Shown: piece by piece, positions 1 to 64,000 of the stretch | Position numbering within the stretch: the stretch's first letter is position 1 | Layout of the letters: each line of letters opens with the position of its first letter | Assembly: GCA_015295985.1 (NCBI GenBank) | Contig: DVDX01000032.1 | Coordinates: 44,740 to 108,739 of the forward strand | Direction: 5' to 3' | DNA length: 64,000 bases | Origin: Synechococcus sp. M44_DOE_062 | GTDB taxonomy: Bacteria > Cyanobacteriota > Cyanobacteriia > Thermostichales > Thermostichaceae | Notes under the pieces: model-generated | Told to the model about the DNA's origin: nothing | Database searches by the model: none | The model's input: the letters and a program-made list of their open reading frames with translations, nothing else | Made by a program: the position numbers and the translations under genes

Positions 1-97
1 ATGCCGATTTGCAGTCCAGATCCGCACCTCTGAGCCACACTTGCGCCCAACCCGGCAACCGGTGGCCTAAGCTGGGAGAAGTTGTGTTTTCCTGAAT

Positions 98-781
98 GTG
101 CCCCCGCCGCCCCAGCCTTCTGTGCCAGATGACTTTCCTCCCTTGCCTCCCCCACCTTCCCGTTCCCCGGCCTTGAGGGTGGTGGAAACAGCTTTCTTAG
201 CCAGTACGGCAGCCTTGCTCTGGATCCTGAGCTACACGCCGCTGGCTCCTTTCATGCGCCTGTTTTTCCCTATCCCGGTGGCGCTGGCAGTGATGCGCTG
301 GGATCCCCGCACAGGGGCGATGGCCCTGGTGGTCTCCGGCCTGTTGCTGACGGTGCTGATGGGGCCCACGCGCAGCATTCTCTATGTCATTCCCTATGGC
401 CTGCTGGGCTATTGGTGTGCCTGCCTGTGGCAGCGGCGTCTTTCCTGGTCCATCTCGGTGGTGAGCGGGGCTGGGCTCAGCGCCCTGGGCCTGATCTTTC
501 AGTTGCTGCTTTCCTCCCTACTGGTGGGGGAAAACCTCTGGACCTACGTAACCATTCAACTCACTGGCCTGACCAACTGGCTTCTGGATGTGTCCCTCAG
601 CCGATGGGGCGTCTACTGGGTGGCAGAGCCCTGGATGGTTCAGGTGGTGGTGGTGGGATTTATTGCCTTTAATTCCCTCGTCTATGTATTTACGGTGCAT
701 TTGGTGGCCGCCCTGGTGATGGAGCACTTTCGTTGCCCGCTGCCACCCCCGCCCAAGTGGGTGCAATTTTTGCTGGATTAG
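98..781 (+). CDS. DUF2232-family membrane protein
   Basis: Pro-rich N-terminus followed by multiple hydrophobic helices; VETAFLASTAALLW and FFPIPVAL motifs typical of cyanobacterial DUF2232 proteins. Confidence 0.75.
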   Translation: MPPPPQPSVPDDFPPLPPPPSRSPALRVVETAFLASTAALLWILSYTPLAPFMRLFFPIPVALAVMRWDPRTGAMALVVSGLLLTVLMGPTRSILYVIPYGLLGYWCACLWQRRLSWSISVVSGAGLSALGLIFQLLLSSLLVGENLWTYVTIQLTGLTNWLLDVSLSRWGVYWVAEPWMVQVVVVGFIAFNSLVYVFTVHLVAALVMEHFRCPLPPPPKWVQFLLD

Positions 782-885
782 CTCCAGACCTTCCCATTGA
801 GGGATCGACAAAGACCTACGGACCGCTGACGCAAAAGGATAGACTGGTATATCCTACTCCCCTGCCTTTCTAAGATCTGGCCGCT

Positions 886-1446
886 ATGAACCCATTGCCG
901 CCCCCCGCCCACCCCTACCAGTTTCGCGCTTTGGGCCTGGTTAAGGGATCCCTGCGATCAATCCCCAAGGCCTATGCGCAAGCAATTTTGGTTGCCTCTG
1001 ACGGAGCAGAATATCCGGCTACCCCCAGACGCGCCGAGCTTCTCCGCCCCTTCAACCACTGCATCGAGAGCGGCCATACCTACTGGTACTATGTGCAGCC
1101 GCAGCCGCGTTCAGGGGGGGCTTTGGGCTTGAGCGTCATCCGCATCTTGGCCCTACCGGAAGAGGAGCAAGACCCAGAGTGGGAAGAAGAACCGTTTTTG
1201 CCTGCCCCTGAAGATGCAGAGGAAGGCTTTAACATTCGCGGTATCGTCGAGCCCCACGATGGCTTTGTTGAGGTGACTGTGCGGCGCAAGCCCCAGGGAA
1301 CCAAGCAATTTCCTCCTCTGCAATTGCGCTTGGAGGGGTTCTTGCCAGGAGCTGTGGCGGGAGAGTTTTGGGATCTGTTGGCAGAGCGAGAGGGCAACGA
1401 ACTGTGGCTGGTGGATGGTAACCGCCTGTTGACCGCAGTAGCCTAG
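886..1446 (+). CDS. Conserved cyanobacterial hypothetical protein
   Basis: 186-aa ATG ORF co-oriented with neighbours; QFRALGLVKG and FNIRGIV segments look like a cyanobacterial conserved family. Confidence 0.65.
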   Translation: MNPLPPPAHPYQFRALGLVKGSLRSIPKAYAQAILVASDGAEYPATPRRAELLRPFNHCIESGHTYWYYVQPQPRSGGALGLSVIRILALPEEEQDPEWEEEPFLPAPEDAEEGFNIRGIVEPHDGFVEVTVRRKPQGTKQFPPLQLRLEGFLPGAVAGEFWDLLAEREGNELWLVDGNRLLTAVA

Positions 1447-1503
1447 CTGTCTGGATTGGCCCCGCTTTAGAACCTTAAAATAAACCAAAGAGCTTCCCAA
1501 CCG

Positions 1504-2688
1504 ATGGTGTCTGCTGCCGGCTTATCCCAACGGGTTGCCCATCTATCCCCTTCCCCCACGTTGTCCATTGCAGCTCTGGCCAAAGCCATGCAGGCAGAGG
1601 GGCTGGATGTGTGTGGCTTGAGCGCAGGCGAGCCCGATTTCGATACGCCTGACCACATTCGAGCCGCGGCCATCCGTGCTCTGGAAGAGGGCAAGACCCG
1701 CTATGGCCCCACCGCTGGGATCCCCGCCCTCCGCCAAGCAGTGGCCGACAAGCTGCGGCAGGAAAACGGCCTACAGTTCAGCCGCGACCAGATCCTGATC
1801 AGCAACGGCGGCAAGCAAACCCTGTTTAACCTGGCCATGGTGCTGCTGGATCCCGGCGATGAAGTGATCCTGCCTGTTCCCTACTGGGTCAGCTACCCCG
1901 AAATTGCGGCTTTGGCAGGGGCAAAGGTTGTGCGGGTGCAGACGGAAGAAGCCCAGGGGTTCAAGCTCACCGCCACCCAACTGCGCCAGGCCCTCACTCC
2001 CCGCAGCAAGCTGCTGATTCTCAACTCGCCGGCCAACCCTACCGGTGCCGTTTACCATCCGCACGAGCTAGCAGCTCTGGCAGAGGTGATCCTCTCGGCC
2101 CCCAATCTATACGTGATCTGCGACGAGATCTACGAAAAGCTGGTTTACGGACAGGCCCGCCATATCAGCCTGGGATCCCTTTGCCCTGACTTGATGCCGC
2201 GCCTGGTTCTCAGCAGTGGCTTCGCCAAAGCCTATGCCATGACTGGCTGGCGGGTGGGCTACTTGGCCGGGCCCAAGCCCATCATCGAGGCGGCCATCAA
2301 CCTGCAAAGCCACAGCACCTCTAATGTATGCACCTTTGCCCAGTACGGCGCTCTGGAAGCCCTGACCAGCCCCCTATCGGCAGCGGCTGTGGAAAAAATG
2401 CGCCAAGAATTCTGGCAGCGGCGAGATCTGCTGCTGGAGGGGATCCGCACCTTGCCGAGGGTGACTTGCCCAGAGCCAGAAGGTGCATTTTATGTGTTTG
2501 TCAACATCGGCCAAACCGGGTTAAATTCAGTGGAGTTTTGCCGGCGGCTGCTCAAGGAACACCATGTGGCTGCCGTGCCGGGGGTGGCTTTTGGGGCAGA
2601 TTCCTACATCCGCCTTTCTTACGCCGCCGACCGCATCACCCTCGAAAAAGGGCTGCAGCGGCTGCACCGGTTTATGTCTTCCCTCTGA
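1504..2688 (+). CDS. aspC: Aspartate aminotransferase (PLP class I/II)
   Basis: GEPDFDTP, NSPANPTG, DEIY, GFAKAYAMTGWRVGY motifs. Confidence 0.9.
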   Translation: MVSAAGLSQRVAHLSPSPTLSIAALAKAMQAEGLDVCGLSAGEPDFDTPDHIRAAAIRALEEGKTRYGPTAGIPALRQAVADKLRQENGLQFSRDQILISNGGKQTLFNLAMVLLDPGDEVILPVPYWVSYPEIAALAGAKVVRVQTEEAQGFKLTATQLRQALTPRSKLLILNSPANPTGAVYHPHELAALAEVILSAPNLYVICDEIYEKLVYGQARHISLGSLCPDLMPRLVLSSGFAKAYAMTGWRVGYLAGPKPIIEAAINLQSHSTSNVCTFAQYGALEALTSPLSAAAVEKMRQEFWQRRDLLLEGIRTLPRVTCPEPEGAFYVFVNIGQTGLNSVEFCRRLLKEHHVAAVPGVAFGADSYIRLSYAADRITLEKGLQRLHRFMSSL

Positions 2689-2812
2689 GGCTCGAAAAGA
2701 GCGGATGGATCCCTGTGGGCCATCCCCAGCGGCGGGATCCCTATCTGAAGTGTGAACACTATTGCTTAACCCTAGCTATAGCGTTAGGGGATGGGCTACG
2801 AGGGGATAACTC

Positions 2813-3613
2813 ATGTCTGGCAGAACGGCGCTCGTCATCACCGTTGCCTGTTTGAGTGGGGGATCCGGAAAGACCACAGCCGCCCTCAACCTGGCCATCA
2901 TGCTGGCCGAGCATGGCAAGACGCTGGCCGTTGACTTTGACCCCCAGGGCAACTTAAGCCAGTGGATGGGCTGGACGGATCTGTCGGAGTCGGCCACCAT
3001 TGCCGAGACAATTCTGCCGGGGGCGGATCGGGTTCACATTCGAGAGATTATCCGTCCACCGTTGAATGAGGATCGCCAGGAGCGGCTGTGGTTGGCCCCC
3101 AGCGATTACAGCCTCTCGCGGGCTATGGATGCGATTGTGATGGAGCCGGGGCGGGAGCTGTTTTTGAAGCGGGCTTTGCGACCGATTTTGCCGGAGTATG
3201 ACTTTTTGGTCATCGATAGCCCCCCCTCAAAAGGGTTGCTCACCTACAACAGCATTCTCAGCGCCGATCTGTTGGTGGTGCCGACGGAATGTACCCAAAA
3301 GGGGGTGATGGGGGCCCTCAGTACCCTGGTGCTGCTCAAAGAATTGGAAGAGCTGGATTTTCATGTGCCCAAGTTTCTGGGGGTGCTCCCCACACGGGAA
3401 CAATGGGTGGGCAATAACCGCACCAAAATGTCGCGGGCCGCAGTGGAAGCCCTGGCGGAAATGATGCAAGGGATCCCCATTTTTACGCCGGTGCGGCAAA
3501 GTACAGTGGTTCAGCAAACCAACAGCATGGGCTGGTCGTTGGCGGAGGCGGGGGAAGATCTCCTGGCCCAACCTTATCGCGAGATCCTCAAGGCTGTGCT
3601 GGAGGCCCGCTAA
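2813..3613 (+). CDS. ParA/MinD-family ATPase lacking the signature lysine (McdA type-1-like)
   Basis: Deviant Walker A SGGSGKTT (Ser where KGGxGKT has Lys), DFDPQGN, IDSPP, ECTQKG, GVLPTREQW. Confidence 0.85.
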   Translation: MSGRTALVITVACLSGGSGKTTAALNLAIMLAEHGKTLAVDFDPQGNLSQWMGWTDLSESATIAETILPGADRVHIREIIRPPLNEDRQERLWLAPSDYSLSRAMDAIVMEPGRELFLKRALRPILPEYDFLVIDSPPSKGLLTYNSILSADLLVVPTECTQKGVMGALSTLVLLKELEELDFHVPKFLGVLPTREQWVGNNRTKMSRAAVEALAEMMQGIPIFTPVRQSTVVQQTNSMGWSLAEAGEDLLAQPYREILKAVLEAR

Positions 3614-3614
3614 C

Positions 3615-4460
3615 ATGGCTACCGCCAAGAAGCCTCCCAAAAAAAAATTGCCCACCGGTCCCACCAAGGCGGATCTGCTCTCCCGCATAGGGGTGAATAG
3701 GCAGCCAGAGCCGATGGAGCCTACACCTACGGCTGCCGACTGCGTCGATGCTCCGCACCGTCCAAAAGACGACAGGGGGACGGATTTCCTGGATCTGTCT
3801 CACCCTGCGGCATTAGATGTTGAGCCCCGTTCATCTCTAGCGGCCTCGTCCCGTCTGGGCCGCCCTGCCATAACCCCGCCAGAGGTAGGGCCGATGCCTC
3901 TCCTGGCCGGTGCGCTCTCCCCACCCGAAGCTCCTTCTCGGGATAAGGATCTTGATGCCGATCCCTTGTCCAACTTGTTGCCCGCTCCAATTGAGGTGGG
4001 AAGTGTTGCCCCACCGTCCCAGGTCAGTCCGGCCAAACGGGCCGATACTCCCCTGCCAACCGAAGAGACAGCCGAGCTTTTGACCTCTGCTACCGCCTGC
4101 ACCGGTATTGGGGTTCACTGCAATGGCACCCACAATGGCCATGCTGCCCAGTCGGATCCCCGTGAGGCTCTGGATGCACAACTGGGCCTGCAAAAGCTCA
4201 CCCTCAAATGGTCTGTCGAGAGGGTGGAAAAGCTGGGATCCCTGGAAAGCGCCACCGGTCTACCGGGCGAGATTTTGCTGGAAGTCCTGCTGGACCACTG
4301 GGAACAATTGCCCAAGCCCTTGCAGCAAGATTGCCTCATGCAAGCCCACCGCATTCGCGTCGAACGGCTGGTGATCAGCCAAAACTTCACCATTGCCACG
4401 ATTGAGCAACTGCTGTTCACGTCAGCACTGCGCAACAACAACGAGCAGCATCTGCTTTGA
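3615..4460 (+). CDS. ParA partner protein, McdB-like (basic N-terminus, long disordered region, helical C-terminus)
   Basis: Starts 2 nt after the ParA stop; KKPPKKK N-terminus, Pro/Ser/Ala-rich middle, Q/E/L-rich helical C-terminus; no ParB nuclease or HTH motif seen. Confidence 0.7.
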   Translation: MATAKKPPKKKLPTGPTKADLLSRIGVNRQPEPMEPTPTAADCVDAPHRPKDDRGTDFLDLSHPAALDVEPRSSLAASSRLGRPAITPPEVGPMPLLAGALSPPEAPSRDKDLDADPLSNLLPAPIEVGSVAPPSQVSPAKRADTPLPTEETAELLTSATACTGIGVHCNGTHNGHAAQSDPREALDAQLGLQKLTLKWSVERVEKLGSLESATGLPGEILLEVLLDHWEQLPKPLQQDCLMQAHRIRVERLVISQNFTIATIEQLLFTSALRNNNEQHLL

Positions 4461-4737
4461 GTTCTGGCCTGGAAAATTCTCCCTCAAGATCTCCGTCGGT
4501 AGGCTAGACAACAGGGATCCCTGTTCCTGTGCTAGGGTCAAGATGGTTCTGTTGGCTTTTCCCGCTTTTCGGCCTGTGCTCTCTCCCCCCTGCTACCTGG
4601 CGGCAACCGAAGCCCATTATCATCAAGTGCATTATTCACCCTACTTCTTACTTTTGTTTTTCTATCTTCTCCGTATTTCTCCCATCGTTTAGGGGACAGC
4701 ATTGCAACGGCATCTTCTTTAAAACGACCAGGTTGTA

Positions 4738-6381
4738 GTGGAGCGGCAACAGTTGATGAAAGATCTTGATTTGACCAAAGCTGTAGAGCAACGGCGTACC
4801 TTTGCCATCATTTCCCACCCCGATGCCGGGAAGACCACCCTCACCGAAAAGCTGCTGTTGTACGGGGGGGCGATTCAAGAAGCGGGGGCTGTGAAGGCCC
4901 GTCGGGCGCAAAAGCGGGTCACTTCCGACTGGATGGAACTGGAAAAGCAGAGGGGTATTTCCATCACCTCTACCGTCCTGCAATTTGATTACCGCAACAT
5001 CCGTCTCAATCTGCTCGATACTCCCGGCCACCAAGACTTCAGCGAAGATACCTATCGTACCCTGGCAGCGGCTGACAATGCTGTGATGCTGGAAGATGCC
5101 GGCAAAGGGTTGGAAACCCAGACCCGCAAGCTGTTTGAAGTGTGTCAGATGCGGGGACTACCGATTTTTACCTTTATCAACAAGATGGATCGCCCAAGCC
5201 GGGATCCCTTAGAGCTGATGGATGAAATTGAGACGGAACTGGGCCTCAAGCCCTATCCTGTCAACTGGCCGATTGGCTCAGGCGAGCGGTTTACTGCCCT
5301 ATTTGACCGTCGGACTCAGGAGTTTCATTTCTTTGAGCGGGTATCTGGGGGGCGGCTAAAAGTTCAAGATACCGTTATTAAACTTGGGGATCCACAAATT
5401 GAAGAGTTGATCGACAAAGACTTGTATTACCGATTCAAGGAAGAGCTGGAACTGCTGGATGGTCTCATGCCCAGCTTGGATCTAAAACAGGTGCATTCCG
5501 GCAAACAAACCCCGGTCTTTTTCGGCAGCGCCATGACCAATTTTGGGGTGGAGCTTTTTCTCAATGCGTTTTTGGAGTATTCCTTACCGCCAATGCCTCA
5601 CGAGAGCACTGCCGGACTGATCCCGCCCGAACATCCTGAGTTTACGGGCTTTGTCTTTAAGCTGCAGGCCAACATGGATCCCCGTCATCGGGATCGCGTC
5701 GCTTTTGTACGCATCTGCTCCGGCAAGTTCGAGAAGGATATGGTGGTCAACCATGCCCGACTCAATCGTTCGATCCGTCTATCCTATCCCCAGAAATTGT
5801 TTGCTCAAGAGCGCATCTCTATCGACGAAGCTTACCCTGGGGATGTGATCGGCTTGAATAATCCCGGTATCTTCACGATTGGAGATACCATCTACACCGG
5901 CCCGAAATTGCGCTACGCCGGGATCCCTAGCTTTTCTCCTGAGCTGTTTGCCTACTTGAAAAATCCCAATCCTTCTAAGTTTAAGCAGTTCCAGAAGGGG
6001 GTAGCGGAACTGCGGGAAGAAGGGGCTGTGCAAATCATGTACTCTATCGACGATTCCAAACGGGATCCGATTGTGGCAGCAGTGGGCCAATTGCAGTTTG
6101 AGGTTTTGCAGTACCGCCTTGAAAGTGAATACAATGTCGAAACCCGACTGGAGATGTTGCCCTACACCCTGGCCCGCTGGGTCGAGAATGGCTGGAAGGT
6201 GCTGGAGAACATCCCCAGCTTGTTTAACACCCTCATTGTCAAAGATATTCAAGACAGGCCCGTTCTTTTGTTTAAGAATGAGTGGACTTTGCAGCAGTTT
6301 ATTGCCAGCAACCCCAAAATCAAGCTCAGCAAAGTTGCCCCTCTCTCGGATCTCAGCCCAGAATCCGGTAGCGGCCAATAG
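4738..6381 (+). CDS. prfC: Peptide chain release factor 3
   Basis: [49 protein letters not shown]. Confidence 0.97.
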
Positions 6382-6558
6382 ATCAACCCAAGAGAATCTT
6401 TCTCTGGGGGGCCTCAGGTTTCGATATTCAACTGAGATGCCATCAGTCTCTACAGTAGCTGTGTTGACATTCTTGGATTTCTGAGCAAACCCTTCATGCA
6501 GATCGCAGGAATTCTCACATCTTTTTCTTGCATCTTCTAGGGCTTGAGTGAGTGAACC

Positions 6559-7794
6559 ATGCCTTCTTTCTCCAATATGGGATCCAATTCTCCTCGCTTT
6601 AGCTATGCCCTCAGCGCCGATGCACCGCTTTGCGAACGCTCGTTGTGGGGACTGGATCCGCAGACCGTTTTTTTGAATCACGGCTCCTATGGCGCGACCC
6701 CGAAAAAGGTGTTGCAGGCCCAGAGTGCCTGGCGGGAACGCCTGGAGGCTCAGCCGGTGCAGTTTATGGGAGAGGAACTTCCCCGAGCTTTGCGGGCGGC
6801 AGCAGCAGAGCTGGCCCATTTTGTCGGCGCTGAACCTGAAAATCTGGTGTTTGTGGAAAATGCCACCAGCGGGGTGAATGCTGTTTTGCGCTCGCTGCGG
6901 TTCCGGCCAGGGGATCAGATCGCCTGCACCAACCACGGCTACGGGGCTGTTCGCCAGGCGCTACAGTATGTCTATGCCCAGTGGGGAGCCATCCCGGTTG
7001 AGGCGCAGATCCCTTTTCCCATTGCAGGGCCGGAGCAGGTTATCGCCGCCTTCGAGACTATCCTCACCCCCCAAACCCGTTTGGCGGTCTTGGATCACCT
7101 CACCTCGCCCACCGCTCTGATCTACCCACTGCCCGAGCTGATCGGCCTCTGTCGGGAGCGCGGGATCCCGGTTTTGGTAGATGGCGCCCATGCCCCCGGA
7201 GTTCTCCCCTTGGAGTTGGAAAGGTTGGGGGCTGATTGGTACACCGGCAATGCCCACAAGTGGCTGTTTGCCCCCAAAGGCTGCGCTTTTTTGTGGGTGG
7301 CCCCCCACCGACAGGCCCAAACCCATCCTACGGTGATCTCCCACGGCTTTGGGCAAGGGTTCACAGCCGAGTTCGACTGGGTGGGTACACGGGATCCCAG
7401 CGCTTGGTTGGCCGTTTCAGCAGCCCTGGCGTTTATCCAGGAGTTGGGGCTAGACAATATCCGTCAGCACAACCACACTCTGCTGCTCCAGGCGCGGCAG
7501 TTGCTCTTGGATACCCTTGGAGGGATCCCACCCGCCCCTGAAGAAATGTTGGGTTTCATGGCCACCCTACCCTTGCCGCCCTTTTGGCAACAGTGGATCC
7601 CAGAGCTGCCTCTTGGGGAACGCGCCCGTCGGCTGCACGATTGCCTATGGCACAGGTACCGCATTGAGGTTCCGATCATCCCCTTTGCCGGGCAGCTTTG
7701 GGTACGCATCTCAGCCCAGGTCTACAACCATTGGGCAGAGTACGAACAGTTGGCGCTGGCCTTGCAGCGTCCGCCGCAGAGTTTTCCCGGCTGA
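6559..7794 (+). CDS. Class V PLP enzyme (isopenicillin-N epimerase / hercynylcysteine sulfoxide lyase / cysteine desulfhydrase-like)
   Basis: FLNHGSYGATP, VDGAHAPG, GNAHKWLFAPKG (PLP lysine). Confidence 0.8.
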   Translation: MPSFSNMGSNSPRFSYALSADAPLCERSLWGLDPQTVFLNHGSYGATPKKVLQAQSAWRERLEAQPVQFMGEELPRALRAAAAELAHFVGAEPENLVFVENATSGVNAVLRSLRFRPGDQIACTNHGYGAVRQALQYVYAQWGAIPVEAQIPFPIAGPEQVIAAFETILTPQTRLAVLDHLTSPTALIYPLPELIGLCRERGIPVLVDGAHAPGVLPLELERLGADWYTGNAHKWLFAPKGCAFLWVAPHRQAQTHPTVISHGFGQGFTAEFDWVGTRDPSAWLAVSAALAFIQELGLDNIRQHNHTLLLQARQLLLDTLGGIPPAPEEMLGFMATLPLPPFWQQWIPELPLGERARRLHDCLWHRYRIEVPIIPFAGQLWVRISAQVYNHWAEYEQLALALQRPPQSFPG

Positions 7795-7944
7795 ACAGAC
7801 TTCACGACATTGCAAGTATGGTTGTTTCGCCTACCGGTAACCTGCAAACTTAGAGAGGCAAAGCGCTTTCCCTTGGGTTGGGGGTGCTCGAAGAGTTCGG
7901 CTAGAGTCAGATCAGTGGCTGTATTAACGTCTCGGCGGATCCCC

Positions 7945-10626
7945 ATGCTCTCTCTGGCTGCAACTGAACCTCATCTGAGTCCCATCGATCTGGATCGCCT
8001 GCTCACCTCTGAGATTCAGCGGCCAGCCCGCTACTTGGGCAAAGAGTTCGGTGCTGTCCACCGTCCTTGGGATTCGGCACGGGTGCGTTGGGTGCTGAGC
8101 TACCCGGAGCTGTACGAGGTGGGAGCTTCCAACCTGGGCCACCTCATCCTCTACAACATCCTCAACGCTCAGCCGGATCAATTGTGTGACCGCACCTACT
8201 TGCCAGGCCCGGATCTGGCTGCCCGCCTGCGGCAGTTGGGGATCCCGCTGTTTGCCGTGGAGTCCCGCCGCCCTCTGCGCGCCTTTCACATCATCGGCTT
8301 CAGCCTGGCCTATGAGTTGGGGGGCACCAACATTCTGGAGATGCTGGATCTGGCTGGGATCCCGCTCAGGTGGTCAGAACGGCAACCCTTCACCCCGGAA
8401 GAGTGCCCTCTGATCTTTGCCGGTGGGCCGACCGCCACTTCCAACCCAGAGCCCTTTGCCGACTTTTTCGATTTCTTCGTCTTTGGAGATGGAGAAGAGG
8501 TGCTACCGGAGATCGGCAGGGTGCTGGCCGGATCCCTGTCCAAGCCTCGCCGGACGGTGTTGCTGGAGCTGGCGCAGGTACCGGGGGTGTATGTGCCCCA
8601 GTTTTATGATGGGATCCCGCCCCGACCCATCGTACCTGGGGTGCCGGAGCGTGTCCGCCGTCGGGTGGCCCTGCCCCAACCGCAATACGCCGTCGGCCTG
8701 GTGCCTTTGGTGGAAACCGTCCACGACCGCCTGGTGGTGGAAGTGCGGCGGGGCTGCACACGGGGCTGCCGGTTTTGCCAGCCAGGAATGCTCACCCGCC
8801 CAGCGCGGGATGTGGATCCGGAAGCAGTGGTGGAAGCGGTGGTGCAGGGTTTGCGCAAAACCGGCTACAACGAGTTTTCCCTCTCTTCTCTCAGTTGCTC
8901 CGACTACCTTTCCCTGCCGGCGGTGGGAGCGGAGCTGCACAACCGTCTCCTCAGAGAACACATTGCCCTTTCCCTGCCCAGCCAGCGGGTGGATCGTTTT
9001 GATGAGCAAATTGCCGCCATCATGAAGGGATCCCGCCGCTCCGGCCTCACCTTTGCCCCCGAAGCCGGCACCCAACGGCTGCGGGACATCATCAACAAGG
9101 GCCTTACCGACGCCGACTTGATTCGCGGCATTCGCACCGCCGCCCAGGAGGGCTGGGACAAAATTAAGCTCTACTTCATGATTGGGCTGCCCGGCGAGAC
9201 CGATGCCGATGTGATTGGGATCGCCCGCACCGTCGAGATGTTGCAGCGAGAATGTGCTGCTGTAGGCCGCAAGCGGGTGGAATTTACCCTCACCCTCTCC
9301 AACTTCACCCCCAAGCCTCACACCCCCTTCCAGTGGCACCGGGTGGACTACGCCGACGTGCAGCGGAAGCAGGCCCTGTTGCAAAAGGAGCTACGCCGAC
9401 TGCGGGGAGTCAAGGCCCACTTCACCGATATCCGTTTCAGCATCCTGGAAGACTTCATCGGCAAAGGGGATCGTTCCCTGGGCCGCATGATCGAGCGGGC
9501 CTGGCGGGCCGGTGCTGGCATGGATGCCTGGTGGGAAAACATCGATGCTGCCTACGCTGCCTGGGTGAGGGCCTATGGCGGCGAAGAGGTGGATCCCAGC
9601 GCCGATCCGGTCGCCCTCTGCGCCCATCTCCCCATCCGAGAATTGGGCCTGGAGGATCCCTTGCCCTGGGATCATATCGATACCGGCATTGACAAAAAGT
9701 GGCTGCAAAAAGACTACCGCCGCGCCCTGGAAGCCCTCACCGTGGAAGACTGCTCCTTTGAGGGCTGTTCCGCCTGCGGCATTTGCGGCCCCGGCTTCGG
9801 CCACAACATCGTCATTCCCCCCCCGCCCGTCCCACCCCTGCAGAGCCAACCCGCCCCCACCCCCGATCCCCTAGAGCCAGAGCCGGCAGCCCAGCGCTTT
9901 CGCATCACCTACGGCAAAACCGGGGATCTGCGCTGGCTGGGCCACCTGGATCTGATGCGTTTGTGGGAACGAGCCTGTCGGCGAGCAGGGTTACCTCTGG
10001 CCTTCAGCGGCGGCTACCACCCCATGCCCCGCTTGGCCAACGCCAATGCCCTGCCCATCGGCCAAGAAGGCTATGGTGAAATTCTGGATCTGGAACTCCT
10101 GGCTCGTCCCGGGGATCCCTTCACCGCCGCCGAACTGCGGGCTCTTCTGGCCGAACAACTGCCCCTCGAGATCCCCATTCAAGCTGTCCAAGAAATTGGC
10201 CTACGGGATCCCTCTGCCACCGAAGCCGTTTACGCTGCCGAATATCAGCTCACGGTGAGCTGCGAGCTGCCCGAAACCATTTGCGTCAGCGGGATGGAGT
10301 CCTCTTGGCCCGCCTGGGTTACCCAGATTCTGGATGCGCAGGAAATCTGGATTGAAAAAACCTCCAAGTCCGGCAAGCCCTCTCCCTTCAATGCCCGCGC
10401 TCTGCTCTACTACCTAGAGTTTCAGGGCTGGACCCCCGAGGGCAGCGCTCGCCTCCTTTACCGGGGCAGTTGCCGCAACGACGGCGCCTACCTGCGGCCC
10501 ACCCATCTGGTGCAGATGGCCGAGGCATTGGGGTTACCCCGCTGGACACTCCAGACGGCAAAGCGGCTGCGTCTATTGTGGGAGAACCCCGTATCCGATA
10601 AAATTGAGGACTGCCTACGGGAGTAA
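7945..10626 (+). CDS. B12-binding radical SAM protein (TIGR03960-like) fused to a DUF2344/TIGR03936 domain
   Basis: CxxxCxxC motif RGCTRGCRFCQ, YPELYEVGASNLG, CxxCxxC near the C-terminus, then RWLGHLDLMRLWERACRRAGLP (DUF2344); ATG at 7945 preferred over the upstream TTG. Confidence 0.88.
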   Translation: MLSLAATEPHLSPIDLDRLLTSEIQRPARYLGKEFGAVHRPWDSARVRWVLSYPELYEVGASNLGHLILYNILNAQPDQLCDRTYLPGPDLAARLRQLGIPLFAVESRRPLRAFHIIGFSLAYELGGTNILEMLDLAGIPLRWSERQPFTPEECPLIFAGGPTATSNPEPFADFFDFFVFGDGEEVLPEIGRVLAGSLSKPRRTVLLELAQVPGVYVPQFYDGIPPRPIVPGVPERVRRRVALPQPQYAVGLVPLVETVHDRLVVEVRRGCTRGCRFCQPGMLTRPARDVDPEAVVEAVVQGLRKTGYNEFSLSSLSCSDYLSLPAVGAELHNRLLREHIALSLPSQRVDRFDEQIAAIMKGSRRSGLTFAPEAGTQRLRDIINKGLTDADLIRGIRTAAQEGWDKIKLYFMIGLPGETDADVIGIARTVEMLQRECAAVGRKRVEFTLTLSNFTPKPHTPFQWHRVDYADVQRKQALLQKELRRLRGVKAHFTDIRFSILEDFIGKGDRSLGRMIERAWRAGAGMDAWWENIDAAYAAWVRAYGGEEVDPSADPVALCAHLPIRELGLEDPLPWDHIDTGIDKKWLQKDYRRALEALTVEDCSFEGCSACGICGPGFGHNIVIPPPPVPPLQSQPAPTPDPLEPEPAAQRFRITYGKTGDLRWLGHLDLMRLWERACRRAGLPLAFSGGYHPMPRLANANALPIGQEGYGEILDLELLARPGDPFTAAELRALLAEQLPLEIPIQAVQEIGLRDPSATEAVYAAEYQLTVSCELPETICVSGMESSWPAWVTQILDAQEIWIEKTSKSGKPSPFNARALLYYLEFQGWTPEGSARLLYRGSCRNDGAYLRPTHLVQMAEALGLPRWTLQTAKRLRLLWENPVSDKIEDCLRE

Positions 10627-10671
10627 CCAAAGAGCCAAGGGCCTATCTGGGCTGAGGGATCCCACAAGCGC

Positions 10672-10677
10672 TATAAT
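10672..10677 (+). promoter_or_regulatory. Putative -10 box (TATAAT) for a long-leader rne-rnhB transcript
   Basis: Perfect TATAAT 46 nt after the radical SAM stop and about 660 nt upstream of the rne ATG. Confidence 0.45.
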
Positions 10678-11338
10678 GCTGCTATTGCTGGCTCCTGCCG
10701 CTGTGGGGCTCGCCAGGCATCAACTTGACCAAAGGCGGGGCGAGCAGCAGGCAAAAGCTGGGCCGAATTCTGGAATGGAGACACTCTTAACTCAGTACCC
10801 AGGGCAGGTAACAGGCGTAATGGGGTCGAGTCGATAGGTGCAACGGAAAGGCGTGCCCCTTCGACCTAGCCCAGATCTCAATCTTACCCTGAGCAGGTGC
10901 TTCTTTCCGCGTGCGAACCCTATCTTGTTGTGGACTCAGGCTGGGCCGCACAACTGGGGTTCTGCAATGGGCCAGCATCCAATCTACCGAGGCAGAGCCG
11001 TCTTGCTCCCTGAGCCTATCGATTGAGCCCATCCACGAATCTCCATGCACACCTCACCGAATTCCTCCCATCCAATGAGCTTTCCTCCCAATCCGCAGAA
11101 GCCCCCCGCTGTACCCACCAAGGACAGCATTGGGTAGTTCACATGCCCTTGCAGCCACCTCACCCATTGGAGCGGAAACAAAGCCAAGCGTTAAAGCAGA
11201 GCTGAAGGCAATGGATAGCCCCATGATGAGTCGATCTTGGTTAAAGAAACTTGAGCAGATCCCGGCAAAAGGACAGTACCTCGCCAGAACGAGGGTTCAA
11301 TCCGTAACCGCGTGCCCTGGGGGCGGGGAGGGAAGTTA

Positions 11339-13534
11339 ATGCCCAGGCAGATCGTCATTGCCGAGCAACATCGAGTGGCAGCCGTCTTCGCCGAAGATCA
11401 AGTGCAGGAGCTGATCGTCGCCAGCGGCGCTCACCAAGTGGGAGACGTCTACGTCGGAATCATCGAGAACGTTCTGCCCAGCATTGATGCTGCTTTCGTC
11501 AACATTGGCCCCGCAGAACGCAATGGATTTATTCACGTCACCGACCTCGGCCCGCTGCGCCTCAAGCGGAGCCATGCTTCCATTTCTGAGCTGGTCTTGC
11601 CGCAGCAAAAGGTGCTGGTTCAGGTGATGAAAGAGCCCACCGGTAACAAAGGGCCAAGGCTCACCGGAGATTTGGCCTTTCCGGGGCGGTATCTGGTGCT
11701 GCGACCTTATGGCAAAGGCGTCCATCTGTCCCGCCGCATCGAGGATCGGGAAGAACGCAACCGTTTGAAATCTCTGGCCATTTTGATTAAACCCCCACAG
11801 ATGGGCCTGCTGGTACGCACCGAAGCGGAGGGTGTGTCTGAAGAAGCGATGATCGACGACCTGGAGCAATTGAAGAAACTCTGGGAAGATATTCAACAGC
11901 AGTATCAGGCAGCACGGGGGCCGGGGCTCCTCAACCGGGATGACGACTTTATTCAGCGGGTGCTGCGGGATGTTTACTCCGACGATGTGAACCGCATTGT
12001 AACCGACTCTGCGGCGGGAGCGAAGCGAGTTCGTAGCTATCTGCAAGGTTGGAACAAGGGCCAAATGCCCCCCGGTGTTGTCGTCGATGCCCACCGCGAG
12101 CCTACCCCCATTCTGGAGTATTTTCGGGTCAACGCGGTTATTCGTCAGGCGCTGCGTCCGCGGGTGGATTTGCCCTCTGGCGGCTACATCATCATCGAGC
12201 CCACCGAGGCCCTGACGGTGATCGATGTCAACTCCGGCTCCTTCACCCAATCGGCCACCTCTCGGGAGACAGTGCTGTGGACAAACTGTGAGGCGGCTAC
12301 CGAGATTGCCCGCCAGTTGAGGCTGCGCAACATTGCCGGCGTGATTGTGGTGGATTTTATCGATATGGATTCCCGCCGCGACCAGTTGCTGGTTCTGGAG
12401 CATTTTAATAAAGCCCTCTCCAGTGACAAAGCTCGCCCCCAGGTAGCCCAACTGTCGGAATTGGGGCTGGTGGAGCTCACCCGCAAACGGCAGGGGCAAA
12501 GCCTTTACGAGATCTTCGGCCATTCTTGCCCCACCTGTGAGGGGCTGGGGATCCTGGCCCGCTTGCCGGGAGCCGAGCCGGGGCATCTGTTAACGATAGA
12601 GAGTGGCCTGACGGTAACGCTGCCCACCGAAGCGGAAGAAGGGGATGAGGAAGAGGCCGGCCCAATCCTGCCCCGCGATGGCAGCTCCCAACGGGCACGC
12701 CTGCGAGTGGGGAGCGATGGGCTGTCTCGAGGTGATAGCCGTGCGCTGCTGCGGCGGTCGCGCTCTGCCCCCGGACAACGACGCCCTAGCCCGGATCCCT
12801 TCTCGCCCTTTGCCACCCCGGTCGATCCGGAAGAGGAGCCACGGGTTGAAACGGGACGCAAGCGGCCCCGCGAAGACTGGGGGGATCCCCGCCCCGGCCA
12901 GCGCCTTGTTACGCGGAGCCCGGATACTCTTGCAGAAGAGGGAACCCCGGAGCTGCTTGGAGACGATCTCTTGCAACCGGCAGGGGGCGGAGCCGATCCA
13001 AAGCGTCGAGAACCCCGCCATTCTGGCCGTGGGGAAGAGGCAGAATCCACCGCACGCAAAGACCACACCCCCCCAGCCCGCACCGTTCGCGCCAGCGGGA
13101 CGGAGTCCTCAGAAGGCCGTCCGGCGCCGGTACGGCAAACGGTCACCGTGGAGATGACCCCGCTGCAACAACGGGTCTACTCGGAGTTGGGTCTGTCACC
13201 GCTGTTGCTCCTTGACCAGCCGCCGCCTTGGGGCCGAGACACGGCGGTTAGGGTGGTTCTGCCGGGAACTGCAGAGGCGGAAAGCCCACCCGAGATGGAG
13301 ACTGAGACAGCTTCTCAAGCGGAGGAGTTCGCACCCAAACCGGAGGCCTCGCAGGAGGAGGAGCCGCTGGGTGACGTTTCTCCACCCGAACCCTCTGAAC
13401 CCGAAATCCCCTCTGCTGAATCGTTGGCGTCAGCAGTGCAGAGCAGCTTGGCCGAGCCAGCGGCGGAACTGGGGATCAGCCCTGCCCAGCAATCTCCGGC
13501 AGCCTCTAGGCGGCGGCGCTCCCGCAGCAGTTAG
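11339..13534 (+). CDS. rne: Ribonuclease E/G
   Basis: [17 protein letters not shown]1 domain ([13 protein letters not shown]), [25 protein letters not shown]; disordered C-terminal half. Confidence 0.95.
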
Positions 13535-13569
13535 ATGCTGCTCCTAAGCCCAGGGGCAGGCATGGGGGT

Positions 13570-14211
13570 ATGGCAGAGCGAACAAAGCCCAGTTTGATTT
13601 GGGAGGGATCCCTTTGGCAACAGGGGATCCTGCGGGTGGCGGGGGTGGATGAGGTGGGGCGGGGAGCCCTGGCCGGGCCAGTGGTGGCAGCGGCGGTGAT
13701 TTTGCCGGCCCAGATGGATCCCAAAGAACTGGAGGGAGTGAGGGATTCCAAACAACTGCGTCCGCAGCAACGGGCTCAATGGGCGGAACGGATTCGGGAG
13801 GTAGCTCTGGCTGTGGGCATTGGCAGTGCCTCTGCTGCCGAGATCGACCGGCTCAACATTCGACAGGCCACGGTGCTGGCCATGCAGCGGGCTTTGGCCG
13901 AGTTGGATCCCATCGAGTACATTTTGGTGGATGGATTGCCGCTGGCCGAGCTGGGATCCCGGCAAACGGCGCTGGTCAAGGGGGATCAAATCAGCCTCTC
14001 CATTGCCGCCGCTTCGGTTGTGGCCAAGGTCTGGCGAGATGCCTTGATGCAGAGCTGGGATCGACAGTACCCTGGCTACGGCTGGCGCACCAACGTTGGC
14101 TATGGCACGCGGGAGCACCGGTTGGCGTTGCAGAACCTGGGGCCTACTCCGCAGCACCGCCGCAGCTTTGCCCCCTTGGCAGAACTGAAGGTCAGCAGAT
14201 ATGATGATTGA
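13570..14211 (+). CDS. rnhB: Ribonuclease HII
   Basis: [31 protein letters not shown] motifs. Confidence 0.95.
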
Positions 14212-14223
14212 TGCAGTTGCAGT

Positions 14224-14297
14224 GCCCACGTAGCTCAGTGGACTAGAGCACTGGGTTCCGGTCCCAGGTGTCGGAGGTTCGAATCCTTTCGTGGGCG
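14224..14297 (+). tRNA. tRNA-Arg(CCG)
   Basis: Cloverleaf: acceptor GCCCACG/CGTGGGC, D arm GCTC/GAGC, anticodon stem CTGGG/CCCAG with loop TTCCGGT, T loop TTCGAAT; CCA not encoded. Confidence 0.97.
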
Positions 14298-14300
14298 TCT

Positions 14301-15257
14301 TCAGGCATACAGGTGGGCAGCATACTCCCCGTACCCGTTGTAGGGCAGGGTGGGGACGATCTGCCACTGGGAACGGGATCCGAAGCCAATCAAGACTTCC
14401 TGCTCCTGTGACCAACGGGGGTGGGGCACCCTGGGATCCACATTGGCCTCAAATCCATATTTCTCAGGGGCGAGGGTATTCCAGAATGTGGAGGGTTGAC
14501 GGGCCAAAAACTCGATTTTGACGATGGACTTTCCCCCCTTAAAGCCATACTTCCAAGGAACCACCATGCGAATTGGCGCTCCGTGCTGTTTGGGCAACGG
14601 CTTGCCGTAGATGCCGAGGGCAAAAAAGGCCAACTCGTTAGCCATTTCCTCGATCCGCAACCCTTCCGTGTAGGGCCAAGGTAAGTTGGGGGGCCAGATT
14701 GGGCCAGGCATGACTTCCGGATCGTAAAAGGAGGTGAAGCGGACAAATCGAGCCGTCGGCAAGGGATCCACCCGTTCCAGCAACAGCCGCATCGGAAAGC
14801 CCAACCACGGCACCACCATCGCCCAGGCTTCTACACAGCGAAAGCGGTAGATGCGCTCTTCGAGGGGGAAGTTAAACAGATCTTCCAGGCCCAACCGCTG
14901 AGGATGCCGCACCAGCCCGCTAATCTCGACAGTCCAGGGATCCGTGGGCAAAGCCTGTGCAGCCCGCCAGATGCGCTTGCCGGAGCCGAACTCGTAGAAA
15001 TTGTTGTAACGAGCAGCAACAATCTCCTCGGTGAGGGGCCTGCCCACATTGGAAAAACGGGGGTTGAGTGGGATCCCCGTCAGCTCTCGTTCTACCGAGG
15101 GAGCGGATCCCCTGCTACCAAACCCAAAAATAGAAAAACTTGCCCCTACCCCAACGGATCCCAGTTGCGCTAGAAATTGCCGTCGGCTGAAAAAGATCTC
15201 TTCTGGAGTGACCTGAGCCTCTCGTTGCCAGGGGTGAGGAACTCGGATCCCGAACAT
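14301..15257 (-). CDS. msrP: Periplasmic methionine sulfoxide reductase catalytic subunit (YedY/MsrP)
   Basis: Tat-like SRRQFL, YNNFYEFG, YRFRCVEAW, HGAPIRMVVPWKYGFKGGKSIVKI. Confidence 0.92.
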   Translation of the reverse strand: MFGIRVPHPWQREAQVTPEEIFFSRRQFLAQLGSVGVGASFSIFGFGSRGSAPSVERELTGIPLNPRFSNVGRPLTEEIVAARYNNFYEFGSGKRIWRAAQALPTDPWTVEISGLVRHPQRLGLEDLFNFPLEERIYRFRCVEAWAMVVPWLGFPMRLLLERVDPLPTARFVRFTSFYDPEVMPGPIWPPNLPWPYTEGLRIEEMANELAFFALGIYGKPLPKQHGAPIRMVVPWKYGFKGGKSIVKIEFLARQPSTFWNTLAPEKYGFEANVDPRVPHPRWSQEQEVLIGFGSRSQWQIVPTLPYNGYGEYAAHLYA

Positions 15258-15361
15258 CAATCAGTCATCCTTTAATGAGAGGCAGGGAAAAAGTCTGGCG
15301 CCGGAATTGCCCCATTCTAAAGGAACCTTCCCCGCGCTGTTCCGTTCACAGCCAAAAGATA

Positions 15362-15473
15362 TAGTCACTTCAATTGAAACTGGGACACTGTGCCCAAACC
15401 CAAAACGTTGAACACAGAAGCTAGAAGGCTTTTCCCAGTAGCCCAGGTGTCTCATTCTAACCTGAAACGACTG
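15362..15473 (+). mobile_element. MITE-like repeat copy D (112 bp, TA-flanked, imperfect 28-bp terminal inverted repeats)
   Basis: TA|TAGTCACTTCAATTG...CTAACCTGAAACGACTG|TA; the two ends match at 19 of 28 positions as inverted repeats; homologous to 23002-23145, 34923-35122 and 43804-43909. Confidence 0.75.
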
Positions 15474-15564
15474 TAAGATCGCCCCAAGACCTCGCAGGCT
15501 GGAATGCTCAATGAGCGTACAGCCGTATGGAGTCAGTGCTGCTGGAAAGAAGTCCGAGGACTCA

Positions 15565-15984
15565 CTAGGGGCTTGCGGTGGGTTCCGGCAAAACGTAAAT
15601 GGACTCCACCTGCCGCCCTGCCGATGGCACTGCTTGGATGATGCCCTTGTCGATGTGGTAGATGACCTTCTCCGCTTGCAACTGATTTTCCCCTTGGTTG
15701 ATGATGACTTGGCCCTCCAGCTCAATGCGTTGCTCCTGGCTGTAGTACACGGCTCTTTGGGCGCGGGCCGTCAGCCGCTCGGCAGGAAAACTGAGGGTGA
15801 CATTGCCAATGGCCGTAAAAACTCCCGTGTTGGCGTTGGCTTCCTGAACATCGGCGCTGATGCTGATGGCACGGGGATTCTGACCCCAAGCCGGGATCCC
15901 AAGGGCGAGCACCATACCCACAGCCCAGCTCAGTGCCTTCAGCCGCTTCCAACCCTTCCGGCCAAGCGCTATCTCCAAAGTCAT
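15565..15984 (-). CDS. LptA/OstA-family protein
   Basis: Signal peptide, then ISADVQEANANTGVFTAIGNV, ARAQRAVYYSQEQRIELEGQV. Confidence 0.85.
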   Translation of the reverse strand: MTLEIALGRKGWKRLKALSWAVGMVLALGIPAWGQNPRAISISADVQEANANTGVFTAIGNVTLSFPAERLTARAQRAVYYSQEQRIELEGQVIINQGENQLQAEKVIYHIDKGIIQAVPSAGRQVESIYVLPEPTASP

Positions 15985-16059
15985 GCCCCATCACCCCGTC
16001 AATCCACCCCAGCAGCCAGTCTAGCCTCTCAATCCTGGTCACAATGGCGGGGCAGCCTA

Positions 16060-16401
16060 CTAGCCCGTTTCCTTTCCTCCCTGCGGCAGAGCTTGGGCAA
16101 GCTGTCTTTCCAATTCGGCAACCCGTTGCATGAGCTGCCGGTTGGCCTCCAGCAGCTCCCGCGCCTGGCTGTTGAGATAGGGATCCGATTCCCACCAATT
16201 GATGCCGATCTCCTTGGCCTTATCCACCGAAGAAATGAGCAGGCGAATGCGCACATTCAGCAACTCCACATTGCCCACGGAAACGGTGATGTCTCCGGCG
16301 ATTACAATGCCCTTATCCAGTACCCGCTCCAACACATCGGCCAGCGAGGAGCCGTGAGTAGCCGTGGTCAAGGGTTGAGAGCTAATCGGCACAGGGTTCA
16401 T
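16060..16401 (-). CDS. gvpJ: Gas vesicle protein GvpJ
   Basis: SSLADVLERVLDKGIVIAGDI...RIRLLISSVDKAKEIGINWW; follows gvpN. Confidence 0.9.
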   Translation of the reverse strand: MNPVPISSQPLTTATHGSSLADVLERVLDKGIVIAGDITVSVGNVELLNVRIRLLISSVDKAKEIGINWWESDPYLNSQARELLEANRQLMQRVAELERQLAQALPQGGKETG

Positions 16402-16433
16402 CGACCTCCAAAGCGTACCAACAGGCAAAAGAC

Positions 16434-17318
16434 TCAGCCAGGCAGTTGGTCTAGCAGATAATTCAGCAACTGGGATCCCTCTTCATAGCGCTTGCCGGCT
16501 CGCGGCAACAGCACATCCGCACACAAAGCGCGAAAATCGGCATTCTCCTTGCTGACCGCCAGCTCATGTTCCTTGACAATGCGCCCGATCATCAAACAAC
16601 TGCGCAGGCTGGGGTGGCGCGTCAGATCCAGCTTGCGGCGAAAAGCCCGCACAATGTGGACGATCTTGAGCGCATCAGGACCGGATAAGCCTATTCGCGA
16701 GGTGAGGATCTCTTTTTCGGTCTCGATGTCCGGCTCCCCCATATCGATGGTGATCATCCGATCCAGCAGCGCATCTTGGGCCTTGTGAACCCCAGTGTAT
16801 TCCTCCGGGTTAGAGGTAAAAATGGCCCGGAACTGGGGATGCACCCGCAGATATTCCGAGCGGTTGCTGTCCGGCGGCAACACCAGCAGCCTCTCCTCCA
16901 GAGCACTCAGGAGAGCATTGTTGGCCTCAGGGCGGGAGCGATTGAACTCGTCGTAGATGAGGGTAAACCCCTCTCGGCAAGCCAAGGTAAGGCGGGCATC
17001 CACCCAGCGCTGCTGCACATCCTCCTCCGTCTTCACCACCGAGTGAATGAAGTTGTCCACCACCCGCCGATGGGTAAAGCCGGTGCGCCCCCCAATGAGG
17101 TCGGAAGAATCGAAGCGGTCATCCCCGTAGATCAGCATAATGGGACGACCCAGCAGGCTGGCCAGGTGCATCGCCAAAGTGGTTTTGCCTGTACCCGAAG
17201 GCCCCCGCAAGTGCACCGCAAAGCCCGATTGCAAATAGCGCAAAGCGCGGCGAGTAATCCGCTCAATATAGGGGGTGTTCACGAACTGGCGGGGACGCGC
17301 CTGCAGAACCGTGGCCAT
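16434..17318 (-). CDS. gvpN: Gas vesicle AAA+ ATPase GvpN
   Basis: HLRGPSGTGKTT, LIYDEFNRSRPE, FTSNPEEY, QDALLDR. Confidence 0.95.
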   Translation of the reverse strand: MATVLQARPRQFVNTPYIERITRRALRYLQSGFAVHLRGPSGTGKTTLAMHLASLLGRPIMLIYGDDRFDSSDLIGGRTGFTHRRVVDNFIHSVVKTEEDVQQRWVDARLTLACREGFTLIYDEFNRSRPEANNALLSALEERLLVLPPDSNRSEYLRVHPQFRAIFTSNPEEYTGVHKAQDALLDRMITIDMGEPDIETEKEILTSRIGLSGPDALKIVHIVRAFRRKLDLTRHPSLRSCLMIGRIVKEHELAVSKENADFRALCADVLLPRAGKRYEEGSQLLNYLLDQLPG

Positions 17319-17397
17319 AGGAATACCCAACCTCTTTGCTGCCTCAGACTTCTTTGCCTTGACTATAGCCCGGATGTTCTTCCTGCGCTCAGTTCAA

Positions 17398-18429
17398 CTA
17401 AATTGCGACCGTCCCCGACACCATGCGCCGCAACGTAACCAAGATTTCCGAGGGATCCACCCCCAGATCCACTGCGCCGCGGGCCAGCAGATCGCGCACC
17501 CGTTCCCGATCCCCAATCACCTGCAGCAGGGTCAGGTTGGGATCCTGCGCCTGTAGGTCACTCACATAGGCATTGACATAAGCAACGATGGGATCCACCT
17601 GTTCCTCAGCCGTAGGCGGAACTTCAGGGGGTTTAGGTGCTGTTGAATCCTCTGAGGGCTGGGGCTGGGGAACAGAGACCAGGACGGGCGACTCCAGTGG
17701 GGCTGGGTCTTCGGCCATGGGCGTCGCGTCAGAGGCAGGCACTGGCGCTTCAACCGCAATCTCAACCGAACTGCCAGAGCTTTCACTGGAAATGGAGACC
17801 TCAGGTTCTGGGCTGAGAACAGGGATCCCATTGCCCCACACCTGCTCCCGCAACTCCACTCGGAAAGTGGCCAGGGATCCCCGTAGGGCCTGCGCTTGGG
17901 CTTGCTGTTCCTGGGCCATCTGAGCCAGCTCCTGTCGAGCCATTTGTCGGAGAGCTTGCACCCACTGCCGCAGATCAGCGCAAAAAGACTGCCGCGCTTG
18001 CTGAGTTTCGCCGGCCATCGCCTGCCGAGCCTGCGTATAGGTGCTCAGCAAATGCTCCACAGCTGCAGTCAAGTTGGCCTGGAAAGCCTGCAATTGCTGC
18101 CGGCTGGCTTCCGATTGAGCAGCCCGTTCCCGCTCCAGGCAAGCAAGACGCTCTGCCACCGATTTGGCCCGCTGAGCCGCTGCTTTCGAACGGGAGTCTT
18201 CGTCCAGGGATCGCCTCACAGCCCGCTCCTGCCTCAATTTCCGCAGTTGGCTGCGGGTTTGCTCCGTCTGCTGCCGTAGTGCTTCTTGTCGTTGTTGGCG
18301 GCGCTGCCCTAGCTCAGCCATCACAGCTCGGTGCTGCTCTAGGCGCTGCTGCCGGGATCGGCTCAATAAACTTCGATTCTGAGCCACCCGCTGGCTGCGG
18401 GCCATGGCCCATTGTTCCTGCAAACTCAT
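17398..18429 (-). CDS. gvpC: Gas vesicle protein GvpC with an extended Pro/Glu-rich linker and C-terminal domain
   Basis: MSLQEQW start, Ala/Gln/Arg-rich helical repeats ending LREQVWG, position between gvpA and gvpN. Confidence 0.75.
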   Translation of the reverse strand: MSLQEQWAMARSQRVAQNRSLLSRSRQQRLEQHRAVMAELGQRRQQRQEALRQQTEQTRSQLRKLRQERAVRRSLDEDSRSKAAAQRAKSVAERLACLERERAAQSEASRQQLQAFQANLTAAVEHLLSTYTQARQAMAGETQQARQSFCADLRQWVQALRQMARQELAQMAQEQQAQAQALRGSLATFRVELREQVWGNGIPVLSPEPEVSISSESSGSSVEIAVEAPVPASDATPMAEDPAPLESPVLVSVPQPQPSEDSTAPKPPEVPPTAEEQVDPIVAYVNAYVSDLQAQDPNLTLLQVIGDRERVRDLLARGAVDLGVDPSEILVTLRRMVSGTVAI

Positions 18430-18881
18430 GATCTCCAATCCCTCACGTCGTTTTCAATGCTTGGGCGGATACCGCTTCTTTAGTTCTTTCCAAACTCAAT
18501 ATCCACTGGCAGTGCCCGCCTGCAGCTCAATAGGTCTGCAAGACTCACTACCTGAACAAGACCCATGGGAGCAAGGCAGAGACCGGCGGCGGATCCCTGC
18601 CTCACTTTCCGACGGCTAACCCCCTACGCCTCTGCCCAGAGCGCATAACTCGTTTAGCTATCGCGACCCTCAAGGCAAGAGGGCTGTGGGCACTTCTCTT
18701 GATCTCGATTTGATTGAGTGTGATTGAGTAAACTACTCCTAGCTAAAGCAGGGAGCTTTCAGTAGCCCTGTAGTTGGCAAGCCAACCACGGGCCTCTGGG
18801 GTGGTTTACAGCACCCCCAATCGACCGTTACCAGTGCCTTAAACAACCGTTTCTGGTACCCGCACTATTACAATGACACAA

Positions 18882-18897
18882 GGCAACTGAAGTTGCC
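18882..18897 (-). terminator. Stem-loop downstream of gvpA (terminator or processing/stability element)
   Basis: GGCAAC-TGAA-GTTGCC perfect 6-bp stem about 70 nt after the gvpA stop, followed by TTGTGT on the minus strand. Confidence 0.4.
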
Positions 18898-18969
18898 CAA
18901 GGAGCTTTCTTCCCCGCACTAAAGTACGGGGCTTCCAGCCTAACCCAATGTGATTTTGACTGGGCAGAT

Positions 18970-19188
18970 TTAGACGGCAGGAGCAGCAGCGGTAGCTGTT
19001 AGACCCACAGCCTCAGCATACTTCAGGTAGGTTTCCACAGAAGCCACAACGACGCGGGCTTCAATGGCCAGCAGCTCGATCCCAACCAAAGAAACCCGCA
19101 CCCAGGCATCGACAACGATACCTTTGTCCAAGATGCGATCGATCACTTCGGCCAAGCTGGAAGAAGAGTTCACTTTTTCGACTGCCAT
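18970..19188 (-). CDS. gvpA: Gas vesicle structural protein GvpA
   Basis: [40 protein letters not shown], near-canonical GvpA. Confidence 0.98.
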
Positions 19189-19504
19189 GACAAGTTCTCC
19201 TGCGCTAGTGGTGCTGGTTAGAGAGACGAAGCAATGAGCGGCAAAACCTTAGGGCAGAAGGAGCCCAAAGCCCCGGCTACACCTCTCACAGGGCGACAAG
19301 CCGCACTTTTCATTGCTCTATGCCTTATTTTGATGCCTTCCCACAGGGACAACACCCGTAAATCCGCTTAAAAAAGAAAACGAATTTCAGCGATTTGTTG
19401 CTTGTTGTGAAGTACACCCCTTGAGCCAGGGTACCCCTCAACAGAGCAAAGTGGGTGAGTTGATGCCCTGGAAAAGCAGCAAGGATCCCCTGCAACAGCT
19501 ACGG

Positions 19505-19510
19505 TATAAT
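19505..19510 (+). promoter_or_regulatory. Putative -10 box (TATAAT) for hfq
   Basis: Perfect TATAAT about 60 nt upstream of the hfq GTG. Confidence 0.45.
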
Positions 19511-19572
19511 GGGGCTAGCTCACCTCCTAGGTAGTGGGTAGGCATGTCCTCTTGCTGGCTCAGAATGCTGCT

Positions 19573-19794
19573 GTGACTGACTTCAACACCGGGATCCCGA
19601 GCGTGCGTCGCCTGCAGAAGGGGATCAAGGATCGGGAAACCTTTGAAATTAAGCTCAGTACGGGGGATGTCTTTGTTGGCCAGTTGCGCTGGCAAGATCC
19701 TGATTGCCTCTGTTTGGCCGATGCCGAGGGACAGGAGTCGCTGCTGTGGCGCTCGGCCATTGCTTTTGTCAGGGTCAGGCCCCGATCTCAGTAG
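19573..19794 (+). CDS. hfq: Cyanobacterial Hfq-like Sm protein
   Basis: TDFNTGIPSVRRLQ...EIKLSTGDVFVGQLRWQD...AIAFV matches the cyanobacterial Hfq pattern; GTG start at 19573. Confidence 0.85.
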   Translation: MTDFNTGIPSVRRLQKGIKDRETFEIKLSTGDVFVGQLRWQDPDCLCLADAEGQESLLWRSAIAFVRVRPRSQ

Positions 19795-19970
19795 TGCTCC
19801 AGATCCCTCTACGGCTCTTCTTCCCCATTCTTGAACAAATCTTTACAACTCTTTATAACAACTCAGGACTTTTCTGCCTCGCTTTGAGGGCAGTCGCCTC
19901 CAGGTAAACATGCCAATTAAGAAGGGTATGATAAGGAGTGCTAAAAAACGTGCTCTCTCCTCACCCAACC

Positions 19971-20654
19971 ATGACGACCGCCACCATTGAGATACCGCTT
20001 CAGCCTGCTGCCCAACGGCACAATCACTACAGCCGCGAAGACTTTTTCCGCTTTAACCTCTCCCAGGGATCCCTTGTGGACTGGACAGGTGCCCGCAATG
20101 TCTTGGTGAGCGAAGACTTTATTCTGGGCTTGCAGCAGGGCCTGGAAGAAGAGGTGGGAGATGCCTCGGCTTCTCTGATGTATACCATTGGTCAAGAGTG
20201 GGGACGCAACGATGCCGTCCATTTTTCCCGCTGGTTTGAGGAGGAATATCGGCGCCAGCCCAAGCAGAGTAATCTCATGTTTCTCTTGGAAACCTGGTGG
20301 TGGCCTCTGACCTCGCAAGGATGGGGGCGCTGGGAGGTGGAGACCGAGAGTCGGCGGCAAGGGTTTATTTTCATCAACCTCTTTGACTCGGCTGTGGCCC
20401 GCACCCTGGGGGATGTGGGCAAACCTGTCTGTCATCTTTATGCCGGATTGTTTGCCGGCTTTTTTAGCACCATGGTGGAACGGCAACTGAATTGCATCGA
20501 GATCCAGTGCTACTCCATGGGGGAGAGCTATTGTAAGTTTTTGCTCGGCAGCAAAGATCGCATCGATGCGGCTGCTTTTTGGCTGAACGAAGGGGCCAGT
20601 GCTAGCGAAATTGCCCAAAAATTGCGCTCAGGCCAGGGAGTAGCCAAGGCATGA
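19971..20654 (+). CDS. V4R-domain protein (Slr0144-like)
   Basis: GWGRWE, FDSAVARTLG, PVCHLYAGLFAGFF, CIEIQCYSMGESYCKF. Confidence 0.85.
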   Translation: MTTATIEIPLQPAAQRHNHYSREDFFRFNLSQGSLVDWTGARNVLVSEDFILGLQQGLEEEVGDASASLMYTIGQEWGRNDAVHFSRWFEEEYRRQPKQSNLMFLLETWWWPLTSQGWGRWEVETESRRQGFIFINLFDSAVARTLGDVGKPVCHLYAGLFAGFFSTMVERQLNCIEIQCYSMGESYCKFLLGSKDRIDAAAFWLNEGASASEIAQKLRSGQGVAKA

Positions 20655-20902
20655 CCTGGAAGATTGCTTTAGAAGATTCGGTGCAGAGCTTTTTTGCCCG
20701 TCTAAATTGGGATAACCGCCCTTTGCGGATGCGCACTCTGCCGATGCCTTTTCTGCAAGTGCAGGAGCATTTTGGCTCCATCCCCTGGGCCGGGGATCCC
20801 CTGAGTTTGGCCGCGCATTCTCTGGGATCCCTGTCGGCGGCACCGGAACCCGAGCCGGAAGAAGAACAGATCACCTTGGCGGATCTGTTCAGCCTGTTTT
20901 GA
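20651..20902 (+). CDS. Small hypothetical protein in the V4R operon (Slr0145-like position)
   Basis: Overlaps the upstream stop (ATGA coupling); FFARLNWDN, FGSIPW, TLADLFSLF. Confidence 0.7.
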   Translation: MTWKIALEDSVQSFFARLNWDNRPLRMRTLPMPFLQVQEHFGSIPWAGDPLSLAAHSLGSLSAAPEPEPEEEQITLADLFSLF

Positions 20903-20938
20903 GTCTCCTAGCACCCACTGACATCTGGGAGAAGCGAG

Positions 20939-21397
20939 ATGGTAAGCCCCTTGGAGCAGATGCTGATCGAGTCGGAAGCTCGCTACCTCAAGTCAGAGGA
21001 GCTGGAGCATCTAAAAGCTTATGTTCTCGGCTGGCCAAAACGGCAGCATGTGTACCGAGTTTTGCGGGAACGGGAGAGCCAGGTGGTGAGCCAAACCCTG
21101 GACGCCCTGCAGAAAGAGATGCCCGACCTTTCCCCTCCAGTGTTGGATCTGTGTCGGCGGCACCTGTTGTTGTTGCTGCGTCACAGCGCTATGGCCATGT
21201 TGCTGCAGGACGAAAACCTCCTCAAGGAGCGGCTGATCGAGTGGATGGAAGAAGAGGTGCGCCTGTACGGGCTGCAGAGGGTTTATGAGGTTGCCTATCG
21301 GATTTTCCAGCAAGAGCTGAGAGACCATTTGGCTCCTGGAGAGTTGGAGTTTATCCGCCCCTTGATCACCCAAGTACAGGTGGCCTTGCTGTTTTAG
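20939..21397 (+). CDS. Phycobiliprotein/globin-like protein (Slr0146-like)
   Basis: ESEARYLKSEEL resembles the phycobiliprotein N-terminus; all-helical; CRRHLLLLLRHSAMAML; lies between two V4R genes. Confidence 0.75.
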   Translation: MVSPLEQMLIESEARYLKSEELEHLKAYVLGWPKRQHVYRVLRERESQVVSQTLDALQKEMPDLSPPVLDLCRRHLLLLLRHSAMAMLLQDENLLKERLIEWMEEEVRLYGLQRVYEVAYRIFQQELRDHLAPGELEFIRPLITQVQVALLF

Positions 21398-21403
21398 AGC
21401 AAG

Positions 21404-21631
21404 ATGCTTTTTACTTTTGTTGATATCGCCAAAGGTGCTCCACCTCAACTGGTCGAAAACTTCGGTGTCGTTGGAGTTAATGCTAGTGTTGTAGTAAATC
21501 TGCTCAAGGATTGTTCAAGTGCTGGAAGGATCGCCATCAGATTTGGAGTGCAAACAACTGTTACCCCAGCTCAGCAACCAACGAACTATCAACTGTACCC
21601 TGCTCCTATTTTGATGCTTAAAGCCCAATAA
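21404..21631 (+). CDS. Possible small ORF inside the V4R operon
   Basis: ATG 7 nt after the upstream stop, 75 codons filling the gap; no recognisable family and lower GC. Confidence 0.3.
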   Translation: MLFTFVDIAKGAPPQLVENFGVVGVNASVVVNLLKDCSSAGRIAIRFGVQTTVTPAQQPTNYQLYPAPILMLKAQ

Positions 21632-21670
21632 CGACTTTCCTGATCGGATTTAATAACCAGGGGATCCCTT

Positions 21671-22357
21671 ATGAACGGCACCAGCTCTATCTCCAATGGC
21701 TCAGTCAACTTTGATCCCTATACGCCTGTTTTGGCCAACTACTACGCACCCAGTGCTTATCTGCGAAGCGATTTGGAATCCGGCTTACTGGAAAGTCGCC
21801 ACGGTGAGCGTCTCTTGGCCCTTCCAGAAGCATTGCTGCGGGGCATCTACACGGGCCTGGAATACGAGACTGGACAGGCTGCCCGTTTGGTGTTGCGTAA
21901 CTGTGGTCGGATGTGGGGCAAGGAGTTTTTTCGCCGTTTTGCCCAAGAACTCTCCGACTACTACCAGAAGCCTTTGGCCGAGTTGGAGATGGGCGTTTTC
22001 CTGCAAAGTCTAAGACAAGCTTGGAAAACTCATGGCTGGGGATTAATTGAGATCGACTGGACTTACAAAGATCAGGGAGTGCTGGTGGTGTCGATTCGCC
22101 ATTCTCCCTTCGCTGCCGTCACGCCTCCCCATTTCAAGCGTCCGATGGGCTTTTTGGAGGCAGGGCTGTTGGCCACCTGGTTTAGCCAGCTAACCGGCCA
22201 GGATTTGCTCTGCGTGCAAACCGCCAGCGAGGCTTTGGGAGCGGAGAGCAATTTGTTTGTCGTGACCACTGCTGCCCGCCTCAAAGAGGGAGAAGCCTGG
22301 GTGGACTCCGGCCTCAGCCACGAGCAGATCCTGGAAAAGCTCCTGCAACCCGGCTAA
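21671..22357 (+). CDS. Second V4R-domain protein (Slr0147-like)
   Basis: GERLLALPEALLRG, HGWGLIEIDW, GFLEAGLLATWFSQLTG, CVQT. Confidence 0.85.
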   Translation: MNGTSSISNGSVNFDPYTPVLANYYAPSAYLRSDLESGLLESRHGERLLALPEALLRGIYTGLEYETGQAARLVLRNCGRMWGKEFFRRFAQELSDYYQKPLAELEMGVFLQSLRQAWKTHGWGLIEIDWTYKDQGVLVVSIRHSPFAAVTPPHFKRPMGFLEAGLLATWFSQLTGQDLLCVQTASEALGAESNLFVVTTAARLKEGEAWVDSGLSHEQILEKLLQPG

Positions 22358-22460
22358 GTGACAGGAGCCGGCTTCCCCCAGAGGGGTGGGATCCCAGCAG
22401 GGATAAGTCTGTATAATTTTCTGGAAGCAAGGCGAGCTCAAGCGCACGAGGGTGTAGCCA

Positions 22461-22835
22461 TTGGGGTGGCGAGTCAGAGCAATTCGGGGAGCCATCACCG
22501 TACCTACAAACAGTGCCGAGGCCATTGGCGCGGCGGTAACTGAGCTGTTGGACACGCTAGAGCATCGCAACGCCCTCGATCCGACTGAATTGGTCAGCGT
22601 TATTTTTTCCGTTACCCCTGATTTAAATGCAGCTTTTCCCGCCCAATTTGCCCGTCGTCGCCCCGGTTGGGAGTCGGTGCCTCTGTTGGATGTGCAACAG
22701 ATGGAGGTGAGCAGTGACTTACCCCGTTGCATTCGCGTTTTGATCCAGTTGAATACTCCCCTTGCTCAAGCAGACATGCAGCATGTTTATCTGCGAGGTG
22801 CCCGCGAACTAAGGCCAGACCTCAGCACAGTTTGA
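22461..22835 (+). CDS. aroH: AroH-type chorismate mutase
   Basis: WRVRAIRGAITV, FSVTPDLNAAFPA, LPRCIRVLI, HVYLRGARELRPDL. Confidence 0.93.
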   Translation: MGWRVRAIRGAITVPTNSAEAIGAAVTELLDTLEHRNALDPTELVSVIFSVTPDLNAAFPAQFARRRPGWESVPLLDVQQMEVSSDLPRCIRVLIQLNTPLAQADMQHVYLRGARELRPDLSTV

Positions 22836-23001
22836 TTAGTACAGTTTGATTGCTTTATCGTTTATCCAGCATCCAACGCAGGAGTGTAGCCATAGCAATC
22901 AAATAGCAGCGAAATAACCTGTTACCTTGGGCAACAGGGAGAGCAATGAATTCTGGTTTCTGCCTGCTCATTTTGTTTGAAGGAAGGGCATGTCTCAACT
23001 C

Positions 23002-23145
23002 AAGTCATTCAGGTCGCACATAGTATTTCAGATTCTCTGAAATACTAAGATAAGACGTGCGGGCCACCGAGAAGAGCCTTCTAGGCTCCTGCATTCAATA
23101 CTTTAGGTGGGGAGTGCAGTGTCCTGGTTTGAATCAAAACGACCA
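23002..23145 (-). mobile_element. MITE-like repeat copy A (degenerate, with an inserted hairpin at 23021-23047)
   Basis: Shares CAGTGTCCTGGTTTGAATCAAAACGACCA|TA and GAGAAGAGCCTTCTAG with the other copies; left boundary approximate. Confidence 0.6.
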
Positions 23146-23234
23146 TAACCACCGGTTTGGTGATCCCAGCCGACTTAGGAGGGCGCAGAACATCTAGATT
23201 CACTTGCCTACTTTCAGACTTAAGACTTGAGAGC

Positions 23235-23636
23235 TTAAGGGGACAACTTTTCTCGCAGACGGTTTTCCCACTGTTGCAGTTGCTCTTGGCGAGCGGCCAC
23301 CTCTGCTTCGCGACGGCTCAGCTCTTGGCTTTGCCGAGTCAAGGATTGCCGCCAGCTTTCGATCTCCGACAGATCCACCAGACTGCGGCTTTGGGATAGG
23401 CTGTGCAGCATCTCCACCAGCTTCATAGCTGCCTCTTCCACCCGCTGTACCTGCCGCTCTCCCGAAAGCTCAACCAGCAGTAGCACCCCAATGTTGTAAG
23501 GGCCAGCCTCTTTGCAGGTGACGCATTCTGGCTTGCGCAGCGGCGTCCAAACCCCATCTTCGGCCTGGCAGGCCAAGAGCTGCAGCTCCCCCTGGCCGAA
23601 GAGACCTTTCTTGTGTACCCGTGCCAGATACAACAT
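23235..23636 (-). CDS. Short HmpF-like protein (N-terminal domain only)
   Basis: MLYLARVHKKG...LQLLACQ...LLVEL...RQVQRVEEA...EIESWRQSLTRQSQELSRRE matches the HmpF N-terminus as recalled; only 133 aa. Confidence 0.7.
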   Translation of the reverse strand: MLYLARVHKKGLFGQGELQLLACQAEDGVWTPLRKPECVTCKEAGPYNIGVLLLVELSGERQVQRVEEAAMKLVEMLHSLSQSRSLVDLSEIESWRQSLTRQSQELSRREAEVAARQEQLQQWENRLREKLSP

Positions 23637-23820
23637 GGAACCTGCAGGAAGATGACGCCAATCTTAGCACCGATCCCCTTTGTTATTTAAGAGGGATCCT
23701 GTCCCTAGACCCAAACCTGGGTTTGGTTGTCCGTGCCACCGGGAGGATCAATGTTAGGATCGGCTGTGGAATGGGTAAGGCTCAACGCTCTTCTGTCTTC
23801 ATCGTTTAGGGATCCCTGGC

Positions 23821-24627
23821 ATGTTTCTCACCCAAAGCCCCTATTTTTTGATGGCAGCGCTGGTGGCTATTGCCAGTGGAGCCATCTTCGCGGTTCGGTT
23901 CATCAAGCGAGAGGCCTCCGCTGAATACGACGTGATTTTCGCCACGATGGGCCTGATCTATTCCGTCTGCTTGCTCCTGGAAGGTCAGCGGCTCATTCCG
24001 TTGCTGTTCTTTGCGCAGGTGCTACTGGCGGTGATGGCTGGCTGGTTTGCCATCGAAACCTTCCGTTTGCGCATCCTCTTGAGTGAAAAAGCACGGCAGG
24101 TGGGCGGGGCTCGTCCGACCGTTCGGCGGCAAGGCTTTAGCCGCACCTATCCCCCCGATGGCTACGCCCAAGGACGCACGGTTTCCACGCGGGTTGAGGG
24201 ATCTCGTATTCGCGATACCTCCTCCTACAGTCGTTCCATTCCCGGACGTAGTGGTGAAGACCCTGGCCGTCGCCCCAGGCCCCAACTGACCGGCGATACC
24301 CGTGTGCGTCCACGCCGCCGACCTGAAGAGGATGAGTACTACGAGGAGCCAGGATCCCGACCGCGTCAGGACACGGACTACGATGAACCAGCACCGCCGC
24401 CAGCGGCCCGCCGCCCCCGTCGTCCTGCCACCGGAGAGTATCCAGAGGATGTGGATGTGCAGGAAGAGCCCAGCACAGGTACAGCTACCCGCCGCCGCCC
24501 TCCACGGCTACCCCAAGACCAAGGGGAAAGCTACGCGGATGAACCTCCCCGCCGTCCTTCCCGCCGCGTTGTCGAAGTAGAGCCAGTAGAGGTGGAGCCA
24601 GAAGAGGATGATGACGATCTGTTCTGA
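23821..24627 (+). CDS. ycf66: Ycf66-family protein
   Basis: N-terminal TM region with EYDVIFATMGLIYS...LIPLLFFAQVLL, then an Arg/Pro/Glu-rich tail. Confidence 0.85.
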   Translation: MFLTQSPYFLMAALVAIASGAIFAVRFIKREASAEYDVIFATMGLIYSVCLLLEGQRLIPLLFFAQVLLAVMAGWFAIETFRLRILLSEKARQVGGARPTVRRQGFSRTYPPDGYAQGRTVSTRVEGSRIRDTSSYSRSIPGRSGEDPGRRPRPQLTGDTRVRPRRRPEEDEYYEEPGSRPRQDTDYDEPAPPPAARRPRRPATGEYPEDVDVQEEPSTGTATRRRPPRLPQDQGESYADEPPRRPSRRVVEVEPVEVEPEEDDDDLF

Positions 24628-24707
24628 TGGGCTCTTGATGCCGATCTGAACTTGATAGGAGCAGCGCCAGCCTTGTTTGAGAGGTGTGGTGAATCCGCTT
24701 GGATCCC

Positions 24708-27644
24708 TCAGCCCGTGTTGCGCATCCCGGCAGCGATGCCGTTAATGGTGAGCAGAGCCCCACGCAGAAGTTCAGCTCGGTTGTAGCGCGTTCGTCCGGT
24801 ACGGGATCCCTGATGCTGTCGCAAGCGCTTGAGGAGAGAGACTTGGATAAAGCCCAAGGGCACAATAGAGCGGTTGCGCAACTGCACTGAGCGCTTCAAA
24901 TAAGGGTCATTCTCCAACAGTTCGCTGTGGCCTGTAATCTGCAACACTATTGTGCGGGTACGGTGCATTTCTTGGGCAATACACTCAAACAGCTCCATCG
25001 CCCGCTCCAGACGTTCTGGAGAGCTCATCTCCCGCACGTAGTGACGCGCTATTTGCAGATCCACCTTAGCCAGAGTCATCTCCACTTTGGAGATCACCAT
25101 GCGGAAGAAAGGCCATTCGCGATAGAGGTGCTGCAGGTGGTTGAGGTTGTGCTCGCCCTTGGCCACGTATTCTTGGAGGGCGGTGCCTACCCCATACCAG
25201 GCTGGCAAGAGAAAACGGCTTTGCGTCCAACTGAACACCCAGGGAATAGCCCGCAGGGATCCAATGTCTTTTTGGCTGCCGCTGCGGCGGGCGGGACGGG
25301 AGCTGATCTGCAGTTGGCTGATCTCTTCAATGGGGGTGACCTCGTGGAAAAACTCCACAAAGCCCTCCTGCTCGTAGACCAGGTTGCGGTACACCTGCCG
25401 GGAGCGATCCGCCAAGGATTCCATCAGGCGCGACCACTCGTGCAGGTCGTTGGGGTAGGTGCGCAACAGGCTGGCCTGGATCACAGCGCTGGTAACGGTT
25501 TCTAGGTTAAAAATGGCCAGATCTTGGAGGGAATACTTAGAGGCCAACACCTCTCCCTGTTCGGTAATTTTGATGCGGCCCCCCACACTGCGCCCTGGCT
25601 GAGCCAAGATGGCCTCGTAAGCCGGGCCACCGCCACGGCCCACCGAACCACCCCGGCCATGGAAGATCTGCAGCTTTACCCCATAGGATTCAGCCACCGC
25701 CTGCAGACGTTGTTGAGCTTTGTAAATCTCCCAGTTGCTGCTCAAAAAGCCGGAATCTTTGTTGCTGTCGGAGTAGCCCAGCATCACCTCCTGCAGATTT
25801 CCCTGCTGAGCCAAGTACTGGCGATAGAAAGGGATCTCCAGCAACTGCCGCAAAACTTCCGGGGCCCGCTTCAGGTCTTCAACGGTCTCAAACAGCGGCA
25901 CCACTGCCAGGGATCCGCGACCGCTGATGGGATCGTAGAGCCCCACCTCCTTGGCCATCAGCAGCACCTCCAACAGGTCGCTCAACTGGCGGCTCATGCT
26001 GATTACATAGGTTTGGCAAATGGCCAAGCCGAATTCCTGCTGCATGCGGCGCAGGGTACGAAAGGTGGCGATCAGCTCTGCCGTTTTCTCGGAAAAGGCG
26101 ATCTCCAGCGGTATCAAAGGCCGACGTGTTTGGAGCTCCTGCAGGAGAAAGGCGGTTTTTTCCTCTTCCGTCATCTCGCTGTAGGGACGCGGCAAAATGC
26201 GCAGGTACTCGAAAATCTCCGTAAGAGCGGCTTCGTGATAGCTGCTGTCTTGGCGGATATCCAGATGGGCTAGGTGAAAGCCAAACACCTGCACCTGTTG
26301 AATGAGATGATCCAACTGACGGCAGGAAAGGCCACTGTTCTTCAGACTTTTCTGGATAAGCTGCAAGTCGGCCAGAAATTCTTCTGCGTTGGCATAGGCG
26401 TTGTCTACGGGGGGAGGGGTGGGCAAACAAGCGGAGTCGGCCAAGTTGCGGTTGCGCTCCCGCGTCAACTCTAGCCGCCGCTGAATGTAGCTGAGCTTGA
26501 GACGGTAGGGCTCTTGGCGGTATTGCAGCGAAAACGATTCGTAAACCTCGGGCATGAGGCGGTGATCCTGCTCAAGGGCATCCAGCAGTTGGCTGTCCAC
26601 ATCCCCCCAGTGCAGGGAAATGCTCAAGGTTTTGGTGAGGGCCTTCACCGATTCGATGTACTTGCCCAGGATGAGGTTGCGCTGATAGCGGGCTGTTTGC
26701 CAAGTAACATCGGCGGTAACGGAAGGGTTGCCATCCCGATCCCCGCCTACCCAAGAGCCGAAATTGCAAAATCCTGCCGGCGGCGGCTCGACGCTGGGAA
26801 AAGCCTTTTTCAAGCTGCGGCTGAGGTACTCGTGCAGTAGGGGGATGGCCTGAAACAATACCTCTTCAAAATAGTGCAAGGTGTAATCGACTTCGTTCAA
26901 AACAGTCGGCTTGGACTGATGCAACTCGTCGGTGCGCCACCAAAGCAAAACTTCTTCCGCCATCTGTTCTTTGATCATCTGGGCCTGCAAAGGCTGGGTT
27001 TGTTCTGCCCAATCCAGTTGGCTGAGTAGGCGAGAGAAGGCCCGTTGCTTCTCGCGGATGGTGTGGCGGACAATCTCGGTGGGGTGGGCGGTAAAAACCA
27101 TGCGAATGTGCAACTGCTCCAGTAATCTGCGCAGTAGGCCCGGCGGCACCCCTTGAGCCCGTAGATAAGGGAAGAGCCGTTCAAATTTTTCGTTTTCTCG
27201 CACGGTGCGTTGTTGACTATCCACCATGCGCATGTCTGAGTCTTCTGCCCGTTCGTAGTGCTGTTCAACAATGTTGATCAACTGGAAAAACAGGGCAAAA
27301 GCGCGAGCCGTTTGGATGGTGGCGTCGAGGCTGAGGTACTCGATAATTTGTAGTACCTCTGGGATCGGGTACTCCAGGGCTTGTCCTTCTGGGGAACACA
27401 TGGAACGCAGCCGCTGCAACAGATCCACCAGAGACTGACCGCACTCCTGCAGGATCACCGATTCCCAGAGTTCTTCCACCAATTGCAGGCGACGGTTTAA
27501 CAGGTTGTTCCTGCGGTTGAAGGCTTCGTTGACTGGAAGGGAATGGGCCAAGGGATCCCGTTCCCCAAGCAGGGAGGCCTCCTTCAACCCGCTGGCAGAA
27601 TCCGCTGCCCACTCTGCAGCGGCTAGGTGGGGGGAAGAGGTCAT
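24708..27644 (-). CDS. ppc: Phosphoenolpyruvate carboxylase
   Basis: [68 protein letters not shown]. Confidence 0.98.
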
Positions 27645-27750
27645 GAAGGCAGCTCCTAGAACAACCATCCCAATATTAGAGCCTGTTTGTCGAAACGGCA
27701 GATGTAGCCGGTATCACGCTCAGCTTGTGGTCTTCTCGATGTCGGATTTT

Positions 27751-27764
27751 GTAATTGAGCTTAC
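27751..27764. promoter_or_regulatory. Putative NtcA box GTA-N8-TAC between ppc and the ferritin-like gene
   Basis: TTTGTAATTGAGCTTACAAA: perfect GTA-N8-TAC within a 7-bp inverted repeat; the nearest TAN3T (27792-27797) lies 27 nt away, not the canonical 22-23. Confidence 0.55.
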
Positions 27765-27840
27765 AAATTGCAAGCAAAACAAAAAGTGTTTTACTTTCCG
27801 AGAGTGCCGGTCTGACGCTTTGTTGGAAGGAGTTCTGGTG

Positions 27841-28554
27841 GTGGCAGCAACTTCATCTGCAGAAGTTTCTCCAGAAGCAGTGTCCACCGCCTACACGTGG
27901 GCAGCTTTTGCCCAGGAGATCGAGGCGGAGCTGGAAGCCCATCGCAACCGGATCTTCACCGAAGCCTGCGAGCAAGCCTTTGCGCCACCTGAGGCCGAGA
28001 TCAAGCCCTGGGGATGGGAGCGCCTGGTGGAATGGCTCTGCTTTCAGACCTACTACGAATATCAGGCGATTTTATTCATCAGCAAATGGTTGCAGAACAC
28101 GCCGGAAAAAGATGCGCTGGTGTTGCTCTGCCATCAAATTGAAGATGAGAGCAACCCTTTTCGCTGGTTGGAGCGCCATTTGCAGGCAATGGGGGTGGCT
28201 TGGGAGAAATGGGATCCGCTCCCGGAGATCCGAGCTTGGGTGGAAGCTTTCTACGGATCCCTGCCGGATACCATCTCCCGCTTGGCCGCCCATAATTTGG
28301 CCGGGGAATCGGGGGCTTGCCGCAGCTTTGAAAGCATTCTGCCCCATTTGCCCCCCGATTTGCAGAAGACAATGCGCAAGATCCTGCCGGATGAGCAGTT
28401 TCACCTCAACCTGGGGCGACAGATCCTGAGCCGCTACTGCGTTAGCAACGAACAAAAGGCCCGTGCCCGCGACTACGCATTGCAGGTGGCAGAGCTAGAA
28501 TCCAAGGCAATTGCAGCTTTCAACCGCAAGTTGGCAGCCTTGTCACCGGCTTGA
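27841..28554 (+). CDS. Ferritin-like (di-iron carboxylate) protein
   Basis: Four-helix pattern YYEYQA / IEDESNPF / AGESGA / PDEQFH; AAGGAG RBS at 27827 before GTG. Confidence 0.75.
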   Translation: MAATSSAEVSPEAVSTAYTWAAFAQEIEAELEAHRNRIFTEACEQAFAPPEAEIKPWGWERLVEWLCFQTYYEYQAILFISKWLQNTPEKDALVLLCHQIEDESNPFRWLERHLQAMGVAWEKWDPLPEIRAWVEAFYGSLPDTISRLAAHNLAGESGACRSFESILPHLPPDLQKTMRKILPDEQFHLNLGRQILSRYCVSNEQKARARDYALQVAELESKAIAAFNRKLAALSPA

Positions 28555-28580
28555 GCCACTCTGGAGCAGATACCCATTTT

Positions 28581-29693
28581 ATGATCTCGGATCAGCAGTG
28601 GATGGAACGGTGTCTATCTCTGGCCTGTTCCACACCTCAGCGTCCCTCTCCCAATCCACGGGTGGGCTGCGTGATCGTGCAGGAGGGTCGGGTGGTGGGA
28701 GAAGGCGTTCATCCGGGGGCAGGGCAGCCCCATGCTGAGGTGTTGGCCTTGCGGCAGGCGGGATCCCTAGCCAGAGGGGCAACCCTCTACGTTAACCTAG
28801 AGCCCTGCAACCACTATGGGCGCACTCCCCCTTGTACCGAGGCCATCTTGGCCGCTGGGATCCGGCGGGTAGTGGTGGGGATGCAGGATCCCAATCCCTT
28901 GGTGGCCGGCAAAGGGATCCAACGCCTGCAGGAGGCGGGGATCGAGGTGACGGTGGGAGTGCTGGAGCAGAAGTGCCAGGAGCTGAACGAGGGGTTTGCC
29001 TTTGCCATTGTGCAGAAGCAGTGCTTTGGTCTGCTGAAATACGCCATGACCCTGGATGGCAAGAGCGCCGCCGCAACCGGCCACAGCCGCTGGATCAGCA
29101 ACCCTCTGGCGCGGCAATGGGTTCACCAACAGCGGGCCTGGCACGATGCCGTGATTGTGGGATCCCAAACCGTTTGGCAAGATAATCCGCGCCTCACCTG
29201 TCGTCTGGTGGAGTTGCAGGGATCCCAGCCCTTGCGGGTTGTTCTCAGCCGTTCTCTGAACCTGCCCCCTTCTGCCCATCTGTGGCAGGTGGAAGAAGCG
29301 CCGACATTAGTGATCACGGAAGCCCCAAAGATCCATCCCCTCTGGGGATCCCTGGCGGAGCAGGGAGTGGAGCTGCTGCATCTGCCCCAAGTAACCCCCT
29401 CACGGGTGGCACAGGTGCTCTTCCAGCGGGGGTGTCTGAGTGCCCTCTGGGAATGCGGGGGTACGCTGGCCTGGGCAGCCCTCAAAGATGGGGCGATCCA
29501 AAAAGTAGCCGCCTTCATCGCTCCCAAGATCCTGGGGGGAGCCGATGCGCCAACCCCGGTAGCAGGCGAGGGGATCCCTGATGTCAACCAAAGCTGGCAA
29601 CTGGTAGAGCCACGGCTGGAGACCTTGGGGGATAACTGGTTGATAACCGGAAAGATCTCCTCTTTAGTCAGCCACAGTGACTTACTAAAGTGA
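28581..29693 (+). CDS. ribD: Riboflavin biosynthesis bifunctional deaminase/reductase
   Basis: PNPRVGCV, HAE, LEPCNHYGRTPPC, KYAMTLDGK, WECGG. Confidence 0.96.
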   Translation: MISDQQWMERCLSLACSTPQRPSPNPRVGCVIVQEGRVVGEGVHPGAGQPHAEVLALRQAGSLARGATLYVNLEPCNHYGRTPPCTEAILAAGIRRVVVGMQDPNPLVAGKGIQRLQEAGIEVTVGVLEQKCQELNEGFAFAIVQKQCFGLLKYAMTLDGKSAAATGHSRWISNPLARQWVHQQRAWHDAVIVGSQTVWQDNPRLTCRLVELQGSQPLRVVLSRSLNLPPSAHLWQVEEAPTLVITEAPKIHPLWGSLAEQGVELLHLPQVTPSRVAQVLFQRGCLSALWECGGTLAWAALKDGAIQKVAAFIAPKILGGADAPTPVAGEGIPDVNQSWQLVEPRLETLGDNWLITGKISSLVSHSDLLK

Positions 29694-30050
29694 CCAGCTT
29701 TCGATGGCCATCCGAGGAGTTTTAAGTTTCTGAACGAACAGGCTGACATCTGTTCAATTTAAATAGATATACTCATCAGAAAAACACGGCATTCTTGCAA
29801 AGTAGGGCTCAGAATTGAGCTCAATTGTGCTAGGCTGGTCAATGTTTTGGGGGAGTCAATTGACGTTTTGGTAAGGTCAGCAAAATCAAGCTGTAGGGAT
29901 CTATCGAGATTTTCCTGAGGTGAGCCTTGCAAACGGCAACGACGAAGACTCTAGCCTCTTTGCCCAGCCCTTCTTTGCTTGCCCAGTGAGCGGTTTGAAA
30001 GCTGTCCCATCTCATTTTCAAGTACAAATCCCAGGATAAGGAAGGGCATT

Positions 30051-31082
30051 GTGTTGAATCTTTTTGCCGGCCTGCTGCTTGCATCAGCTTTCCTCAGCCC
30101 ATCGGGAAACGTCGTCATCGAAGGAGATGTGGGAGAGTGGGTTTTCGCCGACCATCAGGTCAATGAGACAGCTACGTTGACCGTTCCCATACGGCCCGCA
30201 GAGAACTTGGCCTCTTGGAGGGAAATGCTCTCTGTCATGGACGTTCATGTCGAGGGATCGCCACGCTTTGTGGCCAACCGCCTGCGAGACACCCTTCTGT
30301 CCCACTGTCCCCAAACAACTTGGGAGTTCCATCGGGAGAGTGAAGAGGATGTTCTCTACGAGTTCCGCAGTGCTGGCTGTCGTGGAAGGGTGAGTGGAGT
30401 TGAGGAACATGAGATTGGCCGGATCACCCGAGGCCCAAGCGGCAGTGTGCGCATTGCCTACGCTGCAAAGCCAGAGATGACGTCCGAAGTGCGGAGCCGC
30501 TGGCTGAATTTACTGGGCAGCGAGGTGGGGACAGCTCAGGGTTTTCCCATTCGCAACCTCAGCGGGGCGATTGCACAGCCTTCTTCCCCGGTTTCAGAAG
30601 CCCCAACCGCAGAGCGGCAGATGGCCCGGTGGCTGCAGGAAGCAACCGATGCCCTGAAGCAGCAGGAAGATTTGCTGGCCGAGCTGGATCGCCTAGGTCA
30701 GAAAGCGCAAGCTGATGCCCGTGCCTACAGCCAAGAGACCTCCAAAGAGGCGGGGCTAAGGACAATCGGCCTGTACCGAGGTCGGGGAGACGGCAGCCCT
30801 GGCGAGGCCACAACGGAGCTTAAGACCACTGACACCTTGATCTTGGCCATCTTGCCGGTGGGCAACCTTCCTGCCAACGCCAAGGTGGAGATGCTCTGGT
30901 ACTACGAAGGCGGAGAAGCCGGGGGCGAGCAACTGATCCGCAAGCTCGATTTTCCCTGGGATCCCCTGGCCGATACCGTGCGAGGCTTTCTGAGCTTCAG
31001 CCAACCCTACACCGGGCGCTACCGCGTCGAGATCCACATCAACGGCGAGAAGGTGGGAATTGGCCGCTTCACGATCCGGTAG
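30051..31082 (+). CDS. Secreted hypothetical protein (signal peptide, two globular domains joined by a coiled coil)
   Basis: GTG start with GAAGGG RBS, hydrophobic leader LNLFAGLLLASAFLS, C-terminal Ig-like YTGRYRVEIHINGE. Confidence 0.7.
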   Translation: MLNLFAGLLLASAFLSPSGNVVIEGDVGEWVFADHQVNETATLTVPIRPAENLASWREMLSVMDVHVEGSPRFVANRLRDTLLSHCPQTTWEFHRESEEDVLYEFRSAGCRGRVSGVEEHEIGRITRGPSGSVRIAYAAKPEMTSEVRSRWLNLLGSEVGTAQGFPIRNLSGAIAQPSSPVSEAPTAERQMARWLQEATDALKQQEDLLAELDRLGQKAQADARAYSQETSKEAGLRTIGLYRGRGDGSPGEATTELKTTDTLILAILPVGNLPANAKVEMLWYYEGGEAGGEQLIRKLDFPWDPLADTVRGFLSFSQPYTGRYRVEIHINGEKVGIGRFTIR

Positions 31083-31129
31083 TCTTGCGCTGGTTCCCAA
31101 CTCTCCCTCTGGGAGAAAGGCTGGGGGTA

Positions 31130-31153
31130 GTCGCGTCAGCGGCGCGGAGCGCT
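31130..31153 (+). repeat. 24-nt small dispersed repeat (intergenic copy)
   Basis: GTCGCGTCAGCGGCGCGGAGCGCT, same family as the insertions at 49823-49846 and 50583-50607. Confidence 0.8.
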
Positions 31154-31291
31154 CAGCCACCCCCCGAACTGAGAATGGTCGCGAACATGAAGGTACACAA
31201 GTCTTCTCGGCGGAGTACCGTTCATCGCCATTTGGCCATTTTCACACAGTGAAGACTGCTGTACTGGGATCGAGAGGAGGGCTTGCCATCC

Positions 31292-31525
31292 TTAACGGGT
31301 TCTGCGTATGGGCCTGGCTTTGAGGTTGTAGATAAGGCTGGTGCGGTATTGCAAAAGCAAATTGCGCAGGTAAAGGGGCAAGTTGCGTCGATAGAGGGAG
31401 CGGGTTTTGCGGTAGATAGACTTGCTGCGCCGGTTAACGGCTTGGCTGCGCCGCTGCAGAGAGGTTTGGAGTGGACGTTGGAGTGCCAGGGATCCGGGCG
31501 CACGCATAAACCTTGGCCGTACCAT
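31292..31525 (-). CDS. Small highly basic Arg-rich protein (77 aa, no Asp/Glu)
   Basis: ATG preceded by GAGGTGGGAC RBS; 18 Arg + 3 Lys and no acidic residues; co-oriented with the upstream gene. Confidence 0.55.
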   Translation of the reverse strand: MVRPRFMRAPGSLALQRPLQTSLQRRSQAVNRRSKSIYRKTRSLYRRNLPLYLRNLLLQYRTSLIYNLKARPIRRTR

Positions 31526-31574
31526 GTCCCACCTCGAGAGCAGCGTTGAACGTTGGATCCAGTGTAGGGGATCC

Positions 31575-31964
31575 TCAGGGAAGCAGCCGCCAGCGGGTCA
31601 GTCTATTCTGCAGGTGGTCTGCCCAGCTTGCCGAGATCCCGGCAAAAGCTTCATCCCTCTCCAGATCTTGCAGCAACTGCCGACCCAGAGGTGCCAGACG
31701 ATACCGATCCGCGATCCCCTGCCCATCCCCTTCCCGCCGCAAGAGCCCCACCTAAATCAGCCCCATCAGCTCCTGATCTGCCCGCATTTCCGATAAAGGG
31801 CGCCAGGTGTAGCCCGCTTGAACGCCCGCCCAACCTGCAATCTTCTCCGGTGGGATCCCTTCCGCGCTCATGGCCTGCAGCAAGGGCAGCCGACAAGGGC
31901 TGCAAATCCAAGCACGCCAAGCCCTTCTGTACACTGACTCAGAGTCATCGAGCAGGAGGGACAA
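31575..31964 (-). pseudogene. Npun_F0494-family gene interrupted by an in-frame TAG
   Basis: Read-through gives ...CSPCRLPLL...GYTWRPLSE...LMGLI*VGLLRREGDGQGIADRYRLAPLGRQL...; TAG at 31752-31754, frame continues to TGA at 31575-31577. Confidence 0.75.
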
Positions 31965-32037
31965 GCGGATCCCTTATATTCTCATTCAATTCTGTCAATG
32001 GCTGTTGGGCAGCAGGCTTGTTACAATAAATTACGAT

Positions 32038-32283
32038 ATGTTGATCATCCTTGCTATTGTTGTCCTCCTGGGATTCTGGGCACTGCGCCTGATGGAGCAG
32101 GCTTTTCAGAGTCAGGAGTTCTCACGCATGTTGGCGGGGACCCTGGTGGCTGTGGCTGCTGGCGGCGTTTTGACCTGTTACTTTTTGATGAGCGACACCC
32201 TGCAGATGTTGTTTCATCTGCAAGCGCAACCCTCCTCCCCTTACTCTCAAGATCTGCTCTCCGATCTGAGCTGGCTTGACTAG
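32038..32283 (+). CDS. Small two-TM conserved cyanobacterial membrane protein
   Basis: MLIILAIVVLLGFWALRLMEQAFQSQEFSRMLAGTLVAV; two hydrophobic helices. Confidence 0.65.
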   Translation: MLIILAIVVLLGFWALRLMEQAFQSQEFSRMLAGTLVAVAAGGVLTCYFLMSDTLQMLFHLQAQPSSPYSQDLLSDLSWLD

Positions 32284-33107
32284 GCCAATTGGGTTGCTAG
32301 CCAGGCTTGAATGCTGCGAATCATCTGGTGGTTGGGGGCCAGTAGGTTTTGGTAGAGCAACTGTCCAAAAGCATCGATGAGGCTGAACTCTTCCCCGACT
32401 TGGAAAGGATAGCTAAAACCCAGTGGAGTGAGGTGATCTCCCTCCAGATGCTGCCACTCGGTGTGGCCTTGATACTTGCGGCAAAGCTGCTGGTAGAGCA
32501 GAGGAATGTCGTCAATATCATCCTGTCGAAATTCTACGAGCAGATTGTGTCTAACCGGATACTGCTCCTCAATTAGGCGGTTGGTTTCTGCTGGAGAAGG
32601 CTCGAACTCTAACCACAGATTCACAGGTGGCGAGGAGGATCCCATCCACATCCGCCACAGATCGGCGAGCTGTTGTTGAGGCCAAGCCTGGGCCAACAGC
32701 CGCAGCAATGGCAAAGCCCGATCCAGCCCAGCGTTGCTGTAGGCCAGAAAAATATTGCCTCGCCGCTGGGATCCCAGAGAAGGAACGGCCAGACAAGAGA
32801 GAATCTGCAACTTACAGCCCAGGCTATGGCCCAAGCCAAACAGGGGCAACTCCAGCAAACCCTTGCTTTGCAGGCTTCTGTGCAAAGATTGGGCTGCGTT
32901 GAGTGCCAGTTGGGCGTGATCGATATCGGTGGTGTAGGGGGTGGCAACAACGGCCATGCCCATATGGGCCAGTTCTTCCAGCAGGCGGCTGTAGAACACT
33001 TGCGGGGCAGCTCCCACAAAAGCTCCACCCAGAAAGTGAACGACGGCGCGGGGTTGAGGGGGCAGAAGAAACCAATTATGCCCATCCGTCTGCCAAGTCG
33101 GTGCCAT
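32280..33107 (-). CDS. DUF1350-family alpha/beta hydrolase-like protein
   Basis: VVHFLGGAFVGAAPQ, GLGHSLGCKL, DDIDD, GDHLTP. Confidence 0.9.
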   Translation of the reverse strand: MAPTWQTDGHNWFLLPPQPRAVVHFLGGAFVGAAPQVFYSRLLEELAHMGMAVVATPYTTDIDHAQLALNAAQSLHRSLQSKGLLELPLFGLGHSLGCKLQILSCLAVPSLGSQRRGNIFLAYSNAGLDRALPLLRLLAQAWPQQQLADLWRMWMGSSSPPVNLWLEFEPSPAETNRLIEEQYPVRHNLLVEFRQDDIDDIPLLYQQLCRKYQGHTEWQHLEGDHLTPLGFSYPFQVGEEFSLIDAFGQLLYQNLLAPNHQMIRSIQAWLATQLA

Positions 33108-33432
33108 GGTGTTGCAACCTCGCCTGCGATTTTGTTGGAGCTTTTCCCACAACCCGGCGCCCGGCAGATCCCACCTTCCCACCTCACGCCGGTTCCCCGC
33201 GCTGGCCAGCCCTTGGAACCCATCCTAATGGACATCTTGCCCAGACAGGGGATCCCCAGCCGGACTTCTCATGCAGCAAGCAAAACTCTGCCCTGCCCCC
33301 GACTGAGGTTCTCACACAGCTTACAGAGGGGTGGTGCGCTGCACTCGTCGGGATCAGGTTTTGGGTGTAGGATCCCTGCCCAAAAGTTGCTGCGGCTGCT
33401 ATGACTAGGGCAGTGGGTGGTGAGGGATCCTG

Positions 33433-34488
33433 ATGAAGACTTCACAGCTTGAGAAAGGATGCCTGCTGATTGATTGTCGCGGCTTCGATGAAAAGACGAT
33501 AAACCTGTTTCTGGCACCTGGGCCCGATCCCTACCGGGAAACAGAGGAATTTCTCCTGGACTGCGAGATGCGGGCAGATGAGCTGCCCCGATATTTGCGG
33601 CGGGCCTTGCTGGAGTTTCAGTTGTATTCCAATTCGGAAGGGATCCTGCTGCTGCGGGGGTTGCCCGTGGATCCCGGACTTGACTATATCCGCACACCGG
33701 CTCTGGCGCAGCGCTCCGAGGAGAAAACCACTTTTGTCAGCGAACGCTGCTTGGCGATGATCGGCAGCCGCTTGGGGCATTTGGTCTCCTACATTCAAGA
33801 AAAGAACGGAGATTTGTTTCAAAACTTGGTGCCTACTCCCGGCAGCGAAGAAGTGCAATCTTCTGAGGGATCCCGCACCCGGCTACAATTTCACCGCGAG
33901 ACAGTTTTTCATCCCTACTCACCGGAGTTTCTGCTGCTGTTTTGCCTGCGCCCCGACCATGACCGTGTAGCAGAAACCACCTATGCCAGCATCCGTCATG
34001 TCCTGCCTTTGCTGGGAGAGCAAGAGCGGGAGCTGCTGTTTGAACCCCTGTATCGCACCGGCATCGACTACTCCTTCGGCAACCGACAAGCCCTGATCAA
34101 TGGCCCCATTTTGCCGGTGTTGTATGGCCGTCGAGAGGATCCCTTCTGGAACTACGACGAAGACCTGATGGTGGGGCTCACCCCCGCAGCCAGTCTGGCT
34201 CTAGAAGCCCTGAGGAAGGCGATCCACTCCATCTACCGAGGCATCAAGCTGGAAACAGGGGATCTGCTTTGTATTGACAACCGCCGCACTGTCCACGGGC
34301 GGACTGCCTTCTCTCCCCGCTACGATGGCTTCGACCGCTGGATCCAACGCTCCTTTGTGGTTCGGGATCTCGGCCTTTCGGCAAGGGATCGCCATCCCGG
34401 TGAGCGCATCATTCGCACCGCCTTCGCAACAGATGGTGAGGCCCAAGTTGCCCTCAATGGGGAGCAAGTCTGTCTCGGGAGATCCTGA
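33433..34488 (+). CDS. Clavaminate-synthase-like Fe(II)/2-oxoglutarate dioxygenase (AsnO/VioC-type)
   Basis: LQFHRETVFHPYSPEFLLLFCLR (HxE), IDNRRTVHGR, RWIQR. Confidence 0.88.
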   Translation: MKTSQLEKGCLLIDCRGFDEKTINLFLAPGPDPYRETEEFLLDCEMRADELPRYLRRALLEFQLYSNSEGILLLRGLPVDPGLDYIRTPALAQRSEEKTTFVSERCLAMIGSRLGHLVSYIQEKNGDLFQNLVPTPGSEEVQSSEGSRTRLQFHRETVFHPYSPEFLLLFCLRPDHDRVAETTYASIRHVLPLLGEQERELLFEPLYRTGIDYSFGNRQALINGPILPVLYGRREDPFWNYDEDLMVGLTPAASLALEALRKAIHSIYRGIKLETGDLLCIDNRRTVHGRTAFSPRYDGFDRWIQRSFVVRDLGLSARDRHPGERIIRTAFATDGEAQVALNGEQVCLGRS

Positions 34489-34689
34489 GAAGTTCGTAGA
34501 TTTAGGCAGCACCCATAGCCCAAATCCGTAAAAGTACTATTGGCGATTTCCCCGAAAGGGTTTAGCTGAATCGCCCCAGATTTTGTCGTCAAAATGCGTG
34601 ATCCTCACGATGGCTATTCCAGAGGATTTCCAGCATTCTAGCCCTATGAGCCAAAGCCATCCATTCTTACTCACGATTGCGAGGTTAAG

Positions 34690-34872
34690 ATGAGCATTCG
34701 CAAGATCATCGATGAGGTTCTACAATCTTCGGTTTTAACTCTACAGCAGGAGTCCAGCATTAACCAAATCCTCTGGGAAGGAAACTACGATCCATCTGAC
34801 CTAGAGGCTTTGGATGAGCTGGTGGAGGCCATTTTGCGCCAAGAGGTAAGGGCTGCTTCCGATCCCTGTTAA
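34690..34872 (+). CDS. Small conserved cyanobacterial hypothetical protein (60 aa)
   Basis: MSIRKIIDEVLQS.VLT..QE..INQ.L...DLEALDELVEAI pattern; GAGG RBS. Confidence 0.7.
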   Translation: MSIRKIIDEVLQSSVLTLQQESSINQILWEGNYDPSDLEALDELVEAILRQEVRAASDPC

Positions 34873-34922
34873 GAAACCTAGCCTTGCTTGAAAACGGCGG
34901 CAGATCTCGCTCAAGACTTATA

Positions 34923-35122
34923 TAGCCGCTTCAGGTTAGGGTGAGACGCCTGGGCTACTGAGAAAAGTCTTCTGTTTGGCGCATTATTGCTCCGCAACGC
35001 TGTTGCTATGCCTACGGCACCCTGACGGGAACCGCAACGCTGACGCGAGGACGCGACGACGCGACGGCGTGACCAATGTTTTAAGTGTGGATACAGTGTC
35101 CTGATTTGAATCGAAATGGCCA
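34923..35122 (-). mobile_element. MITE-like repeat copy B, expanded by nested small repeats
   Basis: TA|TAGCCGCTTCAGGTTAGGGTGAGAC...CAGTGTCCTGATTTGAATCGAAATGGCCA|TA with TA on both sides; about 90 extra nt of SDR-like sequence inside. Confidence 0.75.
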
Positions 35123-35380
35123 TAGTTGTTCTAAGCAGGAATACAACTATTCCGTTTCATTGCTTCCTAGCTCCTGTTTCCCTTTGCCTGGGAGCAGTCG
35201 CGGAAGTAGTGCGGAGCAGTTGGGAAGTATCTTAATCTAACTTGAAATAACCATACGCACGACTGAAAGCGGTTGTTCGTTTTGCCTATCATGAGCCGGT
35301 GTGAGATTCTAATCTCTCGATAATTTCTCGGATAAGATGCTCATCAGAGTGCTTGATCTCCGGGTGGGAAGGCACCTGTT

Positions 35381-35989
35381 TTAAAACAGCAATGTGCAAA
35401 AGCTGGTCAACAGCAATGTCACTGCCGTCAAGAGCAGGCTAAAGCTCCAAAGCCACAAAGCTGCAAGCAGCAGGATCCCGATCACCCAAATCAGCAGAGC
35501 ATTCCAATAGGGTCGGTTAGGGGCTTTGGACACATTAATTTTCTGGAAGAAAGGCAGCAGGAGGAACGATACATCCAACAAAAGGCGCGGCAGCCGCAAA
35601 TCGTCCGGCAGCGGCAGATCTCGCACTGCCAAATAGAGCAGCCCCCAGCTCACCAAAAGCGGGATCAGTAGCAGATAGTTGGATTCGGCCAAAAGAGGTC
35701 GATCCACCACCAGCGGAAACAGAGGGCTGATCCCCCAGAGCAGATAGAGATAAAAGTTGAAGTTCAGAAGGGGCTGTAGCAGAGGGGGCACCTTGAGGCG
35801 TTGACCCTGGGATCCCACCTGAGCTGCAATTTTCTGGCCCAGGGATCCACCTTTTTGAGGGGTTTGCACTGCTGGGGCTGCCCGCCAACCGCAGTGGTCA
35901 CAGTAGGGAGATTTGAACCGGTAGGCCGGGATCGGCTTGCCACAGGAAGGGCAACGTTGGATCGGACGAGGTTGAGAACTGGAGGCCAT
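35381..35989 (-). CDS. Zinc-ribbon membrane protein
   Basis: CPSC...CDHC N-terminus followed by about four TM helices. Confidence 0.7.
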   Translation of the reverse strand: MASSSQPRPIQRCPSCGKPIPAYRFKSPYCDHCGWRAAPAVQTPQKGGSLGQKIAAQVGSQGQRLKVPPLLQPLLNFNFYLYLLWGISPLFPLVVDRPLLAESNYLLLIPLLVSWGLLYLAVRDLPLPDDLRLPRLLLDVSFLLLPFFQKINVSKAPNRPYWNALLIWVIGILLLAALWLWSFSLLLTAVTLLLTSFCTLLF

Positions 35990-36031
35990 GACCACCCGCG
36001 GTACTTCTGCTCTAGCATGCCCCAATGGCTC

Positions 36032-36493
36032 TCAGTTTACTCCCAGGGCAAACGACAGTGTGATACAGGCTGCTCCCAAAGCTGCGCCAGCCATGACCTG
36101 AACGGGAGTGTGACCCAGCAATTCTTTCAGGTAGGGTTCTTGGAAACGGTCGGTGCCTTTTTCTTCAAACCATTCTTCCATGAGGCGGTTCAGCACCCGT
36201 GCCTGTTTTCCGGCGGCTTGGCGGATCCCGGCGGCATCGTACATCACCACCAAAGCAAAAACCACCGTCGCGGCAAACAGCAGGCTGTCCCAGCCTTCCT
36301 GCAGCCCCACCCCAACGGACAAAGCCGTCACCAACGCTGCGTGGGAGCTGGGCATCCCCCCGGTTTCCACCAAGACCCGTAGATTGACCTTGCCCGACCG
36401 CACATAGGCCAGGATTAGCTTGATGGCTTGGGCCAACAAACTGGCCAGTAGAGCAACCCAGAGGACATGATTGGCCATCAACTGTTGCAGCAT
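36032..36493 (-). CDS. Divergent PAP2 (DUF212) family protein
   Basis: ETGGMPSSHAALV, VMYDAAGIRQAAGKQA, ELLGHTP. Confidence 0.92.
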   Translation of the reverse strand: MLQQLMANHVLWVALLASLLAQAIKLILAYVRSGKVNLRVLVETGGMPSSHAALVTALSVGVGLQEGWDSLLFAATVVFALVVMYDAAGIRQAAGKQARVLNRLMEEWFEEKGTDRFQEPYLKELLGHTPVQVMAGAALGAACITLSFALGVN

Positions 36494-36564
36494 AGGGCTC
36501 TCCAGCACAGGAATGCGAGCAGGGTCTCCAGGGATCCCATCTGATCTGGTCCTCTTGTCCTGTC

Positions 36565-37458
36565 CTAATGCTGACGACGAGTGATAAAATCCGCCAGGGC
36601 TAGTAGCGGCTCTGCCCGCGATCCATAGGGGCGCAACGCTTCCTTGGCCGATTGAATCAGCTCCTCGGCTTTCTGCCGGGAAGCCTCTAGGCCCAACAAG
36701 CTAGGATAGGTAGCCTTGGCGGCAGCTTGATCCTTACCTGCTGTCTTGCCCAGTTGCTCGCTGGTGGCGGTGATATCCAAAATGTCGTCCACAATCTGAA
36801 AAGCCAGGCCAATATCGCGGGCGTAGCGGCTCAGGTGGGCCAGCAGCTCTTCATCTCCCCCCGCCAGGATCCCTCCCGAAACCACCGAGACCTCCAGCAG
36901 AGCGCCGGTCTTGTGGCTGTGAATGTACTCCAGAGTTTCCAGGGAAATGGCTTTGCCCTCCGACTCCAGATCCACCACCTGCCCCCCTACCAACCCGGTT
37001 GCAGCCACAGCGTGGCCAATGCGGGCGATCACCTGCAACACCAACTGCGGCGGTACCCCCTGAGTTTGGCTGGCAATGTGCTCAAAGGCAAAAGCCAGCA
37101 GGGCATCTCCCGCCAAGATAGCAATGTCTTCGCCGAACACTTTGTGGTTGGTGGGTTTGCCGCGGCGAAAGTCGTCATTGTCCATGGCCGGCAGATCGTC
37201 ATGGATCAGCGACATGGTGTGGATCATTTCCAGGGCACAGGCGGTAGGCAGAGCCTGCTCCACAGTGCCGCCGGCCAACTCGCAAGCAGCCAGACAAAGA
37301 ATGGGCCTGAGGCGCTTCCCCCCTGCCAACAGGCTGTAGCGCATCGCCTCGTAAATACGCTCCGGATAGGCGGGAACCAGAGCTGCAGAGAGAGCCTCTT
37401 CCACCTGTTGCTGACGCTGGCTCAGGTAGGTTTTTAGGTTAAAAGTTTGGGCAACCAA
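36565..37458 (-). CDS. crtE: Geranylgeranyl diphosphate synthase
   Basis: [41 protein letters not shown]. Confidence 0.95.
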
Positions 37459-37700
37459 GCGGGGTTTCCTCTCAACTCGGCAATGGGGGGATCCTTGTCG
37501 AGCCGTTCTTCAACAGACTTGCCAGGTGTCATTATCTCATGTCCACTTCAAGGGAGATCCCAGCCTAGAGGCCAAAAGGACAAGAAGTAACGGCAAGTTG
37601 CAGCCGATGAAGAAACTACAGGGATCCTGAGCTGCCAACTTGCGGTTGCTGTCGCCACAATGTCAGGATTCAGAAGGATCTTTAGCCGGATTGCCCTCCT

Positions 37701-38801
37701 ATGTCGCACTCGCCTGTTCAGCTCAGCGCCACCTCCTCCACAGCCAGCGGTGGGGAGCACTTGGGTGACCGTTTGCTGCGGGCGGCCCGAGGGGAAGTGC
37801 TGGATCGCCCTCCGGTTTGGATGATGCGCCAGGCGGGTCGCTACATGGCGGCCTACCGCGAGCTGCAAAGCAAGTACACCTTCAAGCAGCGTTGCGAGAT
37901 TCCGGAGCTGGCCATCGAGATCTCGTTGCAACCGTTTCGGGCCTTTGCCCCTGATGGGGTGATCCTGTTCAGCGATATCCTCACCCCCCTTGAGGGCATG
38001 GGCATCCCCTTTGAGCTGGTGGAGCATCAGGGGCCAATCATTGACCCGCCGATTCGTTCGCAAGCCCAAATTGAACGGATTCGCCTGCTGGAACCGGAAG
38101 AGAGTCTGCCCTTCATCAAGACCATTCTCAGCACCCTGCGCCGCGAGGTGCAAGGAAAAGCGACACTGCTGGGGTTTGTCGGCTCCCCCTGGACTCTGGC
38201 TTGCTATGCCGTGGAAGGGCGTAGCTCCAAAGATTATGCCCACATCAAGAGCTTGGCCTTTACGCAGCCGCAACTGCTGCATCAGTTGCTGAGCAAGCTG
38301 GCCGACAGCATTGCCCGCTACGTGATCTACCAGATCGAGGGCGGTGCCCAGGTGGTGCAGTTGTTCGATACTTGGGCCGGACAGCTCAGCCCAGCCGATT
38401 ACGAGTGTTGGGCCTTGCCCTATCAGAAGCAAATTGTGGATCAGGTGAAAGCTCGATATCCCCAAGTGCCGCTGATCCTCTACATCAACGGCAGCGCTGC
38501 TTTGCTGGAGCGGGTGGGCAAAGCCGGGATCGACGTGTTTAGCCTCGATTGGATGAGCGATATGGCAGAGGCCAGAGCCCGCCTGGGATCCCTAGCGGTA
38601 CAGGGCAATCTGGATCCGATGGTGTTGCTGGGATCCCCCGAGTTCATCCGGCGGCGTACCCTAGAGGTGATTCAAAAAGCCGGATCCCGTGGACACATCA
38701 TGAACTTGGGCCATGGCATTCACCCAAGCACTCCAGAGGCCAATGTCCATCACTTTTTCGAGACGGTGCGCCAGTCGGCAGAGCTTCTAAAAGCCCTCTA
38801 G
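37701..38801 (+). CDS. hemE: Uroporphyrinogen decarboxylase
   Basis: [36 protein letters not shown]. Confidence 0.97.
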
Positions 38802-38895
38802 CCCAACAGGCAGCGCCAACCCACTTTCTGTGAGTACGCGGCGTTTTTACCCACCTTTTGCTCAAGGGTTGCACAGCCATCCCTAGGGATCCCCG

Positions 38896-39879
38896 GTGTA
38901 TATCAGCGTTATCATTCCCACCTACAACCGCCGTCCCATTCTGGAGCAGTGTCTGCGGGCCTTGGCCCAACAACAGCCCGGCCCCTACGATGGCTACGAG
39001 GTGGTGGTGGTGGACGACGGCTCCACCGATGGCACGGTAGAGTGGCTACAGAACAACCCCATTGGCCTGCCCCAGTGGAAACTGTTGCAGCAGGAGCACC
39101 GTGGCCCCGCCGCTGCCCGCAACTTGGGGTTTCGCCACGCCCAGGGATCCCTCATCGTCTTTATTGACAGCGACCTGGTGGTGGTAGATCACTTCCTGGC
39201 CAGCCACGCCCAGGTGCTGCGGCGCCACGGCGTTACAGGGGATCCCCGCTCCCCCCACGAGGCCAAGGTCTTCACCTACGGGCGGGTGATCAACACCAGC
39301 AATTTTCAGGATCCCCGCTCCGAACCCTTCAAACCCACCGATTTTTCGGCAGCCTTTTTCGCCACCGGCAACGTGGCTATTGCCCGCCATTGGTTGGAGC
39401 GGGCCTGCGAAACCCCCGCCGGCCCCTTTGACGAGCGGTTTCACCTCTACGGCTGGGAAGACCTGGAGCTGGGGGTGCGGCTAAAACGTTTGGGCCTGCG
39501 CCTGGTCAAGTGCCCCCAGGCCACCGGCTACCACTGGCATCCACCCTTTGAGCTGCAGCAGATCCCCGCCCTTATCGAGCGGGAACGGCAACGGGGTCGC
39601 ATGGGCATTCTCTTTTACCAAAAACACCCCACCTGGGCGGTGCGCCTGATGATCCAACTGACACCCCTGCACCAATGCCTGTGGGGTCTTTTGTCCCTGG
39701 GGGGATGGCTGAACGAGAAACGGGTGGAACCACTGCTGCGCTGGTTGATCCGGCAGGGCCGCTCGCAGTTGGCCTTGGAGCTGTGCCGGATTTTTTTCCT
39801 CAACTGGTACAACGTGCAGGCGGTTTACGAAAGCTACAGAGCGATGAAAGTGCGAAATAAGGGGATCCACTCTGCTTGA
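38896..39879 (+). CDS. Glycosyltransferase family 2
   Basis: SVIIPTYNR, VVDDGSTDGT, FIDSD, YGWEDLELG. Confidence 0.92.
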   Translation: MYISVIIPTYNRRPILEQCLRALAQQQPGPYDGYEVVVVDDGSTDGTVEWLQNNPIGLPQWKLLQQEHRGPAAARNLGFRHAQGSLIVFIDSDLVVVDHFLASHAQVLRRHGVTGDPRSPHEAKVFTYGRVINTSNFQDPRSEPFKPTDFSAAFFATGNVAIARHWLERACETPAGPFDERFHLYGWEDLELGVRLKRLGLRLVKCPQATGYHWHPPFELQQIPALIERERQRGRMGILFYQKHPTWAVRLMIQLTPLHQCLWGLLSLGGWLNEKRVEPLLRWLIRQGRSQLALELCRIFFLNWYNVQAVYESYRAMKVRNKGIHSA

Positions 39880-40715
39880 GCTGCCACCAGGGCAGAGTAA
39901 GTGAGTCGGCCATAATCCTTGCCGGGAATGAGAGGCTCGCCGGGATCCGGATCGGTGCAGCTCAGGGGTTCCCAAACGGCACCGGCCCCTTTGACAATGA
40001 CCCACACTGCCGCCACATCCCAGATCTTGGGCGAGCGTTCTACCGCCCCCAAAAGGCTGCCACCGGCCACCGCCAGCAGGTTGTAGGCAGCACCTCCCAA
40101 CATGCGCGCCTTGCAGGGGAAGTGCGGGCTAATCCAATGGGTGCTGCGGGAGCAGAAGTTAAACAATTGGTTGGGGCCAGGTGAGGCGGTACTGGGACGG
40201 ATTGGCTGGGGACAGGCGGGATCCCGGTCGTGGCGGGTGAGAAAAGCCCCTGCCGCTGCATCATCGGGAAACTGGGGCCAGTAGCCGTAAAAAGTCTGGC
40301 GAATGGGCGGCAGATGGACACAGCCAAACACCGGTACGCCCCAATGCAGCAAAGCCAAGGAACTGCCCCAAATGGGGATCCCACGGGCAAAATTGGTGGT
40401 GCCATCCAAAGGATCCACTACCCAACACCACTCCTTGTCGGGGAAAATGTGGTTAGACTCCTCGCTCAGGTAACCGTGATCGGGGTAGGCAGCGGCAATA
40501 GCTCTTTGAAAAGCGCGATCCGCCCATTCGTCAGAAGAGGTTACCAAGCTGCCGTCAGCTTTTAAGGACTCCGTCCCGCTGGCGCGAGCCGTGGGGTGGG
40601 CCTGGCCAAAGTCTGCCAAGAGCTGGGATCCCACGCTGGCCGTGACCTGCAGGGCAAACTCGGTAACCTCCAGCCAGAAAGGGGATAGAGCAGCAGTTGC
40701 AGAAGGAGCATTCAT
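39834..40715 (-). CDS. Inositol monophosphatase family protein
   Basis: SEE, WVVDPLDGTTNF, WDVAA. Confidence 0.9.
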   Translation of the reverse strand: MNAPSATAALSPFWLEVTEFALQVTASVGSQLLADFGQAHPTARASGTESLKADGSLVTSSDEWADRAFQRAIAAAYPDHGYLSEESNHIFPDKEWCWVVDPLDGTTNFARGIPIWGSSLALLHWGVPVFGCVHLPPIRQTFYGYWPQFPDDAAAGAFLTRHDRDPACPQPIRPSTASPGPNQLFNFCSRSTHWISPHFPCKARMLGGAAYNLLAVAGGSLLGAVERSPKIWDVAAVWVIVKGAGAVWEPLSCTDPDPGEPLIPGKDYGRLTYSALVAAQAEWIPLFRTFIAL

Positions 40716-40851
40716 GCCCCCATCCTAGCGGGATCCCTGGCTTTTGGGGTGAAGAAGGGTTCGCAATGGCAGCGGATCCCTTACCAGCAGGTTTTAAGCC
40801 TCTAAGCTGACTAGAATCATAGGTAGACTCCCCGGCTGGCTGCCCTCCTCC

Positions 40852-42828
40852 ATGAACCAGCGCCTGATTGGACAACTGATTGGCAACCGCTACCGGCTGA
40901 CCTACCACATCAGCGAAGGTGGCTACGGCAATGTGTTCAAGGCGGTGGATACCCAGCTCAATGACGAGGTGGTGGCCGTCAAGTTGCTGCGCCCGCCGCC
41001 ACCGGACATGGGCCCAGAGTACTACCAGCAACTGCAGCAACGCTTCATGGATGAGGCCAGGGTCAGCGCTCTATTGGGCGAGCACCCCAACATCGTGCAG
41101 GTGCGCTCTTACGGCCTGTACCAAAACCAGCCCTACCTGGTGATGGAGTACCTGAACGCCAAACCCTACAGCGGCCAGGGGTTGGACTATGTGCTGGCTC
41201 GGGAAGGACCCTTGCCCCCAGAGCGGGTGGTGAACTTAGCTCTGCAGATTTGCTCTGCCCTGCACCACGCCCACAACTTTCAGATGGATCTGGGCAAGCA
41301 CTCCATTCGCGGCGTCATCCACCGCGACATCAAGCCCAGCAACATCTTTGTGCAGAAATGGCCCGATGGGAAAGAGCGGGTCAAGATCCTAGACTTTGGC
41401 ATTTCCAAGCTCATGGGAGAGATCTCTCGTGACCTGACGCAAACGGGCTATTTTTTGGGCACGATGGTCTATGCCTCGCCGGAGCAAATGCGCGGAGAAA
41501 AGCTGGATGGCCGCTCCGACATCTATTCGCTGGGGGTGGTGCTGTACGAGCTGTTAACCGGTGCGTTGCCCTTTGAGCCGGATACCGATACCTTGCAGGG
41601 CTGGTACCACGTCCACAACTTTCAAAAACCCCGCCCTTTCCAAGACCGCAAGCTAGCCCACCCCATCCCCGCTGCCCTGGAGAAGGTTGTCCTCCAGTGC
41701 CTGGAGAAAGACCCTGCCCTCCGCCCGGCCAACATGGAAGTGCTCGGCCAGCAGCTACAGGCTGTCTATGGAAACAAGATCGCCCCTCCTGCCCCGTTCG
41801 TTCCCTCAAGTTCATCTCATGCATCTCCAGGTGTTCGTCCCCAGCAGATCCCGACTGGATTTGGCCAGCCGACTTTCCAACAGCCGATGGGTGGAGCCGC
41901 TTCAGATGGGGAGGAAAAGCTACAGGAGGCGGTCAGTCTGATCGAGGCAGGTGAGTACAAGATGGCCGTCCATCTGCTCAACGAGCTGATCCAGAGCGCC
42001 CCCAACGAAGCCCGCTACTATCTCTACCGCGGTCTAGCCCACCAACGGCAGGGGCATTGGGGCCTTGCCCAGATGGACTACCAAGGGGTGCTGCGGCTGG
42101 AACCGGGTAACCCTTCAGCAGAACAGGGACTGCGCGAGGTAGAGCAGAAAGTTAGGCAGGAACATGTCAACAGTAAGTCTGGTTCTCATCTGTTGTTGAA
42201 TGTGTTGAACACGCCACGCCTGAGCAAAGGGTTGGCGTTGGGCTGGCTCTTGGCCAATTGGGGGGCGGCTGGGATCGGCTACCTGGGGCTGGGGGCATTG
42301 GCTCCTCTGCTGGCGGCTTTGGGATCATTGCAGGGGGCGGTGGCTGGGGCTGGCCTTGGCTTGCTGATGGGGCTGCTGCAGTGGGCGGTGTTGCGGCGGC
42401 AGGTTTCTGGGGGATGGGTGGCTGCAACTCTGCTGGCCACGGCTTTGGGTTGGGTGGCGGCGGATTTCCTCGCTCTCCAGGTGGGGGTGGCAACCTCTGC
42501 CTTTAACCCGACGGATCCCTGGCTCCAGAACGCCTTGCGGGCCATGGGGGATGCGCTGCGCGGTTTGCTGGTGGGGGTTGGCGTCGGTGGGCTGCAGTGG
42601 GCCTTGTTGTCTCAGCGCTGGAAAGGTAGCCGGGCTTGGATCTTGGCAGCAGTTGCAGAAGGGGTGGGATCGGCTCTGTTGATGGGTTGGCTGCTGGCCA
42701 ATACTGCCTTGAACAGTTGGCTGCTGCTGATCGTGGGGCTACTGGCCAACACGCGCCCCCTCAGCGCAACGGTGCTTTTGAATTTGCGCCGGATCCCTGC
42801 TGTTCAAAGTCAACAGCAAGCCTCTTAG
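40852..42828 (+). CDS. Ser/Thr protein kinase with a TPR module and multi-TM C-terminus
   Basis: GGYGNVF, VAVK, HRDIKPSN, DFG, YASPE; TPR about 41900-42150; hydrophobic repeats at the end. Confidence 0.92.
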   Translation: MNQRLIGQLIGNRYRLTYHISEGGYGNVFKAVDTQLNDEVVAVKLLRPPPPDMGPEYYQQLQQRFMDEARVSALLGEHPNIVQVRSYGLYQNQPYLVMEYLNAKPYSGQGLDYVLAREGPLPPERVVNLALQICSALHHAHNFQMDLGKHSIRGVIHRDIKPSNIFVQKWPDGKERVKILDFGISKLMGEISRDLTQTGYFLGTMVYASPEQMRGEKLDGRSDIYSLGVVLYELLTGALPFEPDTDTLQGWYHVHNFQKPRPFQDRKLAHPIPAALEKVVLQCLEKDPALRPANMEVLGQQLQAVYGNKIAPPAPFVPSSSSHASPGVRPQQIPTGFGQPTFQQPMGGAASDGEEKLQEAVSLIEAGEYKMAVHLLNELIQSAPNEARYYLYRGLAHQRQGHWGLAQMDYQGVLRLEPGNPSAEQGLREVEQKVRQEHVNSKSGSHLLLNVLNTPRLSKGLALGWLLANWGAAGIGYLGLGALAPLLAALGSLQGAVAGAGLGLLMGLLQWAVLRRQVSGGWVAATLLATALGWVAADFLALQVGVATSAFNPTDPWLQNALRAMGDALRGLLVGVGVGGLQWALLSQRWKGSRAWILAAVAEGVGSALLMGWLLANTALNSWLLLIVGLLANTRPLSATVLLNLRRIPAVQSQQQAS

Positions 42829-42971
42829 CCCACAGGGATCCCATTCCGAAAAACAACTTCAGTTCGACAGTCCTTTTGACTCTCTCTCGGAAAGAGGGGA
42901 GCCAGGAATCGAAATAGGTCATTTTGGGATCCCGTAAAGCAATGGCAATTCAACTGCAACATTCACGCAAC

Positions 42972-42999
42972 AAAAAGGCCCCCTTTCGAGGGCTTTTTT
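42972..42999. terminator. Intrinsic terminator-like hairpin (possibly bidirectional)
   Basis: AAAAAGGCCCCCT-TTCG-AGGGCTTTTTT. Confidence 0.65.
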
Positions 43000-43274
43000 G
43001 AGGATACTGTTGCGCCGTTTTACCGTGGTTTTCGACCTGGAAAATCCAGTATAGGATACCGGGGATGATTTTGATAGTTTCCAAATCTAAGTTTGGCTTA
43101 CTGCTCTCACATCCACTTCCCATCCTAATTGTCGAAGGGTATAGATCGCAAAAACATAACGGCAGTCACCAACGCCGCAGAATCCTCTCCCAATCATACC
43201 CCATTTTTGGGGTGTGCCCGTCAAGTGCTTATAAGGGCTAGGATGATAAAAGACAGCTTGACTTGTTGCTGGCC

Positions 43275-43799
43275 ATGCTCGGTTCCTGGTTAGACAACAT
43301 CTACGGCGCCTGGTTTCTGCCGGAGCGCACTTTCCGGGCATTGCGGGAACAGCCTGTTCTCTGGCAAGCCTTTGGGGTGGTAGGGCTGCTCAATATCCTG
43401 GAGGCCATTCGTCGCTCTGGGGCAAGCCTGCCGAACATGGTGCTGGCGGTACTGATGGGATCCCTGGGCTGGGTGAGTTTGGCGGCTTTGCTGCAGTTGC
43501 TGGCTTTCTGTTTGGGTCGGGCTGCCCCTTCCTTTTCGGTGCTGCTCTGCCTGACAGGGTTTGCCGGTTTGCCGTGGCTGCTGCTGGGGCCTGCTCAGTC
43601 GTTGGGCGGAGTGCCGGGATCCCTGCTGGGCCTTGCAGCGCTGCTGTGGTTTGTGGTTTGGCAGGTGCGAGCGGTGGCTGTAGCGCTGGATTTGGAGTGG
43701 TGGCGCCTAGTGGGCCTGATCCCATTGGCTTTCCTAGGGGGGATCCTGTCCCTGAGCTGGCTGACCAGCGGCGTCGTTGCTTTGGCTTCCTTAGGCTAG
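43275..43799 (+). CDS. Yip1-family membrane protein
   Basis: DNIYGAWFLPERTF, TGFAGLPWLLLGP, multiple TM helices. Confidence 0.85.
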   Translation: MLGSWLDNIYGAWFLPERTFRALREQPVLWQAFGVVGLLNILEAIRRSGASLPNMVLAVLMGSLGWVSLAALLQLLAFCLGRAAPSFSVLLCLTGFAGLPWLLLGPAQSLGGVPGSLLGLAALLWFVVWQVRAVAVALDLEWWRLVGLIPLAFLGGILSLSWLTSGVVALASLG

Positions 43800-43803
43800 T
43801 TTG

Positions 43804-43909
43804 CAGTCGTTTCAGTTTCAAGTTAGGGTGAGACCTCTGGGCTGCCGAGAAAGGGGTTCCGGCTGTTTTGGGTGTGGGTGCAGTGTCCTAGTTGGAGTTG
43901 AAATGATCA
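43804..43909 (-). mobile_element. MITE-like repeat copy C
   Basis: CAGTCGTTTCAG...TTAGGGTGAGACC...CAGTGTCCTAGTTGGAGTTGAAATGATCA|TA; starts 5 nt after the Yip1 stop. Confidence 0.75.
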
Positions 43910-43967
43910 TATCATAATCATAATTCCCATTGGATCTTGGGGTGTGGCCAGGGATGCTTCCCTGAGA

Positions 43968-44195
43968 TTAGCGGGGCACTCGCTGCAGATGCGGCTTTTC
44001 CTCCGGCAGAATAGCGCCTTCTACAGGGCAAACCTGTAAACAGATGCCACAGTCGATGCAGGTGGAAAACTCGATCCAAAAGTAGTCCGTGCCTTTGGCG
44101 TTTTTGGTATCGCCGGGGTGGATGCAGGCAACGGGGCAAGCCTCTACACAGTCGGCCACGCCTTCACAGATATCGGTAACGATTGTATGCGGCAT
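43968..44195 (-). CDS. Bacterial-type dicluster ferredoxin (7Fe/8Fe)
   Basis: CEGVADCVEACP and CIDCGICLQVCP. Confidence 0.93.
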   Translation of the reverse strand: MPHTIVTDICEGVADCVEACPVACIHPGDTKNAKGTDYFWIEFSTCIDCGICLQVCPVEGAILPEEKPHLQRVPR

Positions 44196-44477
44196 GGATC
44201 CCTCCCAATGATTGCTCTAAGTCAAATCCTAAGTGCAGTTGCCACAAGGTCAACCTTTACGTCGCCTGCGCTTCCGATGCTGTTGACTTTTTGATTAGAA
44301 TGCGCGATATTTGCCCGAAGCTGCCTGAAAAAGATGGGACTTATATCTCAGTTCTAGGGTTCATTTTAGGCCAAAATTGCTCCCCAACGAAGAATTTTCC
44401 GGATTGTCGCTTTTTCTGACTTTGTCTGGGGCCTCTCAGCGCAGCGCCAACATGATGATTTGCCACAAAATCAAAGG

Positions 44478-45122
44478 CTAAATTTCTCTGGGATCCCGCT
44501 CTTGAGATTGCCACCAACGGCTGAGGGGCCAATACAGAGCAGGTGCCCAGAGGCTACTTAAAATAGCAGAGGTGAGGGCATTGCGTTGATGGTTCCACCA
44601 GATACTCTCCAGAGAACGTGGGCCATCGCCGCCGATGCTGCCGAAAGACTGAAGGGAGTTCCCCAATCCATCCAGCAAACTCTGCATTCCCGCTGGATCC
44701 AGACCCTCGGATCCCTGCAAGGCGGCAAGCCACATCCATTGCAGCGCCATCAGGGTTTCGGCGATCACCACCATACCAAAAACAATCAAGGCCACCGAGA
44801 TGAAGTCTTCCTGCATGTAGCGTTGTTTTTGCAACTTGGCGGTGAGGATCCCAACTACGGCCAGCCCCAGCGCATGGGTAGGACAAGGGCTGGTCAGCGC
44901 ATCTTGCAGAAAACCCAGGGTGACCCCGGCAACAGCTCCCTGCCAAGCTTTGCGCCGCACACTCCAGCACACCACCCAGATCAAGGGCCAATCTGGGGTT
45001 AAGCCTGCCAGCTCCAAGCCCGGCCCGCGCCACCAAGGGGCCACTGCTGCCAGCAATCCTGATAGGGCAGTCACCACCCAGTTGAGGTGAGACTTGAGCT
45101 TAAGAATCAGAGGGTTGAGCAT
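44478..45122 (-). CDS. mreD: Rod shape-determining protein MreD
   Basis: PDWPLIWVVCWS, G.LQDAL, WAPALYWPL; follows mreC. Confidence 0.9.
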   Translation of the reverse strand: MLNPLILKLKSHLNWVVTALSGLLAAVAPWWRGPGLELAGLTPDWPLIWVVCWSVRRKAWQGAVAGVTLGFLQDALTSPCPTHALGLAVVGILTAKLQKQRYMQEDFISVALIVFGMVVIAETLMALQWMWLAALQGSEGLDPAGMQSLLDGLGNSLQSFGSIGGDGPRSLESIWWNHQRNALTSAILSSLWAPALYWPLSRWWQSQERDPREI

Positions 45123-45852
45123 AGCGGTAGATCAAGGCCCACTCCAAGAGGCCCAGCGGCGCCGACAGTTCGACAGTGGCTTGGGGGGCAGGGCTGGCAT
45201 CCAAGTTGACCGCTCGAACCGTTCCCACCACCACCCCGGCTGGGTAAAAGCTGCTCAGGCCCGAGGTCACCACCACATCCCCCACCTCTACTTTGGGAGC
45301 CTTGTCGAAAAAATCCACAATGGCGCTCTGGGTGCCCGTACCCCTCAGGATGCCCATGTGTCGGCTGCGACTCAACATCACCCCAACACGGCTGGTGGGA
45401 TCGCTAATTAGGAGCACTCGGCTGGTGTTGGGCGTAACCGACTCAACTCGCCCGATCAACCCCCCCGGTGCCATGACCACATCTCCCACCCTGACTCCAT
45501 GCCGGCTGCCGCGGCTGAGGGTGAGCTGTTGCCACCAGTGATCGGCGCTGCGACCCACCACTGCTGCTGGGATCCCCGCTTGGGGCATTTGCTCGGTAAA
45601 TTGCAGCAGTCGCTTCAGCTCGCGGTTTTGGTACTGCAACTCGGCTACCAGGGCTTGCAGCTCACGGTTAGCGGCCTGGCTGAGCACCGCGGCGGGATCC
45701 ACAGGTGGACGGGCCGGGGCAGTGATCCAACTGTACAGCTCCACCAACAGGGATCCCTGGGTTTGGCGCAAGCCCAATGCTGCCCCCATCGCCAAAGCAG
45801 ACAGGAGTAACCCCAAGCTGTAGCGCCTCCACCATTGGCGTAGCCGATTCAA
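45100..45852 (-). CDS. mreC: Rod shape-determining protein MreC
   Basis: AAVVGRSADHWWQQL, GLIGRV, SRVLLISD, VVTSG. Confidence 0.92.
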   Translation of the reverse strand: MNRLRQWWRRYSLGLLLSALAMGAALGLRQTQGSLLVELYSWITAPARPPVDPAAVLSQAANRELQALVAELQYQNRELKRLLQFTEQMPQAGIPAAVVGRSADHWWQQLTLSRGSRHGVRVGDVVMAPGGLIGRVESVTPNTSRVLLISDPTSRVGVMLSRSRHMGILRGTGTQSAIVDFFDKAPKVEVGDVVVTSGLSSFYPAGVVVGTVRAVNLDASPAPQATVELSAPLGLLEWALIYRYAQPSDS

Positions 45853-45919
45853 GCAATACCTCTCCGACCCACTCGACTCACACCTTAAATCAGGAAATCA
45901 GGGAGAGGAAGAAGCGCCT

Positions 45920-46948
45920 CTAGCCCTTGAAGCTGCCGCTCAACACTCGGCCCAAGGTTTTGAAATCCTCCAGAACTCGTCCTGTACCGAGCACCACACA
46001 ACTGAGAGGATCCGGAGCAATGTGAACCAAGATCCCGGTTTCATGGCTGATCAGGGCATCCAGACCCTTGAGCAAGGCTCCTCCGCCGGCCAACATGATG
46101 CCGCGGTCGATGATGTCGGCAGCCAATTCCGGTGGAGTGCGCTCCAGGGTGCGCTTAATGGCCTCCACAATCACCGAGAGGGGCTCGGCCATGCTCTCGC
46201 GAATTTCGGTGCTTTTCACCGTGACGGTACGGGGCAAACCCGAGAGCAGGTGTAACCCGCGCACCTCCATGGTCAGTTCCTCCTGCATCGGGTAGGCGGA
46301 GCCGATCTGAATCTTGATCTCTTCGGCGGTACGCTCCCCGATGGTGAGGTTATGAACTTTTTTCATGTACTGGGCGATGGCCTCGCTCAGCTCATCTCCC
46401 GCTACCCGCACCGACTCGCTCAGCACGATCCCCTGCAAACTGAGGACGGCCACCTCGGTGGTGCCGCCGCCGATGTCGATGATCATGTTCCCGGTGGGCT
46501 CTTGCACCGGCAGCCCAGCCCCGATGGCTGCTGCCACGGGCTCATCCACCAAATACACCTCCCGCGACCCGGCTTGGAGAGCGGCTTCCATTACAGCCCG
46601 CCGCTCCACCCCAGTCACACCGCTGGGGATGCCAATGACAATGCGCGGAGCAATCAGGTACCGGCCCTCGTGTACGCGGTGGATGAAGTGTTTTAGCATC
46701 ATCTCCGCCGTGTCAAAGTCGGCAATCACCCCATCTCGCAGAGGACGCACCGCCACGATGTTGCCTGGGGTACGGCCCAACATTTTTTTGGCGTCTTCCC
46801 CCACAGCCAGGGGTTGCTTGGTGTTTTGGTCGATGGCGACCACAGAGGGCTCTTGCAGGACAATGCCTCGCCCGGCCACATAGACCAGCGTGTTGGCAGT
46901 GCCCAAATCAATGCCCATGTCACGGGAAAATCGGCTGAAGAACCCCAC
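45920..46948 (-). CDS. mreB: Rod shape-determining protein MreB
   Basis: DMGIDLGTANT, EPSVVA, DIGGGTTEVAV, GGGALL; GTG start with GGAG RBS. Confidence 0.97.
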   Translation of the reverse strand: MGFFSRFSRDMGIDLGTANTLVYVAGRGIVLQEPSVVAIDQNTKQPLAVGEDAKKMLGRTPGNIVAVRPLRDGVIADFDTAEMMLKHFIHRVHEGRYLIAPRIVIGIPSGVTGVERRAVMEAALQAGSREVYLVDEPVAAAIGAGLPVQEPTGNMIIDIGGGTTEVAVLSLQGIVLSESVRVAGDELSEAIAQYMKKVHNLTIGERTAEEIKIQIGSAYPMQEELTMEVRGLHLLSGLPRTVTVKSTEIRESMAEPLSVIVEAIKRTLERTPPELAADIIDRGIMLAGGGALLKGLDALISHETGILVHIAPDPLSCVVLGTGRVLEDFKTLGRVLSGSFKG

Positions 46949-47070
46949 GGTAATTTGCTCCAGTCTTGACTTGGGAAGAAGCAGCAAGCTTTGGTACCTA
47001 CTATAGTCTAGTTCTGCAAGAGAATCTCCCCCGGCGATCGGGGATCTGCTCCAGAGAACCGGCTGTAGCT

Positions 47071-47112
47071 GTATCCCAGCCAACTGTAGAAGATTGAATT
47101 CCCCGCTAAGGT
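47071..47112 (+). promoter_or_regulatory. Putative NtcA-activated (class II) promoter of rutC-rutB
   Basis: GTA-TCCCAGCC-AAC (47071-47084), exactly 22 nt, then TAAGGT (TAN3T, 47107-47112); ATG at 47141. Confidence 0.5.
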
Positions 47113-47140
47113 GCAATCCTGTTGTGATTCGGGATCCCAT

Positions 47141-47521
47141 ATGCCTAAGGTTGCCATTGCTCCAGCCGGATATCCGGCCATTGCCCCCTATTCTCCCGGC
47201 GTGAAGGTGGGCAATACCCTCTACATCTCGGGCACATTGGCCCTAGATCCGGAGGGCAAGACAGTGGGATCCGATATCGCCACCCAAACTCGCGTGGTGT
47301 TAGAGCTGATTAAAAGCGTCGTGACAGAAGCAGGGGGAACGATGGAGGACATCGTCTTCTGCAACGTTTTCTTGACCAACTACGCCAACTATGCCGGCAT
47401 GAATGCTGTATACAAAGAGTACTTCCCAGGGGTACTGCCGGCCCGATTTGTGGTGAAAGCAGACTTGGTGCGCCCTGATCTGCTGGTGGAAATTGCTGCC
47501 GTGGCCCATATTGAGGCTTGA
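47141..47521 (+). CDS. rutC: RidA-family protein, RutC-like (aminoacrylate peracid reductase)
   Basis: MPK...PAG...APYSPG...YISGTLALD...QTRVVLE.I..V..EAGGTM.D...PARF....LV.PD.LVEIA..AHI, collinear with E. coli RutC as recalled. Confidence 0.8.
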   Translation: MPKVAIAPAGYPAIAPYSPGVKVGNTLYISGTLALDPEGKTVGSDIATQTRVVLELIKSVVTEAGGTMEDIVFCNVFLTNYANYAGMNAVYKEYFPGVLPARFVVKADLVRPDLLVEIAAVAHIEA

Positions 47522-47560
47522 GAATTTGAGTCCATTTTGAGTCTATTTTGGAGATTCTCA

Positions 47561-48274
47561 ATGCCGACTCCTGTTGTGATCCCCAGTCGCCCGGATCCGG
47601 TCACCTTTCAGTTGGAAGAAACTGCCTTGATTGTGGTGGACATGCAAAATGCCTACGCCAGCAGGGGTGGGTATGTGGATCTTTTGGGTAGCGATCTTCG
47701 TGAAGCGCCAGCAGTCATTCAGGTCATTGCCCGTGTCTTGGAAGCGGTTCGCCCTTTGCAGATGCCGATCATCTTTACCCAAAATGGCTGGGATCCCCAA
47801 CTTGAGGAGGCAGGTGGCCCCGGCTCCCCCAATTGGTACAAATCCAACGCCCTGAAGTTGATGCGCCAACGACCTGAGTTGTTAGGAAAGTTACTGATTA
47901 AGGGCACTTGGGACTATGACTTTGTTGAGACATTAAGACCTCTCCCTGAAGAGATCGTTCTCCAGAAAACTCGCTACAGTGCTTTTGCCGGAACTCATTT
48001 TGACATGCTGTTGCGGCAGCGGCGGATTCGCAATCTCGTGTTTACGGGCATTGCCACCAATGTCTGTGTGGAATCCACCGTCCGAGAAGCTTTTCACCGC
48101 GAATATTTCTGTTTGCTCCTGTCTGATTCCACCCTGCAGGTGGGACCACCCCTACTCAAAGAGGCCGCCTTAGCCAATATTGAGAAGTTTTTTGGCTGGG
48201 TTTGTAGCAGCGATGAGTTTCTCCAGGCTTTGCAAGCTGCTGTGCCGACACGGGTTGGTGCAAAGACTGCATAG
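47561..48274 (+). CDS. rutB: Ureidoacrylate amidohydrolase RutB (isochorismatase family)
   Basis: ALIVVDMQNAYA, NGWD..L.EAGGPGSPNWYKSNALK.MR, GIATNVCVEST, NIEKFFGWV. Confidence 0.88.
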   Translation: MPTPVVIPSRPDPVTFQLEETALIVVDMQNAYASRGGYVDLLGSDLREAPAVIQVIARVLEAVRPLQMPIIFTQNGWDPQLEEAGGPGSPNWYKSNALKLMRQRPELLGKLLIKGTWDYDFVETLRPLPEEIVLQKTRYSAFAGTHFDMLLRQRRIRNLVFTGIATNVCVESTVREAFHREYFCLLLSDSTLQVGPPLLKEAALANIEKFFGWVCSSDEFLQALQAAVPTRVGAKTA

Positions 48275-48342
48275 GGGGGTTCTTCGACGTGGAGCAACAA
48301 TGAGGAACTAGGATAGAGCAACCCGGTCTTTTGGCGGTTGCG

Positions 48343-48756
48343 ATGCAGATTTCCAGTGCCTTTGTCAGCGTGGCTACCCCAGACTTGCCCCGTCTGCAGC
48401 GCTTCTATCGCGCTCTCTTGGGGATCCCTCCCCAAGTCCAGCTTCCAACAGATGGGGATCCGGTGTACGTGGAGTTTCGTCTGCCGGGGTTGCGGCTGGG
48501 CCTCTATCGCAACCGTCATCTCGATTGTGGTGCTCAAACCGAAGCAGTGAGCCTCTGCCTGCAGGTGCAGGATTTACAGGGATCCCTGACGACACTGGAG
48601 GGGTTAGCGGAAGCCTATCAGCTCTCTATCTCCCCCCTGCGGCAAGCCTTTCACGGACAGGAGGTGGATTTTCGGGATCCCGATGGCAACCGGATTGTGT
48701 TGCACCAGCCTTCTGCTGCTTTTGGGGAAGCGATAGGCTGGGATCCCCAGGGTTAG
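48343..48756 (+). CDS. VOC/glyoxalase-family protein
   Basis: FYRALLG, YVEFRLPGLRLGL, FRDPDGNRIVL. Confidence 0.85.
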   Translation: MQISSAFVSVATPDLPRLQRFYRALLGIPPQVQLPTDGDPVYVEFRLPGLRLGLYRNRHLDCGAQTEAVSLCLQVQDLQGSLTTLEGLAEAYQLSISPLRQAFHGQEVDFRDPDGNRIVLHQPSAAFGEAIGWDPQG

Positions 48757-49349
48757 ATCCGCCAGAGGTAGATGACGTAGGTGTTGATAACATCCGATAC
48801 GGTGGTGGTGGCGGTGGGGGACCAATCTCCCATGTCGAAGGAGTGGGTGACCAGACGAGCGCCGGGCCGAAGCTGGGAGCGCAGCTTGTCTCGAATCAGC
48901 AGGTGGGAGCGGGGCAGCAAATAACAGCTCACCACCGTCGCCGGGGTTAAATCCAGAGTGAGCAGATCCTGCTGGAGAAAGGTGACTCGATCCTGAACTT
49001 GGGCTTCTTGAGCCCGCTGTTGGGCTTCCCGAATGCGCTCTGGGTCGATATCCACCCCCACGCCCTGCGTGCCAAAGCGCTGCGCTGCCCGGATGAGAAT
49101 GCGGCCATCCCCGCAACCTAAGTCGTACAGAGTATCCTTGCTCCCCACCTGGGCCAAATCCAGCATGGCATCCACAACCAAGGGCAAGGTGCGCACATAG
49201 GGGGCTAAGCTGATTCCTCCTGGGCTTTGCCGGTTGGGCTGGCCTTGGAAGAAGGGATCCCTGCCCACCGAGTTCTGCACAGGCTTGGGCTTGAAACCGC
49301 GGGGTAACAAGGATCGATCCCGAGAAGAGCGGTTTTCTCTATTCATCAA
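48753..49349 (-). CDS. Class I SAM-dependent methyltransferase
   Basis: APYVRT, YDLGCGDGRI, GVGVDIDP, RLVTHSFDMGDW. Confidence 0.9.
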   Translation of the reverse strand: MMNRENRSSRDRSLLPRGFKPKPVQNSVGRDPFFQGQPNRQSPGGISLAPYVRTLPLVVDAMLDLAQVGSKDTLYDLGCGDGRILIRAAQRFGTQGVGVDIDPERIREAQQRAQEAQVQDRVTFLQQDLLTLDLTPATVVSCYLLPRSHLLIRDKLRSQLRPGARLVTHSFDMGDWSPTATTTVSDVINTYVIYLWRI

Positions 49350-49822
49350 GTATTCTCATCAATAAATATTCTCATCAAATGTTCCCATCAGTCTATCAAT
49401 CTGTTGTGGTGCAGAGCCCCTGCCGTTCTACCGGCTGGAAAGTTAGCGCCGGTTACCAAAAACCTGGGTTTAAAGCCCCGCCCTTCCAGGACGGCTTTAT
49501 CCATTAGACCTCGTGATAAAATCAGGGCATGATTGTCCGAGAAGCCAAGCTCCTCAACGGCACAGCCCAGCAGTACCAAGCCTTGGACGAGGCTATTCGT
49601 ACTGCCCAGTTCATCCGCAACAAGTGCCTGCGCCACTGGATAGATAACCAGGGGGTGAACAAAGCTACCTTGTACTCCCTCTGCAAGGACTTGGCCAGAG
49701 AGTTTCCCTTCGCCCAGAAGCTCAACTCCTCTGCCCGACAAACCAGCGCGGAAAGAGCTTGGTCTGCCATCTCCACCTTCTACTGCCGCTGCAAGAACAA
49801 GGAAGCCCAGAAAGGCTATCCC

Positions 49823-49846
49823 GTCGCGTTAGCGGTGCGTAGCACT
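49823..49846 (+). repeat. 24-nt small dispersed repeat inserted in frame in tnpB
   Basis: GTCGCGTTAGCGGTGCGTAGCACT splits KGYP|KFQK and adds VALAVRST. Confidence 0.85.
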
Positions 49847-50582
49847 AAGTTCCAGAAGCGGTGTCGCTCCGTGGAGTACAAAGTCTCCGGCTGGAAGCTG
49901 GCAGGGGATGGGAAGTCTATCACCTTCACCGATGGCTTTCAGGCAGGCACCTTTGCTTTGTACTGCAACGGGGAAGCGCGGCGGGACATCCTCACCCTGA
50001 AAATCAACCGGGTGCGGGTGATAAGAAGGGCTGACGGCTACTATGCCCAGTTCTGCCTGGACGTGGAGCGTCGGGAGGAGGTGGAGTACACCGGGCGGGT
50101 GGTAGGGCTGGATGTGGGCTTGATGCACTTCTACACCGACAGCAACGGAAACAAGGTAGAGTGCCCCAAGTTTTTGCGTCGTGCCGAGAGGAGGTTGAAG
50201 CAGCAACAACGCAGATTAAAGATTAAGTCGCAAGTTTCGCAAGGGGGCCAAACCCCAATCCAAGAACTACCACAAGCAGAAGCAACGGCTAGGCAGAGTG
50301 CATCTCAAAGTCCAACGCCAGCGTAGAGACTGGGCTGTGAAGCTGGCCCGGTGCGTAGTGGTGTCTAACGACATCGTGGCGTATGAGGACTTGCCGGTGC
50401 GCAACTTGGTGAGGAATCACCACTTGGCCAAGGCTATCCATGATGCGAGTTGGGGTTTCTTCTCCAGGTGGCTGGACGACTACGGGAAGGTGTTTGGCAA
50501 GGTGGTGGTGGCAGTGCCGCCGCAGTACACCAGCCAAGACTGCTCTGGTTGTGGCTACCGGGTGAAGAAGACGCTGTCCACT

Positions 50583-50607
50583 AGCGCTCCGCGCCGCTCA
50601 CGCGAAC
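50583..50607 (-). repeat. 25-nt small dispersed repeat inserted (reverse orientation) in the tnpB Zn finger
   Basis: Reverse complement GTTCGCGTGAGCGGCGCGGAGCGCT; removing it restores STRTHRCPRCG. Confidence 0.85.
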
Positions 50608-50699
50608 CGCACTCACCGCTGCCCACGGTGTGGGGTGATACTGTGCCGCGATGAGAATGCGGCCCGGAACATTCTGCGCAAAGGGTTGGAGTTGTTGGG

Positions 50700-50884
50700 T
50701 GGGGAGTGGAACAACGGTACCTAAGGGCATTAGGGAACCGCCCCGCACGGGGGAACGCCTGGGGAGACAAGCACCGCTGTCGTAGAGGGGCAACCCAACA
50801 CGGTAAGTGCTGTCGTGGAACCAGGAACAAGAATCCCTGCCCTTTAGGCAGGGGAGTATGTCAAGTCGGTTCAAACATCTCAAA
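50700..50884 (+). ncRNA. Putative omegaRNA/reRNA of the TnpB element plus flank-derived guide
   Basis: By established TnpB biology the scaffold overlaps the tnpB 3' end up to the right end (50864) and the guide is the downstream flank; 5' boundary is a guess. Confidence 0.45.
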
Positions 50885-51761
50885 AAATATCCTGATTCAA
50901 CAACTTGGCCAGACGTTCCAGCCCCTTTTTAACTTGGCGGGAAACGGTAACAGCGCTGATCCCCAGCCGCTCTGCCGTTTCTTTTTGCGTGAGGTCATAG
51001 AAGAAGACAAATTCCAAAATCTTGCGGGTGCGTTCTTCCAGCTTAGCCAAGGCATGCTGTAGGCGAATGCGATCTTCTTCGGCCAGTTGAAAACTGCGGT
51101 AGCGCTGATCCGGAACGACCTCCCCCAGAGCAACACTGTCTTCCTCGGTTTGAATCGGAGCATCCAGGCTGAGCAAAAGGCTGTTTTGTTGAGCTAGCTC
51201 CAGCTCTCGCCATTCCTGCTCCGTCAGTTGTAGGGCTTCTCTCACCTCGGCCTCAGAGGGAGAACGGCCCAACTCTTGCCGCAGACGAGCGATCACCTTC
51301 TTGGCTTGCCGTTGCAGAGTCGTCCAGCGGCGTGGGATCCGCATGGTGGGGCTTTTGTCCCGCAGGTAGTGTTGAATTTCTCCGCGAATGTAGGGTATGG
51401 CAAAGGAGCTAAAAGCCAGGCCACGGGTAATATCAAACCGTTCGATGGCTTGAATCAAACCCAAGCAGCCAACTTGGACTAGGTCATCGTACCCCTCATT
51501 GCATTGGTTGCGCCAGTGATGGGCTTCTTTGCGCACCAAGCCCAAGTTCATTTCCACCAACCGGTTGCGCAAGGCCGGATCCCGGTTCTGGTGGTACAGC
51601 CGCAACAGTTCAGCGGTTCGGGCTTTAACATCCTCATGAGATGCCATAGATCCACATGCGGCTGGGAATCCGGTCTCGGCCAAAGCCAATGGAGTGGGGG
51701 CCGCCGGTCGCCTCAGCGAGACAGAGTTCTTGGGAGAGGTTAGGCGAGGGGCCGTTATCAT
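50880..51761 (-). CDS. sigF: Group 3 RNA polymerase sigma factor SigF
   Basis: LRNRLVEMNLGLVRKEAH, DDLVQVGCLGLIQAIERFD, YIRGEIQHYLRDK, TQKETAERLG; start uncertain (51761 or 51647). Confidence 0.92.
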   Translation of the reverse strand: MITAPRLTSPKNSVSLRRPAAPTPLALAETGFPAACGSMASHEDVKARTAELLRLYHQNRDPALRNRLVEMNLGLVRKEAHHWRNQCNEGYDDLVQVGCLGLIQAIERFDITRGLAFSSFAIPYIRGEIQHYLRDKSPTMRIPRRWTTLQRQAKKVIARLRQELGRSPSEAEVREALQLTEQEWRELELAQQNSLLLSLDAPIQTEEDSVALGEVVPDQRYRSFQLAEEDRIRLQHALAKLEERTRKILEFVFFYDLTQKETAERLGISAVTVSRQVKKGLERLAKLLNQDIF

Positions 51762-52391
51762 AGACAACCACTTTACCGATTGGCCGAAAACAACTGTAGA
51801 ACAAGCACTCAAGGAACTCAAAAACCATTCAAAAGCTGAGGGTACCACGCATAACCAACACCCATCCAGTGCAATAGAGGCTTTTGCCCAGCCGAACCGA
51901 CCTGGCATGGGCAAGTCGGTGCTATGGGGCTACAAAGATGGTGTTAGAAGTACAACTGGGCACTGTTGAGATCTGGCAAAAGCTGGAACGTTCTTACTTA
52001 GTTTGAACAGGTTTCTGGGCCCAAGCAACAGCATCTCCACGGAAAATCGGCGAGTTTCCTCGGCAAAAGAGCGCAATTTCCCTGTCAGACCCGATAGAAT
52101 TGCCCGATTTCTGTTGCTGGCGTGCTCTCATGGTTACTGGTTCATGATTTGGGATTGGCCGTGAGATCGCCTGCGCATTGCGATCCCCTCTCTCCCAGAG
52201 AGAGAAGAGCTGGGATGTTTTTGGGGTCTCAATGCAGCACTTGACCCACTGCGGTCGTCTGAGCGCTCTACCCACAGCTTGTGGGGAAGTCGCGCCTGTG
52301 GAGATTTTTCTAGCGGGTTGGTAGCCAAAACTACCGTTAGTGATGACTTGTGACGCAGGTCGCTTTGATGTTGAGCAAAGGTTAGCGTTGC

Positions 52392-53567
52392 CTAGCTCTG
52401 TGTAAGCCTTTCAGAGCGGTTCTTGAGGGGTTCCGTGCTGGCGAGGGCTGCCAAAAACGACGCAAAACTCGGCTCCTCGCGAATGAGGTCGAAATAAGGT
52501 TCAGAGGAGAGCAAGGGGCGGTAGCACTCCGGCTCCAGGCGTAGGGCTTGCTTCAGGGCTTGTAGGGCCTGAGGCACCTGGCCTTCCCAGGCGCAGCAGC
52601 AGGCTTTGGCGTAGTGAGCCTCGGCATCGTCGGGATCCATCTGCAGGGCCCGATCAAAACTCTGGATGGCCAGCTCGTAGAGGTTCAAGTCCATCAGAAC
52701 CAGGCCGCGCTGCACCCAGATCCGAGGGCGCTTGGGATCCTGCGCCAAAGCACGGTCGTAGCTGTTGAGGGCCTCCATCGGGTTGCCGAGGCGGTGGTGG
52801 GCGAGGGCGTGGCCGGCCCAGAGAGAGACGGATTCGGATCCCAGTTGCAGGGCTCGTTCGTAGCTGGCCAGGGCATCGGCATAGCGCTCTAGGTGAAACA
52901 GAGCCAGCCCCCGACTTTGCCAAACTTGAGCATCGACGGGGTTGATGGCCAGGGCTTTGTCGTAACTGATTAGGGATCCCTGCCACCGTCCCAGAGAGGC
53001 TAAGGTTAGCCCGTGCAGGTACCACGTTTCCGGGCTGTCGGGGCTGAGGGCGAGGGCCCGCTCATAGGCGCGCAGGGCTTCTTCGTAGCGGCCCAACTGC
53101 CGCAGCGTGTTGGCCTGGTTAAAGCGGGCCTCGAAAAAATCCGGCTTCAGTTGCAGAGCCCGCTCATAGCTGGCCAGAGCTTCTTGATGCCGACCGAGAT
53201 CGTCCAGCAGAGAGCCACGGTTGTTCCAAGCTTCGGGGAAATCTGGCTTCAGCTCCAGGGCGCGGTCGTAGCTGGCAAGGGCAGCTTGGGCTTGCCTCAG
53301 GTGGTCGAGGGTGGTGGCGCGGTTGTACCAGGCAACGGGATCCTGCGGCTGATCTCCCAGCGCCTGCTCGAACGGCTCTAGTTGAGCCGCTTGTTCCGCC
53401 GAAAGGGCCGATGGGTCAACCGCCGGGACGGGCGAAACGGTTGTCGATTCTGGGGAAGCAGCACGCTTCTGCCGCCGCAGCCACCAGGCCCAACCCCCGG
53501 CCAAAAGCAATAGGCCCACCCCCAACACCAGCACGCCCAAGTCGGTCGGGGCAATGGCAAACGGCAT
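52392..53567 (-). CDS. Membrane-anchored TPR protein
   Basis: N-terminal TM helix and about nine TPRs (A..SYDRAL...P). Confidence 0.9.
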   Translation of the reverse strand: MPFAIAPTDLGVLVLGVGLLLLAGGWAWWLRRQKRAASPESTTVSPVPAVDPSALSAEQAAQLEPFEQALGDQPQDPVAWYNRATTLDHLRQAQAALASYDRALELKPDFPEAWNNRGSLLDDLGRHQEALASYERALQLKPDFFEARFNQANTLRQLGRYEEALRAYERALALSPDSPETWYLHGLTLASLGRWQGSLISYDKALAINPVDAQVWQSRGLALFHLERYADALASYERALQLGSESVSLWAGHALAHHRLGNPMEALNSYDRALAQDPKRPRIWVQRGLVLMDLNLYELAIQSFDRALQMDPDDAEAHYAKACCCAWEGQVPQALQALKQALRLEPECYRPLLSSEPYFDLIREEPSFASFLAALASTEPLKNRSERLTQS

Positions 53568-53591
53568 GATCCACCGCCTCTCTTCCTGCCT

Positions 53592-53897
53592 TTACATCAT
53601 CACCAAAAACGGCAAGGGATCGCTCGGCCCTGCCGGTGAGATCAGCTCAATGCGCTTTTCGCCGGGGTAGGTGCTGGGATCGATCTCAAAAGTAACCGTC
53701 AGCGCCTCGGCACTGGCCTGCACCGGCTCTTGGGATCGCCCCAAGGGATCCCCAAAGCTGACTCGGATCCCTTTGCCCGCCGGGCTGACCCGGATCTCCG
53801 TCACCTGATCCAGATGGGATCCCTCTAGGGTACAGACGATTACATCCCCAACAAAGGCCTCCAGAGGCCAGCCCCGCCGCACCACCGGTTTGGACAT
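53592..53897 (-). CDS. Small hypothetical protein, possible single Ig-like (IPT/TIG) domain
   Basis: LEGSHLDQVTEI, LTVTFEIDP...PGEKRIELISPAG beta-rich pattern; translationally close to the TPR gene. Confidence 0.6.
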   Translation of the reverse strand: MSKPVVRRGWPLEAFVGDVIVCTLEGSHLDQVTEIRVSPAGKGIRVSFGDPLGRSQEPVQASAEALTVTFEIDPSTYPGEKRIELISPAGPSDPLPFLVMM

Positions 53898-53934
53898 GGT
53901 TGTCGCTCCCACAGGCTTCTGCATCTCTATTTAT

Positions 53935-54786
53935 TTAATTTTCCCCTCCCTGCCCCAGACCAAAACGGCTTTGGTGGCAGAGGGGCTCTCCCCCCTTGGG
54001 CAGGATCTCCTGCCACCCCTCCACAGAAGAGGGAGTTGGGGAAAGGGCAACGGCAGGCGCTCGCAGCAACACCTGGCGGTCTGGGCCCACGCTCACCAAG
54101 CGGGGCCTCTCTCCAAGGCTATCAGCCACCGCAAACAGCACCCGCTCTCGGGCCTGGGGATCCCAGCCCAGCAGCTCAGCATACCCCAGCGCTGGCGGTG
54201 GATCCCAGATTTGCACCGGTGGGATCCCTGTCGAGCCAGTGGGCAAGAACCAGACCACTGCCCGATCCCAGCTCAAATCGGTTTGGAACCAGCCTTCGTA
54301 CTCCCGCGCCAGCAAAGTGTTCCCCTGCCAGGCCAAAGGCAGGATCATGGCGAAATCCAATGGCTCGGCAGGGTTGTACACAGACGCCGAGGCTTGATAA
54401 ACGACTTGCAAGGCTTGAGTACGGGTGTTCTCGGCAAACAACACACTGGTCAACCGACCAGCCTGAGGTGTAGCCACCAAATCCAGCCGTGTGTACACCT
54501 GCCACTGGGGATCCGGTGCCGGCAAGGGAGCACTGCGCAACAGGCCAACCAATGTGCATTGCCGTTGCCGGGCTTGCTCCTGCAACCCATACACCCAATC
54601 CCAAGGGATAGAAACAGCAGAAGGAGAACTCTGTTGCACCGACAGAGCAGCCTCCTGTTCGCGACAGCAGTGCAGGGAAGGGAGCCCGGCAGAGGAAGAC
54701 ACTGCCGGATCCGCCAGCAACAGAGCCCAGCTCATCCCAACCGCTGCAAGCCCCCACCGCCCCTTTTGCCTGACCCAACCTGTCAT
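53935..54786 (-). CDS. Secreted hypothetical protein
   Basis: Signal peptide RWGLAAVGMSWALLLA; co-oriented between hisD and the Ig-like gene. Confidence 0.65.
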   Translation of the reverse strand: MTGWVRQKGRWGLAAVGMSWALLLADPAVSSSAGLPSLHCCREQEAALSVQQSSPSAVSIPWDWVYGLQEQARQRQCTLVGLLRSAPLPAPDPQWQVYTRLDLVATPQAGRLTSVLFAENTRTQALQVVYQASASVYNPAEPLDFAMILPLAWQGNTLLAREYEGWFQTDLSWDRAVVWFLPTGSTGIPPVQIWDPPPALGYAELLGWDPQARERVLFAVADSLGERPRLVSVGPDRQVLLRAPAVALSPTPSSVEGWQEILPKGGEPLCHQSRFGLGQGGEN

Positions 54787-54846
54787 CCTTGCCCTCCGGT
54801 ATGCGACCACGGCTGTGAGGCTTAAGACAGGGCTTGTGCGAACCCT

Positions 54847-56160
54847 CTAGCTTCCTTCTGCCAACCGCACCTGCACCGATTGGCCATGGGCAGGCAGTCC
54901 CTCCGCCTGGGTTAGGGCCTGAATTGCACTGGCCACCTCCCGCAAAGCTGCCGAGCCGTATTGAATCAGACTGGAATGCTTTAGGAAAGTTTCTACCCCC
55001 AGAGCTGAGGCGTAGCGGGCCGCGCCTGCCGTGGGCAGGGTGTGGTTGGGGCCGGCCAGGTAATCTCCCACCGCCTCTGGGGTATGGTGGCCCAAGAAAA
55101 TGGCCCCCGCATGGCGAATGAGATCCAGCAAAGCCCAGGGATCGGCCACCTGCAATTCCAAATGCTCTGGCGCAAACAGGTTGGACAAGGCCACCGCCGC
55201 CGCTAGATCCGGCACCACGGCAATCAGCCCGTAGTTCACCACCGACTTTTCCACCATCAGACGGCTGGGATGGGCCTCCATCTGGGTGGTTACCGCCTGC
55301 TGCACCTGCTGGGCCAGCTTGAGATCAGTGGTTAGAAGAATGGCCGCTGCCAGGGGATCGTGTTCGGCTTGGGCCAGCAAATCGGCAGCCACATAAAGGG
55401 AGTTGGCACTCTCGTCGGCGATGATCAACACCTCCGATGGCCCTGCTAGGGAGTCGATCCCCACCGTGCCGTACACCAGCTTTTTGGCCAACGTTACGTA
55501 GATGTTGCCGGGGCCAGTGATCACGTCCACCTTGGGGATGGTCTCGGTGCCGTAGGCCAAAGCCCCTATTGCCTGAGCCCCCCCAACGCGATAGATGGTC
55601 TGGATCCCGGCTTCTTGGGCAGCCACCAAAATGGCTGGGCTAATGCCCTTGCCCCCCAACCCATCGGATCCCGGTGGTGTCACCATCACAATCTCGGGCA
55701 CCCCCGCCACCTGGGCCGGGATGGCGTTCATCAACACGGTGCTGGGATAGGCGGCCCGCCCCCCCGGAATGTATAGGCCGGCGCGATCCACAGGGCGGTA
55801 TTGCTTGCCCAAGACAATCTCAGGGCCGGGAAAGCTCACCCAACTGCTGGGCACCCGCTGCCGGTGAAAAGCCTCAATGCGCTGCTTGGCCAGCCGTAAA
55901 GCTGAAAGCAATTGTGGAGACACCGCCTGGTAGGCTGCCTCTAGCTCAGCTCCAGACACCTTCAGCTCGGCAACGCTCAGCTCCACCTGGTCAAACTCAG
56001 CCGTGTAGGCCAGTAGGGCGCGATCTCCCTGACGGCGTACCGCTTGCAAGATCTCCCGCACGGTTGCTTCGCGGTGCAGGTTCTGGTCAGCCTGAGTGCG
56101 CTCCGAGATCCGTCTGAGCTCGGCTTCAGCCTCGGCTAGCTGGGTGACGATTCTCAGCAT
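54847..56160 (-). CDS. hisD: Histidinol dehydrogenase
   Basis: GLYIPGGRAAYPSTVLM, GPGNIYV, AGPSE, QAEHDP, APEHLEL, GDYLAGPNHTLPT. Confidence 0.97.
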   Translation of the reverse strand: MLRIVTQLAEAEAELRRISERTQADQNLHREATVREILQAVRRQGDRALLAYTAEFDQVELSVAELKVSGAELEAAYQAVSPQLLSALRLAKQRIEAFHRQRVPSSWVSFPGPEIVLGKQYRPVDRAGLYIPGGRAAYPSTVLMNAIPAQVAGVPEIVMVTPPGSDGLGGKGISPAILVAAQEAGIQTIYRVGGAQAIGALAYGTETIPKVDVITGPGNIYVTLAKKLVYGTVGIDSLAGPSEVLIIADESANSLYVAADLLAQAEHDPLAAAILLTTDLKLAQQVQQAVTTQMEAHPSRLMVEKSVVNYGLIAVVPDLAAAVALSNLFAPEHLELQVADPWALLDLIRHAGAIFLGHHTPEAVGDYLAGPNHTLPTAGAARYASALGVETFLKHSSLIQYGSAALREVASAIQALTQAEGLPAHGQSVQVRLAEGS

Positions 56161-56392
56161 GGCGACTCCTTCGCATAGCGTGCCGTAACCCCATACTAAC
56201 GAGGGATCCGGCGGCATCACGGTGGCAAAGCAGATCTTCTACTGCAGCGGTTTTGGCGACAAGAGGAGACATCCCCAAGCAGGGATCCCGTCTGCACCTG
56301 GCGTGACCCGGGTTGATCATGGTCATAGCTTAGCCTGGATTTTCCTCGGCCAAGCGCCGATAGCCCTACTCAGGAAAAAGTCTGGCCCCTTT

Positions 56393-57136
56393 TCATAGGC
56401 GCAGTTCTGACGATTTGATCAAGTTGCGAAAATCGTGGATTACTTCCTCACAGCGACGGAAAAAAGCCAGCACCCAATCCCGCAGCACCTTCTGCTGAGA
56501 TTCGTCCAGTTCCTTGAGGGATCCCCGGTAGTGGATCTGGCCACTGCGCTCAATCTCGAACTGGTTAAGCCATTCTGCTTGGGATCCCTGGCGTTCCACC
56601 ACTTCCTGCCGTGCTGCCTTCCAATAGTTAACAATCACCGCCTTGCCCAAATAGCCGGTTGTCATCTGGCAGAGACGATTCAGAGATTGCACAAAGACAT
56701 CCATCTCCATACGCGGGCCCATCGCAGGAGCGGAACTGGGCTGGGTAGCGTTCCGGCCTGCCTCCGCCTGGCTGGTAAAGAGGCGAAAGGTGGCCAAGCC
56801 CTTTGGCGTATCCTGCTGCAGCTCGGCTCGCAGGCGGTTTACGGCCAAGGTGTAAACAGGCATCACCAGCTCGTCATTTACCGCCACCAGCAGCGCCCAT
56901 TCCGGCCCAAGGGGGTAAACGAAAACCCGCTGCTCGGCAAACTGAAAATCAAAATAGTCAAGTCCTGGGGGCATGGTCTCTAAAACTTGAAACAGCCCTT
57001 CGGTAAGGGCTTGCTGCTGTCGGCTATCCAAATCCTGAAAAGAGCGGTACAAGAAGGGGCGACCTGCCCGACTCAAGAGCGCCACCCCCATCACCCCACG
57101 GATGGACAAAAAACTCTCGAGCGTTTCCTTCTCCAT
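56393..57136 (-). CDS. Hypothetical protein with a roadblock/LC7-like N-terminus
   Basis: FLSIRGVMGVALLSRAGRPF beta-hairpin pattern; helical C-terminal domain. Confidence 0.6.
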   Translation of the reverse strand: MEKETLESFLSIRGVMGVALLSRAGRPFLYRSFQDLDSRQQQALTEGLFQVLETMPPGLDYFDFQFAEQRVFVYPLGPEWALLVAVNDELVMPVYTLAVNRLRAELQQDTPKGLATFRLFTSQAEAGRNATQPSSAPAMGPRMEMDVFVQSLNRLCQMTTGYLGKAVIVNYWKAARQEVVERQGSQAEWLNQFEIERSGQIHYRGSLKELDESQQKVLRDWVLAFFRRCEEVIHDFRNLIKSSELRL

Positions 57137-57240
57137 GCCCCCTCAACTTGGACAACACTCTTATCCTGACTTAGATTGCCCGGGGGTGGACGAGGACAAC
57201 CAACTGGGGCTGCGAGAGCTGGATGGTCGATGTTTGAGGT

Positions 57241-58425
57241 TCAGGAAGTGCACCGGGACAAAAACGCCTCAATCCGCCCCACTGCTTCCTCCAGACGGGA
57301 TCCCTCGACCACCAAAGCAAAGCGGACATAGCCTTCCCCACTGGGGCCAAAGCCAGAACCCGGAGACAGGGCAACTCCTGTGGCCTTCACCAAGTCCAGA
57401 CAAAACTGGGCAGAAGAGCCGCGATAAAACTCCGGCAAAGGCGCCCACAGATACATGGTGGCCTCCGGCAAGGGCACAGGCCAACCTATGCGATGTAGAG
57501 CTGCCACAGCTATATCCCGTCGCTCTCGGTACACCTGCCGCCAGTGATCCAAAAAGCTGTCGGGAACTGCCAAAGCCGCTGCTGCCCCCCGCAAAATGCC
57601 CCGGTACTGATGGAAGTCGATGGTGGATTTCACCCATCGCAGGGCTCGGATCAGGTCTCGGTTGCCGATGGCGTAGGCCACCCGGAATCCCCCCATGTGA
57701 TAGGACTTGGAGAGGGAAAAAAACTCAATGGTGCGGGTTTTATTGGGATCCGCCTGCAGCGCAGAAGGAGCCACCTGGCCGTCGAAACGCCAGTCCACAT
57801 AGGGAAAATCGTGGGCCAGAACAATGTCGTGCTGCTGACAAAATTGTAGGGTTTCCTGCCAAAACTCTGGGGTGACGGTGGCAGTGGTGGGGTTGTGGGG
57901 GTAGTTCAGCACCAGTAGCCGTGCCTGCCGGCAAATCGCTTCCGGGATCCGATCCCACTGGGGCAAGAAGCGGTTTTCCGCCCGCAGGGGCAGGTAGTGG
58001 GGGATCCCGCCCGCCAGATGGATCCCGCCCACATGAGAGGGATAGGCCGGATCGGCAACCAAGGCGACATCGCCAGGATTGAGCAAAGCCAGGGGCAAGA
58101 GGGCCGTCCCCTGCTGGGATCCGATCAACGGCAGCACCTCCGTTTCTGGATCGATCTCCAGGCCGAACTTCCCCGCGTACCATTTGGCGCAGGCAGCCCG
58201 AAAGTCCGCCGTGTCCTGAAACAGCGTGTAGCCATAGGTAGAGGGATCCGACAGAGCCGCTTGGATAGCTGCCAAGGAGTCTGAAGGTGGGAACAGATCG
58301 GAGGATCCCAGAGACAGATCGATCACATCCAAGCCAGAGCGACGAGCCTCCCGCTTGGCTTGATCCATCTGGTCAAACACATTGCCGCCAAGGGGTTGAA
58401 GTCGCTGGGCAAGGGAAATTAACAT
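57241..58425 (-). CDS. PLP class I/II aminotransferase (LL-DAP aminotransferase-like)
   Basis: LNYPHNPT, HDFPY, FSLSKSYHMGGFRV, GEGYVRFAL. Confidence 0.9.
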   Translation of the reverse strand: MLISLAQRLQPLGGNVFDQMDQAKREARRSGLDVIDLSLGSSDLFPPSDSLAAIQAALSDPSTYGYTLFQDTADFRAACAKWYAGKFGLEIDPETEVLPLIGSQQGTALLPLALLNPGDVALVADPAYPSHVGGIHLAGGIPHYLPLRAENRFLPQWDRIPEAICRQARLLVLNYPHNPTTATVTPEFWQETLQFCQQHDIVLAHDFPYVDWRFDGQVAPSALQADPNKTRTIEFFSLSKSYHMGGFRVAYAIGNRDLIRALRWVKSTIDFHQYRGILRGAAAALAVPDSFLDHWRQVYRERRDIAVAALHRIGWPVPLPEATMYLWAPLPEFYRGSSAQFCLDLVKATGVALSPGSGFGPSGEGYVRFALVVEGSRLEEAVGRIEAFLSRCTS

Positions 58426-58474
58426 GCAACAACTCTTGCAAAGCAGAGCGGTCTATTCTGGCTTGAGGATCCCC

Positions 58475-59059
58475 TCAGGGATTGTCGCCAGAAGTGGGGG
58501 AAGAGGGCGAGGCTGGGCGCGTGCTGGCTGCCGGCCCCCGGTCGAAAATCTCGATGTGCCACTGCCCTTGGCCATTGCTCTCGAAAGCGATAAACCGGCC
58601 ATCGCCGCTAATGGTGGGGTTGCGCACATCTCCCGGCACCCGGCTGCTGATGTTTTCTATCCTGCGGGTTTCGCGGTCGTAGAGGAAGATCTCAGACTTG
58701 CCCAGAGCATTGGAGACATAGACGATGTAGCGGCCATCGGCACTGATGTCGGGCGAGGTGGCTGCCACGTCACTGGAGTTGAGGCCGGGCAGATCCACCA
58801 AGCGACGTTCCACTGTGTCGTAGAGGAAAATATCCTGGCTGCCGCTGCGGGCAGAGGAAAACACCAGGTAGCGACCATCTCCGTTGAAAGCAGGCTCCCC
58901 ATCTGGGAAGATGCTGTTGAGGCCACTGTTGGTCAAGCTGGGACGCGGGGTGCGAAAGCCTGCAGGGCTGCAGCCCAACAGCACCAGGCTCAATCCGGCC
59001 AGGCACAGCTTTCCCGCCCATCGGGCCGGGCTAAATGGGATCCAGCCATCGGTCAGCAT
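58475..59059 (-). CDS. TolB-like PD40-repeat lipoprotein
   Basis: LLGC lipobox; three P.ISGDGR repeats. Confidence 0.85.
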   Translation of the reverse strand: MLTDGWIPFSPARWAGKLCLAGLSLVLLGCSPAGFRTPRPSLTNSGLNSIFPDGEPAFNGDGRYLVFSSARSGSQDIFLYDTVERRLVDLPGLNSSDVAATSPDISADGRYIVYVSNALGKSEIFLYDRETRRIENISSRVPGDVRNPTISGDGRFIAFESNGQGQWHIEIFDRGPAASTRPASPSSPTSGDNP

Positions 59060-59117
59060 GGCATCGCTTCTCCAAACCACTTTTCCCATCATACCCAGTT
59101 AACAAACTTGGCTCTGG

Positions 59118-59402
59118 CTAGGCTTCCACCTTGACACCTTTCCAGAAGGCCACATAGCCGCGGATGTTGGCAGCAGCAGGTTTGGGATCCGGGTAGTACC
59201 AGGCGGCATCTTTGTTCTCCTGGCCGTTGACCACGAGGGTGTAGTAGCTGGCCTCCCCCTTCCAAGGGCAGATGGTGTGGGTGGAGCTGGGCTGGAAGTA
59301 TTCTCGGCGCAGAGATTCCGGCGGAAAATAGATGTTGCCTTCCACGGTTTCGTAGCGGTCTGTCTCGGCCACCACCACCCCATTCCAGATGGCCCTGGGC
59401 AT
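59118..59402 (-). CDS. DUF427 protein
   Basis: VEGNIYFP, TICPWKGEASYY, AAWYYPDP. Confidence 0.93.
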   Translation of the reverse strand: MPRAIWNGVVVAETDRYETVEGNIYFPPESLRREYFQPSSTHTICPWKGEASYYTLVVNGQENKDAAWYYPDPKPAAANIRGYVAFWKGVKVEA

Positions 59403-59631
59403 GGAAAACCTCCTCCTGCCTAGTTTTGAATATCGGATTTTTGAGTTGCAGATCCCTGCGGCTGAGGCCGCCTTGCTTTGAGCTTAGCTCTTCCCTTCCT
59501 CTTATGATCGTTCTGTACTGCTTTTGATGAGCAGCTCTTTGGCCGATAGGGAAGCCTGCCAATCCCCAGAGGGGGACGGGATCCTTTGAGGGCTGCTCTC
59601 TACTGCTATTGAACCATCGAACGCTACGGTC

Positions 59632-61035
59632 ATGGCTCGCCGCAACACCTTGCAAGATGACCTCAACTACCAACAAGCCAAGCGCAGCTTGCGCCAGTGG
59701 GTGGCCCAACTGGATCTGCGCCCCCAGGAGGTCACGGGCCTGGAAGCCGAGCTGGAGGGCCTGCAAGCGCTGCTGGACAAGCTGGAAACCGAGGTGATCC
59801 ACATCGCCGCCTTCGGTCTGGTGGGGCGGGGCAAGTCTTCGCTGCTCAATGCCCTGTTGGGCGAGCCGGTCTTTGAGACGGGGCCAACCCACGGCGTCAC
59901 CCGTACCCATCGAGCTGCCGCTTGGAACATCAGTTGGGAAACCCGCCCCAAGGCTTCCTCTGCCCAGACTCAGGGATCCCACCTTCCCCCTGCATCCATT
60001 CAATCGGTGCAGGTCGCCCATTGGCAGGGATCCCGTCTGGAGCTGATCGACACCCCTGGCCTCGATGAAGTGGACGGCGAAGAGCGGGCGCGGCTGGCCC
60101 AAGAAGTGGCCCAGCGGGCGGATCTGATCCTGTTTGTCGTCTGCGGGGATCTGACGCGGGTGGAGTTTGAGGCCCTGGCCACCCTGCGGGAGGCGGGCAA
60201 GCCCATGCTGCTGGTGTTCAACAAGATTGACCAGTACCCAGAGGCGGATCGCCAAGCCATTTACGACAAGATCCGCAATGAACGGGTGCGGCAGCTCCTT
60301 TCTCCCAACGAGATCGTCATGGTGGCGGCCTCCCCTCGCGTACCCCGCCTGGTGCAAAGGCCGGATGGGAGCTTCGCTGCCCAGATGGAAGTGGGATCCC
60401 CGCAGGTGGATGAGCTGCGCCTGAAAATCCTGGAAGTGCTGCATCGGGAGGGGCGTTCGCTGCTGGCGTTAAATGCCCTCTTGTTTGCCGATCGCGTTAA
60501 CCAGCAGGTGATCGAGCGCAAGCTGCAAACCCGCGCCCAGCAAGCCCAAGACCTCATTGCCTCAGCCGCTCGCACCAAAGCGCTGGTGGTTGCCCTCAAC
60601 CCCATCACTCTGCTCGATACCTTGGGAGGGCTAGCCATCGATGTCACCCTGATCCTGCGCCTGTCCCGCCTATACGGCTGGCCCATGAGCACTGCGGGAG
60701 CCACACAACTGCTGCAGAAGATTGTCCTCAGCATGCTCAGCCTCGGCGCCGGCGAGTGGGTGGCGCTGTTGGGTCTGGGATCCTTAAAAACCTTGCTGGG
60801 GGGATTCTCTCTGGGGGCCTACGGTTCCGTGGCCCTGACGCAGGCGGTGTTGGCCGGGTTTTCCTGCTATGCCATTGGGGAGTCTGCCCGTCGCTACCTC
60901 GCCCAAGGGGCCAGTTGGGGGCCAGAGGGGCCCAAAGCCGCCATAGCCCAGATTTTGGCCGATTTGGACGAAGCCTCGATTACCGCCCGCCTGCGAGAGG
61001 AAATCCGCCGCAAAATCGGATTTGCTTTCCCCTGA
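59632..61035 (+). CDS. Era-like GTPase with a DUF697 C-terminus
   Basis: GLVGRGKSSLLN, DTPG, NKID, ALNPITLLD. Confidence 0.9.
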   Translation: MARRNTLQDDLNYQQAKRSLRQWVAQLDLRPQEVTGLEAELEGLQALLDKLETEVIHIAAFGLVGRGKSSLLNALLGEPVFETGPTHGVTRTHRAAAWNISWETRPKASSAQTQGSHLPPASIQSVQVAHWQGSRLELIDTPGLDEVDGEERARLAQEVAQRADLILFVVCGDLTRVEFEALATLREAGKPMLLVFNKIDQYPEADRQAIYDKIRNERVRQLLSPNEIVMVAASPRVPRLVQRPDGSFAAQMEVGSPQVDELRLKILEVLHREGRSLLALNALLFADRVNQQVIERKLQTRAQQAQDLIASAARTKALVVALNPITLLDTLGGLAIDVTLILRLSRLYGWPMSTAGATQLLQKIVLSMLSLGAGEWVALLGLGSLKTLLGGFSLGAYGSVALTQAVLAGFSCYAIGESARRYLAQGASWGPEGPKAAIAQILADLDEASITARLREEIRRKIGFAFP

Positions 61036-61071
61036 GCCTCTACAATCAGAGAGCCGAGCCGCATCGTTCGC

Positions 61072-61836
61072 ATGACCTACTGCCTTGGCATCATCACCCG
61101 CTTTGGCTTGGTGATGGCGGCAGATTCCCGCACCAACGCCGGGGTGGACTACGTCTCCACCTATCAAAAGCTGTTCGATTTTTCCGTGCCCGAAGAACGG
61201 GTGATCTTGATCTGCACCTCCGGCAACCTGTCCATCACCCAGGGCGTTTTGACGGAAGTGCAGCGGGATCTGCGCCAACAGGAAAGTTCCAATCTCCACA
61301 CCTTTCCCCACCTCTACGATGTGGCCCGCTACCTGGGATCCAAAATTCGGTACATTCAGGAGCAAGACCGACCCTGGCTGGAAAAAGACGGCATCGACGC
61401 CCAGTGCAGCCTCTTGTTGGGGGGACAGATCCGAGGCGAGGAGCCGGCCCTGTTTTTGATCTACAGCCAGGGCAACTGCATCCAGGCCACCCCGGAAACC
61501 CCTTTTTTGCAGGTGGGGGAAACCAAATACGGCAAGCCCATCCTGGATCGCACCCTCTCCTACGAAACCTCGCTGGCGGATGCGGCCAAATGCGCCCTCC
61601 TCTCCATCGACTCCACCATGAAATCCAACATCTCCGTCGGCCCCCCCATCGACCTGGTGATGGTGCAAGCAGATCAGTTCAAGGTCACCCACCGTCTGCG
61701 CCTGCGCACCGGGGATCCCTACCTGGCCAAGATGCGCAAACTGTGGGAAAGCGCCCTCAAACAAGCCTTCGACCAAATGCCCCCCATCGAGTGGGACTAC
61801 TCGGATCCAGCCGATCAAGAAGAGCCGCTCGACTGA
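61072..61836 (+). CDS. Proteasome-type (Anbu) threonine peptidase
   Basis: MTYC...ADSRTNAGVD, QVGETKYGKPILDR, DSTMKSNISVGPP. Confidence 0.92.
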   Translation: MTYCLGIITRFGLVMAADSRTNAGVDYVSTYQKLFDFSVPEERVILICTSGNLSITQGVLTEVQRDLRQQESSNLHTFPHLYDVARYLGSKIRYIQEQDRPWLEKDGIDAQCSLLLGGQIRGEEPALFLIYSQGNCIQATPETPFLQVGETKYGKPILDRTLSYETSLADAAKCALLSIDSTMKSNISVGPPIDLVMVQADQFKVTHRLRLRTGDPYLAKMRKLWESALKQAFDQMPPIEWDYSDPADQEEPLD

Positions 61837-61888
61837 GAGGGGGAGATTGGTAGGATAGGGGGTGCTCTATCTCTGCCCAACCCTTGCC

Positions 61889-62875
61889 ATGTCAGCCCAC
61901 ACCTTTCAAGACTTGATCTTTCGCCTGCAGCAGTTTTGGGGGGAGCAGGGCTGCTTGATCCTGCAACCCTACGACCTGGAAAAAGGCGCCGGAACCATGA
62001 GCCCCCACACGTTTTTGCGCGCCTTAGGGCCGGATCCCTGGCGGGTGGCCTATGTCGAGCCTTGTCGCCGCCCCACCGATGGACGCTACGGTCAAAACCC
62101 CAATCGCCTGCAGCATTATTTTCAATACCAAGTGCTGATCAAGCCCTCCCCCGACGACATTCAAGATGTGTACCTGGATAGCCTGCAAGCTTTGGGCGTG
62201 AATCCAGCAGAGCATGATATTCGCTTTGTGGAAGATGATTGGGAATCTCCCACCTTGGGGGCTTGGGGCGTGGGCTGGGAAGTGTGGCTAGACGGTATGG
62301 AAGTAACCCAGTTCACCTACTTTCAGCAGGTGGGCGGGCAAGATTGCCGCCCGGTTTCTGTAGAAATTACCTATGGGCTAGAGCGCCTGGCCATGTACCT
62401 GCAGGGAGTGGATTCTGTTTTCGATCTCTGCTGGAATGAGCATCCTTCTCTGGGACGGATTACTTATGGACAAATCTATTTCCAAAATGAGGTTGAGCAA
62501 TCTTATTACAACTTTGAGTATTCCGATCCGGGGATGCTGCTGGAGTTGTTCCGACTCTACGAAGCCGAGGCCAAACGTTTGATCGAGACCACCCAACAGA
62601 AACTGCAGAAACAGGTGTTGCCGGATCAGTTGGCCGTGTCTCTGCTCTTGCCCGCCTACGACTATGTGCTCAAGTGCTCCCACACCTTTAACCTGCTCGA
62701 CGCTCGCGGTGTCGTTGCTGTGGCCGAGCGCACCCTCTACATTGGGCGTATCCGTGACCTGGCTCGACAATTGGCGGAGCTGTACGTCAGCCAAGCAGAT
62801 CGACCGGGATCCACCTATGCCCTGCGGCAACCGGAGCCTACCTTGGTTTACAGGGGTGCCTCTCCCCAGAGTTAA
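61889..62875 (+). CDS. glyQ: Glycine--tRNA ligase alpha subunit
   Basis: [39 protein letters not shown]. Confidence 0.97.
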
Positions 62876-63026
62876 TCCTTGAGAAAGGGATCCCACCTTT
62901 GGCTATGATAAGAGATTGGTGTCAGCAAGGTGCTGGCTGCCCAAAACAGCTCTTTTGGAAAGTCAGCGGCCTCGTTTTCATCTTTTTTTCTGGCCAGTTC
63001 ACCTGACTATTTCTCGGAAAAGCTTT

Positions 63027-63554
63027 ATGTTTCACCATCATCCCGTCACTCGGGTTTCCATCTTTATTGATGGTAACAATATGTTTTATGCTCAGCAAAA
63101 AAATGGCTGGTTTTTCGACCCACGCCGAGTGCTGGATTATTTTGTTAGATCACAGCCAAATGTTGAATTGGTCAACGCATTTTGGTACACCGGCATCAAG
63201 GATCCCCATGATCAGAGGGCTTTTCGAGATGCTCTGATCAGCCTGGGCTTCACTGTGCGCACCAAGATCCTCAAAGAATATCGAGACGAAGACTCCGGTC
63301 GGTACTCCCAAAAAGCAAACCTGGATATCGAAATTGTAATCGATATGTTCAACACCGTTGGGCAGTACGACAGGATCATTTTATTTAGCGGCGATGGAGA
63401 TTTTGAGCGAGCCGTCGAGTTGTTGCGTTCCAAAAACACACTGATTACGGTTGTCTCCACCGAAGGGATGATCGCCCGCGAGCTGCGCAACGCCACCGAC
63501 CGCTACATTGACCTCAACGACATTCGTCCTTACATTGAAAAGTTGGACAAGTAG
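63027..63554 (+). CDS. NYN-domain (LabA/DUF88) protein
   Basis: FIDGNNMFY, KANLDIEIVIDM, FSGDGDF. Confidence 0.92.
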   Translation: MFHHHPVTRVSIFIDGNNMFYAQQKNGWFFDPRRVLDYFVRSQPNVELVNAFWYTGIKDPHDQRAFRDALISLGFTVRTKILKEYRDEDSGRYSQKANLDIEIVIDMFNTVGQYDRIILFSGDGDFERAVELLRSKNTLITVVSTEGMIARELRNATDRYIDLNDIRPYIEKLDK

Positions 63555-63872
63555 GGCTTTGGGCATCGGTTCTGAACCACGGGCCAGCCTCATAGCCTCC
63601 TAGCGAGCTTGCGACAACACCGCCTGAGCTTGCTTTGGCTTTTTCCATCTTCATGGGATCCCATCCCTGCCACACAAGCGGCACGTCCGTTGTACCGGTC
63701 ATCGTCGGCGTTGCCGGAAAAAAGCTGCCCCGGCCAATGCGGAGGACGCTCCGGTGCCCGACAGAAGAGCTGTATCTTCTCCCCTCAGCAGCCAACTTTT
63801 GAGCAACCTTGGCTTGGGCAGAGGGCCAGACAGGCTAGCATTGTAAAAAATCTTTGCCCTGATCAGGTTTTT

Positions 63873-64000
63873 ATGACCGGCGTTCCTGTCTCCCGCATTC
63901 GCAACTTTTCCATCATCGCCCACATCGACCACGGCAAGTCCACCCTCGCCGATCGCCTCCTGCAGGAAACGGGCACCGTTTCGGCTCGCGAGATGAAGCC
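63873..64000 (+). CDS. lepA: Elongation factor 4 (5' part, runs off the window)
   Basis: Manual translation [34 protein letters not shown]; not in the ORF track. Confidence 0.93.

Follow-up and report, generated by a model that had tools for sequence, protein, structure and literature searches.

The TA-flanked repeats of the window, by which is meant the whole 64,000-nt stretch of the Synechococcus sp. M44_DOE_062 genome analysed here, are best explained (at a probability of roughly 0.88) as an IS630/Tc1-mariner-derived MITE which inserts at TA, was mobilised in trans, is now fossil or near-fossil and was later invaded by 24-nt hairpin units. Exactly four copies are found in the window (Table 1), and an nhmmer profile built from them gave 80 matches in the 2.9-Mb genome. 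Using paired end profiles, 46 complete copies of 97-297 bp were found on many contigs, together with approximately 25 more half copies located mostly at contig ends; the total occurrence was put at about 50-60. The strict 12-nt terminus TAYRGTCRTTTY was seen 46 times in the genome against an expectation of 2.6. The sequence-only reading had foreseen further copies genome-wide, and this is borne out by the complete and partial copies here as well as by others in two sister genomes.

Table 1. Repeat copies and hairpin units in the window; positions are counted from its first nucleotide.
Feature	Position	Strand	Remarks
Hairpin unit TTCGCGCCAGCGGGACGGAGTCCT	13086-13109	+	another 24-nt copy
MITE copy D	15362-15473	-	short form, 112 bp; TA at 15360-61 and 15474-75
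MITE copy A	~23021-23147	+	5' end degenerate, carries a 14-nt insertion
MITE copy B	34923-35122	+	long form, 200 bp; TA at 34921-22 and 35123-24
Insert in copy B	34986-35074	-	89 bp; nested 24-nt units and a GACGCGAn octamer tract
Second low-copy repeat	35125-35253	+	abuts copy B; TA-flanked; 4-5 genome copies
Hairpin unit CTCGCGCCAGCGGGACGGAGTCCT	40565-40588	-	exact 24-nt in-frame insertion, 8 added residues ARASGTES
MITE copy C	43804-43909	+	short form; 6-nt duplication and internal deletion; TG left, TA right

The family consensus, yAGTCGTTTCAGGTTAGGGTGAGAC...CAGTGTCCTAGTTTGAATCGAAATGACCA with TA on either side, describes a unit of about 117 bp without coding capacity. Its terminal inverted repeats are imperfect and span about 30 bp, comprising a terminal TAGTCrTTTC and a subterminal GAGAC/GACAC box; when the left end (TATAGTCGTTTCAGGTTAGGGTGAGAC) is compared with the reverse complement of the right end (TATGGTCATTTCGATTCAAACTAGGACAC), approximately 18 of 30 positions match and the terminal 12 nt are near-identical. 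The two boxes are also the best-kept columns of the element, CAGTGTC being invariant in 18 of 18 copies. The copies are old, with an identity to the consensus of about 85% (10-20% divergence) and no pair of them exceeding 91%. The earlier description of an old, non-autonomous element is in keeping with this divergence, the multiple copies and the non-coding unit.

The shared core and far end previously reported at four places in the window were recovered, with all copies located as claimed. The core, CAGTGTCC, begins at 23117, 35094 and 43881, and copy B has the far end, TTCAGGTTAG..TGAGAC, which copy D carries as its reverse complement and copy C very nearly matches. The TA dinucleotides described on both sides of B and D were likewise seen, and the gene context stands, with A, B and C in convergent spacers and D upstream of an MsrP-like gene (Pfam). 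Copy A is flanked by a chorismate mutase gene (22461-22835, plus strand) and an ORF (23235-23636, minus strand), and its 14-nt insertion produces a 9-bp palindrome, GTATTTCAG-attct-CTGAAATAC, at 23023-23045. A TauD-family gene, plus a short ORF, converges with another ORF on copy B (Pfam), whilst copy C begins 5 bp past the stop codon of a Yip1-domain gene, with a convergent MreD gene beyond (Pfam). Copy D lies between two minus-strand genes, the one about 100 bp downstream being the MsrP-like gene (14301-15260, minus strand), a molybdopterin oxidoreductase (Pfam Oxidored_molyb). The second repeat, abutting copy B, has a right end, TTGAAATAACCA followed by TA, which resembles the MITE end; neither this repeat nor copy B is present at the orthologous site in the relative G005.

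The flanking TA is a target-site duplication, because clean empty sites in sister genomes have a single TA. Five copies (C17:15804, C35:12382, C28:102353, C28:43285 and C26:122135) are filled here and empty with a single TA in G005; at the first of these, CAGGTTA[element]TACTTCG corresponds to CAGGCTACTTCG in G005. The reverse case was also found, a locus of a second relative, G001 (L057), reading ..gacaTA[element]TAgtgc.. against an empty ..tagaTAgtgt.. on our contig C82, so that the empty single-TA sites expected from the earlier reading exist in both directions. One of the six G005 comparisons, that of the own-only copy C26:22294, gave an empty site without TA. TA stands on both sides of only 19 of the 46 copies, with boundaries as drawn here, the others having TG, CA or similar; such flanks are consistent with decay, and are not proof of it. 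In the window, copy C is matched by a copy at the orthologous site in G005, and that site is empty in G001, G003, G006 and G011. Clean empty sites were not found for copies A and D, where the spacers are too diverged or hold other repeats; the G005 site orthologous to copy D has just a remnant of about 32 bp composed of the two termini.

The family is confined to three of 12 congeneric genomes, and was not found in 29 more distant relatives. At least 11 orthologous copies are held in common with G005 and one with G001. Separately, a single 31-nt match (E 5.7e-4) was noted in G021, a genome of the same family. Convergent spacers hold 24 of 40 MITE copies, as against 18% of all spacers (p = 7e-9), these context statistics being based on the gene calls of a rough ORF scorer with about 82% coding coverage.

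An intact cognate transposase was found neither in this genome nor in its closest complete relative. Pfam DDE_3 has no match in this genome, not even as fragments at contig ends, and the sole transposase trace is a remnant of about 560 bp with the DDE region deleted (C7:95703-96266); G005 has just a 57-aa fragment. Pairing left and right ends up to 8 kb apart as a search for an autonomous element gave nothing longer than 297 bp. The nearest candidate for a source is a 940-bp IS630 in the congener G007 (contig C89) composed of orfA (113 aa), an A9 run and orfB (160 aa, Pfam DDE_3), with ends TA-TAGTCAATTCAGTTGGGAGTGAGAC...GTGTCTCATTCTTATTTGAATTGACTA-TA. These are similar, but not identical, to those of the MITE, matching at about 22 of 30 positions on the left (about 73%) and 18 of 27 on the right. 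The G007 element belongs to a widespread cyanobacterial IS630 clade with the terminal TAGTCrTTTC and subterminal GAGAC box in common; 80 related loci, with ends TA-TAGTCATTTCAAATAAGnnTGAGAC, were found in Microcystis, Microcoleus, Hormoscilla and Synechocystis salina, and the MITE end profiles match them precisely at the IS boundaries. The MITE has in common with this clade of about 950 bp the TA target duplication and the two boxes at equal spacing from the tip, whereas its interior has no detected relation to the IS. Its size, non-coding nature and intergenic position are typical of IS630/Tc1-mariner MITEs. ISY100 of Synechocystis PCC 6803 is presumably a member of the same IS630 group. The IS630 abundant in G001 (17 copies) was rejected as a parent, its ends (AGATACAGCC..) differing from those of the MITE. 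The earlier expectation of an IS630 with matching ends thus holds in part: a congener element and its clade have similar ends, but a transposase whose ends are identical did not turn up in the genomes and collections searched, and no intact one is present here.

The long MITE copies, B included, are built of nested copies of a 24-nt hairpin unit, TCGCGyCAGCG-NNNC-GkA-GNNN-Tw, in which the arm TCGCGyCAGCG is constant and the loop is GkA. The genome's commonest 14-mers belong to this unit, strict matches to which number 280 here against three in a reversed-sequence control, and conservation spans 24 nt. It is found across the genus, where unit counts in the 12 genomes range from 5 to 86, and is nearly absent outside it. 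At least seven stem variants are compensatory, base pairing being kept, and units occur both nested in one another's loops and as 24-nt tandems. In the insert of copy B a TGCC-GTA-GGCA unit lies inside the loop of a TTGC-GGA-GCAA unit, and the copy number of the octamer tract varies between metagenome contigs. Units also enter genes: the in-frame insertion listed in Table 1 lies in a conserved gene of the inositol-monophosphatase family (Inositol_P, 39834-40715, minus strand) and, in this one case examined, is held by this genome and G005 and missing in seven congeners. That these 24-nt hairpin elements are a family of their own which inserts preferentially into the inside of the MITE is, in our judgement, as likely as not.

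The history which best accommodates these results would run as follows. The DDE transposase of an IS630 element of about 950 bp, from the cyanobacterial clade with the same end architecture, probably moved the MITE in trans; it would bind the two boxes at each end and then cut and paste the element into TA dinucleotides, which were duplicated. The family spread in an ancestor which this genome shares with two sister species, and went on moving around or after their split. In this genome it is now probably fossil or near-fossil, since there is no intact cognate transposase and the copies are 10-20% diverged. Copies last chiefly downstream of genes, in convergent spacers, most likely because selection purged insertions in promoters and genes. 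Unrelated hairpin units later entered the inner part of almost half of the copies, and it is this invasion which accounts for long forms such as copy B.

Continued activity in the lineage, through an intact IS630 which lies in an assembly gap or comes from outside, is improbable, though it is the least so of the alternatives considered. Many of the 90 contigs of the assembly break in repeats and many end inside the MITE, therefore an intact IS may lie in a gap; moreover, at least five copies are missing from G005 with a clean single TA and at least one G001 copy is missing from this genome. However, recent movement is difficult to reconcile with the absence of any copy pair above 91% identity, or with own-only copies which are no nearer the consensus than those common to relatives. 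Copy B is fixed in three independent metagenome contigs, which differ there only by a change in 8-bp repeat number, DDE_3 is lacking even in fragmentary form at contig ends, and no plasmid or phage carriers of the MITE were found in the collections searched. It is less probable again that the repeats are not transposon relics but structured small-RNA genes or RNA regulators (3'-UTR stabilisers or terminators, for instance), maintained because of their fold. The ends of the MITE are able to pair into a long interrupted stem, its copies lie mostly at gene 3' ends and copy D holds one weak terminator-like match; against this, copies A, B and C have no terminator-like sites, and in the three copies tested the better-folding strand has z-scores of only -1.2 to -1.9, the opposite strand giving about 0 in two of them. 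The RNAalifold consensus reaches -6.2 kcal/mol, its covariation term being -1.05, and any double change is seen in just two of 21 pairs. In Rfam no family matches the MITE, the window matches being a tRNA and 6S RNA only, and between tandem gene pairs its orientation is mixed (eight same, five opposite). The TA duplication and the empty sites show that the copies were inserted and do not descend vertically from one gene. The suggestion of the sequence-only reading that the element shapes transcript ends finds no support in the sequence, because neither a conserved RNA fold nor a consistent, built-in terminator-like site was seen.

Least probable of all, and very unlikely, is that the family is of the REP/PATE type and was mobilised in single-stranded form by a Y1 transposase of the IS200/IS605 type. 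Y1_Tnp homologues do exist in this genome, at three loci (C71:48150, C7:110747 and C16:23029; four matches), with small hairpin modules just downstream of them as well as within many MITE copies. IS200/IS605 elements produce no target duplication, have no terminal inverted repeats and insert beside specific tetra- or pentanucleotides. The MITE, however, has both terminal inverted repeats and a TA duplication, and its ends match IS630 ends; moreover, the Y1 genes appear to be ordinary tnpA with YIQNQ or YIENQ motifs, that on C7 adjoins tnpB, and at least two of the three loci carry stop codons or a frameshift. The same loci are the candidates for a RAYT (TnpA-REP) gene flanked by the 24-nt units; they look like IS200/IS605 tnpA and have hairpin modules close by on their downstream side.

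The family has counterparts among cyanobacteria. Nelson, Bhaya and Heidelberg reportedly described, in 2012, miniature elements which are internal-deletion variants of ISSoc2 in near-exact copies. The strains JA-3-3Ab and JA-2-3B'a are presumably of the same host lineage as the MITE-bearing genome. ISSoc2-derived miniature elements in these thermophilic Synechococcus strains are cited in PMC10969869, and a figure legend in PMC10711439 gives ISSoc2 as a TnpB-bearing IS. Like our MITE, these miniatures are non-autonomous and mostly intergenic; the MITE differs from them in its IS630-type ends, in its duplication of TA and in the age and divergence of its copies. Nezha and the Microcystis MITEs (Zhou et al., 2008; Kaneko et al., 2007, PMC2779907), likened here by class alone, are also short, multi-copy, intergenic cyanobacterial elements with terminal inverted repeats. 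The searchable literature gave no paper in which such MITEs are linked with these strains; an earlier mention of the family is possible. The MITE itself is ordinary and the nested hairpin units are the more unusual point.

Small dispersed repeats of Nostocaceae, SDR4-6, are said to have been described by Elhai et al. in 2008. These, together with the Rickettsia palindromic elements, resemble the 24-nt units in being high-copy hairpins of 21-27 nt, inserted in conserved sequence and in frame in genes, nested in other repeats and found in tandem; they differ from them in sequence and in host. According to PMC5861425, SDR-like repeats had not been found outside Nostocaceae.

For this well-studied hot-spring cyanobacterial lineage, the MITE provides an annotation for some 50-60 unannotated repeats per genome and explains many assembly breaks. 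It documents an "orphan" family which outlived its own transposase, and its copies, whether shared, lineage-specific or decayed, are presence/absence markers which resolve the branching of sister species. The 24-nt units, for their part, lengthen conserved proteins by eight residues and remodel other repeats. If dedicated hairpin-recognising machinery moves them, they would constitute an SDR-like system outside Nostocaceae and be among the smallest mobile DNAs known, and the mechanism of movement would become testable because the genus has cultured strains and rich population metagenomes. If truly mobile, the units bear on how very small dispersed repeats move.

The four MITE copies (A to D) that the sequence-only reading had placed in the window were confirmed at the coordinates claimed, together with their shared core and far end, and the window holds exactly these four. 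The family is, as supposed, wider than this. The genome to which the window belongs comprises 2.93 Mb on 90 contigs with 58% G+C, the window being C26:44740-108739; in it a profile built from the four copies gave 80 matches, and left-end and right-end profiles, searched separately and then paired, defined 46 complete elements of 97-297 bp, leaving 12 left and 14 right halves unpaired. Most of these halves are no more than about 100 bp from the end of a contig, which shows that the repeat breaks the assembly. The strict terminus TAYRGTCRTTTY was observed 46 times in this genome against 2.6 expected.

Alignment of 23 short copies with their flanks revealed sharp element boundaries and a 117-bp consensus, TA-TAGTCGTTTCAGGTTAGGGTGAGACGCCTGGGCTACTGAGAAAAGCCTTCTGGCTCCGTGCATTCAACGTTTTAGGTGTGGGTGCAGTGTCCTAGTTTGAATCGAAATGACCA-TA. 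The termini are imperfect inverted repeats of which the outermost 12 nt are near-identical, and the subterminal boxes that follow, GAGAC on the left and GTGTC on the right, show the highest column conservation, CAGTGTC being invariant in 18 of 18 copies. At the 5′ end of copy A there is also a perfect inverted repeat of 9 bp (GTATTTCAG attct CTGAAATAC), the product of an insertion copying the element's own terminus in reverse.

Features in the window discussed in the text
Feature	Position	Strand	Remark
24-nt unit copy	13086-13109		
tRNA-Arg(CCG)	14223-14299	+	Rfam
MITE copy D	15362-15473	-	
MITE copy A	~23021-23147		
9-bp inverted repeat	23023-23045		in copy A
MITE copy B	34923-35122		
Nested 24-nt units	34986-35074		in copy B; TGCC-type unit within the loop of a TTGC-type unit
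GACGCGAn octamer tract	35045-35075		in copy B
Second TA-flanked repeat	35125-35253		adjoins copy B
Inositol_P gene	39834-40715	-	
24-nt insertion	40565-40588		in Inositol_P gene
6S RNA gene	43000-43186	-	Rfam, 49.7 bits; ~600 bp from copy C
MITE copy C	43804-43909		

Empty sites were sought by joining both flanks of a copy and matching them to the sister genomes. The proposed duplication of TA on insertion was borne out by clean pairs, with a single TA when empty and TA on both sides when filled: ..gacaTA[element]TAgtgc.. in the sister genome G001 against ..tagaTAgtgt.. in C82, a contig of the window's genome, and CAGGTTA[..]TACTTCG in its C17 against CAGGCTACTTCG in the second sister, G005. 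The same pattern was found at C35:12382, C28:102353, C28:43285 and C26:122135, the exception being C26:22294, where the empty site has no TA. The site of copy C is filled in G005 and without a copy in G001, G003, G006 and G011, and that of copy B is without the element in G005. The window's genome shares at least 11 orthologous copies with G005 and one with G001. The family was found only in these three genomes (at least 23 matches in G005, about four copies in G001); neither the nine other genomes of the genus nor 29 more distant relatives have it, except for one 31-nt match (E 5.7e-4) in a genome of the same family, G021.

Other elements have the same or similar ends. The G005 loci orthologous to D and A (C1:1919000-1920100 and C1:1926600-1927700) hold mini-elements of ~32 bp consisting of nothing but both MITE termini (TAGTCATTTCAAACAGCAATGAAACGATT), and the A site also holds a ~125-bp element with the same termini around a different interior, suggesting derivatives that arose by internal deletion as well as additional subfamilies built on these ends. 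The second TA-flanked repeat (4-5 copies), whose site in G005 is without it, has a right end, TTGAAATAACCA followed by TA, similar to that of the MITE and may thus be a related subfamily.

The family is old, as had been proposed: identity to the consensus ranges over 77-90% among short copies (mean 85%), and identity between copies averages 78%, no pair exceeding 91%. Orthologous copies in the window's genome and G005 share 80-97% identity, and those present only in the former look no younger than the shared ones. Copy B is letter-identical across three metagenome contigs save one 8-bp unit of its GACGCGAn tract, a small VNTR.

Based on our own ORF scorer, 24 of the 46 copies lie in convergent spacers, which make up 18% of all spacers (excess p = 7e-9), 13 in tandem and three in divergent spacers, the last being under-used; five overlap ORF ends and one is at a contig edge. 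Such an excess in convergent and deficit in divergent spacers is usual for tolerated insertions. The suggestion that the copies shape transcript ends is without sequence support, since folding shows no significant stability (z -1.2 to -1.9), the fold computed from the alignment is weak with almost no covariation, Rfam gives no match to the MITE, and no terminator-like site coincides with copies A, B or C; copy D has a weak one of five pairs.

Internal modules, present in 22 of 22 copies longer than 135 bp, are also found outside MITEs at 95-100% identity and supply the commonest 14-mers of the genome in a k-mer census (GCGGGACGGAGTCC, 154 times). They resolve into a single 24-nt hairpin unit, TCGCGyCAGCG-NNNC-GkA-GNNN-Tw, with 280 strict matches against three in a reversed-sequence control and at least seven stem variants, each with its complement (GGAC, TGCC, GTGC, TTGC, GGCC, GCGC, AGCC); one or more units are present in 21 of the 46 complete MITEs. 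Units also occur as pairs and triplets at exactly 24-nt spacing. The core 16-mer is present in 12 of 12 genus genomes (5-86 copies; controls 0) and nearly absent outside the genus. In the inositol-monophosphatase-family gene an exact in-frame unit-length insertion, common to the window's genome and G005 and missing in seven congeners, adds eight residues, ARASGTES, and contig C40 encodes a ~700-residue protein with several stretches of this type. Hairpin modules lie directly downstream of the Y1 transposase genes of the window's genome, which resemble ordinary IS200/IS605 tnpA and are interrupted by stop codons or a frameshift in at least two of three. The small dispersed repeats that Nostocaceae carry are the nearest known class; according to PMC5861425, none had been found beyond that family.

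Two further repeats were noted. A dispersed hairpin, CCCCTCTCC-n4-6-GGAGAGGGG then TTGGGGGTGAGGG, occupies intergenic spacers in several genus genomes (loci L037 and L039, and several spacers of the window's genome, e.g., near C8:16300), and a 36-nt repeat, GTTTCCAATTTCTAGGGATCCCCCCGAAGGGGGAAC, counted ~44 times in the k-mer census of that genome, is probably a CRISPR repeat.

For the proposed IS630 parent an exact partner was not found; similar ends exist in an element of the congener G007 and in its clade. Pfam DDE_3 has no match in the window's genome and only a 57-aa fragment in G005, and the IS630 of G001 (17 copies) was rejected as its ends, AGATACAGCC..., do not match. The G007 element (940 bp, L030 941-1881; orfA of 113 aa, an A9 run, orfB of 160 aa) has ends TA-TAGTCAATTCAGTTGGGAGTGAGAC and GTGTCTCATTCTTATTTGAATTGACTA-TA, identical to those of the MITE at ~22/30 and 18/27 positions. 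Relatives of its transposase number at least 462 and reach 77% identity; they come from Microcystis, Microcoleus, Hormoscilla, Synechocystis salina and others. Their ~950-bp elements terminate in TA-TAGTCATTTCAAATAAGnnTGAGAC, and the MITE end profiles match them precisely at their boundaries. Outside the window, C7:95703-96266 is a ~560-bp copy of an IS of this kind with the DDE region deleted, its orfA part sharing 70% protein identity with the G007 element. The family is thus an old, TA-duplicating MITE of IS630 type, now without a partner, and the earlier interpretation was right in kind.

Follow-up and report, generated by a model that had tools for sequence, protein, structure and literature searches.

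The small dispersed repeats SDR4, SDR5 and SDR6 were reportedly described by Elhai et al. in 2008 from the Nostocaceae. SDRs are 21–27 nt long, dispersed and present in high copy number, and SDR4, SDR5 and SDR6 share a predicted hairpin structure. Another kind of short element is represented by the Rickettsia palindromic elements (RPE), selfish palindromic DNA with a length of about 100–150 bp that is found in frame in many protein genes and adds peptide segments to their products. IS200/IS605 elements are hundreds of bases long and possess two different hairpin ends, and IS608 and ISDra2 follow a common set of rules consisting of a 4-nt target, no target duplication, a hairpin and complementarity between element and target. 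REP and REPIN sequences are short repeats that form hairpins and inverted doublets and reach hundreds of copies; their movement as single-stranded DNA is presumably driven by a Y1 HUH enzyme. Some REPs, a minority, are located in genes (PMC3733652). The insertion point of SDR5 within HIP1 is exact and follows the third base, GCG^ATCGC (PMC4390886). Among HIP1-rich genomes no SDR-like repeat was found outside the Nostocaceae, and the Yellowstone strains carry GGGATCCC in place of HIP1 (PMC5861425). Here we describe a 24-nt repeat from Synechococcus sp. M44_DOE_062 which we would place among the SDRs as a new member, greatly expanded and found in a lineage that lacks HIP1, an assignment made by size, hairpins and insertion point as given in published descriptions and not by an SDR consensus sequence. 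Literature searches with the repeat sequence and for repeats of hot-spring Synechococcus found no earlier description of it.

The window, meaning the whole stretch of 64,000 nt that was analysed (C26:44740-108739), belongs to a 100%-complete genome of 2.93 Mb with 90 contigs and 58% G+C (G000). It contains a tnpB pseudogene at 49529–50725 on the plus strand, the ORF pieces of which match the OrfB_IS605 and Cas12f1-like TNB zinc-ribbon profiles. The pseudogene is part of a tnpB-only IS605-family element with limits at about 49454–50865, as given by the extent of similarity to its closest paralog inside the same genome (C85:27060-28428, 72% identity), and with TTACC as the upstream flank. In the alignment the C85 paralog shows three clean gaps of 24 nt (49823–49846), 7 nt (50213–50226) and 25 nt (50583–50607), and the borders of the 24-nt and 25-nt gaps cannot be shifted by even one base. 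The 24-nt insert (copy A) is also missing from a paralog at 1177303-1176905 of the sister genome G005 and the 25-nt insert (copy B) from another one at 1092529-1092137. The preliminary description of this DNA, made from the sequence alone, had claimed that a 24-nt repeat has inserted twice into tnpB; as the paralogs lack exactly the 24 nt or the 25 nt, this holds.

Copy A lies on the plus strand and matches GTCGCGTTAGCGGTGCGTAGCACT exactly over its full 24 nt. It consists of the linker base G (49823) and the 23-nt core TCGCGTTAGCGGTGCGTAGCACT, belongs to the GTGC/GTA subfamily, reaches the maximal family score of 17/17 and sits at the site CCC^A. As described before, it keeps the tnpB frame, where it translates as VALAVRST, and it is predicted to fold into two mini-hairpins. 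Copy B lies on the minus strand with its core TCGCGTGAGCGGCGCGGAGCGCT at 50605–50583, and includes the two linker bases 50606–50607. It is a member of the GCGC/GGA subfamily, also with a score of 17/17, and sits at ACG^A. The frameshift in the zinc finger that had been attributed to it was found again, since the copy interrupts the Cas12f1-like TNB domain between profile positions 38 and 39 and shifts the tnpB frame. Copy B has one extra base, and events of 25 nt are rare in the comparison of the two species described below (4 vs 99 at 24 nt). Both tnpB sites fit only loosely to the C-Y-G-A target rule, and copies A and B differ from each other at several positions, yet they share a pattern that is frequent throughout the genome. 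The 7-nt gap corresponds to a tandem duplication of AGATTAA (50213–50226, plus strand), a third lesion of tnpB that is unrelated to the repeat and causes the first frameshift of the gene, with OrfB_IS605 profile positions 1–67 and 64–119 in separate frames. This duplication had been absent from the preliminary description. The two repeat copies have landed in a tnpB gene that was either dead beforehand or was killed by the 25-nt copy together with the 7-nt duplication.

The core of the repeat comprises 23 nt of the form TCGCG-NN-AGCG-ssss-GKA-ssss'-T, with one variable linker base on each side, and conservation ends about four bases upstream and two bases downstream of it. The net gain per insertion is 24 nt or 8 codons, so that the repeat can sit in genes without a frame shift. 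A structural search with the pattern GCG-ssss-GKA-ssss' and a perfect 4-bp stem gave 461 matches vs 9 in the reversed genome used as control. With a family score over the 23-nt core (maximum 17, copies counted at ≥14/17) we obtained 802 copies vs 17 in the reversed genome, well above chance and corresponding to one copy per 3.6 kb of the 2.93 Mb. According to their stems they can be assigned to the subfamilies GGAC (153), TTGC (84), GTGC (74), GCGC (41), GGCC (33), TCGC (17) and AGCC (12). For all five subfamilies tested, folding as single-stranded DNA predicted the same two adjacent mini-hairpins, namely CGC-GNNA-GCG with a GNNA tetraloop (hairpin 1, with CCC...GGG as a compensatory variant) and ssss-GKA-ssss' with a C-GNA-G triloop (hairpin 2). 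Among DNA mini-hairpins C-GNA-G is known for its exceptional stability, and those with a GNNA loop are unusually stable too. The stems vary by compensatory changes, the loops and the 5' TCGCG being fixed: Watson-Crick pairing is kept in 94% of the copies at positions 12-22 (GC 544, TA 177), in 90% at 13-21 (GC 376, TA 233, CG 85), in 94% at 14-20 (GC 347, AT 289, CG 104) and in 83% at the hairpin-1 pair 3-10 (GC 612, CG 42).

Besides single copies we found tandem arrays, head-to-head dimers and nested copies. The dimers have zero spacing and the junction CGCGA|TCGCG (15 in G000 and 5 in G005), and the tandem arrays of G000 have a period of 24 with 33 adjacent pairs. At least nine contigs of the genome open with copies or arrays, and the arrays are probably the cause of these assembly breaks.

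Several of these arrangements can be seen in the window itself. The intergenic copy at 31130–31153 (plus strand), already listed in the preliminary description, is a perfect member of the GCGC/GGA subfamily (17/17). It adjoins a second short repeat at 31101–31128, and this 53-nt composite is found again in other genomes of the genus; the intergenic stretch around it does not align with the orthologous locus of G005. The degenerate copy that had been reported at 35197–35220 (plus strand) is a probable decayed member with a broken hairpin 1, and its score of 14/17 makes it marginal, as about 0.3 false matches per window and about 15 per genome are expected at this score. At 34986–35048 a nested cluster is located on the minus strand, in which a TCCCG...GGCAT copy (core 35008–35030) lies within the GGA loop of a TTGC-type copy starting at 35048; the flanks gttgcggt and agcaacag are the two halves of this host copy, and an additional partial TTGC copy occupies 34986–35008. 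Copies on the sense strand of genes are present in a radical SAM/DUF2344 gene (10281–10303, plus strand, an old copy common to G005), in an RNase E/G gene (13087–13109, plus strand, with an identical copy at the orthologous G005 site) and in a gene of the inositol-monophosphatase family (40565–40587, minus strand, present in G000 and G005 only among the 12 species of the genus). The copy at 812–834 on the minus strand is intergenic, and its stem has diverged (score 15). At least six of the window copies (812, 10281, 13087, 34986, 35008 and 40565) go beyond those listed previously, and the copies at 10281, 13087, 13425, 37739 and 40565 are found at orthologous sites in G005.

The mobility of the repeat becomes visible in the comparison with G005, the closest relative (about 92% identity), for which a single contig of 3,046,682 bp is available; the first 2 Mb were used and 1.73 Mb could be aligned. 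The spectrum of insertions and deletions between both genomes shows a sharp peak at 24 nt with 99 events, next to 6 events of 23 nt, 4 of 25 nt and 4 of 48 nt, and about 90 of the 103 events of 24 or 48 nt are due to this repeat. Among 71 clean events the site was filled in G000 in 41 and in G005 in 30 cases, and 57 of these events fall within coding sequence. Further copies are common to both species at orthologous sites; together with the species-specific ones they indicate that the family was active before the split of G000 and G005 and has been since. The copy at 40565 in the inositol-monophosphatase gene is present in both of them and absent in ten other species of the genus, and this case, polarised by ten outgroup species, is an insertion.

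Orienting the clean events by the core allowed us to read the empty sites. Their consensus over 71 sites is C (79%), Y (93%), G (70%), A (83%), followed by a base other than C, and the insertion takes place at 5'-C-Y-G-A-3' without target duplication. A filled site has the order C-Y-G, one linker base (u1), the 23-nt core, a second linker base (d1) and the sequence that follows the A of the empty site. For the 58 events with an A in the empty site, d1 alone was A in 18, u1 alone in 10, neither in 29 and both in one. Formally, the simplest description is that the A is replaced by 25 nt (linker, core and linker) with a net gain of 24, which describes the outcome and not the mechanism. The outgroup series for the inositol-monophosphatase gene gives an example, with ACGG-A-AAAAGC as the empty and ACGG-[C or T]-core-T-AAAAGC as the filled site. 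The base at d1 follows the subfamily, being T in GGAC and GGCC and A in TTGC and TCGC. The base at u1 is uniform in young bursts (A in 8/8 G005 events of one core, T in about 40/40 TCCCG copies) and varies among older copies; in G000 the linker bases show no clear heritability (chi-square p = 0.16), and the exact CYG flank is kept in only 32% of all copies. A target duplication of 1 nt (A-core-A) could be rejected because it is rare (7/149), and so could a P-nucleotide-like origin of TCG, as the core remains TCG where target position -2 is T. The targets showed no excess in hairpin loops either (20% vs 16% at random CYGA sites). Insertions into loops of IS ends were seen as well and are anecdotal.

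The bases Y-G-A of the target are the antiparallel complement of the first bases T-C-G of the element, with Y fitting a G:C or a G:T pair. The TCCCG subfamily, in which hairpin 1 is changed from CGC/GCG to CCC/GGG, starts with T-C-C, and almost all of its about 40 copies in G000 (vs 4 in G005) occupy G-C-G-G^A sites, formed by the GGA loop of other copies. Across all copies a C at core position 3 goes along with a pairing G in the flank (42/86 vs 72/1085, Fisher p = 4e-23), the main signal being the TCCCG lineage, which counts as one evolutionary event. A T at core position 2 is accompanied by a flanking A in 29% vs 15% (p = 0.001). For copies with an A at position 3 the predicted T in the flank is absent, and these may represent later mutations. 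From this covariation we infer that the target could be chosen by pairing of Y-G-A with the element bases T-C-G. The pairing rule also accounts for the head-to-head dimers and for the arrays with a period of 24; in the latter a u1 of A regenerates CYGA and leaves the site open to a further copy. In such a mechanism the junction would be a half-palindrome following the logic of HIP1, GCGA|TCGC, strand transfer would proceed through single-stranded, hairpin-folded DNA, and the insertion would presumably be performed by a trans-acting enzyme.

For the location of the copies we used a simple purpose-made gene caller (2448 genes, 83.5% coding), and the following figures are as crude as this caller. 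Inside genes we found 399 copies (50%, vs 82% for random positions), in intergenic regions 372 (46%, vs 15%) and at gene edges 31 (4%, vs 3%). At least one copy is present in 249 genes (about 10%), including conserved ones such as those for radical SAM/DUF2344, RNase E/G, inositol monophosphatase, an FtsY-type GTPase and valyl-tRNA synthetase. Genic copies occur on both strands and in all frames (223 sense vs 176 antisense) with an excess of the reading frame R-x-S-G-T-E-S, and tandem copies in genes encode peptide repeats like RVSGTESS or AVAVRSTL. Multicopy DNA holds 19% of the copies vs 2.2% of random positions, an 8.6-fold enrichment in IS and MITE sequences which exists partly because host repeats multiply their passengers. 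The majority of the copies lies in unique DNA, and the earlier statement that most of them fall in or next to mobile elements does not stand, as the 19% are a minority and 50% are found in ordinary genes. Selection against insertion into core genes, also proposed there, agrees with the under-representation of coding sequence, but genes are far from avoided. The idea of a hyperparasite survives in an altered form: it is the TCCCG subfamily that nests almost only in the loops of other copies, which differs from the layer noted earlier. The densest region of the genome (C58:24-40 kb, corresponding to 316-327 kb in G005) was considered as home of the mover gene and rejected, as it contains housekeeping genes only.

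With the strict pattern, 41 relatives were analysed, and only the 12 species of the genus possess the repeat, with 18–268 copies vs 0–3 elsewhere. A scan of species-representative genomes for the GGAC pattern identified it in hot-spring Synechococcus isolates and Thermostichus MAGs and, with strict copies, in Geitlerinema sp. BBD 1991-9 (33, carried inside a larger repeat), Baaleninema simplex PCC 7105 (13) and a Gloeomargaritales genome (1); all of them have YG-N flanks. In a class-wide sample of 401 genomes, genuine low-copy members (3–12) appeared in several other families. TTGC-type copies are located on plasmids of Nostoc sp. UHCC 0870 (in a pyruvate kinase gene), Kovacikia minuta and S. 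elongatus UTEX 3055. The Nostoc copy (GGCG-T-core-C-TCGCGC) and the S. elongatus copy (GCGA-core-A-TCGC) each split a HIP1 site. Viral contigs searched with three subfamily patterns gave no match, and carriage by phages is thus unsupported.

In comparison with the described systems, the repeat with its 24 nt and 802 copies falls into the same class as the SDRs, and its hairpins, its empty orthologous and paralogous sites and its nesting in other repeats are further SDR-like features. The two mini-hairpins with compensatory changes are likened to the structure of SDR4, SDR5 and SDR6 by description. The insertion rule CYG^A, derived here independently from 71 events, is the same as that of SDR5, and the SDR-type resemblance proposed in the preliminary description is thereby strengthened, with empty sites in paralogs, in the sister species and in ten outgroups and with YG^A as the SDR5 point in HIP1. 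Unlike the SDRs, the repeat resides in a unicellular thermophile without HIP1, so that its target is a bare tetranucleotide, and its about 800 copies in 2.9 Mb are far more numerous and half of them lie inside genes. REP and REPIN sequences are similar in their copy number and hairpins, and their inverted doublets recall the head-to-head dimers. In contrast to them, our repeat has no GTAG/CGTC tag at the foot of the hairpin (the consensus is TCGCGNNAGCG and then the hairpin), a fixed unit of 24 nt, half of its copies in coding DNA, no RAYT-type gene and no clustering of copies around a Y1 gene. A membership in the REP/RAYT group was therefore rejected on three defining features (RAYT, tag and extragenic location). 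RPE resemble the repeat in being inserted in frame into many protein genes, but differ from it by its 24 nt, its defined 4-nt target and its tandem arrays. IS200/IS605 elements and their non-autonomous derivatives use a tetranucleotide target without duplication, as the repeat does, although the repeat keeps the A at its left junction in only 10 of the 58 events with A in the empty site. Their hairpin ends are recognised in single-stranded DNA and their target is set by internal pairing, which may hold for the repeat as well; our repeat has a single 23-nt core, and its counts are independent of tnpA.

On balance we favour the view that the two inserts in tnpB are both copies of one mobile DNA element, very small and non-autonomous, that belongs to the SDR5 type. 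How such an element moves is a matter of more tentative models. It is possible, though rather doubtful at present, that it is a self-guided single-stranded DNA element which finds its target by pairing of YGA with its own first three bases TCG; a change of these bases would then redirect the insertion, as apparently happened naturally in the TCCCG subfamily with its CGGA loops. A small, horizontally shared cyanobacterial enzyme would then write a 25-nt hairpin cassette that replaces one adenine, and HIP1-type palindromes (GCGA|TCGC) would be the footprint or the landing pad of the same machinery.

The most concrete rival mover is the TnpA of IS200/IS605 elements, and we regard it as unlikely, somewhat more so than the self-guided element, that the repeat is a minimal passenger of this group with a hairpin bound by Y1 (HUH) TnpA, moving by single-stranded peel-and-paste and landing 3' of a tetranucleotide paired with an internal guide. 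Its target logic fits, because a 4-nt target, the missing duplication, the hairpin and the covarying complementarity all match the rules of IS608 and ISDra2, and the youngest burst in G005 is located directly 3' of CYGA in 8/8 cases. Furthermore, a GTCC-GTA-GGAC hairpin with the same loop type is present at the tnpA-proximal end of a local IS605-like element, this end is a hot spot with different repeat copies in different IS copies, and TnpA recognises subterminal hairpins in single-stranded DNA (PMC6006769). The Y1 genes themselves tell against it. The Y1 matches in the genome are three IS200-type loci with a YIENQ motif, and 3/3 of these genes carry a stop or a frameshift in G000, where the TCCCG subfamily has nevertheless expanded. 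Across the genus the number of Y1 matches does not follow that of the repeats (19 and 57 in G001, 2, one of them intact at 544340–544735, and 268 in G005, 0 and 22 in G008), so that it was rejected as a predictor of repeat number. In addition, the flank of the local tnpB-only elements is TTACC and not CYGA, the 3' end of the repeat is unlike the target, the A at the left junction is missing in most copies, and no orientation bias with respect to the replication strand was seen in the G005 chromosome, which is a weak test as the GC skew is flat.

Less probable again is an origin by errors of replication or repair with no dedicated enzyme, in which a 3' end at CYG takes another copy sharing that flank as its template, is extended through the stable hairpin unit and then returns. 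CYG-like bases precede every copy and could provide microhomology, the linker bases are variable, tandem arrays are common, and the stable mini-hairpins could stall or release the polymerase at a fixed place. However, the net gain is constant at 24 nt, 99 events standing against 6 and 4 at the adjacent lengths, the right junction is exact without conserved homology, and the retargeted subfamily changes its target at the base that is complementary, not identical, to the 5' end of the element. The same core is moreover kept in the distant cyanobacteria Geitlerinema, Baaleninema, Nostoc, Kovacikia and S. elongatus, which points to a conserved recognising factor.

A selected motif without mobility, built up on the spot by mutation and conversion and serving for instance as a signal for uptake or recombination, as a regulatory RNA hairpin or as a peptide repeat, would agree with the strong over-representation, the structural constraint, the association with HIP-like half sites and the old copies kept in both species, but it has hardly any probability given presence and absence in clean 24-nt blocks with exact borders, copies inside each other and inside IS ends, and the occurrence on both gene strands and in all frames, which argues against a peptide function. 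An RNA intermediate copied by a reverse transcriptase, as in retrons, telomerase or group II introns, could explain the exact period of the tandem arrays and the priming-like microhomology, yet it is very unlikely because the RVT_1 profile has no match anywhere in the 100%-complete genome and because the orientation bias relative to genes is only modest.

SDRs are among the smallest mobile DNAs, and their way of moving, a question that dates from 2008, becomes testable. The genus has recent insertions by the hundred, numerous sequenced isolates, a 4-nt target that is exact and a subfamily retargeted in nature, and it lacks a reverse transcriptase. In practice, the arrays probably break short-read assemblies, and the copies confuse gene calling and population analyses based on indels. 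If it is true that three bases of the element set the target, the system could become a simple writer of short cassettes into DNA. For the organism itself, about one gene in ten carries an insert of 8 residues. The repeat is a large contributor to variation in protein length that had gone unrecognised in this model system for microbial population genetics.

Copies of the 24-nt repeat lie in the window's own genome (G000), and further ones occur in other cyanobacteria. In Geitlerinema sp. BBD 1991-9 all copies of the GGAC type, named like the other subfamilies by the stem sequence of the second hairpin, are bordered by the same 10 nt at either end (GARGTGCCGT ... TAGGCGGA) and are therefore carried within a larger repeat there; the flanks of the GTGC-type copies are unique. 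A TTGC-type copy is located on a plasmid of Nostoc sp. UHCC 0870 (110637-110659) within an annotated pyruvate kinase gene, with GGCG on one side and TCGCGC on the other, and its site is a HIP1 site in which the central A has been replaced.

Within the genome of the window the repeat is clustered in a hot region on contig C58 (24000-40000), corresponding to 316-327 kb in the genome of the sister species (G005): about 20 copies are packed into 12 kb, and 10 kb contain 12 species-specific 24-nt events. Its gene content is exclusively housekeeping, namely FtsY-like, a PMT-like glycosyltransferase, a permease, CobN and ValRS. Moreover, contigs C3, C15, C21, C26, C33, C69, C74, C80 and C81 start in copies or tandem arrays of the unit, which suggests that longer arrays, unbridgeable by short reads, are present at these contig starts.

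The copy at 31130 of the window is adjoined by a second short repeat, CTCTCCCTCTGGGAGAAAGGCTGGGGGT (31101-31128). This sequence is present only once in the 64-kb window. Elsewhere in the genus it has many occurrences per genome set, some by itself and some joined to the 24-nt unit, and it may represent a further family of small dispersed repeats.

Regarding the tnpB pseudogene of the window, its third lesion is a 7-nt tandem duplication (AGATTAA twice, 50213-50226), from which the first frameshift of the gene stems and which is unrelated to the 24-nt repeat. In an IS605-like element the tnpA-proximal end is a hot spot for insertion of the repeat (C71:48081-48130 and C16:22961-23004; 544267-544312 in the sister species), the same place being occupied in different IS copies by different subfamilies in different orientations and adjoining a native GTCC-GTA-GGAC hairpin. 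In the window's genome each of the three tnpA genes has a stop or a frameshift. Several tnpB elements of this genome have the repeat at one constant position in their tails, between GGGAACCGCC... and ...GGGAACGCCTGG (C10:52683, C28:5831, C35:9570, C60:42409, C7:52404, C70:6418 and C76:11929), and the element in the window has no copy at this point (50735-50765). This position is where the guide RNA scaffold would be expected. The flanks of the tail copies do not match the target CYGA, and these copies therefore probably go back to one old insertion that was then multiplied by the IS.
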